From assembly GCA_024679065.1 (NCBI GenBank), contig JAGIQG010000009.1, positions 81,654,001 through 81,718,000 of the forward strand: a stretch of 64,000 nt of DNA, written 5' to 3'. This document shows positions 1-64,000 of this stretch, piece after piece. The first letter of the stretch is position 1, and every line of letters begins with the position of its first letter. The DNA comes from Sphyrna mokarran (Eukaryota). The translations under genes were made by a program, and so were the position numbers. Below the pieces are notes generated by a model. That model ran no database searches, was not told the DNA's origin, and saw only the letters and a list, made by a program, of their open reading frames with translations.

Positions 1-2264
1 TACAGATAGTTCTATGGCCTGGTAGGTACTGATATGATCGGCACAATATGCGGGCCGAAGGGCCTATTTGTGCTGTCGTGTTCTATGTTCTATGTTCTAT
101 TATTGCAGTGATGGTCTCTTTAATCTCTTACATCCTCTCTTACATCTCCACCACCATCATGCCTGGAACTTCTATATCCTGGAATGTCGAGATTCCTGTC
201 CTGTCCTTCTTTCCATCATATCTCAGTGATTACAACAATCTCATATTTCCCCAACTCTGTAAGTTCATCTGCCTGACCAGACAGGCTCCTTGTATTAAAA
301 TAGATGCTGTTTCGCCTTCCAATCCTCCCATGTGCCTTATCAAGCCCAAGTCTTCCCTGCCTGCTGGATTGACCGACTTTTCCTTCTATATCTGACTGAA
401 CCTCACTCCCAACTGTCCATCTACTGTGTGTTCATTCCCCCTGCAAAGAATGGCGAGGCCACAAATGATTCCGAATGGTTTGCTCGGGTCAAAGTGCCCA
501 AGCAATGACGATGACAGGAAAGCTGGTTTGACTTTTACTAAAGTTTCTTTCTGTGTCTCTCCACAATTCCATCGCTGATGTTTGTTTAAAAGCTCAGGGG
601 GGTGGGGGGGGCAGTGCAGAATTGTTGCTGAGTTCAGCAGGAACTTTCTAATTGAGGAAGCCATTGGGAATCCGGCGATCGGGAAGGGGGCCGAGAATTG
701 GGGTATGAGGGGGTGGGAGCCATTGGGAAGGCATTCGGTTGGGGAAGGGGAGTAGGGGTGGGGGTCGGTATCGGTGATTGGATGGAGAGTTGTGGAAGGC
801 ATCAGGGGCTGGCAACTAGGCAAATGGGGATGGGGTTGTCCATGGGGAGTCGGGGCCGGTGATTTGGGGGAAAGGTTGGGAGGCCAGTCGATTCGGGAAA
901 GTGAGACGGGGGTGGGGGAGTCAGGGCCTGTGATCGGGGGAGTGGGGAATTAGATTGGGGAAGATATCACAAGGCAGGGATGAGGGAGTGTTGATCCTGG
1001 CCTCACGGGTGGGATTAACCCCATCCACTGGTGTAAATCCCTGGCAGATTTTGTGAAACACTGAGTGCTGGAAATTCAACTGACTAAATACATCCAGAAA
1101 ATGGTGGGAAAATGTCCTGTTTTCCTGCTGCAATGGACACTTAGTTTTTCAGGAAATTTGACCCCATTTTTTTGAGACAATAATGAACAAAGTGTACATT
1201 GGACATGACCCACTAATAACACTCTGTCTACCTTCAACTCATTGTTTAACCTCCAACCCATCTCCTGTTTCAATCCAGATGTTTCAGTCAAGGAGTCAGT
1301 TAGATCTACAACACAGGAGACCATTCAACCCCTCATGTCTGTACTAGCTGTTTTACTAGAGTCATTCACAGCTAACAGCTCAGTGTAATGTGTGTTTTTT
1401 TGGAAAGTGACTGGAGTGTTTTATTGGAGACAGAATGAGTGAGAAACATGAACTGATCAGAAAGAGTCAACACAAATTTTAAAAGATTCAGAGATGTTCA
1501 GTTAAGCTGCTTACATTTGTTAATCAGTCACTAATGTGCTCGATAAGGGAATATCTCTGGATATTATTTCCATGCATTTCCAGAAGACACTTGGGAAGGT
1601 GCCACACGAGAGGCTGTGAATAAAAATGGAAGTGTTTGGAATTTGAGGAAAGCCTTTGCCATTGATAAGGAATTGGTTCGGAGATAGGAGACAGAGAGTA
1701 GGGATACTGTGTGTATTTTCCAGTCAGCAAGCTGTGAATAGTGATGTCTCCAGGGATCTGTGCTGAAGCCTCAGCTTTTCACTATATTGGTCAATGACTT
1801 GGATGAAGGAATAGAGAATCACATATCCAAGATTACTGAGTACACTAAATTAAACAGCTTGGAGGAGGTTACAGAGATAGGGAGGGTGCAGAATAAGGAG
1901 GGATTTGAGAGGCAGGATAGGATTGTTAAAATCAGGGCATCGCTGGACCGGGGGTCAGTGTAGGTCAGTGAGAACAGCGGGTGACAGGTGAACGGGATTT
2001 GGTGTGAGTTCAGATCCGGGCAGCAGAGTTCTGGATGAGCTGATGATTACGGAGAGTGGGAGGTATGAGGTCGACCAGGACAGCATTGGAATAGTAACGT
2101 TCAGAGGGAACAAAGACACAGATGAGATTTTCAGCAGAAGATGATGTGAGACAGGAGGACTCGGGGGGTGTTATTGAGGTGGAAATAGTGATGGAGTGGA
2201 TGATGTGGTGGGAAAGTCATCTCAGGGTCAAATAGGACACCATGGCTGTGGACTGTGTGGTTCA

Positions 2265-2518
2265 ACAAAGAACAAAGAAGAAAACAGCACGGGAAACAGG
2301 CCCTTTGGCACAACGAGCCCACGCCACCACCTCGATGTTCCCACTTCTACATGCAATCCCTGTCCGTGTTTATAGATCTATGGATTAAAAACCAAATTTG
2401 AGACAATTTAGGGAGAATTTGTTTTGCCAATTAGCCTAAGAGCACATCTTTGTGGGAGGAAACCAGAGCTCCCGGAGAAAACCCACGAAAGCACGGGGAG
2501 AATGCGCAAACTCCCACA
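2265..2518 (-). mobile_element. Headless SINE-core plus tail insertion matching the 3' end of the 42079-43558 element
   Basis: Shares TCTCCCTAAATTGTCTCAAATTTGGTTTTTAATCCAT and (TTCTTTG)n with 43300-43558; absent in units B and C. Confidence 0.8.
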
Positions 2519-3107
2519 GTTCAGTGTCAGACACTCCAAAGGGGAAGGGATGGAATCAGTGTTGAGGGAACAGAGTTTGTGATGGGGTCTGAAAACAATG
2601 GCAGATGGAATTCAATGTGGAGAGTGTGAAAACATCCAGTTTGGACCAAGGAAAGAACGAGCAGAGTAAACTTTGTAATGTGGAGGATTTGTCACGGGGG
2701 AGAGGCAGGGGGGAGGAGGGTGGGGGGTCAGATCAGGGTCAAAGTTGAGGCCAATGTTGTAGAGAGTGTGGTTGAGCAGCAGACAGTGCTCAGCGGGAGG
2801 GATGGAGTTTGTATCGGGAGCTGAAGACCATGGCTTTGATCTTCCCAATGTGTTTCCCAGTGAGCCTGGCTCCTCAGTCCTGACTGCTCTGAGCTGTTGT
2901 TCTTTTCACTGATTGGACAGTTATTGTTAGAGATTCAGACCACAGCACAAATCCCCAGTGTCAAAAATAACTGCAAAGACTGTCAGATCGGAAGATTGAA
3001 ACGTAACCAACAGAGGAAGTGAAAGAAGGAGCTCAGAGCAACTGGATGTTTGTTACTGAGACGGGAGAAAATGGTGAATCGTGTTCACTATCTCCAATCT
3101 CCCAGCA

Positions 3108-4990
3108 CAAAGTTCTGCCATGAATGGTGGTGGACATCATTAATTAAACAACTCACTGGAGGAGGAGGCTTCATAAATATCCTCATCTTCAATGATGGAG
3201 GAGCCCAGCACATCAGTGCAATAGATAAAGCTGAAACATTTACAAATAGATACTGCAAAAACTCTGGGTCCTGACAATATTCCAGCAATCGTCCTGAAGA
3301 CTTGTGCTCCAAAATCTGCCCTGGCCTTAGCCAAGCTGTTCCAGTACAGCTACAACACTGGGATTTATCTGGCAATGTGGAAAATTTCCCAGGTATGTCC
3401 TTACACCAAAAAAAACAGGATAAATCTATTCTGCCCACTAACCGTCCCATGAGACTACTCTCAATCATCAGTAAAGTGATTTAATTTGTCGACAATGCTT
3501 TCAAGCAGCACTTAGTCAGCAATAATCTGCTCATTGACATTCAGATTGGGTTCCATCAGGGTCACTCAGCTCCTGACCTCATTCCAGTTCAAACATGGAC
3601 AAAACAGTTCCAAAGGTGAGGTGAGAGAGACTGTCCTTGACATCAGGTAGCATCTGACTGAGTATGACATCAAAGAGTTTTAGCAAAACTCAATGGGAGT
3701 CAGGAGGGAACTCTCCGCTGATTGGAGTCATACCCAGTACAAAGGAAGATGGTTGTGGTTTACTGGATTTAAAGGTTAAGTGTAAGTATTAGTGTCACAC
3801 ATAGGCTCAATTAACACCTCAGTGAAGTTCTGTGAAAATCCCATAGTTACCACACTCGGAGGCTCCTGTTTGGGTACACTGAGGGAGAATTTAGCATGCA
3901 CCTAAACCGGCACATCCTTCAGACTGTTAGAGGAAACCGGAGCTCCCGGAGGAAACCAACATAGACATAGGGAGAACATGCAGATTCTGTACTGACAATG
4001 ACCCAAGAGGAATCAAATGTGATGCTGTATCACCCAAAATAATAAGGGAGATGGTTGTTGTGATAGGATTTCAATCTGAGATTTACGGGCATCATTGCAG
4101 GAATTCCTCAGGGTCGTGTGTGAGACACAACCATCTTCAGCTGCTTCAGTAATGACCTTCAGAAGTGGGGATGTTCACTGATGATTGCACAATGCTCAGC
4201 ACCATTCACAACTCCTCAGATATTGAAGCAGTAACATTCGTGCCACATCAGTACCACGGAATCACCATCCCCAACATGAGAGAATTTTAACATCACCCCT
4301 TGACATTCAATGTCATTACCATCGCTGAATCTCCCACTGTAAAATCCTGTTGGTGATGATTGACCAGAAACTGAACTGGACCAGCCTATAAATACACGTG
4401 CAGACAAATGGTTAGGAATACGACAGCGAGTAACTCACATCCTGACTCCCCAAAGTCTGTCCACTATCTACAAGGCGCAAGTCCGGAGTGTGATTGAATA
4501 CTCTCCACTTGTCTGGATACGTAGAATCCCCAGCAACACTCAAAAAGCTGAATGCCACCTGGGACAAAGTAGCCGCTCTTGATTAACGCCACATTCACAA
4601 ACATTAAATCCCTCCATCACTGTCAAGCAATGACAGAGTATATACCATCTATAAGTCATCCTGTATAAATTCACCAAGGTTTCAGAGGCAGCATCTTCCA
4701 AACACATGAGCACTGCCATTTGGAAAGACAAAAGCAGCAGATCCCTGGGATCAACACCACTAAGAGGTTTCCCTCGAAGCCGCACCCCAGTCTGACTTGG
4801 AAATACATCTCCGTTCCTTCACTGTTGCTGGGTCAAAATCCTGGAACTTCCTCCCCGACAGCACTCTGGGTGTATTACATCTCATAGACAACAACGGTTC
4901 AAGAAGACAGCTTATCACCACCTTCTCAAGGACAATTAGAGATGGGTAATAAATGCTGGTATAGCCAATGATACCCACATCCTGTCAATG
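3108..4990 (+). mobile_element. Old non-LTR retrotransposon pol remnants (interrupted by a SINE)
   Basis: EWWW..IKQLTGGGG..NIPI..DKAE fragments. Related pieces at 17080-17925, 35240-36160 and 45385-46230. Clade not determined. Confidence 0.65.
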
Positions 4991-5887
4991 AATACATTTT
5001 TAATAATACCTACTTTATATCATGCCTCATTCTGTGTGTTGAAACCTGGATTCTGCCCGCAGGATATTTGACTGCCCTTCGATACCGTGTGCAATTCTGT
5101 TTCCAATCAAAATCTACATAAAACCTGAATTTATGTAGCACCTTAATGTATGAACCATTCAAAGATGTTTCAAAGAGCAGCAGTAAGAGGAATGGGGGGA
5201 GGGCACAGGGCACATTAGGAAGAGAGATCAGAGGCTTGGTGAACTGATGGAGGAAAAGACTTGGAGAGGGGAGGGATTAAGGATAGGAGTGCAGAGAGCA
5301 GGGCCTGAGCATCTGAAGACTCTGCTGTCAATGGTGGGATGAAGGAAGCAGCGATGGGGATGACAGCAGAGTCAGAAGATTATATTATGATTATAAGGAG
5401 AGCTAAATAGTATGGGACCTTTTTCTCCGGAGCACAGGAGGCTGAGGGGATGACCTTATCGAGCTCGATAAAATCATAAGGGGCATATGCAAGGTAGACA
5501 GTCAATATCGTTTCCCAAAGGTAGGAGAGTCTAAAACTAGAGGACATAGGTTTAAGGTGAGAGGGGAGAGATACAAAAGGGCAAATTTTTCATACAGAGG
5601 TGGTGAATGAACAAGCTGCTAGAAGTAGTAGTCGAGGCAGGTACAATTTTATCTTTTAAAAAGCATTCAGACAGCTACATGGGTAAGATGATTACAGAGG
5701 GATATAGACCAAAAGTGGGCAATTGGGATTAGTTTAGCAGTTTTAAAAAAAAACCGACATGGATAGGTTGGGCCGAGGGACCTCTTTCCATGCTGTAAAG
5801 CTCTATGATCCTATTGGAGACTCCAGTGGGAAGGAGGCCCATGTTTACTGGTCCCTATTGGAGACTCCAATGGGACATGGACATCAT

Positions 5888-6893
5888 TCGGTTACAAGTG
5901 GTGTACCTCAGGGGTCTGTTTTGGGGCCCCTGCTGTTTGTAATTTTTATAAATGATCTGGATGAGGGTATTGAAGGATGGATTAGTAAATTTGCGGATGA
6001 CACCAAAGTCGGTGGAGTGGTAGATAGTGAAGAGGGGTGTTATAGTTTGCAGAGAGACTTGGACAAGTTGCAGAGCTGGGCCGAGAGGTGGCAAATGGAG
6101 TTTAATGTGGAAAACTGTGAGGTAATGCACTTTGGCAGGAATAATAAATGTGTAGAGTATAGGGCTAATGGTAGGATTCTTAATAGTGTTGATGAACAGA
6201 GGGATCTTGGTGTATATGTGCATAGATCCCTGAAAGTAGGCAATCAAGTCGATAAGGTTGTTAAGAAGGCATACGGAGTCTCAGCTTTTATTGGTAGGGG
6301 GATTGAATTTCGGAGCCGCAACGTCATGTTGCAACTGTACAAAACTCTAGTGCGGCCGCACTTGGAGTATTGTGTGCAGTTCTGGTCCCCACATTATAAG
6401 AAAGATGTGGAGGCATTGGAGAGGGTACAGAGGAGGTTTACCAGGATGTTGCCTGGTATGGAGGGCAGGTCTTATGAGGAGAGGCTGAGGGATTTGAGGT
6501 TGTTTTCGTTAGAAAGGAGGAGGCTAAGAGGGGACCTTATCGAAACATATAAGATGATTAGAGGTTTAGATAGGGTGGACAGTGATAGCCTTTTTCCTAG
6601 GATGGAGAAAGCTAGCACGAGGGGACACAGCTTTAAATTAAGGGGTGATAGTTATAGGACGGATATCAGAGGTAGGTTCTTTACCCAGAGGGTGGTTAGG
6701 GAGTGGAATGCCCTGCCTGCGGCAGTTGTAGATGCGCCAAGTTTGGTGGCGTTTAAGAGGTTAGTTGATAAGTTTATGGAAGAGAAGGGAATGGTTTAGT
6801 TTGGAGGGTCATTGCTTTTTTCATAATTGGTCGGCGCAACATCGAAGGCCGAAGGGCCTGTTCTGCGCTGTAATGTTCTATGTTCTATGTTCT
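5888..6893 (+). mobile_element. Young 5'-truncated CR1-clade LINE (RT C-terminal half)
   Basis: GVPQGSVLGP..FADDTK motifs, (TTCTATG)n tail, ATCAT target-site duplication; empty site at ~37286 in unit B. Confidence 0.93.
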
Positions 6894-6899
6894 ATCATG

Positions 6900-8855
6900 G
6901 TTGATGTGGAGCAGTTTCTTTCTGTTTTACAAATGTCATTGTCCACCTTTGCGGAGGTCACAAAATGGATAAAGAGGAACTTGTAGCTGTGACAGGGAAT
7001 TCGAAAAGGTATTTGATAAATTATCACATCAAATGTTACTACACAAGATATGATGGTGTGTGGATAACATATTAGCATGGATAGAGGATTGGTTTGCTCA
7101 CAAAAATGAGAGAGAGGGATTTGGGGTTGGGAAGCTGTGATTAGTGGAATTCTGGATTAATCAGTACTGGGACCACAACGATTCACAATCCATATCAATG
7201 ACTTGGATGAAGGGAATGACTTGAACTAATGTTCCAATGACACTGAGATAGGTGGGAAAAGTAAGTTATCAAGATGAGGTAGAGAATCTATAAAGGGTAG
7301 AGACAGGAGAAATGAGTGGCTAAACATGTGGAGTTCAACCTGTGTAAATGTGAAGGTGTCCATTTTAACGGGAAGAATAGAAAAGCAATGAAATGGAGAG
7401 AGATTGCACAACTCGGTGCTACAGAGGGATCTGGCTGTCCTGGGACATGAATCACAACAAGTTAGTCTGCAGCTACAGCAAGTGATTGGGAAGACAAATG
7501 GAATGTTGGTGTTTATTACAAAGAGAATGGAATATAAAAATAGGGAAGTTTATTGCAGTTGTACAGGGTCTCAGTGAGACCACATCTGGAATACTATGTA
7601 CAGTTTAGCTCTCATTATTTGAAAAATAATTGTGTTAGAAGCAGTTCAGAGAAGATTCACACAACACATTTCTAGGGTGAGGGGTTATCATTTGAAGACA
7701 AATTGGACAGGTTGGGCCTGAACCCATTGGAGTTCAGAAAAATGAGAGGTGATCTTATTGAACCATATCAGATTGTGAGGGGATTGACAGAGTGGATCCC
7801 AGGAGGATGGCGCCTCTTCTGGGACAGAGTGAGATGTGAATACAGAGGAACAAAGAGAATGAGTGATGTGCCACAGTGATCGATGAAGGGTCCATTGTTA
7901 TTTGTCATTTATATCAATGATTTGGATGAGAATATAGAAGATATGGTTAGTAGTTTTACAGATGACACCAAGACTGGTGGTATAGTGGACCGTGCAGAAA
8001 GTTATCTCCAATTGCAACCTGAATTGGACCAGTGGGCTGATGAGTGACAACTGGAGTTTAATTTAGATAAACGCGAGATGATATATTTTGGTAGATTGAA
8101 TCGGGGCAGGACTTACTCAGTTAATGTTCGGGCATTGAGGAGAGTTACAGAACAAAAAAATCGAAGGGTACATGTTCATAGCTCCTTGAAAGTGGAGTCA
8201 CAGGTGGACAGGGTGGTGAAGAAGGCATTCGGCATGTTTGGTTTCATTGGTTAGAACATTGAATACTGAAATTGAGACATTTTGTTGAACTTATAGAAGA
8301 CATTAGTAAGGCCACACTTTGAATACTGTATCTAGTCACCCTGTTATAGAAAGGATTTTATTAAATTAGAATGAGTGCTGAAAAGATTTATCGAGAATGG
8401 TACCGGGACTTGATGGTTTTGGTTATAAGGAGAGGCTGGAATTTTTTCTCTGGAGCATACAAGGCTGAGGGGTGATCTTACAGAGGTCTATAAAATAATG
8501 AGGGGCACAGATCAGCCAGATATTCAATATCTTTTCCCAAAAATAGCGGAGTCTAAAACTAGAGGACATAAGTTTAAGAAGACAAGGAAGAGAAACAAAA
8601 CTGTACAAAAGGGCAATTTTTTCACACTGAGGGTGGTGAGTGTCTGGAACAATCTGCCAGAGATAGTAATAGATTCAGGTGCAATTTTGTCTTTTAAAAA
8701 GCATTTAGACAGTTCCATGGGTAAGATGGGTATAGAGGGATATGGGCCAAACATGGGCAATTATGGTTACGGGTTTAAAAAAACTGGCAGCATGGACATG
8801 TTGGGCTGAAGGGCCTGTTTCTTCCCTGTAAACCTCTCGGACTCTATAACTTTAT
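6900..8855 (+). mobile_element. Nested decayed CR1 fragments upstream of V1
   Basis: Frameshifted RT-like sequence and 3' tails; paralogue ~37300-38225. Confidence 0.7.
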
Positions 8856-8859
8856 GAGA

Positions 8860-9235
8860 TAAAGTGAGGGAGAAACTGAGAGGAATAGAGAGAGGGAGAA
8901 TGAGAAGAGAGAAAGAAAGACTCATTGAGAGGGTAAACAAAGAGAGTGAGACAGGAAGGACAAAAAAAAAAGACAGCAAGAGTGTGGTGGATAGAAAGAG
9001 AGACAAATGAAGAGTTAATCAGAGATTGAAACAGACAGCAATTGAGGGAGTGATAGAGTGAGGGAGACAGAGACTGAGGGACAGATATTGAGAGAGAAAG
9101 ACTGAGAATGAGAGAGAGAGAGAGACTGAGAGACAAATATAGAGACAGAGAGAAAGAGAGACAAACGGCGATTGAAAGAGATATCAAAAGAGTGAGGGAC
9201 AGATTCTGAGGGACAGAGACTGAGGGATAGAAGAA
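8860..9235 (+). repeat. GA-rich low-complexity tract upstream of the V promoter (paralogue 38226-38583)
   Basis: Polypurine GAGA/GACA repeats. Confidence 0.85.
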
Positions 9236-9331
9236 GAGGAACTGAAAGATGCTGACGTGGTTTGTCTGGGTCGGACCATTTACAAACTGAGGAACAGGCA
9301 GTGAGACTCTCACAGGCTGCAGCTTTATAAA
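9236..9331 (+). promoter_or_regulatory. V1 promoter: ETS-IRF composite, CRE half-site, degenerate octamer, TATA
   Basis: GAGGAACTGAAAG 9236-9248, TGACGT 9253-9258, ATTTACAA 9278-9285, TATAAA 9326-9331. All are positionally conserved in cluster 2 and lie upstream of ATG 9392. Confidence 0.65.
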
Positions 9332-9391
9332 GCAGAGCCCAGTGAAGGGAGAGTTTATCAGTAACCAGGAACAGGGACACGAGCACACACC

Positions 9392-9440
9392 ATGGTTTCA
9401 GCCATCCAGCTGCTCTGGCCTCTGGCATTCTGCATCGCAG
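9392..9440 (+). CDS. Ig light-chain leader exon, cluster 1 (MVSAIQLLWPLAFCIA-G)
   Basis: CACCATGG start context, hydrophobic 16 codons plus 1 nt, GT donor at 9441, phase-1 intron to AG at 9625-9626. Confidence 0.9.
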
Positions 9441-9626
9441 GTACTAATCTCTCTCCTTCCACCTTGAATATTTTCCTGCTCTCCATTTCAATCCAATTCT
9501 CCTGACTTGTGATTGAAGGGAAAATGTTGAAAGGAGAGGAACAGTCAGTGTCTCCAACAATATCTCATTGTACAGCCTCTTTCTGTGACAGTTCTGACTT
9601 CACTCTGTTTCTCTATTACCTCTCAG

Positions 9627-9924
9627 GTATCAATGGAGAGATCATCATGACCCAGACTCCCGCGGTGCTGTCAGTGAGCCTGGGCCAGACCGCCACCATC
9701 ACCTGTACGGCCAGTCAAGGCATTAGCGATGATTGTGCCTGGTACCAACAGTGAGAAGGACAGAAACCGGCTCTGCTGATCTATGAGGCAACATGTCGGT
9801 TCACAGGAGTATCCGACCGATTCAGTGGCAGTCAATCTGGGACAAGATTCACCCTGACAATCAGCAATGTTCAGAATGAGGATGTCGCTGATTATTACTG
9901 TCAGCAATATCAGAGCTCCCCCTA
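9627..9924 (+). pseudogene. IGKV: Ig kappa-like (shark type III/NS4-like) V segment 1 with in-frame stop
   Basis: [54 protein letters not shown] at 9752-9754 where the paralogue has CGA. Followed by a 12-RSS. Confidence 0.9.
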
Positions 9925-9952
9925 CACAGTGATACAGAGCCTTACAAAAACC
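9925..9952 (+). promoter_or_regulatory. 12-bp-spacer recombination signal sequence of V1
   Basis: CACAGTG + ATACAGAGCCTT (12 nt) + ACAAAAACC; consensus heptamer and nonamer. Confidence 0.97.
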
Positions 9953-9955
9953 CCA

Positions 9956-11228
9956 ACACACACAGTCCCACCTCCTGTACTGACACATCCCACAGTTTTA
10001 TACAATATATAATAATGGACACACAGTCCCACCTCCTATACTGACACATCCCACAGTTTTATATAATATATAATAATGGACACACAGTCCCACCTCCTGT
10101 ACTGATACATCCCACAGTTTTATATAATATACAATAATGGACACACAGTCCCACCTCCTGTACTGACACATCCCACAGTTTTATATAATATATAATAATG
10201 GACACACAGTCCCACCTCCTGTACTGACACATCCCACAGTTTTATATAATATATAATAATGGACACACAGTCCCACCTCCTGTACTGATACATCCCACAG
10301 TTTTATATAATATATAATAATGGACACACAGTCCCACCTCCTGTACTGACACATCCCACAGTTTTATATAATATATAATAATGGACACACAGTCCCACCT
10401 CCTGTACTGACACATCCCACAGTTTTATATAATATATAATAATGGACACACAGTCCCACCTCCTGTACTGACACATCCCACAGTTTTATATAATATATAA
10501 TAATGGACACACAGTCCCACCTCCTGTACTGACACATCCCACAGTTTTATATATAATAATGGACACACAGTCCCACCTCCTGTACTGACACATCCCACAG
10601 TTTTATATAATATATAATAATGGACACACAGTCCCACCTCCTGTACTGACACATCCCACAGTTTTATATAATATATAATAATGGACACACAGTCCCACCT
10701 CCTGTACTGACACATCCCACAGTTTTATATAATATATAATAATGGACACACAGTCCCACCTCCTGTACTGACACATCCCACAGTTTTATATAATATATAA
10801 TAATGGACACACAGTCCCACCTCCTGTACTGACACATCCCACAGTTTTATATAATATATAATAATGGACACACAGTCCCACCTCCTGTACTGACACATCC
10901 CACAGTTTTATATAATATATAATAATGGACACACAGTCCCACCTCCTGTACTGACACATCCCACAGTTTTATATAATATATAATAATGGACACACAGTCC
11001 CACCTCCTGTACTGACACATCCCACAGTTTTATATAATATATAATAATGGACACACAGTCCCACCTCCCGTACTGACACATCCCACAGTTTTATATAATA
11101 TATAATAATGGACACACAGTCCCACCTCCTGTGCTGACACATCCCACAGTTTTATATAATATATAATAATGGACACACAGTCCCACCTCCTGTACTGACA
11201 CATCCTACAGTTTTATATAATATTTAAT
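9956..11228 (+). repeat. 61-bp minisatellite, about 21 copies, between V1 and J1
   Basis: Unit GGACACACAGTCCCACCTCCTGTACTGACACATCCCACAGTTTTATATAATATATAATAAT; copies nearly identical. Confidence 0.97.
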
Positions 11229-11499
11229 AAACACAAGAAAGGAAACTGAACAAATCATTTGCACTGTCCACTACACACTCCAGTCCCTGTGGTGTCCACT
11301 GCTCGCTGAAGGCCTCGAGTTTCTCTCTTACTCTCCATGTTCACATGTGAAGAACAGCTGAAAGATTTATCATCTCAAATTAAAATTCTCAACTCTCCCA
11401 GTAAAACACAGAGACATTCAGGGAAACCGGGAGAGAGAAACAGAGAGAGTGAAAGAGTGAGAGAGAAAGAGATGAGTGAGTGAGTGAGTCAGAGACAGA

Positions 11500-11538
11500 G
11501 GTTTTTGTACAGCTCCTGCACTGGAAGCTGTCAGTGTG
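11500..11538 (-). promoter_or_regulatory. 23-bp-spacer RSS of J1
   Basis: GGTTTTTGT (11500-11508) + 23 nt + CAGTGTG (11532-11538; one mismatch to CACTGTG). Confidence 0.95.
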
Positions 11539-11573
11539 CCTTACGTTTGCTAAAGGAACCAAACTCAGACTGA
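11539..11573 (+). CDS. IGKJ: Ig light-chain J segment 1 (LTFAKGTKLRL)
   Basis: Follows the 23-RSS; F-x-x-G-T-K-L motif; phase-1 GTAAGT donor at 11574. Confidence 0.93.
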
Positions 11574-13787
11574 GTAAGTAAAGCCCAATCCTCCGTTATT
11601 AACCCTTTCAATGCTGAAACTTCCTCAAACACAAATACTGAATAGTTGAAGGTGTTAGTGAGGAAGTTGCAGTCAATGAAATGTTGATTGAAGAACATTG
11701 TGTAGAACAGGGAGTCCAGCTGTATTTCTTTCCTTCCATTCCCTCTTTAAGCAGCAAGATTTCAGTCAGCAGCTTTTACCCACCGTGTGGAGGAGATCTG
11801 GACGTTTGCAGAATGTGTTCACATTCCCGCAGCATGGAGTGAAATCACTCTCTGGACTCCTGTTGGTCTCAGTGTGACACACACAGGCAGAGTTTGATGT
11901 GAAGTTGAACTCTCTGTCTCACTCTCTGATATAACTGACCACAGCAGCAGCACAGTGAGACACCGAGGTGCCACCTGCCCCAGCTTTCACTCTGCTCTCT
12001 CCACTCCCTGCTTATCTCTTGCTGAAGTTCTGATGACAAACAGCCACAGCAGGGCTCACAATCCAGTGGCTTCAGTGTTCCAGGCTTTTGTTACTTTCTC
12101 TTTGGGATGAGTTCAGTCCAATATTTATCCTTGATCTAACATCACTGAAAATGCTGATTGTTCTCATTGCTATGTGTGGGATCTTGCTGTGTACATATTG
12201 TGACCAGTCCTCAGACAGGATTCCTCATTTGTTAACTCACTGAACCGGATCCCAATTTTGTTTCCCTCTGGGTGAGGAATAATCAGCTGGAATGCCACAC
12301 TCGATTGGTCACAAAAAGATTCATTTAAAATGGATCCGTTCACGGTGCAAATCTTACACAGTCCATGTAGTTTTTTATTAGCCATTGAATCTCTACAGTG
12401 CAGGAGGAGGATATTCAGTCCATCGACAGAATTATGAGAGACAGAGATAGGGTAGATATGATGAAACTTTTCCCATTGATCACAGAGGTAGCAGATTTTG
12501 AGAGACGTGAGGGAAATCTTTTCACCTCAGCTTCTTACCCAGGCTCCCTGTAATCCTGCACATTTACCATTGCTAACCCACAAAAGAACACACGAGGGGC
12601 AATTTAGCATTGCCAATCCATCGAACCCGCAGACTTTTGGAATGTGATATTCCATCTACTCTCGGGTCTGGTCAGTCAAATATAACCCACATCGGAATTT
12701 CCAGAAGCTGGTCACTTTACATTCTTGGCCATCTTGGAATGTGGAAGGAAACTGGAGCACCCGAAAAAATGTTTCAACTCACGTTCTGTCACATCAGTAC
12801 CAGTACACACAGCTCAGGTATACAGTTGAATTTTTAATCCATTTCCCTGTTACTTCATTAAAGATAACAAACTAATATGTCCTTCACCCCAGAGTCAGTT
12901 TACTTTGAACTCAGACCATTTCCACATTCTGAGACATAACTCAACAGGAGATGGGTTTTGGATGTCTGCTGAGATGTGACAATCAGACTCCATTGTCTCC
13001 ATAACCACAAGAGAATAAAATTTAGTCTTTGTCATTTTTTCTATCTGCATTTCTATTTTCTGTTTGAAGAAGTCCCTGATACCTTTCAGGTGAGATATTC
13101 CATCTACTCTCGGGTCTGGTCTGTCGAATATAATCCACATAGAATTTTCCAGATTGGCCACTTTACATTCTCGGCCATCTTGGCTGAGTCAGAGTGACAT
13201 AGACATTTACAGAACAGAAAGCACAGAAAGAGGCCCTTCGGCCCATCCTCTCTTTGCAGGCCATCAAGCTCCTAACTATTCTCATCCCATTTTCCAGCAC
13301 TTGATCAGTAGCCTTGTATGCTTTGGAATTTCAAATGATTACCTAAATGCTTCTTAAATGTTGTGAGGGGTTCCTGCCTCAACCACCCTTCCAGGTAGTG
13401 AGTTCCAGATTCCCCACACCCTCTGAGTGAAAAGGTTTTTCCTTCAATCCCTCAAAATCTGCTTCTGAAATTAAATCTATGCTCCCTGGTTTTTGAATCT
13501 ACTGCTAAAAAGGGAAAAGTTCCTTCGTATCTGCTCTATGTCTTCATAATTCTGACCTGCTGCAGTTATACAGGGCTTTGGTGAGGCAGCACTGGGAATA
13601 TTGTGCACAGTTTTGTCTCCCTATCTCAGGAAGGATATTTTTGGTCTCGAGGGAGTGCAGAGAAGGTATCCCAGACAGATTCCTGTTATAATGGGACTGA
13701 TGTATGAGGAGAGATTGAGTTGGTTAAGACTTATATTCACTGGAGTTCAGAGGAATGAGGAAGGAACTCATGGAGACTTATAAAATT

Positions 13788-15191
13788 AGTGGGTTAGTTA
13801 GTGGGTAGTCGTGGAAGGCTCTTTTTCCAACTGGAGGTGTGTCACTAGTGGTGTGCCACAGGGCTCAGTACTAGGACCTCTTCTATTTGTGATTTATATA
13901 AATGAGTTGGAAGAGGGGGTAGGTGGTGTGATCAGCAAATTTGCTGATGACACTAAGATGCTTGAATTGGCTGGAACTGAGGAGCAGTGCCAGGCAATAC
14001 AACAGGACATAGATAGGCTGGTAGATTGGGCAGATAGATGGCAAATGGAATTTAATCCGGATAAATGCTAGGTGATGCATTTTGGCCGGAATAATGTAGC
14101 GGGGAGTTATAGGATAAAAGGTAAAACTATCGGGAGTATAGAGACACAGAGAAACCTGGGGGTGCAGGTTCACAAGTCTCTGAAGGTGTCAGTACAGGTG
14201 GAGAATGTGATAAAGAAAGCGTATAGTATGTTAGCCTTCATAGGAAGAGGTTTAGAATACAAGAGTAGGAGTTTGATGTTGCAAGTGTGTAGAACGTTGG
14301 TTAGGCCTCACCTGGAGTACTGCGTCCAGTCCTGGTCGCCATACTACCGGAAGGATGTGGAGGCCCTGGAGAGAGTGCAGAGGAGATTTACCAGGATGCT
14401 GCCTGGTATGGAAGGGCTGTCTTACGAGGAAAGATTGAACGCACTGGGGTTGTTTTCCCTTGAAAGACGTCGGCTGAGAGGGGATCTAATAGAGGTATAT
14501 AAGATTATAAGGGGTATAGATAGAGTAAATGGTGGTAAGCTTTTTCCACCATTAGAATCGGATAGAACGAGGGGTCACGGCCTTAGGGTGAGGGGGGCTA
14601 TGTATAAGACTAATATTAGAGGGCATTTTTTCACACAAAGGGTAGTGGGGGTGTGGAATGCACTGCCGAGTAAGGTGGTGGGAGCAGGCACGCTAGGGTT
14701 GTTTAAGGGTCTCTTGGACTAGCCACATGAACAGTCTGCAGATAGAGGGATATAGCAGGACTGTCTAAATATCTTATTTGTTTCCACAAGATATTCGGTC
14801 CACCTTGTTGACCAACAAGGTGCATGCATTCGGCAGGTCGTGCAAGAGCTGCTCTTGGCTATTGCTTCAGGAGTGGCCTAGTGCTTCACGTCGTTAGTGT
14901 ATGCTTAAACTGGACCATCTGATGCGCACCATGACAGCTCAGAGACTATCGCTGTTGCTGTGGACACACATGGATTTGGGCCTGTGTCTGCAGGAGTTTG
15001 TGCATTCTCCCCGTGGTTGCGTGGGTTTTCTCCGGGTGCTCCGGTTTCCTCCCACATCCCCAAAAATGTGCTCTTAGGCTGATTGGGTAACAAATTGGTC
15101 CCTATATGTCATTAAGACGTTAGGACGGCGGCGCGGGCTCGTTGGGCCGAAGGGCTTGTTTCCCGTGCTGTTTTGTTCTTTGTTCTTTGTT
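13788..15191 (+). mobile_element. CR1-clade LINE 3' part with long 3' UTR containing SINE-like core
   Basis: RT ORFs 13811-14722, then UTR, V-SINE-like core ~14984-15075, (TTCTTTG)n tail; absent at the paralogous site ~41978. Confidence 0.88.
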
Positions 15192-15769
15192 GGGGAATAG
15201 TGAGGTAAATACATGGGGCTTATGGGGTAAGAGTTGATGCAGACTCGATGGGCCGAATGGTCTCCGCCTGCACTTTAGAGATTCTGTTGTCCATGTCTGT
15301 GCCGGCCATTAAGCATCTATCTATTCTAATCTCATTTTCCAGCACTTGGTCCGTAGCCTTGTATACTTCGGAATTTCAAATGCTCATCTAAATGCTTCTT
15401 AAATGTTGTGAAGGTTCCCACCTCCACCATCCTTTCAGGCAGTGAGTTCCAGATTCCCAGCACCCTCTGGGTGAAAACATTTCCCTCAATTCCCTCATAA
15501 TCTGCTGCCTCTGTGATTAAGGAGAAAAGTTTCCTCATATCTCCCCTATCCCTGTCCCTTGTAATTCTGTCTTTCTGCAGTTATCCAGGGCCTTGGTGAG
15601 ACCACACTGGGAGTAATGTGTACAGTTTTATCCCCTCATCTGAGGAAGATGTTTTTGCGACAGAATAAGTGCAGCAAATGCTTGTTGGAATGAGTTATGC
15701 GATAGTGGATTTGATGTAGGAGGAGAGATTGCATTGGTTAAGATTATTTTTTTAAACTTTATTTATTAG

Positions 15770-16059
15770 CCACAAGTAGGCTTACATTCACACTGCAATG
15801 AAGTCACTGTGAAAATCCCCACGTGGCCACATTCCCGCGCCTCCTCAAGGATTCTGAGGGAGAATTTAACTTGGCCAATTCATCTAACCTGCACAACTTT
15901 TGGACTGTGGGAGGAAACTGGAGCACCTGGATGAAACCCACGCAGACATGGGGAGAATGTGTAAACTCCACACAGACAGTGAGCCAAGCTGGCAATTGAA
16001 CTTGGGTCCCTGGCACTGTGAGGCAGCAGTGCTAACCACCGTGTCACCGTGCTGCCCCC
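15770..16059 (-). mobile_element. tRNA-derived SINE (HE1/V-SINE-like)
   Basis: Head GGCAGCACGGTGACACGGTGGTTAGCACTGCTGCCTCACAG..GTTCAATTGCC (A/B boxes) and core GTGGAGTTTACACATTCTCCCC..CCTCCCACAGTCCAAA. Confidence 0.8.
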
Positions 16060-18803
16060 CTGCAGTTGAGAAGAATGAAGGGGTTCACATATAAAAAAAC
16101 TATTTAATTCCAATAGGACCAGTCAGGATAAACACAGGAAGCATGTTCCCAGTGCTGGGAACGTCCAGTTTGAGGCATCATAATCTAAGAATATGGGGTA
16201 AACCTTTTAGGACTGAGGTGAGGAGAAATTCCTTCACCCAGAGAGGGGTAAACCCATGGAATTCACTGTCACAGAAAGCAGGTGAGGACAAAATAACGTA
16301 CATTTCCAAGAAGGAGTTAGATATAGCTACTGGGATGAAAAGGATGAAATAATTTGATGGGGAGACAGGATCTGGCCACTGATTGGATGATCAGCCATGA
16401 CCATGATGAATAGTGGAACAGTCTCAAAGGGCCAAATGGCCTATTCCTGTTCCTATTTCCTGTGATTCTCTGCAGACCAGTATTTATCACCCATCCCTAA
16501 TTGCCCTGGTGAAGATGGTGCTGAGGTGATGGAATAAGTTCTACTCCAATGAGTATCGGCCCAACTTACTCAAACTTTCCTCGTAAGACAATCCCTTACT
16601 CGGTGGAATCAGCCCAGTGAACCATCTCTGAAATCTTTCCAATTCTACTATATCCTTCCTTAAGTAAGGAGACCCTAAGTGTCCACAATATTCTAAGTGT
16701 GATTTTCTCAAAATGCTGTAGCAAAACATCCTCCTTTTATACTCATCCTCATTGGAATGAAGAGCAACATTCCATTTGTCTTCCAAATATTTTTCTGTTC
16801 CTGGATGCAAAAACACCCAGATCACTCGATAGAATTTCTCCAGTTTACTAGTATTCTGCTCTATTCTCCTGCCAAAGTGGACAACCTCACATTTTCCCAC
16901 ATTATTCCCCATCTGTCGATGTTTCCCCACTCACTGAACCTATCTCTATTCCTTTTCAGACTCTGTATCCTCCTCACAACATGCATTTCTACTTTTCATT
17001 TTATCATCAGCAAGTTTAGTGACATTCCTCTCATTCCCTTCATCCAGCTCATTAATACAGATTGTAGAGTTAAACCCAAACAACAACCATCTTCCTTTGT
17101 GCCGGGTACAACTCCAACCAGTGGAGAGTTTTCCCCTGATTCCCATTGGCTCCAGTTTTGTGAGGGCTCCTTGATGCCACACTTGCTGAAATGCTGCCTT
17201 GATGTTAAGGACAGTCTCTCTCACCTCACCTCTGGAGTTCAGCTCTTTTGTCCATGTTTGAACCAAGGCTGTAATGAGATCACGAGCTGAGTGACCCTGG
17301 TGGAACACAAACTGAGTGTCAGTGAGCAGATTATTGCTGAGTAAGTGCTGCTTGGTATTGCTCTGGATATGTTCAGATCACATTGCTGATGATTGAGAGT
17401 AGACTGATGGGGTGGTTATTGTGTGGATTGGATTTGTCCTGTTTTTTGTGCACAGTTCATAACCAGGTAATTTATCACAATGTTGTGTTGATGCCAGTGT
17501 TGTAGATGTACTGGAACAGCTTGGTTAGGGACACGGGAAGTTCTGGAACACAGTCTTTAGGACCTCTGGAGGAGGTCGAGATGGATCATCCACTCGGAAC
17601 TTCTGGCTGAAGATTCCCGCAAATGCTTCAGCCTTATCTTTTCTCCTGATGTGCTGGGTTTTTCCATCACTGAGGATGGGAATATTTGTGGTGCCTCCTC
17701 CTCCAGTGAGTTGTTTAATTGTCCACCACCATTCACGGTTGGATGTGGCAGGACTGCAGAGCTTAGAACTGATCCATTGGTTGTGGGATGGTTTAACTCT
17801 GTCTATCACTTGCTGCTTCTGCTGTTTGGCACACAGTCTCTGTGTTGTAGCTTCACCAGGTTAACACCTCATTTTTCAGTCTGTCTGTTGTTGCTCCTGG
17901 CATGTCCTCCTGCACTCTTCATTGAACTGAAAGCAGCAGAGAATCCACAGAAACAGACTGATGTTTCTCTGATGTTTCTGTGTGTTTATTAGTTGTGACT
18001 GAGCAGATAGCAAGAGTTTCAGCAGCAACAAAGATGTTTCTCTAGTTCACCTCCCACTTTCCCCATCCACTTCCAAAATCTTCATGGGGAAAGGGCCAGC
18101 ACCTGTCATATCCCCCCCTCTAAACTACAGGCCTCCCATCTTTCAGATGAGACAATCTGATATCTGCCCTCTCAGGGGGTGTAAAAGATCCCATGGTACT
18201 ATTGGAAGAAGAGCAGGGGAGTTCACCCCGGTGAACAGGTCAATATTCATCCCTCAATCAATATCACTACAAATCTGCTTATCTGTACTTTCTCACTCTG
18301 TTCCCTGAGACCTTGCTGTGCATAATAAGCTGTAAAACATTGGGACATTCTGAGGTGGTGACAGGTGCTATAGAAATGTAATTCTGTCTGTGAGGTTGGA
18401 GATTCCTGATCCTGACTCTCTCCCATTGATAACATAAAAGCATCCTCCAGAGTTCATGGTGTCATTCGGAGCAGTGACCCTGTCTGACCCCTGGGCACTG
18501 AGTCTAATTCTAGCCTCACCATTGACCTCAGCCCAGTGCTGGACAGGAAGGTTTGAAATGAAATCTAGAAGTTTCTACACCAGCCAATGGGAATCCTGTC
18601 TGAAGTGTGTTGATCCAAGTCTGCTCCAATGTTCTGGGATAAAGTTCTCCTGATCTGTGTGTGATCTGAGGTTTGTTGATGCTCAACCTGTTTCCCCCAG
18701 ACAGACTGAGCAATAATTCCAGCTTCCTGACTGGTTAACAGTCTCTTCAAGCGACACTGTGTCTTTAAAGACTCTCAGTATTAACCATTTCAGTGCTGAA
18801 TTT

Positions 18804-21768
18804 AGAACATAGAACATAGAACATTACAGCGCAGAACAGGCCCTTCGGCCTTCGATGTTGCACCGGCCAATTAAGAAAAAGCAATGACCCTCTAACCTAA
18901 ACCATTCCCTTTTCATCCATAAACTTATCTACTAACCTCTTAAACGCCACCAAACTTGGCGCATCTACAACTGCAGCAGGCAGGGCATTCCATACCCTTA
19001 CCACCCTCTGGGTAAAGAACCTACCTCTGGCATCCGTCCTACAACTAACACATTAATTTAAAGCTATGTCCCCTCGTGCTAGCTTTCTCCATCCTAGGAA
19101 AAAGGCTATCACTGTCCACCTTATCTAAACCTCTAATCATCTTATATGTTTCAATAAGGTCTCCTCTTAGCCGCCTTCTTTCTAACGAAAACAACCTCAA
19201 ATCCCTCAGCCTCTCTTCATAAGACCTGCCTTCCATACCAGGCAACATCCTGGTAAACCTCCTCTGTACCCTCTCCAATGCCTCCACATCTTTCTTATAA
19301 TGTGGGGACCAGAACTGCACACAATACTCCAAGTGCGGCCGCATTAGAGTTTTGTACAGTTGCAACATGACGTTGCGGCTCCGAAATTCAATCCCCCGAC
19401 CAATAAAAGCTAAGACTCCGTATGCCTTCTTAACAACCTTATCGACTTGATTGCCAACTTTCAGGGATCTATGCACATATACACCAAGATCCCTCTGTTC
19501 ATCAACACTATTAAGAGTCCTACCATTAGCCCTATACTCTACACATTTGTTATTCCTGCCAAAGTGAATTACCTCACACTTTTCCACATTAAACTCCATT
19601 TGCCACCTCTCGGCCCAGCTCTGCAACTTGTTCAAGTCTCTCTGCAAACTATAACACCCCTCTTCACTATCTACCACTCCTCCGACTTTGGTGTCATCCG
19701 CAAATTTACTAATCCATCCTTCAATACCCTCATCCAGATCATTTATAAAAATTACAAACAGCAGGAGCCCCAAAACAGATCCCTGAGATACACCACTTGT
19801 AACCGAACTCCATGATGAATAATTTCCATCAACCACCACCCTCTGTCTTCGATCAGGTAGCCAATTCCTAATCCAATTAGCTAAATCATCCTCAATCCCA
19901 TACATCTGCATTTTCTGCAGAAGTCTTCCATGGGGAACCTTATCGAACACCTTACTAAAGTTCATATATACCACATCAACCGCCTTAACCCCATCCACCT
20001 CTTTGGTCACTTTTTCAAAAACCTCAATAAGGTTAATAAGGCACGACCTACCCTTCACAAAACCATGCTGACTATCCCCAATCAATTCGTTTCTCTCTAA
20101 ATAACTATAAATCCTATCCCTAATAATTCTTTCCAATACTTTGCCCACAGCAGAAGTAAGACTCACTGGCCTATAATTCCCTGGAAGGTCTCTCTTCCCC
20201 TTCTTGAACAATGGGACCACATTCGCTATCCTCCAGTTTTCCGGAACTATACCCGTAACCAACGACGACCTGAAGATCAGAGCCAGAGGCTCTGCAATCT
20301 CCTCTCTTGCCTCCCAGAGAATCCTAGGGTAAATCCAGTCCGGCCCAGGGGACTTATCCAACTTCAAACCCTCGAGAATATCTAGCACATCCTCCCTATC
20401 TACTTCAATACTTTCCAGTTTGCAACCATGTACCTCAGTGTTCTCCACAACTTCATTTACATCTCCCTGCGTGAATACCGAAGAGAAATATTTATTCAGT
20501 GCCTCTCCAATCTCTTCAGGCTCCACGCACAACTTCCCACTGCTGTCTATGACTGGCCCTAATCTTGCCCTAACCAATCTTCTATTCTTAACATATCTAA
20601 AGAAAGCTTTAGGATTCTCCTTAATCCTATCAGCCAAAGTCTTCTTGTGTCCTCTCTTAGCTCTCCTCAACTCACTCTTTAGCTCCCTCCTGGCTAATCT
20701 ATAGCTATCCATTGCACTAACTGAGCCTTCAAGCCTCATCCTGACATAAGCCTCTTTTTTCCTTTTAACCAGTGAATTAACTTTTTTCGTACTCCATGGT
20801 TCCCTTACTCGACCATTTCCTCCTTGCCTGACAGGGACATACTTATCAAGGACTCGCAGTAGCTGCTCCTTGAATAAGCTCCACATTTCAGATGTTCCCA
20901 GTCTTGTAGTTTCCTAGTCCAATCTATGCACCCTAATTCCCTCCTAATGGCCTCATAATTACCATTACCAGCTATAACTACTGCCCCCAGGTTCATGCCT
21001 ATCCCCATCCATCACTAAGGTGAACGTAACCAAATTGTGGTCACTATCACCAAAATGTTCACCAACTTCCAAGTCTAACACCTGGTCTGGCTCATTGCCC
21101 AGCACCAAATCCAATGTAGCCTCACCTCTAGTTGGCCTATCTACATACTGAGTCAAAAAACCTTCCTGCACACTTTGTATAAAAACTGACCCCTCTAACG
21201 AGCTAGAGCTATAGCTATTCCAATCAATATTAGTAAAGTTAAAGTCCCCCATAACAATTACCCTATTACTTTCAATCCTGTCCAGGATCGACTTTGCAAT
21301 CCTTTCCTCTACCTCTCTAGAACTTTTAGGCGGTCTATAAAAGACTCCCAACAGGGTGACCTCTCCTCTCCTGTTTCTAATCTCAGCCCATACTATCTCA
21401 ACAGACAAGTCCTCATCAAACATCCTTTCTGTCACTGTGATACAGTCTTTGACTAATAATGCCACTCTTCCCCGCCTTCTACCTCCTTCTCTACTCTGAC
21501 TGAAGCATTTGAACCCTGGAACCTGCAACAACCATTCCTGTCCCTGCTCTATCCATGTCTCTGAAATGGCCACAACATCGAAGTTCCAGCTACTGGTCCA
21601 AGCTGCAAGTTCGTCCACCTTATTGCGAATACTTCTTGCATTAAAGTATACGCATTTCAAACCATGCCCTAGTCCACCCGTACGCTGCTGTGCTTTACAG
21701 TTCTCGTCTATGACCCCCTTATTCTCGTCCCTCTTAACATCCAGGCTTCTTCGGATCCCACCCCCCCT
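18804..21768 (-). mobile_element. Young CR1-clade LINE, near-complete ORF2 (APE endonuclease + RT), disrupted frame
   Basis: ORFs 20965-21819 (YFNARSI..ISETW..GDFN..SDHN) and 19045-20886 (RT). CTGAATTT target-site duplication at 18796-18803 and 21769-21776. Absent in unit B (~47105). Confidence 0.95.
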
Positions 21769-22750
21769 CTGAATTTTTAGTAATCTTTTCAGTTTCAGTA
21801 ACATTGCAAAATCATTCAACCAGCTTCAAATCAAACTTTTTCCCTCAGATACTAAACAAATTTGAATTCCAATGTGCCACTTTCCCTTGGATTCCACCAG
21901 CTTTTAATTTTAAAAAGCATTATCTATCCTCCAGTCCACCTACACTAACACCTATACCCAGAGAGGATTGGAAAATAATGGTCAGAGTCTCTGCTATTTC
22001 TTCCCTTGCTTCCCTTCGCATCCTGGGATACATTTCACCCGGCCCTGGGAATTTCTCCATTTTAAAAGGTGATAAACACATTAATATCTCCTCGCTCACC
22101 ATCATTATCCCATTAATTATTTCACAATCCCTCCCCTTTTGAACCTACAATGTCAACTTTGCCTCTCAAACTTATGATATCTGATATAAATTATTCATTA
22201 AGAATCACCTCTACGTCTTCTCCCTCCACACACAAGTTACCTTTTTGCTCTCTAATCAGCCCTATTTAATCCTTAGTTATTCTCTTTGCAATGTCCCACA
22301 GTATTGCTTGATGAACATATATGTCCTGAACTCTATCTCCAGCTCGAATATCCTCCCACTGCTCTGACACTGATTTACCTTCAAGTCACTGTTTCCTTTC
22401 CATTTTGACAAATTCCAGTTTAGTGAAATTGACCTTTTCCCATTTAAAACGTTTACTCTTGATCGATCTTTCCCCTTTTCCGTAGCTACTCTAAATCTAT
22501 TATGATCATTATTACCCAAATGCTCTCTCACTGATACACCTTCCACATGCTGAGTTTCATTCTCTAAAACTGCTAAAACTGACCCTTCTCTTGTTGGGAT
22601 TGTTCCGTACTGGTTAAAAACGTTCCCCCGGAATGGATTTTCAGAATTCTGCAACATCAAATCATTGACACTGATTTGATCCCAGTTAATATTCGGGATG
22701 TTGAAAGGCTGAAAATGACAGTGATTAAAATTCCTTCTCTTCTCTTCCAG

Positions 22751-23079
22751 CCCGTGAGAATTCACAACCCACGCTGACCCTGCTGCCCCCCTCCCCGGAG
22801 GAGGTCAAGACCAAGGGCACTGCCACCCTGGTGTGCCTTGCCGATCACTTCTATCCCGATGAGGTGGAGGTGAAGTGGAAGAAGGACGGTGCAGCCATTT
22901 CCAACGGGATTCAGACCAGCGACTACCTGCGAGCTTCGGACAACACCTACAGCGTCAGCAGCCTGCTGACCCTCTCTGGCTCCGACTGGGAGTCCAACGC
23001 TCGCTTCTCCTGTGCCCTCACCCACGTGAGCCTCTCCTCTCCCCTCAGCAAGAGTGTCAGGAGTTCAGAATGTGCCTAG
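22751..23079 (+). CDS. IGKC: Ig light-chain constant exon, cluster 1
   Basis: Pyrimidine-rich AG acceptor. RENSQPTLTLLPPSPEEVKTKGTATLVCLADHFYPDEV..WKKDG..YSVSSLLTL..FSCALTH..SECA*, a C1-set domain with penultimate Cys. Confidence 0.95.
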
Positions 23080-23553
23080 AGTGTTAGAGACAGTCCACAG
23101 AGGAGACACAACTTGGAATAGATCAGGGGTGAGCTGGAAGGGTAAAGGTCACTGTCAGCATTGAATTACAATTCTCTTCCTTCCTTGGACTGGGTCTGAG
23201 ACACTTCGGAGGGTCAGGGATTAAAGAACATTGTTGGGATATTGTAGAGGGAGCTTTACTCTGTATTAACCCCGTGCTGTTCATTTATTGGGAGTGCTAA
23301 AGACTGTCAGCTGTACAAAAATAATGTGACCCTCTGAAGTATCTGCTTCAGTAAACCAGACCTCCTTCCTGCTCATCCTGCAGTTACAATTGAAGCTTTA
23401 GTCACTGTTTAAAGGGACAGGATTCTCATGTTATTGAGAAAATCTCCACAAGTGTTTTAATGAACCTCCATTCTCCCTGTGAATTTCTCCAGCTTCCTCT
23501 TGCTGGGCTGTTTATTCAAGTCTTTTTTCTGTCACTGTCAATGTGCAAAAGGT

Positions 23554-23559
23554 AATAAA
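23554..23559 (+). terminator. Polyadenylation signal, cluster 1
   Basis: AATAAA ~475 nt after the stop, conserved at 51726, followed by a GT-rich tract. Confidence 0.7.
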
Positions 23560-23686
23560 CATTAAGAATATTCAGTATATGTCTGGTGAGTGCTTTGGAA
23601 ATGTCCCACCTCCCCATCAGCTGATTGGCTGCATTTCACCAAGTGATTGTCCTGATTGGTTGCTTGGACTGTCAATCAATGACACA

Positions 23687-24002
23687 GTAAGCAGTCTGAC
23701 ACCAGGTTAAAGTCCAACAGGTTTATTTAGTAGCACAAACCACTCGCTTTCGGAGCGCTGACCCTTCATCAGGTGAGTGGGAATTCTGTTCACAAAGAGG
23801 GCATTTAAACATATAAACATAATTTACAATTTTGTGTTTAAATGCCCTGTTTGTGAACAGAATTCCCACTCACCTGATGAAGGGGCAACTCTCTGAAAGC
23901 GAGTGGTTTGTGCTACTAAATAAACCTGTTGGACTTTAACCGGGTGGTGTGAGACTTCTTACTGTGTTTACCCCAGTCCAACACCGACATCTCCACATCA
24001 TC
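23687..24002. mobile_element. Non-autonomous Penelope-like palindromic element with degenerate hammerhead cores
   Basis: ~125-bp inverted arms each with CTGATGAAGG..GAAAGC. The 3' tail ACCCCAGTCCAACACCG resembles that of 47663-48586. ATCAATGACACA duplication. Only the left arm remains in unit B (51857-51985). Confidence 0.8.
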
Positions 24003-25840
24003 ATCAATGACACATCAGCAGAAGATTGGATTCAAATCCAATGATCAATCATTTGAAAATGATCAGTTTGATCTGGAATCTCTTGAATGACAAGATTGAA
24101 AACAGAAAAGAACCTGAAAGTTGCTGGGATTTAACCATCACAATTACAATTCTCCATCCCATATTCGCCACCTTCCCCTTGACCTTCCCCTCTCACACGG
24201 TCTCACTACTCCCATAGTTTCAACAAGTAACTCTTGGTGATGGACATTGAAGTCCCCACCCAGAGTACATTCTGTGTCCTTCCCACCCTCAGTGCTTCCT
24301 CCAAGTGGTGTTCAACATGGAGGAGAACTGATTCATCAGCTGAGGGGGGGTCGGTATGTGGTAACCAGAGGAGGTTTCCTTGTGTGTGTTTGACTTGGTA
24401 CCCAGTGACAGCATGGAGTCGGGAATGTTGTTGAGGATTCCCAGGATAACTCCCTCCTGACTGTATCCCACTGTGCCTTCTGTGCTGGGAGATTGGAGGT
24501 AGTGAACACAGTTCACCGTTTTCTCCCGTCTCAGTAACAAACATCCAACTGCTCGAACTGGTACAGTAAAACGGTATTGAACGTTTCCTGGTGACAGATG
24601 TAGTGAGTGAGAGGGAAAAATTTAGATTGGGGACTCAAAATGTCACTCAGTGAATTTTTCAAATAATTAGAAAGAAGAAAATGAATTACTTTGCTGCAAG
24701 TTATTAAAGCTTTCATCCAGGAGAGGAGTGAGAGAGAGGAGAGAAAGACAGAAGCACAGAGAGAGAGAGAGACAGAGTGAGAGAGTGACAGAGCGAGAGG
24801 GTTTCCCTCGGGGAGTTCCTGAGCAGTGACGGGCAGGGACTGAGGAAATGGGAGTTTCAGCTGTTTAGATTGTTCCTGTCGGTGTCAGTCTCCAAGATTC
24901 CTCCCACCCCCTCCACTGCTAGTGTTTTTATTTCTTTTGAGTCTGAAAGTTTAATGTTGTTCAGATAATTGTTCCCGTCTCAGTAACAAATATTCGGCTG
25001 CTTCTTTCACTTCCTCTGTTGGTTACATTTCAATCTTCCAATCTGACAGTCTTTGGGAAAATATTTCAAAATATCTATCCCCCAATCCATGTTTTGAAAT
25101 ATTTTCCCAAATTTTTGACTGTTGGGTTTTTAGTTCCTGCCATTATAATTTTGACATTATTTTCCAAAGGGAATTCCTCTAATTCTGTGCAATGTTCAGA
25201 TGAAAAGAAGAACGAAAGGATCCAAGGCTGCTCCAGAGGCAGATTAGCTGCACCCAACGTTGTCCGTGCAAGTCACATTCATAAGGAGGGACTCATCTGC
25301 CATGGAATGTGAGAGAAGAGTTGCCAATACAAACTTCTTTTCACTGTGGTTGATTTCCCAGATTTCATAATCTCCTTGAATCTTATTTCCAACCAAGTTC
25401 CACCACGGGGACAATTCTTCCAAGTTCCCCACAAGACTGAACATTTGAGTAGCTGGCTCATGGTTACAGGGGCAAACAGCTCACTAATTGCTCACTAGGA
25501 CACTGTAGTTTAATTACCTTTCCCATAGATAATTAGGCAGCACAAAGAAGATGCTACATTATTTCAAAATATATATAAGCATACGGGCTCACTGCAGTGA
25601 TAATACCGGGCTCGGATCAGTATTATTCCTGGGTCTGGCCCTTAGGCTCCAATTTGTAAAATCGGGCCCAGAGTGAACTCTTTGCAACAACAACTTAAAC
25701 TTTCAGATTGCTGAATCCATTCCCCCCTCGAGCAGAATGGACCTTGTGTTTTTATTTCCAGAGAATCACAAATGGAACAACATTGCCAGCAACATTTAGA
25801 AGATTTTTATTCCCACACCATAGTCATGGTTTAGAACCAA

Positions 25841-26160
25841 GTGGCACAGTGGTTAACACTGCTGTCTAACAGCTCCAAGGACCTGGTTGATTCCCGGTTT
25901 GGATCACTGTGGAATTTGCACATTCTCCCCGTGTCTGCATGGATTTTCTTTGGGTGCTCCAGGTTCCTTCCACAGTCAAAGATATGTGGGTTAGGTTGAT
26001 TGGCAATGCTAAATTGCCCCTTAGTGTCCCAGGATGTGGAGGTTAGAGAGATTAGTGAGGTAAATGTGTGGGGTCATAGGGATAGGACGTGGGATGGGAT
26101 TGTTGATGGTGTAGATTCGATGGGCCAAATGGACTTCTTCTGCATGATAGGGATTCTGTG
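25841..26160 (+). mobile_element. HE1-like SINE (paralogue at ~55772-56092)
   Basis: GTGGCACAGTGGTTAACACTGCTG head, V-type core, CR1-like tail GATGGGCCAAATGG. Confidence 0.8.
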
Positions 26161-26869
26161 GAAAATGATTTAACCCTTTCAGGACCACTGTCATTTTCTA
26201 CTTGGGGACAGGAGATCTGATATGGACACACAGATCAATAAGAATCTGACCTTTCAGCAAGTGAACTTTGAGATACAAAGATGTTATCGAAGATAAAGAA
26301 TATGTGTTAATAAACATGTGGGGCTTTCAATCTGGATACAAAGCTACACACATCAGGAAGAGGGACTTTCAATTTTGATCGTGGAAATTATAATTCTTAC
26401 AAAGTTTAAAGGTTCAGGTTTGAGTCCTGATAATGTTCTCAACAGGAAATGTTTATTTTCAAAGATTTGACAACAATTGACACAAATCCAAATGCTGAAA
26501 GCTTCTGTGCTGAAAGAAGAGTTTAAAATGTGTTTGTCTCTTCACAAAATATAAACCCAAAAGTTTAATGGATGCAATTTGTAGCAGGTTAAAGAAGGTG
26601 GCTCAACAATAAAACTATTCGGATCTAGAATCATTTTGTAATCACCAGCAACAATCTCCAGAGTTACTTTTGAGACAATAGAATGTTGTTTGAGGTGTTA
26701 AGACCCACACTGATGTTAAATGTGAAAGGATCTCAAAGCTCAGAATGGGAACATGGAACACTGGTTCTCAGTGCTGTAGATTTTCACTTTAGTATCCTGT
26801 GAGAAAAGTGTGTGAACCAGGGAGAAATAGTCCAGTCTTTGTGTGAACAATTAATACAGAATATTCATT

Positions 26870-27752
26870 CATAGAACATGGAACATAGAACACTACAGCA
26901 CAAACAGGCCCTTCGGCCCATAAGTGGTGCCGATCATATCTATACTTACCAGGCCATAGAATTATCTATAACTCCCAATCCCATTAAATCCCATGTACTC
27001 AGCCAGAAGTCTCTTAAAAGACCCCAGCGATTTCGCCTCTACCACCACTGACAGCAACCGATTCCATTCACTCATCATCCTCTGAGTGAAAAACTTAGCT
27101 CTAACATCTCCTCTGTACTTGCCCCCCAGCACCTTAAACCTGTATCCTCTCGTCGTGACCATTTCATCCCTGGGAAATACCATCCAAGAATCCACTCTAT
27201 CTATTCCTCTCAACATCTTATAAACCTCTATCAGGTCACCTCTCAACCTTCGTCTTTCCAGGGAAAAGAGACCTAGCTCTCTCAACCTATCTTCATAAGG
27301 CATGTCCCCCAATCCAGGCAACATCCTTGTAAATCTCCTCTGCACCCTCTCAATAACTTCCACGTCCTTCCTATAGTGAGGTGACCAGAACTGCACACAA
27401 TACTCCAAGTGGGGTCTGACAAGGGTCTTATAAAGTTGCAGCATTACCTCCTGACTCCTAAACTCAATTCCTCTATTAATGAAGGCTAGTACACCATATG
27501 CCTTCTTGACCACATCCTCCACTTGCGGGGCGGATTTTACAGACCTATGGACCCGGACCCAAGATCCTTCTGCTCCTCAACACTGCCAAGACTCCTACCA
27601 TTGATATTATACTCCTTCATCCCATTGGTCCTGCCAAAATGGACCACCACACATTTATCCGCGTTGAAGTCCATCTGCCACTTCTCCGCCCAGTCTTGCA
27701 TCCTATCTATGTCTCGCTGCAACTTCAGACATCCCTCCAGACTATCCACAAC
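26870..27752 (-). mobile_element. CR1-clade LINE 3' fragment, shared with unit B (56805-57640)
   Basis: RT C-terminal ORFs, AGAACAT tail repeats. Confidence 0.9.
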
Positions 27753-28389
27753 ATTTTAAGAGGAAACAAAACACACAAACTCTATAATACACGACAATGC
27801 ATTTAACTATATGCATGAACTCAGGGCTAGACACACACACTATTACATGAAGCTCCCCCTTTCTCCTCAATCACCTCTGTTTCCTGAACATTGAGGTTTC
27901 CCTTTGTTCCAAAACAATATCCAATACTCTGTAACTCTAAGCTAAATCCAGTGAATAATTATCCCACACAGGTTATATGGCAGCATTCAGGATCCCTGAC
28001 TCCTTTACGGTGACAAACTCTCGTCGTGTGGGTCGGACCCTCACTGGTTATGTATTCAGTCCAAGGTGGGACAGAATGTTAAACATCGACACTAGCCCAG
28101 ACCGAATGTCTCGGGTTGCAGTGGAGAGAACCCTGATCACAACCAGAAAGTTTCTGGAACAAAGCAATCGAACAATCCCAAGGGGAAGGGGGCAGGTGAA
28201 CCTGGACAGAGGAAAGAGCAGGAAAGTGGAGGATTCAGTGAGAAATGGAGGGGAGATGGTGAGATTGCAGAAGAAATGGAGGGAAGTAGGGAGGGTGACA
28301 GCAGCTGGTGAAACTGTTGGAGTTGAATAGTTAGTGTGTGTATTTGATGTTCTGAGAGACTGTTGCTATCCAAAGTGGTAGAGATGCTG

Positions 28390-31350
28390 ATTGTAATAAG
28401 TGGAGGAGACTGGATTTGGAAATAACTAACTAAAGGCTTTATTGATGAGAAAAACTATTTCCAATGAAGGGTTTAACAACACAAGCAGACATGTCTATTA
28501 CCAACAACATCCTGACTCTAACTGAAGCCTCCAGTCCCAGGAATGATCACCCTCACTCCCGATTGGCCCAGGTTCACATCCTCACAGGCCATTGGATCAG
28601 GTCTGGTCATGTGGCCTGTGAAGGATTGCCCGTTAAAGGGGCCAGGCTCACACACTCCTTCCCCTGGAACATCTTGGACTCCCTGTGATCAAACAAAAAG
28701 TACAACAGTTAACACACAGGCAGAGAAACAACAATATTACAGGAGGGACACCAGGGAAAGACAGTTCATAATGTCAGCTGGTCCAGAGATTTCTGGAACC
28801 TTGCAGAACGCTGCAACTCTATCAGGGGCACTTCAACAGCCATTGATACAGGATCCACTGATGGGATGGATGTGCGAACCATCTCTGGAGCTAGGCCCTG
28901 GGCAGCTCCTTTTCTCTGCCTCACCCACCCAAGCCAGACGCTGCCTTGGCCACACGATGGACATGGAATTGTCTTGTTCAGAGGCTGGTACACACAAACT
29001 GGTTACGGGGCCCAATTGCTCATCTCCTGGAGCTTGCTCTAGTCTCTTGCATAGGTAACCAATATGTTCCTTAACTCCACAGCCCTGTGTCTCCCCCAAA
29101 TATGAGACTGGTCCTATCTTCTCCACAACTGGGTCCACCATCCAAATTCCCACTCAACATGAGGTTGCCATCATTAAACAATCTGTGCCCTTTCTGAGAG
29201 TCACGATACCCTTTCTGAGAGGCTCGCTGAGTCTCCATCCTCCCCAACAAATTTGGGAACAATAAATCCAAACAGATACACAGGCACCGACCCAATAACA
29301 ACTCTGTGGATGTGACCTCGACATGACCCCAGTGATGGTGTGAGGTGTAGTGTTGTAGGACAGCAAATAACTGGCCAATCGCAAAGGCAGCGGTCCATGA
29401 ACCTGCTTCACATGGAGCCTTGAACATCAGCATGGCTCCATCAACCCATTCGAGGCAGAATGGTCGGGGGCTGGCCTGACATGACAAATGTCATTAGACT
29501 TGACCAAAGTCTGAGATTCATCAGCGTGAATGCTGCTCCGTTGTCTGATAGCAACACTTCAGGAAGACCACGGATCACAAAGATCTGCCTCAGTTTATTG
29601 ATGGTAAATGGAGGATGTGATGGGATCTCATGAGCTGATCGTCCAGTCACTTGGAAGAGGCATCGACTAACACGAGGAACATCTGTCCAAAACCTACATG
29701 AAGCCGTGACCAAGAGAGCATGTTCACTGATGGAGGTAACACTTGCTGAGTCGGACAACTCTCACACTGCCCAACCATTTGTTCAATGTCTCTGTTAATA
29801 CCATAACTTCTGACCAACACTTTCATTCTACTCTGGCCAGGGTGGGCATCATGTAACTCTTGGAGCAGTGGCCATGCCCAGAGGGTTGTATGCTGACACA
29901 GACCTCCCCCACAATAGCACCTCCTCTTCACAGGGTATCTGGTCCCTGCAATGTAAATACTACTTCATTAGCTGTGCCTTGTCAAAGTCCCACCCAGTCA
30001 GTACCATTTTCTTGCCCTTTGCTGACACCAGATCCCTATCTATCCACATCTGAATGTGGGCTGCTGAGACAGGCAGGGTGTCCAAATAATGCAGAGCCAA
30101 TACTATCTCCTGTGGAACAGGCAGTGACGGTATGGTCTGTTTAGTGCCAGCAGCAATGCCCATCTCTGCACCCTGGCAGAGGCAATAGGTGGCACTGGCT
30201 TAATGTCCTGGAAAAGCCCCAACAATGGCTTATGGTCTGACATGATGGTGAAATGCCGCCCATAGACATATTGGTGAAACTTTTCACTGTGTGGATAATT
30301 GCTGGGCTTTCTGTGTCAATTTGTGAGTACATTTTGTCAACATTTAACGAAGTCCTCGAAGAAAATGAATTTCGCCTCTTCATCCCATCTGCCATTCTAT
30401 GGGACAGAATTGGTCCAACAGAAACAGAGATGACAAGGGATCATGGATAGAAGTGGGAACATTGAAGTGGCAGCATGGACTTGTTGGGTCGAAGGGCTTG
30501 TTTCCCGTGCTGTTTTGTTCTTTGTTCTTTGTATTGACCTTAGTCACTCTGACACTAAGGAGAAATTTAGCATGGCCAATCAGTCTAACTGCACATCATT
30601 GGACTGTGGGAGGTTAATTCCAGGCAACCAGACATAACTACTGGCCATCACTTCTCCTCCTCTTCTCCACTTCTCCTCTGGCCAATTTGAGTCTCATGTA
30701 ACTTTTGGAGCAGTGGCCATTGCACAATGGGTAATACCATGAAACTGACACCCTACAATAGCGCTTCATCTTCACGGGGTATCTGGTCCCTGCAATGTAA
30801 ATACAGCTTCATTTGCTCTGCCTTGTCAAAGTACGTCCCGATCAGTATCATTTTCTTGCCCTTTGCTAACACCAGCTCCCTATCTGTCCACATCTGAATG
30901 TGGGCTGCTGAGACAGGCAGGGTGTCCAAATAATGCAGAGCCAATACTATCTCCTGTGGAACAGGCAGTGACGGTATGGTCTGTGCTAGCGGCAGGCGGC
31001 TCAATGCATCTGCATTTGAGATCTGTGTTCCCGACCTATGCTGGAAGGTTTAGCTGTTTAGTGCCAGCAGCAATGCCCATCTCTGCACCCTGGCAGAGGC
31101 AATAGGTGGCACTGGCTTAATGTCCTGGAAAAGCCCCAACAATGGCTTATGGTCTGACATGATGGTGAAATGCCGCCCATAGACATATTGGTGAAACTTT
31201 TCACTGTGTGGATAACTGCTGGGCTTTCTGTGTCAATTTGTGAGGAGATTTTCTCAACGCCTGACAAAGTCCTCAAAGCAAATGAATTTAGCCTCTCCAT
31301 TCCATCCTCCAGTCTATGGGATAGAATTGCTCCAAGTCCAATTTGTGTCA
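28390..31350 (-). mobile_element. Decayed Ty3/Gypsy-type LTR retroelement pol remnants (integrase, RNase H), partly duplicated internally
   Basis: LHDAHPGQSRMK..CESC (HHCC), SDNGAAFT, GLGAILSH..FALRTLS. Further remnants at ~33010-33800, 420-1200, 58230-59925 and 61430-62230. Ends approximate. Confidence 0.75.
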
Positions 31351-31895
31351 TAGAGTTACACAGTACGGAATCAGGCTCTTCGGCTCACCATGTCTATGCT
31401 GACCATCCAATACCAATCTATACTAATCCCATTTACCTGCTCCCGTATTCGAACTCTGGCTAATGAAGGCAAGCATTCCAATTGCCTTCTTCATCGCACT
31501 CTCTCTCTGTAATGCAACCTTCAGGGATCCATGGATTTGTAAACCAAAGTCCCTTTGTTCTTCAATTCTCCCTCAGGACCCACCATTCATTGTGTATATC
31601 CTACCTTTACTAAATCTCCCAAAATGCAGCACCTCACCCTTATCAGGATTAAATTCCATGTTTCATTGCTCTGTTCACCTATCCCATCCCCAAAATGCTC
31701 ACCCCACTGACACTTCAACAGCTTGCGCGGATTCATTCCTAACGATTAGGTCGAGCACGGTCCATCCTGAGTTGGATTATCTATCTCCTGACAGAAAAAG
31801 CTCTCTTGGAATCACTTCCAAAATTCCACCCTGTCTGAACATTTCACACTCAGGTGATTCTATTAATATTGGTGAAGTTGAAATCCACGACTATT

Positions 31896-32506
31896 ATAGA
31901 ACATAGAACATAGAACATTACAGCACAGAACAGGCCCTTCGGCCTTCGATGTTGTGCCGACCAAAATAAAAAGCAATGCCACTCCAAACTAAACCATTCC
32001 CTTCTCTTCCATATACTTATCAATTAACCTCTTAAACGCCACAAACTTGGCGCATCTACAACAGCTGCAGGCAGGGCATTCCACTCCCTAATCACTCTTT
32101 GAGTAAAGAACCTACCTCTGATATCCGTCCTATAACTCATACCCCTTAATTTAAAGCTGTGTCCCCTCGTGCTAGCTTTCTCAATCCTAGGAAAAAGGCT
32201 ATCACTGTCCACCCTATCTAAACCTCTAATCATCTTATATGTTTCGATTAGGTCCCCTCTTAGCCGCCTCCTTTCTAACGAAAACAACCTCAAATCCCTC
32301 AGCCTCTCCTCATAAGACCTGCCCTCCATACCAGGAAACATCCTGGTAAACCTCCTCTGTACCCTCTCCAATGCCTCCACATCTTTCTTATCATGTGGCG
32401 ACCAGAACTGCACACAATACTCCAAGTGCGGCCGCACTAGAGTTTTGTACAGTTGCAACATGATGCTGCGGCTCCTAAATTCAATCCCCCTACCAATAAA
32501 AGCTAA
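31896..32506 (-). mobile_element. Young CR1 3' fragment
   Basis: ORF 32024-32461; tail repeats; absent at ~60300. Confidence 0.9.
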
Positions 32507-35500
32507 AATCCTTATATCCTTATTTCTCTCACACCTCTCTCTGTGATTTGCCTACATATCTGCTCCTCTATCTCCCTCTGAGAGTTGGGAACGCTGTGTT
32601 TTAATCCCATACAATGATTGCTCTTTATATTTCTCAGCTCCACCCATATGGCCTCATTTGAAGCGCGTTCCAACACATTGTGCCTCATTATTGCAGTGAT
32701 GGTCTCTTTAATCTCTTACATCCTCTCTTACATCTCCCCCAATCACACCTTGAATTTCTATATCCTGGAATGTCGAGATTCCAGTCCAGTTCTTCTTTCA
32801 ATCATATCTCAGTGATTACAACAATCTCATATTTCCCTGTGCTGACCAAATCTCTTAAGTTCATCTGCCTGGCCAGACAGGCTCCTTGTTTTAAAATAGA
32901 TGCTGTTTAGCCTTCCAATCCTCCCATGTGCCTTATCAAGCCCAAGTCTTCTCTGCCTGCTGGACTCACCGACTTTTCCTTCTATATCTGACTGAACCTC
33001 ACTCCCAACTGTCCATCTACTGTGTGTTCATCCCCCACAAAGTATGGCGAGGCCACAAATGATTCCGAATGGTTTGCTTCGGGTCAAAGTGCACAAGCAA
33101 TGACGATGATGGGAAAGCTGTTTTGACTTTTACTAAAGTTTCTTTCTGTGTCTCTCCACAATTCCATCCCTGATGATTGTTTAAAAGCTCAGGGGGGTGG
33201 GGTGGGCAATGCAGAATTGATGCTGAGTTCAGCAGGACCCTTCTAATTGAGGAAGTCATTGGGAAGCTGGCGATCGGGCAGGAGGCCGACAATTGGGGGG
33301 ATAAGGGGGTGGCAGCCATTGGGAAGGCATTCAGTTGGGGAAGGGGAGTAGTGGTGGAGGTTGGTATCGGTGATTGGAGGGAGAGTTGTGGAAGGCATCA
33401 GGGGCTGGCAACTGGGCAAAGAGGGATGGGGTTGGGCATGGGGAGTCAGGGCCAGTGATTGGGGGGAGGTTGGGACGCCAGTCGATTCAGGAAAGTGAGA
33501 TTCGGTTGAGGGGGTCAGGGCCTGTGATCGGGGGAGTTGCGAATTAGATTGGAGAAGATATCGCAAGGCAGGGATGAGGGAGTGTTGATCCTGGCTTCAC
33601 GGGTGGGATTAACCCCATCCACAGGTGTAAATCCCTGGCAGATATTGTGAAATACCGAGTGCTGGCATTTCACTGAGTAAATATGCCCAGAAAATGGTGG
33701 GAAAATGTCCTGTTTTCCAGCCGCAATGGGCACTTAGTTTTTCAGAAAATTTGCCCCATCTTTTCAAGGAAGTAATGGACAAACTATACATTGGACATGA
33801 CCCACTAATAACACTCTGTTTACCTTCAACTCATTGTTTAACCTCCAGCCCATCTCCTGTTCCAATCCACATGTTTCAGTCAAGGAGTCAGATAGATCTA
33901 CAACAGAGGAGGAGCCATTCAGCCCCTCATTTCTGTACTAGCTATTTAACTAGAGTCAATCATAGCTAACAGCTCAATTTAATGTGTGTTGTGGGAAAGT
34001 GACTGGAATGTTTTATTAGAGACAGAACGAGTGAGAAAAATGAACTGATCAGAAAGAGTCAACACGGATTTCAAAACAGTCAGACATGTTCACCTAAACT
34101 GTTTACGTTTGTTAATGAGTCACCAGTGTGCTCGATAAAGGCATGTTCTGTATGTTATTTCTTTGTATTCCTAGAAGACATCTGGGAAAGTTCTATATAA
34201 GAGGCTGTGAATAAAAATGGAAGCATATGGAATTTGAGGAAAGCTTTTGCCATGAATAAGGAATTGGTTCGGAGACAGGAGACCGAGAGTAGGAATAATA
34301 TGTGTGGGTTTTCCAATCAGCAAGCTGTGAATAGTGATGTCCCCAGGGATCAGTGCTGAAGCCTTAGTTTTTCACTATATTTGTCAATGACTTGGACGAA
34401 GGAATAGAGAGTTAAGTATCCAAGATTACTGAGCACACTAAATGAGGCAGCTTGGAGGAGGTTACAGAGATAGGGAGAGTGCAGGACAGAGAGGGATTTG
34501 AGAGGCAGAATGAGAATGTTAAAATCAGGGCATTGCTGGACCGGGGATCAGTGTAGGTCAGTGAGAACAGGGGGTGACGGGTGAACGGGATTTGGTGTGA
34601 GTTCAGATCCGGGCAGCAGAGTTTTGGGTGAGCTGATGATTACAGAGGGTGGTAGGTGTGAGGTCGACCAGGACAGCATTGGAATAGTAACGTTCAGAGG
34701 GAACAAAGACACGGATGAGATTTTCAGCAGAAAGTGATGTGAGACAGGAGGACTCGGGAGATGTTATCGAGGAGGAAATACGTGTTCTTAGTGATGGAGT
34801 GGATGATGTGGTGGGAAAGTCATCTCAGGGTCAAATAGGACACCATGGGGGTGGACTGTGTGGTTCAGTGTCAGACACTCCAAAGGGAAAGGGATGGAGT
34901 TTGTATCGGGAGCTGAAGACCATGTCTTTGATCTTCCCAATGTGTTTCCCAGTGAGCCTGGCTCCTCAGTCCTGACTGCTCTGAGCTGTTGTTCTTTTCA
35001 CTGATTGGACAGTTATTGTTAGAGATTCAGACCACAGCACAAATCCCCAGTGTCAAAAATAACTGCAAAGACTGTCAGATCGGAAGATTGAAACGTAACC
35101 AACAGAGGAAGTGAAAGAAGGAGCTCAGAGCAGCTGGATGTTTGTTACTGAGACGGGAGAAAATGGTGAATCGTGTTCACTACCTCCAATCTCCCAGCAC
35201 TGAAGGCACAGTGGGATACAGTCAGGAGGGAGTTATCCTGGGACATCACTGCAGGAATTCCTCAGGGCCGTGTCTGAGACACAACCATCTTCAGCTGCTT
35301 CAGTAATGACCTTCAGAAGTGGGGATGTTCACTGATGATTGCACAATGCTCAGCACCATTCACAACTCCTCAGATATTGAAGCAGTAACATTCATGCCAC
35401 ATCAGTACCACGGAATCACCATCCCCAACAAGAGAGAATTTTAACATCTCCCCTTGACATTCAATGTCATTACCATCGCTGAATCCCCCACTGTAAAATC

Positions 35501-36952
35501 CTGTTGGTTATGATTGACCGGAAACTGAACTGGACCAGCCTATAAATACTGTGGCTACAAGACAAGGTCAGTGGATAGGAATCCTGCAGCGAGTAACTCA
35601 CATCCTGAATCTCCAAAGCCTCTCCACCATCTACAAGGCACAAGTCTGGAGTGTGATGGAATACTCTCCACTTGTCTGGATGAGAAGAGCTCCAGCAACA
35701 CTCAAAAAGCTCAATATCATCCAGAACAAAGCAGCCCCACTTGATTTGCACCCCATTCACAAACATTAAATCCCTCCACCACTGTCGAACAGTGGCAGCA
35801 GTGTGTGCCATCTATAAGATGCCCTGCATGAACTCACCAAGGTTCCTGAGGTAGCACCTTCGAAACCCATGACCACTATCATCTGGAAAGACAAGTGTAG
35901 CAGATCCCTGGGATCAACATCACCAGGAGATTCCCCTCCAAGCCACATGCCATTCTGAAATGGAAATACATCTCTGTTCATGCACTGTCGCTGGGTCAGA
36001 ATCCTGGAAATCCCTCCCTAACAGCACTGTGGGTGTGTGTACACCTCATGGACTGCAGCACTTCAAGAAGGCAGTTCATCACCACATTCTCAAGGGCAAT
36101 TAGGGATGGGCAATAAATGTTGGGACAGCCAGCGACACCCACATCCCATCAATGCATACATTTTTAATAATTCCTACTTTACACAATGTCCCATTCTGTG
36201 TGTTGAAGTCTGGATCCTGTCAGCAGGATATTTGACTGCAAGATCCTTCACCACTGTGTCTAATTCTGTCCGTAACCAAAACCCACACAGAACCTGAATT
36301 TATATAGCACCTTAGTGTATAACATAGCCCATTATGTTTCACAGAGCAGCATAAGAGGAATGGGGAGGGGCTGGGGGTAGTTTAGGAAGAGAGATCGAAG
36401 GCTTGGCTGAAAGGATGGAGTTTGATGGGGAGAATGATTTGGAGAGGGGGAGGGATTAAGGGTGGGAGAACAGATAGCAGGACCTGGGCGTCTGTCAATG
36501 ATGGGATGAAGGAAGCAGCGATGGGCCAAGGAGTAGAATCAACAGATGGAAGGTGAGGGAGAAATGTGAATCTGGAGCAGGAATACAGGGGTGGGGAGGA
36601 GTGAGGCCCTGGAGGGAATTGGAGGACAGTGAGGTCAGGGGTGACAGGTCAGTGAGGTCAGGGGTAAAAGGGAAATGAAGTCAGGGGTGATAGATCACAG
36701 AAGTGGGGTGCTGTTGGAACAACACTTGGTGTGAGACAGAGTCTGGACCTACTACATTTGGGACAAGCTGAGGTTTATGGAGTGTGGATAAGGAGAGCTG
36801 GGAAGGGATATTGGAATAACAGAGTGAGGAGGTGGGACATGCGGGGATAAGGGTTACTGTGCTTAAGGGTACGATGTAGTGTACAGACGCATAATGTTAT
36901 GGAAATAAGAGGCTGATGTCAGGGAAAGAATGTAGAGTTTGAAGATCAGCTA

Positions 36953-37275
36953 CTAGAGGCTCCAGTGGGAAGGAGGCCCATGTTTACTGGTCCCTACTGG
37001 AGGCTCCAGTGGGAAGGAGGGCCATGTTTACTGGTCCCTATTGGAGGCTCCAGTGGGAAGGAGGCCCATGTTTACTGGTCCCTATTGGAGGCTCCGATGG
37101 GAAGGAGGCTCATGTTTATTGGTCCCTATTGAAGGCTCCAGTGGGAAGGAGGCCCATGTTTACTGTTCCCTATTGGAGGTTCCAGTGGGAAGGAGGCCCA
37201 TGTTTACTGTTCCCTATTGGAGGCTCCAATGGCAAGGAGGCCCACATTTACTGGTCCCTATTGGAGGCTCCAGTG
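36953..37275 (+). repeat. 44-bp minisatellite, about 7 copies
   Basis: Unit GGAGGCTCCAGTGGGAAGGAGGCCCATGTTTACTGGTCCCTATT; only ~1.5 copies at 5810-5875. Confidence 0.92.
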
Positions 37276-38583
37276 GAGCATGGACATCATGGGCGATGTG
37301 AAGCAGTTTCTTTCTGTTTTACGTATTTCATTGTCCACCTTTGCAGTGGTCACAAAATAGATAACGGGCAACTTGTACCTGTGACAGGGAATTCGAAACG
37401 TTATCTAATAAACTGCCACATTAAATGTTACCACACAAGATGTGATGGTGTGTGGGTAAGAAGATGGTGTGTGGGTAAGAAGATGGTGTGTGGGTAACAT
37501 ATACGTATTGATAGAGGATTGGTTCCATAACAGAGACCAGATAGAGGTCATAGCATCTTGAAAGTGGAGTCATGGGCAGACAGAGTGCTGGAGAAGGCAT
37601 TCTGCATGCTTGGTTTCATTGATTAGAACATTGGATACTGGAATCAGGACGTCTTGTTGAAGTTATACAGGACATTAGTAAAAGCACATCTGGAATATTG
37701 TATATAATTCTGGTCACCCGATTATAGAAAGGATATTATTAAACTAGAAAGAGTGCAGAAAAGATTTACTATGAGGCTACCAGGACTTCATGGTTTGGGT
37801 TATAAGGAGAGGCTGGACTTCTTTCTCTGGAGGGTAGAAGGCTGAGAGGTGATCTTACCGATGTGTATAAAATAATGAGGGGTATAGATCAACCAGATAT
37901 TCAATATCTTTTCCCAAGGACAGGGGAGTCTAACACTAGATGGCATAGGTTTAAGGTGAGAGAGGAGAGATACAAAAGTGTCCAAACGTGTTGTAATATT
38001 TTCAAACAGAGGGTGGTGATTGTCTGGAACAAGTTGCCAGAGATAGTAGCAGAAGTGAGTACAATTTTATTTTTTAAAAAGCATTTAGGCAGTTACATGG
38101 ATAAGGTGCGTATAGAGGGGTATGGGCCAAATGCAGCAATTGGGGTTAGGGATTTTAAAAAAAGGCAGCATGGACAAGTTGGGCTGAAGGGCCTGTTTTC
38201 ATGCTGTAAACCTCTATGACTCTATGAGATAAAGTGAGGGAAAAACTGAGAGAAATAGAGGGTGGGAGAATGAGAAGAGAGAAAGAAAGAGTGAATGAGA
38301 GGGTAAACAAAGAGAGTGAGACAGGAATGAAAAGAAAGGGAGATAGCGACAGTGTGGTGGATAGAAAGAGAGACTAATGGAGAGTTACTCAGAGAGTGAA
38401 AGAGATAAGAATTGAGGGAGTGATATCAATAGAATGAGAGAGACAGAGATTGAGGGACAGATATTGAGAGAAAGAGAGAGAGAGAGAGAGACAGCGAGTG
38501 AGGGAGAGATATTGAGAGATTGAAAAACAGAGACAGAGGGACAGAGACTGAGGGACAGAGACTGAGGGACGGAGAGAGAAGAA

Positions 38584-38679
38584 GAGGAAGTGAAAGGTGC
38601 TGACGTGGTTTCTCTGGGTCAGACCATTTACAAACTGAGGAACAGGCAGTGAGACTCTCACAGGCTGCAGCTTTATAAA
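38584..38679 (+). promoter_or_regulatory. V2 promoter: ETS-IRF composite, CRE half-site, degenerate octamer, TATA
   Basis: GAGGAAGTGAAAG 38584-38596, TGACGT 38601-38606, ATTTACAA 38626-38633, TATAAA 38674-38679. Confidence 0.65.
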
Positions 38680-38738
38680 GCAGAGCCCAGTGAAGGGAGA
38701 GTTTATCAGTAACAGGCACAGGGACACGAGCACACACC

Positions 38739-38787
38739 ATGATTTCAGCCATCCAGCTGCTCTGGCCTCTGGCATTCTGCATCGCAG
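38739..38787 (+). CDS. Ig light-chain leader exon, cluster 2 (MISAIQLLWPLAFCIA-G)
   Basis: Paralogue of 9392-9440; GT donor at 38788. Confidence 0.92.
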
Positions 38788-38973
38788 GTACTAATCTCTC
38801 TCCTTCCACCTTGAATATTTTCCTGCTCTCCATTTCAATCCAATTCTCCTGACTTGTGATTGAAGGGAAAATGTTGAAAGGAGAGGAACAGTCAGTGTCT
38901 CCAACAATATCTCATTGTACAGCCTCTTTCTGTGACAGTTCTAACTTCACTCTATTTCTCAATTACCCCTCAG

Positions 38974-39271
38974 GTATCAATGGAGAGATCATCATGACCC
39001 AGACTCCCGCGGTGCTGTCAGTGAGCCTGGGCCAGACCGCCACCATCACCTGTACGGCCAGTCAGTCTGTTAGCAGCTATGTGAGTTGGTATCAACAGCG
39101 AGAAGGACAGAAACCGGCTCTGCTGATCTATGCTGCATCAACTCGATTCACAGGAGTATCCGACCGATTCACCGGCAGTGGATCTGGGACAAGTTTCACC
39201 CTGACAATCAGCAATGTTCAGAATGAGGATGTCGCTGATTATTACTGTCAGCAATATAACAGCTACGCCTA
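38974..39271 (+). CDS. IGKV: Ig kappa-like V segment 2, intact
   Basis: Open frame [95 protein letters not shown], with both canonical Cys and the Trp. Confidence 0.96.
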
Positions 39272-39299
39272 CACAGTGATACAGAGCCTTACAAAAACC
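39272..39299 (+). promoter_or_regulatory. 12-RSS of V2
   Basis: CACAGTG + ATACAGAGCCTT + ACAAAAACC. Confidence 0.97.
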
Positions 39300-39302
39300 C
39301 CA

Positions 39303-39822
39303 ACACACACAGTCCCACCTCCTGTACTGACACATCACACAGTTTTATATAAGATATAATAATGGACACACAGTCCCACCTCCTGTACTGACACATCCCA
39401 CAGTTTTATATAATATATAATAATGGACACACAGTCCCACCTCCTGTACTGACACATCCCACACTTTTATATAATATATAATAATGGACACACAGTCCCA
39501 CCTCCTGTACTGACACATCCCACAGTTTTATATAATATATAATAATGGACACATCCCACAGTTTTATATAATATATAATAATGGACACACAGTCCCACCT
39601 CCTGTACTGACACATCCCACAGTTTTATATAATATATAATAATGGACACACAGTCCCACCTCCTGTACTGACGCATCCCACAGTTTTCTATAATATATAA
39701 TAATGGACACACAGTCCCACCTCCTGTACTGACACATCCCACAGTTTTATATAATTATATAATAATGGACACACAGTCCCACCTCCTGTACTGACACATC
39801 CCACAGTTTTATATAATATTTA
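39303..39822 (+). repeat. 61-bp minisatellite, about 9 copies (one internally deleted), between V2 and J2
   Basis: Same unit as 9956-11228. Confidence 0.96.
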
Positions 39823-40115
39823 AGAAACACAAGAAAGGAAACTGAACAAATTATTTGCACTGTCCACTACACACTCCAGTCCCTGTGATGTCCACCACTC
39901 GCTGAAGGCCTCGACTTTCCCTCTTACTCTCCATGTTCACATATGAAGAGCAGCTGAAATATTTATCATCTCAAATTAGAATTCTCAACACTCCCAACAA
40001 AACACAGAAATATTGAGAGAAACAGAGAGAGAGTAGCTGGGAGAGAGATAGTGTGAGAGAGAAAGAGTGAGAGTGAAAGAGATGAATGAGTGAGTGAGTG
40101 AGTCGGAGAGACAGA

Positions 40116-40154
40116 GGTTTTTGTTCAGCTCCTGCACTGGAAGCTGTCAGTGTG
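40116..40154 (-). promoter_or_regulatory. 23-RSS of J2
   Basis: GGTTTTTGT + 23 nt + CAGTGTG. Confidence 0.95.
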
Positions 40155-40189
40155 CCTTACGTTTGCTAAAGGAACCAAACTCAGACTGA
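40155..40189 (+). CDS. IGKJ: Ig light-chain J segment 2 (LTFAKGTKLRL)
   Basis: Identical to J1; GTAAGT donor at 40190. Confidence 0.93.
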
Positions 40190-42078
40190 GTAAGTAAAGC
40201 TCAATCCTCCATTATTAACCCTTTCAATGCTGAAACTTTCTCAAACACAAATACTGAATAGTTGAAGGTGTTAGTGAGGAAGTTACAGTCAATGAAATGG
40301 CTGATTGAAGAACATTGTGTAGAACAGGGAGTCCAGCTGTATTTCTTTCCTTGCATTCCCCTCTTTAAACAGCAAGATATAAGTAAGCAGCTTTTACCCA
40401 CCGTGTGGAGGAGATCTGGACGTTTGCAGACTGTGTTCACATTCCTGCAGCATGGAGTGAAATCACTCTCTAGACTGCTGTCGGTCCCAGTGTGACACAC
40501 ACAGGCAGAGTTTGATGTGAAGTTGAACTCTCTGTCTCACTCTCTGATATAACTGATCACAGCAGCAGCACAGTGAGACACCGAGGTGCCACCTGCCCCA
40601 GCTTTCACTCTGCTCTCTCCACTCCCTGCTTATCTCTTGCTGAAGTTCTGATGACAAACAGCCACAGCAGGGTCACAATCCAGTGGCTTCAGTGTTCCAG
40701 GCTTTTGTTACTTTCTCTTTGGGATGAGTTCAATCCGACGCTTATCCTGGATCTAACATCACTGAAAATGCTGATTGTTCTCATTACTGTGTGTGGGATC
40801 TTGCTGTGTACATGTTGTGAACAGTCCTCAGACAGGATCCCTCATTTGTTAACTTCCTGAACAGGATCCCAATTGTGGTTTCCTCTGGGTGAGGAGTAAT
40901 CCGCTGGAATCCTGCCCTCGATTGGTCACAACAGGATTCATTTAAAATGGGTCCTTTCACCCGTGAAAACCTTACACAATCCGTGTAGTTTTTTATTAGC
41001 CATTGAATCCCTACAGTGCAGGAGGAGGATATTCAGTTCATTGACAGAATTATGAGAGACAGAGATAGGGTAGATATGAGGAAATTTTTCCCATTGATCA
41101 CAGAGGCAGCAGATTTTGAGAGACGTGAGGGAAATCTTTTCACCCAATTCTCCAAAAGAGCTTCTTACCCAGGCTCCCTGTAACCCTGCACATTTACCAT
41201 TGCAAACCCACCTAAAGAACACACTAGGGGCAATTTAGTATGGCCAATCCATCTAACCTGCAGACTTTTGGAATGTGATATTCCATCTACTCTCGGGTCT
41301 GGTCTGTCGAATGTAACCCACATCGGAATTTTCCAGAAGTTGGTCACTTTACATTCTCGGCCATCTTGGCTCAATCAGAGTGTCATAGACATTTACAGCG
41401 CAGAAATAGGCCCTTCAGCCCATCCTGTCTCTGCCTGCTTTCAAGCTCCTAACTATTCCAATCCCATTTTCCAACACTTGATCTGTAGCCTTGTATACCT
41501 TGCAATTTCAAATGCTCATCTAAATATTTCTTAAATGTTGTGAGGGTTCCTGCTTCCACCACATTTTCATGCAGTGAGTTCCAGATTCCCAACACCCTCT
41601 GAGTGAAAAGGTTTTTCCTTCAATCCCTCAAAATCTTCTGCTTTTGAAATTAAATCTCTGCTCCCTGGTTTTTGAATCTACTGCTAAAAGGGGAAAAGTT
41701 CCTTCGTATCTGCTCTATGTCTTCATAATTCTGACCTGCTGCAGTTATACAGGGCTTTGGTGAGGCAGCACTGGGAATATTGTGCACAGTTTTGGTCTCC
41801 CTATCTCAGGAAGGATATTTTTGCTGTCGAGGGAGTGTAGAGAAGGTATCCCAGACTGATTCCTGTTATAATGGGACTGATGTATGAGAAGAGATTGAGT
41901 CGTTAAGAATTATATTCATTAAAGTTCAGAGGAATGAAGAAACATCTCATGGAGACTTATAAAATTCTAACAGGTTAGGGGGAATAGTGAGGTAAATACA
42001 TGGGGTTTATGGGCCAAGAGTTGATGCAGATTCGATAGGCCAATACAGGAAGCATGTTCCCAATGCTGGGAACATCCA

Positions 42079-43558
42079 CAATACTCCTCACTATTTGATT
42101 ACTAATGGTGTGCCGCAGGCTAGGTACTGGGACCTCTTCTATTTGTAATATATATAAATGACTTGGAAGAGGGAGTAAGTGGAGTGATCAGCAAGTTTGC
42201 AGACGATAAACAGATGGCTGGACTTGCAGATAGCGAGGAGCATTGTCAGGCAATGCAGCAGGACATAGATAGGCTGGTAGCTTGGGCAGACAGATGGCAT
42301 TTGGAATTTAATCTTGATCAATGTGAGATGATGCATTTGGGGAGAAAGAATGTAGGGGGAAGGTATATGATAAAAGGTAGACCTATTAAGAGTATAGAAA
42401 CACAGAGGGACCTGGGGCTGCAGGTGAACAAGTCTCTGAAGGTGGCAGAGCAAGTGGAGAAGGTTGTGAAGAAAGCATATAGTATGTTAGCCTTTATAGG
42501 AAGGGGTATAGAGTACAAGAGCTGGCCTTTAATGTTGCAATTGTATAAAACGTTGGTTAGACCTCATTTGGAATACTGCGTCCAGTTCTGGTTGCCTTAC
42601 TACCGGAAGGACGTGGAGACTCTGGAGAGAGTGCAGAGGAGGTTTGCCAGGATGCTGCCTGGTATGGAAGGTCTGAGTTAGGAGAAGAGGTTAGGCAAAT
42701 TGGGACTGTTTTCCTTAGAAAGACGTAGACTTATAGGAGATCTAATAGAGGTGTACAAGATTATAAGGGGTATAGATCGAGGATACAGGGTTAAGCTTTA
42801 TCCTAGGATGGACTCAAATAGCATGAGGGATCATGGCTTAGGGTGAGGGGGGTAGGTATAATTTGCATGTTAGAGGGAGTTTTTTCACACAGAGGGTGGT
42901 GGGGGTGTGGAATGCGCTGCCAAGTAAAGTGGTGGAGGCAGGTAGTCTGGAGTTATTTAAGAAATACTTAGATGACCACATGAACAGAATGGGAATGGAG
43001 AGGTATAGGAAACTGATTTAAAATAGGGATCATGAGGCTTGGGAGTCCCCAGGAAGTGTTTACATAGATGATGATATTGATGTACTTGTTTTTATCCTGC
43101 TTTGGTCCGCCTTGTTGTCTAACGAGGGGCATACATGTGATTGGTCGTGACAGGGCTGCTCTTGGATTTTTTTTTCGACAGTATCCTAGTGCTTTACATC
43201 GTTAGTGTATGCTTGACCTAGACCATTTGATAGGCAACACGACAGCTCAGTGACTAACACTGTGCTGTGCAGATACATGGATTTGGGCCTGTGTCTGTGG
43301 GAGTTTGCACATTCTCCCCGTGCTTTCGTGGGTTTTCTCCAGGTGCTCCGGTTTCCTCCCACATCTCAAAGATGTGCTCTTAGCTAATTGCAAAACAAAT
43401 TCTCCCTAAATTGTCTCAAATTTGGTTTTTAATCCATCGATCTATAAACATTGACAGGGATCTCGGGTAGAGGTGGGAGCATCGGGGTGGCAGCACGGGC
43501 TCGTTGCGCCGAAGGGCCTGTTTCCCGTGCTGCTTTGTTCTTTGTTTTTTGTTCTTTG
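42079..43558 (+). mobile_element. CR1-clade LINE 3' part with long 3' UTR containing SINE-like head and core
   Basis: RT ORF 42163-42681, UTR homologous to 14790-15190, TCCA duplication, empty site at ~16165. Confidence 0.88.
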
Positions 43559-44220
43559 TCCAGTTTGAGGCATCATAATCTGAGAATATGGGGTAAACCT
43601 TTTAGGACTGAGGTGAAGAGAAATTCCTTCACCCAGCGAGGGATAAACCTGTGGAATTCATTATCACAGAAAGCAGGTGAGGGGAAAATATTGTACGTTT
43701 TCAAGAAGGAGTTAGATTTAGCTTTTGGGGTGAATAGGATGAAAGAATTTGTTGAGGAAGACAGGATCTGACTACTGATTGGATGATCAGCCATGATCAT
43801 GATGAATAGTGGAACAGGCTCAAAGGGCCAAATGGCCTATTCCTGTTCCTATTTCCTGTGATTCTCTGCAGACCAGTATTTATCACCCATCCCTAATTGC
43901 CCTGGTGAAGATGGTGCTGAGGTGATGGAATAAGTTCTACTCCAATGAGTATCAGCCCAACTTACTCAAGCTTTCCTCGTAAGACAATCCCTTACTCGGT
44001 GGAATCAGCCCAGTGAACCATCTCTGAAATCTTTCCAATTCTACTATATCCTTCCTTAAGTAAGGAGACCCTAAGTGTCCACAGTATTCTCAGTGTGATT
44101 TTCCCAATGTGCTGTAGCAAAACATCCCTCTTTTTATACTCATCATCATTGGAATGAAGAGCAACATTCCATTTGTCTTCCTAATATTTTTCTGTTCCTG
44201 GATGCAAAGACACACAGATC

Positions 44221-45126
44221 ATAGAACATAGAACATAGAACATAGAACATAGAACATAGAACATTACAGCACAGAACAGGCCCTTCGGCCTTCGATGTTG
44301 TGCCGACCAAAATAAAAGCAATGCCCCTCCAAACTAAACCATTCCCTTCTCTTCCATATACTTATCAATTAACCTCTTAAACGCCACCAAACTTGGCGCA
44401 TCTACAACAGCTGCAGGCAGGGCATTCCACTCCCTAATCACTCTTTGAGTAAAGAACCTACTCTGATATCCGTCCTATAACTCATACCCCTTAATTTAAA
44501 GCTGTGTCCCCTCGTGCTAGCTTTCTCCATCCTAGGAAAAAGGCTATCACTGTCCACCCTATCTAAACCTTAATCATCTTATATGTTTCGATAAGGTCTC
44601 GTCTTAGCCGCCTCCTTTCTAACGAAAACAACCTCAAATCCCTCAGCCTCTCCTCATAAGACCTGCCCTCCATACCAGGCAACATCCTGGTAAACCTCCT
44701 CTGTACCCTCTCCAATGCCTCCACATCTTTCTTATCATGTGGCGACCAGAACTGCACACAATACTCCAAGTGCGGCCGCACTAGAGTTTTGTACAGCTGC
44801 AACATGATGCTGCGGCGCCTAAATTCAATCCCCCTACCAATAAAAGCTAAGACTCCATAAGCCTTCTTAACAACTTTATCCACTTGACTGCCTACTTTCA
44901 GGGATCTATTGACACATACACCAAGATCCTTCTGTTCCTCAACACTATTAAGAGCCATACCATTAGCCCTATACTCTACACATTTATTGTTCCTGCCAAA
45001 GTGCATTACCTCACACTTTTCCACATTAAACTCCATTTGCCACCTCTCGGCCCAGCTCTGCAACTTGTCCAAGTCGCTCTGTAAACTAAAACACCCCTCT
45101 TCACTATCTACCACTCCACCAAATTT
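44221..45126 (-). mobile_element. Young CR1 3' fragment
   Basis: (ATAGAAC)n tail, RT C-terminus; empty site at ~16822. Confidence 0.92.
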
Positions 45127-47714
45127 CACTCGATAGAATTTCTCCAGTTTACTAGTATTCTGCTCGATTCTCCTGCCACAGTGGACAACCTCATTTTCCC
45201 ACATTATTCCCCATCTGTCGATGTTTCCCCACTCACTGAACCGATCTCTATCCCTTTTCAGACTCTGTATCCACCTCACAACATGCATTTCTATTTTTCA
45301 TTTTATCATCAGCAAGTTTAGTGACATTCCTCTCATTTCTTATCATCCAGCTCATGAATATAGATTATAGAGTTAAACCCCAAACAACAACCATCTTCCT
45401 TTGTGCCGGGTACAACTCCAACCAGTGGAGAGTTTTCCCCTGATTCCCATTGGCTCCAGTTTTGTGAGGGCTCCTTGATGCCACACTTGCTGAAATGCTG
45501 CCTTGATGTTGAGGACAGTCTCTCTCACCTCACCTCTGGAGTTCAGCTCTTTTGTCCATGTTTGAACCAAGACTGTAATGAGATCAGGAGCTGAGTGATC
45601 CTGGTGGAACACAAACTGAGTGTCAGTGAGCAGATTATTGCTGAGTAAGTGCTGCTTGGTATCGCTCTGGATATGTTCAGATCACATTGCTGATGATCGA
45701 GAGTAGACTGATGGGGTGGTTATTGTGTAGATTGGATTTTTTCTGTTTTTTGTGCACAATTCATAACCAGATAATTTATCACAATGTTGTGTTAATGCCA
45801 ATGTTGTTGATGTACTGGAACAGCTTGGTTAGGGACGCGGGACGTTCTGGAGCACAAGTCTCCAGGATCTCCGGGGAAGGTCGAGATGGATCATTCACTC
45901 GGAACTGCTGGCTGAAGATTCCTGCAAATGCTTCAGCCTTATCTTTTGTACTGATGTACTGGGTTCCCTCATCATTGAGGATGGGAATATTTGTGGTGCC
46001 TCCTCCTCCAGTGAGTTGTTTAATTGTCCACCACCATTCACGGCTGGATGTGACAGGACTGCAGAGCTTAGATCTGATCCATTGGTTGTGGGATGGTTTA
46101 ACTCTGTCTATCACTTGCTGCTTCTGCTGTTTGGCACACAGTCTCTGTGTTGTAGCTTCACCAGGTTAACACCTCATTTTTCAGTCTGTCTGTTGTTACT
46201 CCTGGCATGTCCTCCTGCACTCTTCATTGAACTGAAAGCAGCAGAGAATCCACAGAAACAGACTGATGTTTGTCTGATGTGTCTGTGTGTTTATTAGATG
46301 TGACTGAGCAGATAGCAAGAGTTTCAGCAGCAACAAAGATGTTTATCTAGTTCACCTCCCACTTTCCCCATCCACTTCCAAAATCTTCATGGGGAAAGGG
46401 CCAGCACCTGTCATATCCTCCCCTCTAAACTACAGGCCTCCCATCTTTCAGATGAGACAATCTGATATCTGCCCTCTCAGGGGGTGTAAAAGATCCCATG
46501 GTACTATTGGAAGAAGAGCAGGGGAGTTCACCCCGGTGAACTGGTCAATATTCATCCCTCAATCAATATCACTACAAATCTGCTGATCTGTTCTTTCTCA
46601 CTCTGCTCGCTGGGACCTTGCTGTGCACAATGAGCTGTGAAACACATTGGGACATTCTGAGGTGGTGACAGGTGCTATAGAAATGTAATCCTGTCTTTGA
46701 GATTGAAGATTCCTGATCCTGACTCTTTCCCATTATCCACACACTCACACCCTCCAGAGATCATGGGGTCATTCGGAGCAGTGACCCTGTCTGACCCCTG
46801 GACACTGAGACTAATTCTAGCCTCACCCTTGACCTCAGCCCAGTGCTGGACAGTAAGTTTTGAAATGAAATCTAGAAGCTTCTACACCACCTAATCGAAA
46901 TCCTGTGTGAAGTGTGTTGATCCAAGTCTGCTTCAATGCTCTGGGATAAAGTTCTCCTGATCTGTGTGTGATCTGAGGTTTGTTGATGCTCAACCCGTTT
47001 CCCCCAGACAGACTGAGCAATAGTTCCAGCTCCCTGATTGGTTAACAGTCTCTTAAAGGGACACTGTGCCTTTAAATACTCTAAAAATTAACCATTTCAG
47101 TGCTGAATTTGCTTCACAAGTGTTTTAGTAACATTGCAAAATGATTTTACCAGTTTCAAATTAAACCTTTACTCTCAGATACTGAACTAATTTGATATTG
47201 AATGTGCCACTTTCCCTTGGATCGCAACAGCTTTTAATTTTAAATGCCCGTTATCTGTCCTCCAATCCACCCACACCAACATCTACAGCCAGAGGGGATT
47301 GAAAATAATGGCCAGTCTCTGCTACTTCTTTCCTTGCTTCACTTCGCATCCTCGGATACATTTCACCCAGCACTGGGAATTTCTCCACTTCAAAAGATGA
47401 TAATCACATTAATATCTCCTCCCACACTATCATTATCCAATTAATTTTTCACAATCCATCTCCGTCTGAACTACAATGTCAATTTTGACCCTCTCATTTG
47501 TGATATCCAAAGTAAATTATTCATTAAGAACATCTCCTTGTCTTCTCCCTCCACACACAAGTTACCTTTTTGCTCTCTAATCAGCCCTATTTAATCCTTA
47601 GTTATTCTCTTTGCAATGTCCTACACTATTGCTTGATGAACATATATGTCCTGAACTCTATCATTAAGAATTTAGCAACACCAATTTTAAATCCAACCGA
47701 TTTATTTGATAGTA

Positions 47715-47757
47715 AATCTGCGAGCTTTCGACACTCTTGTGCCTTCGTCAGGCAAAT
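47715..47757 (-). ncRNA. Minimal type I hammerhead ribozyme motif in Penelope repeat
   Basis: Minus strand reads AUUUGC-CUGACGA-A-GGCAC-AAGA-GUGUC-GAA-AGCU-C-GCAGAU: stems I and II pair, and stem III is the palindrome AGCU. Confidence 0.75.
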
Positions 47758-48449
47758 GCAGTGTTCTGGTCTGCAATCGCACACATATCAACACAGACAG
47801 TCACAGATTGCTGATTAGAATGCGAATCCTTATATCTAACCTGCTATTCAAGTGTTAAAGTGGCTAACAATGTGTGTGAAGGTAATCCTGAGCATTAGTT
47901 AGTGAATTGTGTATTTTCTCCAGACAGCACAGTAAGTGAGGTTTTTTGCTAACCCAGGCAAGTTACGTTGGTACATTGGGGAGCCCATGCAGACACTACG
48001 ACAGTAGATGAATGAGCATCGCTCAACAATCACCAGGCAAAACAGTTCCCTTCCTGTGGGCGAACACTTCAGCAGTCATGGGCATTCGGCCTCTGACCTG
48101 CGGGTAAATGTTCTTCAAGGGGGCCTTCGTGACACACGACAGCGCAGAGTCGCTGAGCAGAGACTGGTAGCCAAGTTCCGCACACATGAGGACGGTCTTA
48201 ATAGGGATCTTGGCTTCATGACACACTATCTGTAACCCCCGTAACTTGCCTGGGTTAGCAAAAAACCTCAGTTACTGTGCTGTCTGGAGAAAATACACAA
48301 TTCTCTACCCAATGCTCAGGATTACCTTCACACACATTGTTAGCCACTTTAACACTTAAATAGCAGGTTAGATGTAAGGATTCGCATTCTAATCAGCAAT
48401 CTGTGACTGTCTGTGTTGATATGTGTGCGATTGCAGACCAGAACACTGC

Positions 48450-48492
48450 ATTTGCCTGACGAAGGCACAAGAGTGTCGAAAGCTCACAGATT
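48450..48492 (+). ncRNA. Second hammerhead motif copy (one stem I mismatch)
   Basis: ATTTGCCTGACGAAGGCACAAGAGTGTCGAAAGCTCACAGAT. Confidence 0.65.
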
Positions 48493-49165
48493 TACTGTCA
48501 AATAAATCGGTTGGATTTAAAATTGCTGTTACTAAATTCTTACTGAGTTCTTACTACCCCAGTCCAATGCCGGCATCTCTACATCATGAACTCTATCTCC
48601 AGCTCGAATATCCTCCCACTGCTCTGACACTGATTTACCTTCAAGTCACTGTTTCCTTTGCATTTTGGCAAATTCCAGTTTAGTGAAATTGGCCTTTTCC
48701 CATTTAAAACGTTTACTCTTGATCGATCTTTCCCCTTTTCCGGAGCTAGGCTAATCGGAAAAACAAATTCTCCCTAAAGTGTCTCAAATTTGGTTTTTAA
48801 TCCATAGATCTATAAACATGGACAGGGATCACTGGTAGAGGTGGGAACATCGGGGTGGCGGCATGGGCTCGTTGGGCCGAATGGCCTGTTTCCCGTGCTG
48901 TTTTGTTCTTTGTTCTTTATTCATTATTACCCAAATGCTCTCTCACTGATACACCTTCCACATGCTGAGTTTCATTGTCTAAAACTGCTAAAACTGACCC
49001 TTCTCTTGTTGGGATTGTTCCGTACTGGTTAAAAACGTTCCCCTCGAATGGATTTTCAGAATTCTGCAACATCAAATCATTGACACTGATTTGATCCCGG
49101 TTAATATTCGGGATGTTGAAAGCCTGAAAATGGCAGTGATTAAAATTCCTTCTCTTCTCTTCCAG

Positions 49166-49494
49166 CCCGTGAGAATTCACAACCCACGCTGACCCTGCTG
49201 CCCCCCTCCCCAGAGGAGGTCAAGACCAAGGGCACTGCCACCCTGGTGTGCCTTGCCGATCACTTCTATCCCGATGAGGTGGAGGTGAAGTGGAAGAAGG
49301 ACGGTGCAGCCATTTCCAACGGGATTCAGACCAGCAACTACCTGCGAGCTTCGGACAACACCTACAGCGTCAGCAGCCTGCTGACCCTCTCTGGCTCCGA
49401 CTGGGAGTCCAACGCTCGCTTCTCCTGTGCCCTCACCCACGTGAGCCTCTCCTCTCCCCTCAGCAAGAGTGTCAGGAGTTCAGAATGTGCCTAG
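49166..49494 (+). CDS. IGKC: Ig light-chain constant exon, cluster 2, copy a
   Basis: Intact acceptor and frame; 2 nt differences from C1 seen (one D>N). Confidence 0.93.
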
Positions 49495-50045
49495 AGTGTT
49501 AGAGACAGTCCACAGAGGAGACACAACTTGGAATAGATCAGGGGTGAGCTGGGAGGGTAAAGGTCACTGTCAGCATTGAACTACAATTCTCTTCCTTCCT
49601 GGGACTGGGTCTGAGACACTTCTGAATTCTCCTAAAGTGTCTCAATTTGGTATTTTAATACCATAGACTCCTAAAACAATGGACAGGGTATCTACCTGTA
49701 CAGGTGGGAACATCGTGGCCTCGGACGGTCGCGGGCTCCGGTGTTGGGGCCGAATGGCCTTTACCGTGCTGTTTTGTTCTTTGTTCTTTAATTCTTAGTA
49801 CCCAAATGCTCTCTCACTGATACCCTTCCACATTGCTGAGATTTCATTGTCTAAAACCTGCTAAATTGCCCCTTCTCTTGTTGGATTGTTCCGTACTGTT
49901 TAAAAACGTTCTCCGCTCGAATGGATTTTCAGAATTCTGGGCAAACATCAAATCATTGACACTGATTTGATCCCAGTTAATTATTCGGGATGTTGAAAGC
50001 CTGAAAATGGGCAGTGATTAAATTCCTTGTCTCTTCTCTTTCCAG

Positions 50046-50388
50046 CCCGTGAGAATTCAAAAACCCCGCTACCCTACTAGCCCTCCCCTCCCAGAGGAGG
50101 TCAAGACAGGGGCACTGCCACCCTGGTGTGCCTTCGCGATCACTTCTCTCCCGATGAGGTGGGGTGAGCTGTGGAAGAAGGACCGGCTGCAGGCCATTTC
50201 CCAACGGATTCAGACCAGCAACATACCTGCGGCATTCGGCAACACCTACACGCGTCAGCAGCCTGCTGACCCTCTCTGTCTACCGACTTGGGAGTCCAAC
50301 GCATCGCATTCGTCCTGTGCCTCACCCACGTGATGCCTCTCCTCTCCCCTCGCAAGAGATGTCCAGGAGTTCATGATATGGTGCCTAG
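50046..50388 (+). pseudogene. Frameshifted constant-exon copy b (pseudo-exon or error-rich assembly copy)
   Basis: Recognisable C sequence with dozens of 1-nt indels. Confidence 0.75.
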
Positions 50389-50923
50389 AGTGTCTAGAGC
50401 AGTCCACAGAGTAATCACAACTTTGAATAGATCAGCGGGTGTACTGGGAGGTAAAGGTCACTGCAAGCATTGTACTACAATTCTCTTCCTTCCTGGCCTA
50501 GGAGTGTCCTAGAGACACTTCTGAATTCTCCCTAAAGTGTCTCAAATTTGGTTTTTAATCCATAGATCTATAAACATGGACAGGGATCACTGGTACAGGT
50601 GGGAACATCGGGGTGGCGGCGCGGGCTCGTTGGGCCGAATGGCCTGTTTCCCGTGCTGTTTTGTTCTTTGTTCTTTATTCATTATTACCCAAATGCTCTC
50701 TCACTGATACACCTTCCACATGCTGAGTTTCATTGTCTAAAACTGCTAAAATTGCCCCTTCTCTTGTTGGGATTGTTCCGTACTGGTTAAAAACGTTCCC
50801 CTCGAATGGATTTTCAGAATTCTGCAACATCAAATCATTGACACTGATTTGATCCCAGTTAATATTCGGGATGTTGAAAGCCTGAAAATGGCAGTGATTA
50901 AAATTCCTTCTCTTCTCTTTCAG

Positions 50924-51252
50924 CCCGTGAGAATTCACAACCCACGCTGACCCTGCTGCCCCCCTCCCCAGAGGAGGTCAAGACCAAGGGCACTGCCACC
51001 CTGGTGTGCCTTGCCGATCACTTCTATCCCGATGAGGTGGAGGTGAAGTGGAAGAAGGACGGTGCAGCCATTTCCAACGGGATTCAGACCAGCAACTACC
51101 TGCGAGCTTCAGACAACACCTACAGCGTCAGCAGCCTGCTGACCCTCTCTGGCTCCGACTGGGAGTCCAACGCTCGCTTCTCCTGTGCCCTCACCCACGT
51201 GAGCCTCTCCTCTCCCCTCAGCAAGAGTGTCAGGAGTTCAGAATGTGCCTAG
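50924..51252 (+). CDS. IGKC: Ig light-chain constant exon, cluster 2, copy c
   Basis: Intact; same protein as copy a; followed by the full 3' UTR. Confidence 0.93.
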
Positions 51253-51725
51253 AGTGTTAGAGACAGTCCACAGAGGAGACACAACTTGGAATAGATCAGG
51301 GGTGAGCTGGGAGGGTAAAGGTCACTGTCAGCATTGAACTACAATTCTCTTCCTTCCTGGGACTGGGTCTGAGACACTTCTGAGGGTCAGGGGTTAAAGA
51401 ACATTGTTGGGATATTGTAGAGGGAGCTTTACTCTGTATTAACCCCGTGCTGTTCCTTCATTGGGAGTGCTGGAGACTGTCAGCTGTACAGAAATAATGT
51501 GACCCTCTGAAGTGTCTGCTTCAGTAAACCAGACCTCCTTCCTGCTCATCCTGCAGTTACAATTGAAGATTTAGTTACTGTTTAAAGGGATTGGATTCTC
51601 ATGTTATTGAGAAAATCTCCTCAAGTGTTTTAATAAACCTCCATTCTCCCTGTGAATTTCTCCAGCTTCCTCTGGCTGGGCAGTTTTTCAAGTCTTTTTT
51701 CTGTCAATGTCAATGTGTAAAAGGT

Positions 51726-51731
51726 AATAAA
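51726..51731 (+). terminator. Polyadenylation signal, cluster 2
   Basis: AATAAA at the position equivalent to 23554; an additional AATAAA at 51632-51637. Confidence 0.7.
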
Positions 51732-51985
51732 CATTAAGAATATTCAGTATCTGTCTGGTGAGTGCTTTGGAAATGTCCCACCTCCCCATCAGCTGATTGG
51801 CTGCATTTCACCAAGTGATTGTCCTGATGGGTTGCTTGGACTGTCAATCAATGACACAGTAAGAAGTCTGACAACACCAGGTTAAAGTCCAACAGGTTTA
51901 TTTAGTAGCACAAACCACTCGCTTTCGGAGCACTGACCCTTCATCAGGTGAGTGGGAATTCTGTTCAGAAACAGGGCATATAAAC

Positions 51986-53868
51986 AGGGAGCTAAAGAAT
52001 GAGTTGAGGAGAGCTAAGAGGGGACACGAGAAGACTTTGGCTGATAGGATTAAGGAGAATCCTAAAGCTTTCTTTAGACATGTTAAGAATAGAAGATTGG
52101 TTAGGGCAAGATTAGGGCCAGTCATAGACAGCAGTGGGAAGTTGTGCGTGGAGCCTGAAGAGATTGGAGAGGCACTGAATAAATATTTCTCTTCGGTATT
52201 CACGCAGGGAGATGTAAATGTAGTTGTGGAGAACACTGAGGTACAGGGTTGCAAACAGGAAAGTATTGAAGTAGATAGGGAGGATGTGCTAGATATTCTT
52301 GAGGGTTTGAAGTTAGATAAGTCCCCTGGGCCGGACGGGATTTACCCTAGGATTCTCTGGGAGGCAAGAGAGGCGATTGCAGAGCCTCTGGCTCTGATCT
52401 TCAGGTCGTCGTTGGTTACGGGTATAGTTCCGGAAGACTGGAGGATAGCGAATGTGGTCCCATTGTTCAAGAAGGGGAAGAGAGACCTTCCAGGGAATTA
52501 TAGGCCAGTGAGTCTTACTTCTGTTGTGGGCAAAGTATTGGAGAGAATTATTAGGGATAGGATTTATAGTTATTTAGAGAGAAATGAATTGATTGGGGAT
52601 AGTCAGCATGGTTTTGTGAAGGGTAGGTCGTGCCTTACTAACCTCATTGAGTTTTTTGAAAAAGTGACCAAAGAGGTGGATGGGGGTAAGGCAGTTGATG
52701 TGGTATATATGGACTTTAGTAAGGCGTTTGATAAGGTGGCCCATGGAAGACTTCTGCAGAAAATGCAGATGTATGGGATAGAGGGTGATTTAGCTAATTG
52801 GATTAGGAATTGGCTAGCAGATAGAAGACAGAGGGTGGTGGTTGATGGGAGATATTCATCGTGGAGTTCGGTGACAAGTGGTGTACCTCAGGGGTCTGTT
52901 TTGGGGCCCCTGCTGTTTGTAATTTTTATAAATGATCTGCATGAGGGTATTGAAGGATGGATTAGTAAATTTGCAGATGACACTAAAGTCGGTGGAGTGG
53001 TAGATAGTGAAGAGGGGTGTTATAGTTTGCAGAGAGACTTGGACAAGTTGCAGAGCTGGGCCGAGAGGTGGCAAATGGAGTTTAATGTGGAAAAGTGTGA
53101 GGTAATGCACTTTGGCAGGAATAATAAATGTGTAGAGTATAGGGCTAATGGTAGGATTCTTAATAGTGTTGATGAACAGAGGGATCTTGGTGTATATGTG
53201 CATAGATCCCTGAAAGTAGGCAGTCAAGTCGATAAGGTTGTTAAGAAGGCATACGGAGTCTTAGCTTTTATTGGTAGGGGGATTGAATTTCGGAGCCGCA
53301 ACGTCATGTTGCAACTGTACAAAACTCTAGTGCGGCCGCACTTGGAGTATTGTATGCAGTTCTGGTCCCCACATTATAAGAAAGATGTGGAGGCATTGGA
53401 GAGGGTACAGAGGAGGTTTACCAGGATGTTGCCTGGTATGGAGGGCAGGTCTTATGAAGAGAGGCTGAGGGATTTGAGGTTGTTTTCGTTAGAAAGGAGG
53501 CGGCTAAGAGGAGACCTTATCGAAACATATAAGATGATTAGAGGTTTAGATAGGGTGGACAGTGATAGCCTTTTTCCTAGGATGGAGAAAGCTAGCACGA
53601 GGGGACACAGCTTTAAATTAAGGGGTGATAGTTATAGGACGGATATCAGAGGTAGGTTCTTTACCCAAAGGGTGGTTCGGGAGTGGAATGCCCTGCCGGC
53701 AGCAGTTGTAGATGCGCCAAGTTTGGTGGTGTTTAAGAGGTTAGTTGATAAGTATATGGAAGAGAAGGGAATGGTTTAGTTTGGAGGGGCATTGCTTTTT
53801 TCATAATTGGTCGGCGCAACATCGAAGGCCGAAGGGCCTGTTCTGTGCTGTAATGTTCTATGTTCTAT
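51986..53868 (+). mobile_element. Young CR1-clade LINE, 591-aa open RT region
   Basis: ORF 52004-53779 with KSPGPDG, YMDFSKAFD, FADDTK; (TTCTATG)n tail. Confidence 0.95.
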
Positions 53869-56804
53869 ACCCTTCATAATTTTGTACACCTCAATTAGAT
53901 CTCTCCTCATTCTCCATTTATCCAGGGAGAACAACCCCAGTTTCCCCAATCTTTCCTCATAGCTAAGATCCTCCATACCAGGCAACATCCTGGTGAACCT
54001 CAAGGTGTAAATCTTGGTGATGGACATTGAATTCCCCACCCAGAGTACATTCTGTGTCCTTCCCACCCTCAGTGCTTCCTCCAAGTGATGTTCAACATGG
54101 AGGAGAACTGGTTCATCAGCTGAAGGGGACGGTATGTGGTAACCAGAGGAGGTTTCCTTGTCTGTGTTTGACATGGTACCGAGAGACTACATGGAGTCTG
54201 GAATATTGTTGAGGATTCCCAGGATAACTCCCTCCTGACTGTATCCCACTGTGCCTTCTGTGCTGGGAGATTGGAGGTAGTGAACACGGTTCACCATTTT
54301 CTCCCGTCTCAGTAACAAACATCCAACTTCTCGAACTAGTACAGTAAAACGGTATTGAACGTTTCGTGGTGTCAGGTGTCGTGAGTGAGAGGGAAAAATT
54401 TAGATTGGGGACTTAAAATGTCACTCAGTGAATTTTTCAAATAATTAGAAAGATGGAAATGAATTAATTTGCTGTAAGTTATTAAAGCTTTCAACCAGGA
54501 GGGAGAGTGAGAGAGAGGAGAGAAAGACAGAAGCAGCAAGAGAGAGAGAGAGAGAGAGACAGAGCGAGAGGGTTTCCCTCGGGGAGTTCCTGAGCAGTGA
54601 CGGGCAGGGACTGAGGAAATGGGAGTTTCAGCTGTTTAGATTGTTCCTGTCGGTGTCAGTCTCCAAGATTCCTCCCACCCCCTCCACTGCTTGTGTTTTT
54701 ATTTCTTTTGAGTCTGAAAGTTTAATGTTGTTCAGATAATTGTTCCCGTCTCAGTAACAAATATTCGGCTGCTTCTTTCACTTCCTCTGTTGGTTACGTT
54801 TCAATCTTCCAATCTGACAGTCTTTGGGAAAATATTTCAAAATATCTATCCCCCAATCCATGTTTTGAAATATTTTCCCAAATTTTTGACTGTTGGGTTT
54901 TTAGTTCCTGCCATTATAATTTTGACATTATTTTCCAAAGGGAATTCCTCTAATTCTGTGCAATGTTCAGATGAAAAGAAGAACGAAAGGATCCAAGGCT
55001 GTTCCAGAGGCAGATTAGCTGCACCCGACGTTGTCCGTGCAAATCACATTCATAAGGAGGGACTCATCTGCCATGGAATGTGAGAGAAGAGTTGCCAATA
55101 CAAACTTCTTTTCACTGTGGTTGATTTCCCAGATTTAACAATCTCCTTGAATCTTATTTCCAACCAAGTTCCCCCACGGGGACAATTCTTCCAAGTTCAC
55201 CACATGACTGAACATTTGAGCACCTGGCTCATGGTTACAGGGACAAACAGCTCACTAATTGCTCACTAGGACACTGTACTTTAATTACCTTTCCCAGAGA
55301 TAATTAGGCAGCACAAAGAAGATGCTACATTATTTTCAGTTTGCAAGATTCTCCCAAGTCCATCCCCCCCCCGCCCCCTCTGCTATTTTTCGATCCCGGA
55401 CGCGCTGTTTCAGGTTTTTTCAAACTGCGCATGTGCAGTTCAGAGCTCGGATCCTTCCGGCAGTGCTAAGCCCCGCCCACAGCACGGATCGGATTGAAGC
55501 CGGGAAGAAGCGGATGGACTCACTGTACAGATAATTCCGGGATCAGATCCGTATTCCACCCGGATCCGGCCCTTAGGCTCCGATTGGGAAAATCAGGCCC
55601 AGAGTGAACTCTTTACAACAACAGCTTCAACTTTCAGATTGCTGAATCCATTCCCCCCTCGAGCAGAATGGACCTTGTGCTTTTATTTCCAGAGAATCAC
55701 AAATGGAACAAGATTGGCAGCAACATTAAGAAGATTTTTATTCCCACACCATGGTCATGGTTTAGAACCAAGTGGCACAGTGGTTAACACTGCTGTATAA
55801 CAGCTCCAGGGACTTGGGTTTCATTCCCGGTTTGGATCACTGTGGAATTTGCACATTCTCCCTTTGTCTGCTTGCGTTTCCTTTGGCTGCTCCGGATTCC
55901 TTCCGCAGTCAAAGATATGTGGGTTAGGTTGATTGGCAATGCTAAATTACCCCTCAGTGTCCCAGGATGTGGAGGTTAGAGAGATTAGTGAGGTAAATGT
56001 GTGGGGTCCCCGAGATAGGATGTGGGTTGGAATTGTTGATGGTATAGACTCGTTTGGCCAAATGGACTCCTTCTGCACGTTAGGGATTCTGTGGAAAATG
56101 ATTTAACCCCTTCAGGACCACTGTTATTTTCTACTTGGGGACAGGAGATCTGATATGGACACACTGTTCAATAAGAATCTGACCTTTCAGCAAGTGACCT
56201 TTGAGATACAAAGATGTTATCGAAGATAAAGAATATGTGTTAATAAACATGTGGGACTTTCAATCTGGATACAAAGCTACACACATCAGGAAGAGGGACT
56301 TTCAATTTTGATTGTGGAAATTATAATTCTTACAAACTTTAAAGGCTCAGGTTTGGGTCCTGATCATGTTCTCAACAGGAAATGTTTATTGTAGAAGGTT
56401 TGAGAACAATTGACACAAATCCAAATGCTGAAAGCTTCTGTGCCGAAAGAAGAGTTTAAAATGTGTTTGTCTCTTCACAAAATATAAACCCAAAAGTTTA
56501 ATGGATGCAATTTGTAGCAGAGTTAAAGAAGGCAGCTCAACAATAAAACTATTCGGATCTGGAATCATTTTAAAATCACCAGCAACAGTCTCCAGAGTTA
56601 CTTTTGAGAGAATAGAATGTTGTTTGAGGTGTTCAGACCCACACTGATGTTAAATGTGAGAGGATCTCAAAGCTCAGAATGGGAACATGGAACACTGGTT
56701 CTTAGTGGTGTAGATTTTCACTTTAGTATCCTGTGAGAAAAGTGTGTGAACCAGGGAGAAATAGTCCAGTCTTTGTGTGAACAATTAATACAGAATATTC
56801 ATTC

Positions 56805-57640
56805 ATAGAACATAGAACACTACAGCATAAACAGGCCCTTCGGCCCATAAGTTGTGCCGATCATATCTATACTTACCAGGCCATAGAATTATCTATAACT
56901 CCCAATCCCATTAAATCCCATGTACTCATCCAGAAGTCTCTTAAAAGACCCCAGCGAGTTTGCCTCTACCACCACTGACGGCAACCGATTCCATTGACTC
57001 ATCACCCTCTGAGTGAAAAACTTACCTCCAACGTCTCCTCTGTACTTACCCTCCCAGCACCTTAAACCTGTGTCCTCTCGTGGTGACCATTTCAGCCCTG
57101 GGAAATAGCCTCCAAGAATCCACTCTCTCTACTCCTCTCAACATCTTATAAACCTCTATCAGGTCGCCTCTCAACCTTCATCTCTCCAGGGAGAAGAGAC
57201 CAAGCTCTCTCAACCTATCTTCATAAGGCATGCTCCCCAATCCAGGCAACATCCTTGTAAATCTCCTCTGCACCCTCTCAATAACTTCCACATCCTTCCT
57301 ATAGAGAGGTGACCAGAACTGCACACAATACTCCAAGTGGGGTCTGACAAGGGTCTTATAAAGTTGCAGCATTATCTCCTCACTCCGAAACTCAATTCCT
57401 CTATTAATGAAGGCCAGTACACCATATGCCTGCTTGACCACATCCTCCATTTGCGGGGCAGGTTTAAGAGTCCTATGGACTTGGACCCCAAGATCCTTCT
57501 GCTCCTCAACACTGCCAAGACTCCTACCCTTGATATTATACTCCTTCATTCCATTGGTCCTGCCAAAATGGACCACCACACATTTATCTGCGTTGAAGTC
57601 CATCGGCCAATTCTCCGCCCAGTCTTGCATCCTATCTACA
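56805..57640 (-). mobile_element. CR1-clade LINE 3' fragment (paralogue of 26870-27752)
   Basis: ORF 57178-57684, tail repeats. Confidence 0.9.
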
Positions 57641-58229
57641 ATACATGACAATACATGCATGAACTGAGGGCTAGACACACACACTATTACATGAAGCTAC
57701 CCCTTTCTTCTCAATCACCTCTGTTTCCTGAACATTGAGATTTCCCTTTGATCCAAAACAATATCCAATATTATGTAACTCTCAGCTAAATCCAATGAAT
57801 AATTATCCCACACAGGTTATATGGCAGCATTCGGGATCCCTGACTCCTTTACGGTGACAAACTCTCATCGTGTGGGTCGGACCCTCACTGGTTATGTATT
57901 CAGTCCAAGGTGGGACAGAATGTTAAACATCGACACGAGCCCAGACCGAATGTCTCGGGTTGCAGGGGAGAGAAGCCTGACCACAACCAGAAAGTTTCTG
58001 GAACAAAGCAATGGAACAATCGCAAGGGGAAGGGGGCAGGTGAACCTGGACACAGGAAAGAGCAGGAAAGTGGAGGATTCAGTGAGAAATGGAGGGGAGA
58101 TGGTGAGAATGCAGAATAAATGGAGGGAAGTAGGGAGGGTGACAGCAGCTGGTGAAACTGTTGGAGTTGAATAGTTAGTGTGTGTATTTGATGTCATGAG
58201 AGACTGTTGCTATCCAAAGTGGGAGAGAT

Positions 58230-59925
58230 GCTGATTGTAATCAGTGGAGGAGACTGGATTTGGAAATAACTCACTAAAGGCTTTATTGATGAGAAGAAGT
58301 ATTTCCAATGAAGGGTTTAACAACACAAACAGACAGATCTATTACCAACAACATCCTGACTCCAACTGAAGCCTCCAGTCCCAGGAATGATCACCCTCAC
58401 TCCCGATTGGCCCAGGTTCACATCCTCACAGTCCATTGGCTCCGGTCTGGTCATGGGGCCTGTGAAGGATTGCCCCTTAAAGGGGCCAGGTTCACACACT
58501 CCTTCCCCTGGAACATCTTGGACTCTCTGTGATCAAACAAAAAGTACAACAGTTAACACACAGGCAGACAAAAAAACAATATTACCCTCTCAACATGAGG
58601 TTGCCATCATTAAACAATCTGTCCCCTTTCTGAGAGTCACGATACCCTTTCTGAGAGGCTCGCTGAGCCTCCATCCTCCCCGACAAATTTGGTAACAATA
58701 AATCTAAACAGGTACACAGGCACCGACCCATTAACAACTCTGCGGGTGTGACCCCAACATGACCCCAGTGATGATGTGAGGTGTAGTGTTGTGGGACAGC
58801 AAATAACTGGTCAATGGCAATGGCAGCGGTCCATGAACCTGCTTCATGTGGAGCCTTGAACATCAGCATGGCTCCACTGACCCATTCGAGGCAGGATGGT
58901 CGGGGGCTGGCCTGACGTGACAAATGTCATTAGACTTGATCAAAGTCTGAGATTCATCAGCGTGAATGCTGCTCCGTTGTCTGATAGCAACAATTCAGGA
59001 AGACCATGGATCACAAAGATCTGCCTCAGTTTATCGATGGTAAATGGAGGATGTGATGGGTCTCATGAACTGATCGTCCAGTCACTTGGAATGGGCATCG
59101 ACTAACACCAGGAACATCTGTCCAAAACCTACATGAAGCCGTGACCAAGGGACCATATTCACTGATGGAGGTAACACTTGCTGAGTTGGACAACTCTCAC
59201 ACTGCTCAACCATTTGTTCAATGTCTCTGTCAATACCATAACTTCTGACCAACACTATCATTCTGCTCTGGCCAGGATGGGTATCATGTAAATCTTGGAG
59301 CAGTGGCCATGCCCAGGGGGTTGTTTGCTGACACAGACCTCCCCTACAATCGCACCCCCTCTTCACAGGGTATCTGGTCCCTGCAATGTAAATACAACTT
59401 CATTTGTTCTGTTTTGTCAAAGTGCCACCCGGACAGTACCATTTTCTTTCTCTTTGCTAACATCAGCTCCCTATCTATCCACATCTGAATGTGGGCTGCT
59501 GAGACAGGCAGGGTGTCCAAATAATGCAGAGCCAATACTATCTCCTGTGGACTAGGCGGTGACGGTATGGTCTGTGGTAGCGGCAGGCGGCTCAAAGCAT
59601 CTGCATTTGAGATCTGTGTTCCGGGCCTATGCTAGAAGGTTTAGCTGTTTATGCCAGCAGCAATGCCCATCTCTGCACCCTGGCAGAAGCAATAGGTGGC
59701 ACTGGCTTAATGTCCTGGAAAAGTCCCAACAACAGCTTGTGGTCTGACACAATGGTGAAATGCCGCCTAAAGACATATTGGTGAAATTTTTCGCTGTGTG
59801 GATAACTGCTAAGTTTTCTATGTCAATTTGTGAGTACATTTTGTCAACATTTAATGAAGTCCTCGAAGAAAATGAATTTCGCCTCTTCATCCCATCTGCC
59901 ATTCTATGGGACAGAATTGGTCCAA
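58230..59925 (-). mobile_element. Decayed Gypsy-type remnants, unit B copy
   Basis: LHDTHPGQSRM..CESC and RNase H-like fragments homologous to 28390-31350. Confidence 0.72.
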
Positions 59926-60044
59926 CAGAAACAGAGATGACAGGGATCATGGATAGAAGTGGGAACATCGAAGTGGCGGCATGGGCTCGTTGGGTCGAAG
60001 GGCCTGTTTCCTGTGCTGTTTTGTTCTTTGTTCTTTCATTCTGA

Positions 60045-60250
60045 CACTAAGGAGCAATTTAGCATGGCCAATCAGTCTAACTGCACATCATTGGACTGTG
60101 GGAGGTAACCAGAGCACCCAGAGGAAACTCACACAAACATGGGGAGAACATGCAAGTTCCACACAGACAGTGACCTGATGCTGGAATTGACCCTGGGTCC
60201 CTGGCGTTGTGAGGCAGCAGCGTTAACCACTGTGCCACCTTGCCACCCCT
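60045..60250 (-). mobile_element. HE1-like SINE 5' part
   Basis: Reverse-complement head GGTGGCACAGTGGTTAACGCTGCTGCCTCAC and core. Confidence 0.75.
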
Positions 60251-60464
60251 TTCACACTGAGGTGATTCTATTAATATTGGTGAGGTTGAAATCCCCGACT
60301 ACTATAGCCCAATTCCTCTCATACCCCTCTCTGTGATTTGCCTACATATCTGCTCCTCTATCTCCCTCTGAGTGTTGGGAGGGCTGTGTTATAATCCCAT
60401 ACAATGATTGCTCTTTATATTTCTCAGCTCCACCCATATGGACTTTTTTGAAGAGCCTCATTAT

Positions 60465-61101
60465 CCAAGAAGGCATATGGTGTACTGGCCTTCATTAATA
60501 GAGGAATTGAGTTTAGGAGTCGGAAATTAATGCTGCAACTTTATAAGACACTTGTCAGATCCCACTTGGAGTATTGTGTGCAGTTCTGGTCACCTCACTA
60601 TAGGAAGGATGTGGAAGCTACTGAGAGGGTGCAGAGGAGATTTACAAGGACGTTGCCTGGATTAGGGGGAATGCCTTATGAAGTTAGGTTGAGAGAGCTA
60701 GGTCTCTTTTCCCTGGAGAGACGAAGGTTGAGAGGCGACCTGATTGAGGTTTATAAGATGTTGAGAGGAATAGATAGAGTGGATTCTTGGAGGCTATTTC
60801 CCAGGGCTGAAATGGTCGCTATGAGAGGACACAGATTTAAGGTGCTGGGGGGCAAGTACAGAGGAGATGTTAGAGGTTAGTTTTTCACTCAGAGGGTGAT
60901 GAGTGAATGGAATTGGTTGCAGTCAGCGGTGGTAGAGGCAAACTCGCTGGGGTCTTTTAAGAGATTTCTGGATGAGTACATGGGAGTTAATGGGTTTGGG
61001 AGATACAGATAGTTCTATGGCCTGGTAGGTATAGATATGATCAGCACAATATGCAGGCTGAAGGTCCTGTTTGTGCTGTAGTGTTGTATGTTCTACGTTC
61101 T
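60465..61101 (+). mobile_element. CR1-clade LINE 3' fragment; its 3' end also occupies 1-98
   Basis: ORF 60530-60880; ATTAT duplication; empty site at ~32687. Confidence 0.9.
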
Positions 61102-61103
61102 AT

Positions 61104-64000
61104 TATTGCAGTGATGGTCTCTTTAATCTCTTACATCCTCTCTTACATCTCCACCACCATCACACCTGGAACTTCTATATCCTGGAATGTCGAGATTCCA
61201 GTCCTGTCCTTCTTTCAATCATATCTCAGTGATTACAACAATCTCATATTTCCCCGTGCTGACCAACTCTCTAAGTTCATCTGTCTGATCAGACAGGCTC
61301 CTTGTATTAAAATAGATGCTGTTTAGTCTTCCAATCCTCCCATGTGCCTTATCAAGCCCAAGTCTTCTCTGCCTGCTGGGCTCACCGACTTTTCCTTCTA
61401 TATCTGACTGAACCTCACTTCCAACTGTCCATCTACTGTGTGTTCATCCCCCACAAAGTATGGCGAAGCCACAAATGATTCCGAATGGTTTGCTCGGGTC
61501 AAAGTGCACAAGCAATGATGGTGACGGGAAAGCCGGTTTGACTTTTACGAAAGTTTCTTTCTGTGTCTCTCCACAATTCCATCGCTGATGTTTGTTTAAA
61601 AACTCAGGGTGGTTGGGGGGTGGGGGGGTGGTGCAGGATTCTTGCTGAGTTCAGCAGGAACCTTCTAATTGAGGCAGCCATTGGGAAGCCGGCGATCGGG
61701 GAGGGGGCCGACAATTGAGGGGATGAGGAGGTGGGAGCCATTGGGAAGGCAATCGGTTGGGGAAGGGAAGTAGGGGCAGGGTCGCTATCAGTGATTGGAG
61801 GGAGAGTTGTGGAAGGCATCAGGGGCTGGCAACTGGGCAAAGGGTATGGGGTTGGGCGTGGGGAGTCAGGGCAGGTGATTGGGGGGGGAGGGTGGGAGGC
61901 CAGTCGATTCGGGAAAGTGAGATGGGGATCGGGGGTCAGGGCCTGTGATCAGGGGAGTGGGGAATTAGATTGGGGAAGATATCGCAAGGCAGGGATGAGG
62001 GAGTGTTGATCCTGGCCTCATGGGTGCGATTAACCCCATCCATTGGTTTAAATCCCTGGCAGATTTTGTGAAATACCGAGTGCCAGCATTTCAACTGAGT
62101 AAATATGCCCAGAAAATGGTGGCAAAATGTCCTGTTTTCCAGCCGCAATAGTTTTTCAGAAAATTTGACCCCATCTTTTGGAGGAAGTTATGGATAAAGT
62201 ATACATTGGACATGACCCACTAATAACACTCTGTCTAACTTCAACTCACTGATTAACCCTCAGTCCACCTCTTGTTCCAATTCAGATGTAGATTTATCTG
62301 ACATGATCTACAACACAGGAGAAGGCCATTCAGCCCGTCATGTCTGTACTAGCTGTTTTACTCGAGTCAATCACTGCTAACGGCTCAGTTTAATCTGTGT
62401 TTTTGGAAAGTGACTGGAATGTTTTGTTCAAGACAGAACGAGTGAGAAACATGAACTGACCAGAAAGAGTCAAAACGGATTTCAAAACAGTCAAAACATG
62501 TTCAACTAAGCTGGTTATATTTGTTAATGAGCCACTAATGTGCTCGATAAGGAAATGTCTCTGGATGTTACTTCATTGTATTTCCAAAAGACATCTGGGA
62601 GGTTCCATATGAGAGGCTGTGAATAAAAATGTAAGCATATGGAATTTGAAGGAAGCTTTTGCCATGGATAAGAAATTGGTTCAGAGACAGGAGACGGAGA
62701 AGGGATAATGTGTGCGTTATTCCAGTCAGCAAGCTGTGAATAGTGATGTCTCCAGGGATCTGTGCTGAACCCTCAGCTTTTCACTGTATTGGTCAATGAC
62801 TAGGGTAAAGGAATAGAGAGACACATATCCAAGACTACTGAGCAGACTAAATGAGGCAGCTTGAAGGAGGTTACAGAGATAGGGATGGATTTGAGAGGCA
62901 GGATGGGATTGTTAAAATCAGGGCATTGCTGGACCAGGTGTCAGTGTAGGTCAGTGAGAACAGAGGGTGATGGGTGAACGGGATTTGGTGTGAGTTCTGG
63001 GTGAGCTGATGATTACAGAGGGTGGTAGGTGTGAGGTCGACCAGGACAGCATTGGAATAGTAACGTTCAGAGGGAACAAAGACACGGATGAGATTTTCAG
63101 CAGAAGATGATGTGAGGCAGGAGCACCCGAGAGGTGTTGCCATGGTGGAAATAGGTGTTCTTAGTGATGGAGTGGATGATGTGGTGGGAAAGACATCTCA
63201 GAGTCAAATACGACACCATGGCTGTGGACTGTGTGGGTGAGTGTCAGACACTTCAAAGGGGAAGGGATGGAATCAGTGTTGAGGGAACAGAGTTTGTGAT
63301 GGGGTCTGAAGATAATGGCAGATGGAATTCAATGTGGAGAGTGTGAAAACATCCAGTTTGGATCGAGGAAAGAGCGAGCAGAGTAAACTTTGTGATGTGG
63401 AGGATTTGTCGCAGGGAAAGGGCAGGGGGGAGGAGGGTGGTGGGTCAGATCAGGGTCAAAGTTGAGGCCAATGTTGTAGAGTGTGTGGTTGAGCAGCAGA
63501 CAGTGCTCAGGGGGGAGGGATGGAGTTTGTATCGGGAGCTGAAGACCACGGCTTTGATCTTCCCAATGTGTTTCCCAGTGAGCCTGGCTCCTCAGTCCTG
63601 ACTGCTCTGAGCTGTTGTTCTTTTCACTGATTGGACAGTTATTGTTAGAGATTCAGACCACAGCACAAATCCCCAGTGTCAAAAATAACTGCAAAGATTG
63701 TCAGATCGGAAGATTGAAACGTAACCAACAGAGGAAGTGAAAGAAGGAGCTCAGAGCAGCTGGATGTTTGTTACTGAGACGGGAGAAAATGGTGAACCGT
63801 GTTCACTATCTCCAATCTCCCAGCACAGAAGGCCCAGTGGGATACAGTCAGGAGGGAGTTATCCTGGGACATCACTGCAGGAGTTCCTCAGGCTCGTGTC
63901 CGAGACACAACCATCTTCAGCTGCTTCAGTAATGACCTTCAGAAGTGGGGATGTTCACTGATGATTGCACAATGCTCAGCACCATTCACAACTCCTCAGA
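61104..64000 (+). repeat. Start of a third repeat unit (probably upstream of another cluster outside the window)
   Basis: Homologous to 101-~4200 and 32689-~35370. Confidence 0.85.

Follow-up and report, generated by a model that had tools for sequence, protein, structure and literature searches.

Old CDR lineages are probably retained on frameworks homogenised by gene conversion in an immunoglobulin kappa cluster array of a shark

The NS4 light-chain genes of the nurse shark and the type III genes of the horn shark are described as V-J-C minigene clusters with a 186-bp leader intron (PMC2193156, PMC4279169), a PstI site 5' of the leader, a split configuration, and pseudogenes among near paralogues. 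We found the same traits in two V genes, V1 and V2, of Sphyrna mokarran, located in a stretch of 64,000 nucleotides (contig JAGIQG010000009.1, positions 81,654,001 to 81,718,000; hereafter the window). From their sequence, V1 and V2 are assigned to an Ig kappa (NS4/type III) V-J-C cluster array, of which they represent two of 26 V loci. Unlike NS4 and type III as portrayed in those reports, the 26 loci lie in a single contig, spread over 0.76 Mb at intervals of about 30 kb, and none of them is germline-joined. The V-J spacer, about 500 bp long in the nurse shark (PMC2193156), is here extended by a 61-bp minisatellite.

Each cluster comprises a single V, a single J and a single C, without D, the V-RSS having a 12-bp and the J-RSS a 23-bp spacer, an arrangement characteristic of kappa. 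Cluster 2 is exceptional in having two C exons, and elsewhere in the array a J stands without a V; the second C (window 49-51.3 kb), like the stretch at 81.53-81.63 Mb, is suspected to be an assembly duplicate. The V exon is of the V-set type, with a split leader (Table 1). The proteins nearest to the V1 and V2 clusters are shark kappa chains, and the C exon is 83% identical to that of nurse shark P0140 and 90% to that of Scyliorhinus P0113. The C exons were located through their open reading frames; a C1-set pattern search for them gave no match, and an Rfam search of the sequence returned 0 matches. Units were compared in block alignments, their projection being kept only where J-C and 3' blocks were well covered; U04, U15 and U26 were each trimmed of one inserted codon, and three flank blocks with poor coverage were removed. 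Because they are near-identical to U11 and U16, respectively, U12 and U18 were left out of the population statistics. Recent duplicate pairs are present in the array, for instance U11/U12.

Table 1. Features of the two clusters, in positions of the window
Feature	Position	Strand	Remark
V1 promoter/5' region, where low-diversity island begins	9250..9391	+	pi 0.0125 among 24 paralogues
V1 leader exon	9392..9440	+	V1/V2 comparison
V1 leader intron, same length (186 bp) as in NS4 of the nurse shark	9441..9626	+	pi 0.022
V1 (= U20) V exon, unrearranged, with stop codon	9627..9924	+	
V1 CDR1 (11 residues), identical to U24	9707..9739	+	GI family: U14, U19, U20, U24
In-frame TGA, FR2 of V1	9752..9754	+	private to V1
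V1 CDR2, EATCRFT	9785..9805	+	
CAA/GGA doublet, FR3 (HV4) loop	9833..9834	+	common to U22; GAA intermediate in U04
V1 RSS, 12-bp spacer	9925..9952	+	consensus heptamer and nonamer
61-bp minisatellite of V-J spacer, cluster 1	9958..11230	+	21 copies
J1 with 23-bp-spacer RSS	11500..11573	+	
C exon, cluster 1	22751..23079	+	open
V2 leader exon	38739..38787	+	
V2 leader intron	38788..38973	+	promoter, leader and intron all as in U17
V2 (= U21) V exon, open, unrearranged	38974..39271	+	Pfam V-set
V2 CDR1 and CDR2 (CDR2: AASTRFT)	within 38974..39271	+	
V2 RSS, 12-bp spacer	39272..39299	+	
61-bp minisatellite, cluster 2	39305..39823	+	about 8 copies
J2 with 23-bp-spacer RSS	40116..40189	+	
J-C intron, first ~500 bp, second low-diversity island	40190..40690	+	pi 0.0215
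C exon, cluster 2, copy a	49166..49494	+	Pfam C1-set
C exon, cluster 2, copy b	50924..51252	+	

Compared without gaps, V1 and V2 differ at 1 of 49 positions in the leader, 4 of 186 in the leader intron, none of 69 in FR1, 15 of 33 in CDR1 (all inside the 22 nt from 9718 to 9739), 2 of 45 in FR2, 6 of 21 in CDR2 (confined to 15 nt), 5 of 96 in FR3 and 4 of 21 in CDR3, with a clear concentration in the CDRs (25/75 vs 7/210, p=8e-11). These counts reproduce what an earlier note on this DNA had read from FR1, the intron and the two first CDRs, together with the CDR focus it described and the FR3 doublets AGT/ACC (9825-26) and CAA/GGA. Its statement that RSS and J are identical holds for the V-RSS and the J coding sequence, but the J-RSS spacers are one base apart. 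The flanks, held to be more diverged than the intron, do differ by 8.6% over 19,190 aligned bases (median of 14 differences per 186 bp), but in 8 of 92 flank windows divergence is no higher than in the leader intron. This contrast is confounded, moreover, because the leader intron varies little between organisms too: among the differences listed, sequencing run X7 departs from the present sequence at at least 5 of 186 bp of the leader intron and at least 6 of about 80 bp at the start of the V exon. Constraint therefore explains part of the low diversity of the intron. In each of 4 runs from other organisms, a single contig represents the ~500 bp at the start of the J-C intron. At the position of the V1 stop codon, a feature that the earlier note did not bring up, 24 of the 25 other loci have CGA and one has CGG; the TGA was absent from the contigs of 4 sequencing runs, in which rare variants are lost.

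Most of the V1/V2 differences were found elsewhere in the array. Among the 32 in the V exon, 30 are alleles that also occur in further paralogues, and the two private ones are single bases, both in V1. An intermediate exists in another paralogue for 12 of 16 adjacent difference pairs, and single steps bridge 7 of 9 multi-base codon differences, leaving codons 28 and 33 unbridged. V1 is a mosaic, having the CDR1 of U24, the CDR3 of U15, an FR3 nearest to that of U22 and an FR1 identical to those of U07, U13, U17 and U21. Adjacent pairs in the CDRs number 14, where 8.4 would be expected if the CDRs are taken in full (p=0.003) and 11.0 if only their variable parts are (p=0.06); the adjacency is mostly an effect of density. 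A three-base change was also seen in the intron of U13 and U14.

Along the 30-kb unit, the distance matrices of successive segments are mostly uncorrelated. Incompatibility in the J-C intron climbs with distance from 0.16 to 0.39 (permutation p=0.002), the same test being not significant in the promoter-intron region (p=0.94) and the V gene (p=0.46). A GENECONV-like test gave a globally significant tract in 26 of 276 pairs (16 for non-coding sites alone), one of them due to a likely assembly duplicate. The flanks of loci carrying the GI or the TAS module are no more similar than average. Synonymous diversity in the C exon (pS 0.035) is below the flank pi (0.045-0.078), and synonymous divergence is raised near variable sites (0.19 in CDR1 and 0.15 in FR2, vs 0.035 in C). 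Conversion-like tracts are widespread, and adjoining segments have unrelated genealogies along the whole unit.

The comparison with other sharks, made at the protein level with 33 mostly predicted sequences (P0130 and P0142 excluded), revealed that the V1 loop family (GIxxxxAW, EA, QQYQS) is found again in Scyliorhinus and Chiloscyllium, which represent two orders, each time on the framework of the species concerned; the V2 loop family behaves likewise. U19 and Scyliorhinus P0113 differ at 3 of 24 loop but 6 of 61 framework residues, whereas U19 and V2 differ at 11 of 24 and 3 of 61, and the two Scyliorhinus proteins P0113 and P0118 at 8 of 24 and 1 of 61; V1 is 7 of 24 loop residues away from P0113. 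The nearest framework came from the same genome in 24 of 24 loci. Thr7 is found in all 26 loci, where other sharks almost always have Ser, and such species-specific residues are common to old paralogue lineages. The U04 family shares CDR1, a one-codon insertion in FR3, and CDR3 across species. A FastTree tree of the loops, which are short and give moderate support, grouped U19 with P0113 and P0123 (SH 0.91), joined these with U14, U20 and U24 (0.79), and placed U04 with P0005 and five Chiloscyllium proteins (0.97). The whole-V tree in PMC2193156, by contrast, gave species monophyly. Our literature search found no description of cross-order CDR lineages in shark kappa, and an earlier one may exist.

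We consider it probable (about 0.82) that V1 and V2 belong to old CDR lineages that have been retained, their frameworks being made uniform by germline gene conversion between clusters. Conversion would repeatedly overwrite the promoter, the intron, the frameworks, J and C; the old CDR lineages would persist and be reshuffled, probably kept by selection. The runs of adjacent differences would then be what two old lineages have accumulated between them, concentrated in a small number of codons, and would not stem from single tandem mutations. The exchange between clusters was probably meiotic or germline conversion, with unequal crossing-over adding to it; selection probably maintains the loop families, and the loops would be older than the split between Carcharhiniformes and Orectolobiformes. 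A stronger version, to which we give somewhat better than even odds, is that a small number of co-inherited sets of CDR1, CDR2, HV4 and CDR3 loops predate the shark orders, with framework replaced by conversion within tens of bases, that the published species-specific expansions are an artefact of homogenisation, and that germline templating, short and out of register, gives rise to new modules. The earlier note had offered framework-homogenising conversion with strong diversifying selection. Its first part is supported by the tracts, the uncorrelated segment genealogies and the CDR lineages that span orders on frameworks peculiar to each species; the second is plausible. Pooled pN/pS in the CDRs is 0.99 (CDR1 0.65, CDR2 1.45, CDR3 1.55) and the bootstrap interval of pN-pS includes zero, so that positive selection is not formally shown.

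The same note had proposed, as another option, a hypermutation-like process on germline CDRs. Adjacent multi-base differences focused in CDRs do recall shark somatic hypermutation (PMC5931798, PMC4279169, PMC3371727), and doublet alleles are in excess in CDRs (23/99 vs 89/1481, or 6.0%, in flanks, p=9e-8), those unresolved by intermediates numbering 14 against 3.4 expected, a real excess. The two unbridged codons, the change in U13 and U14, the C-to-T origin of the V1 stop in an AGC context and a slightly raised variability of WRC sites over the initial 500 bp of the J-C intron (OR 1.85, p=0.09) would also fit an AID-like process writing tandem substitutions into germline CDRs. The stop, however, also lies at a CpG, and CpG sites are the class that varies most in flanks and C exon. 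Perfect doublets account for 0 of 48 framework alleles, against 38% tandem bases in frameworks reported for TCR-alpha hypermutation in the nurse shark (PMC5931798), and for 7 of 130 (5.4%) in the non-coding island; neither framework, leader intron nor J-C intron exceeds the flanks. No WRC/GYW bias was found when WRC was compared with other C sites (OR 1.40, p=0.29, in the island; 1.25 in flanks; 0.63 in FR), or at synonymous sites (WRY variable at 10/33, others at 15/49), and the DNA that such a process would target is the least diverse of the unit. With its alleles shared rather than private, we reject this origin as highly improbable. Stepwise resolution and lack of hotspot bias, which the earlier note took, in the absence of conversion tracts, to leave ordinary positive selection, were both found, but tracts are present. 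Somatic contamination of the assembly was likewise rejected, the V genes being unrearranged and their alleles shared; the V1 CDR1 also appears in run X1, possibly not an independent source. Even more remote is a transfer of mutated, rearranged V transcripts from soma to germline, as argued in PMC12941027: the islands, one from promoter to V and one covering J and ~500 bp of the J-C intron, have roughly the outline of a rearranged transcript, with higher diversity in the V-J spacer, but they include sequence upstream of a TATA-like motif and both RSSs, intact here and missing from rearranged RNA, and there is a further island ~4 kb 5' of V. With untranscribed islands, no hypermutation spectrum and loop families common to different orders, this idea was discarded.

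Recent duplication of whole clusters, combined with purifying selection acting on FR and intron, positive selection in the CDRs and convergence of loops across species, seems unlikely, if clearly less so than the foregoing. It agrees with FR pN/pS of 0.22-0.34, with an intron conserved across organisms, with U11/U12, with the short loops and similar motifs in mammalian kappa, and with the monophyly of nurse shark NS4 relative to horn shark type III (Lee et al. 2000, PMC2193156). It predicts, however, a single genealogy per unit, whereas segments are uncorrelated and tracts local, and convergence must repeat CDR1, CDR2 and CDR3 jointly in three species and, separately, CDR1, the FR3 insertion and CDR3 in the U04 family. 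Short-range templated micro-conversion or slippage, by which each multi-base CDR block would arise in the germline at one stroke and then be spread by conversion, is a serious though tentative possibility. One CDR2 block, CGATTCA to ACTGCAT, occurs without intermediate in 8 carriers; codons 54-56 of U01 (GCT GCA TCA) copy exactly the V2-type allele of codons 50-52, 12 bases upstream, and this block of the V family looks locally templated. Codon 33, GTG vs TGT, can be read as a one-base slip. The template was nevertheless noticed post hoc, without a null, and the block lies outside the V1/V2 differences. Such templating supplements conversion with retained lineages and is no true alternative to it.

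Old binding-site lineages on homogenised backgrounds, with raised synonymous divergence near divergent sites, are reminiscent of the MHC, where trans-species polymorphism and conversion occur together, as well as of duplicated genes whose divergent sites resist concerted evolution. Unlike the MHC, the lineages are here paralogous germline V segments and not alleles of one locus. The mouse T15 VH genes, for which germline conversion and selection on combining sites have been reported, also comprise near paralogues with CDR-focused differences and a pseudogene member (PMC2187977), but in the shark the exchange involves entire V-J-C clusters, and loop lineages span orders. The mechanism is ordinary and the case unusually clean: it illustrates how a cluster-type antibody locus, in which V and J cannot be mixed between clusters, retains germline diversity. 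Loop sets common to shark orders point to fixed, innate-like specificities, and whole-V trees and dates of shark Ig families may mirror conversion instead of the history of duplication.

Two shark Ig light-chain clusters lie in the window. In each of them a leader, 186-bp intron and V exon (12-bp RSS) are followed by a J (23-bp RSS) and a C exon, and Pfam called V-set and C1-set domains in the V and C exons. Identity of the C exon is 90% with Scyliorhinus kappa and 83% with a nurse shark chain, and the leader intron matches in length the 186 bp given for nurse shark NS4 in PMC2193156. The locus belongs to an already known kind. Over 0.77 Mb, the genome carries 26 V loci (U01-U26; V1 is U20 and V2 is U21), together with 27 J segments and 28 C exons that are nearly intact. 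The regions of U16 and U18 share ~34 kb without a single mismatch, each copy beginning after a 100-N gap; this is likely a false duplication, and distinct V loci may therefore number 25. Cluster orientation switches within the array, with U20-U26 pointing away from U01-U19, and U11 is an inverted copy of U12 (97.5% identity). At a J-C unit lacking a V, the 61-bp minisatellite flips orientation upstream of J, which suggests a rearrangement breakpoint inside the repeat.

Features of the window (W) and of the whole contig (G000:C1548), with their positions
Feature	Position	Context	Detail
Unpaired Cys	W 9731-9739	CDR1	U14, U20, U24 (GI family)
In-frame TGA	W 9752-9754	V1 FR2	private to V1
Second Cys	W 9794-9796	V1 CDR2	
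61-bp minisatellite	W 9958-11230 and 39305-39823	directly 3' of V-RSS	0 to ~28 copies among clusters
J motif	W 11539-11573 and paralogues		
240-bp non-coding element	W 34960-35200; copies near 2870 and 63590	~4 kb upstream of V	
Cluster 2 C exons	W 49166-51252		two intact copies
Frameshifted C copy	W about 50046-50388	between cluster 2 C exons	86% identity, many small gaps
RVT_1 (reverse transcriptase) ORF	W 51872-53779	3' of C	635 aa
Leader-intron copy (L015)	G000:C1548:81087237-81087383	~1 kb upstream of U01	148 bp
Orientation switches	G000:C1548:81.35-81.37 Mb and 81.64-81.66 Mb		
J-C unit without V	G000:C1548:81417452 (- strand)		
U16/U18 copies	G000:C1548:81531910-81566000 and 81588848-81623000		

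Within the minisatellite there is a heptamer-like CACAGT, and the repeat may influence how V and J are used or act as a starting point for exchanges. The 240-bp element, a candidate enhancer without a match in an Rfam search, occurs in 24 copies at 98-100% identity in surroundings that diverge by 6-12%. The frameshifted C copy looks like an unpolished assembly segment, and the RVT_1 ORF is a young LINE-like insertion. The usual J motif is FGXG; here FAKG is found in 14 of the 26 loci, FGKG in 9 and FSKG in 3. Despite its TGA, V1 has an intact RSS, J and C, so it could still rearrange or serve as a conversion donor.

Differences between V1 and V2 are concentrated in the CDRs (p=8e-11), a genuine feature of the pair. 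The counts of the earlier note were reproduced (intron 4/186, FR1 0/69, CDR1 15 in 22 nt, CDR2 6 in 15 nt), as were its two FR3 doublets and its more diverged flanks (8.6%); in the flanks, V1 and V2 differ as little as in the leader intron in 8 of 92 windows. Adjacent differences exceed chance across whole CDRs (p=0.003), marginally so within their variable parts (p=0.06). The runs of adjacent substitutions that the note had stressed are, for the greater part, not single events. Compared with the other 24 loci, 30 of the 32 differences are alleles common to other paralogues; V1 has two private bases, both single, and V2 none. An intermediate is present in another paralogue for 12/16 adjacent pairs, and observed single steps bridge 7/9 multi-base codons (e.g., AGC-AAC-AAT-GAT and AGT-GGT-GCT-GCC), while codons 28 (TCT/GGC) and 33 (GTG/TGT) have no bridging steps among the paralogues. 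The AGT/ACC doublet represents two independent changes away from the majority AGC.

Because intermediates alone are weak evidence in near-saturated codons, doublets were also tested in unselected DNA. Perfectly linked doublet alleles amounted to 7/130 in a low-diversity island (promoter, intron and first 500 bp of the J-C intron), 89/1481 in distal flanks, 23/99 in CDRs and 0/48 in frameworks. The last value lies far below the 38% tandem bases in frameworks given for nurse shark TCR-alpha hypermutation in PMC5931798, although the two measures are not the same. WRC/GYW cytosines were not enriched in the island (OR 1.40, p=0.29) or flanks (OR 1.25), nor were synonymous WRY sites (variable at 10/33, against 15/49 others), and variability in flanks and C exon was highest at CpG. 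The hypermutation-like process on germline CDRs offered by the earlier note is thus not supported, given the shared alleles, the lack of hotspot bias and the lack of a doublet excess outside CDRs. The excess of CDR doublets is genuine (14 observed, 3.4 expected), and would fit repeated replacement at the same codons with intermediates lost, plus a few block events. One CDR2 block of seven adjacent changes is carried by 8 loci with no intermediate in the paralogue set, and one carrier holds there GCT GCA TCA, an exact copy of V2-type sequence 12 bases upstream; this template, noticed post hoc and in a block outside the V1/V2 differences, suggests that the block arose in one out-of-register templated event and that conversion then spread it.

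Framework-homogenising conversion, part of the other proposal, is supported. Pairwise distances of neighbouring segments are mostly uncorrelated; V1 itself agrees with U24 in CDR1, with U15 in CDR3 and with four loci in FR1, and its best match in FR3 is U22. A GENECONV-like test gave globally significant identity tracts in 26/276 pairs, including V1-U24 (intron through CDR2), V2-U16 and V2-U17 (within the V exon) and U17-U19, the latter a likely assembly duplicate. In the J-C intron, incompatibility grows the farther apart sites lie (p=0.002); the same test inside the V gene was not significant. No common flank ancestry was found for carriers of one CDR module. As to the selection that the note had coupled with conversion, pN/pS is 0.34 in FR and 0.99 in pooled CDRs, where pN (0.28) lies well above flank diversity. 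Synonymous divergence is higher close to the loops (CDR1 0.19, FR2 0.15, C 0.035), as would be expected if divergent loops resisted conversion. Contigs of other organisms likewise show conservation of the leader intron and of the J-proximal intron, so that constraint and conversion both lower the diversity of these two stretches.

The V1 loop family has GI in CDR1, EA in CDR2 and, in many members, QQYQS; its counterparts are P0113 of Scyliorhinus (SQGIDNNIAW, EASTRFT, QQYQSYP) and P0123 of Chiloscyllium, a genus of a different order. The SQSVSSYV family of V2 was found in Scyliorhinus, Cetorhinus and Chiloscyllium, and that of U04, with a longer FR3 loop, in Scyliorhinus and Chiloscyllium; the FR1 of U04 is identical to that of U23. 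U19 differs from P0113 at 3/24 loop and 6/61 framework positions, and from V2 at 11/24 and 3/61. At the protein level, among 33 mostly predicted sequences, frameworks thus appear to cluster by species and loops across species, trees agreeing with moderate support. Cross-order loop sharing in shark kappa was not found in a literature search that missed key nurse shark papers. PMC2193156 reads species-specific family expansion from whole-V trees of two species, and the loop evidence departs from that reading. Our data support conversion together with the retention of old loop lineages, on which selection has probably acted.
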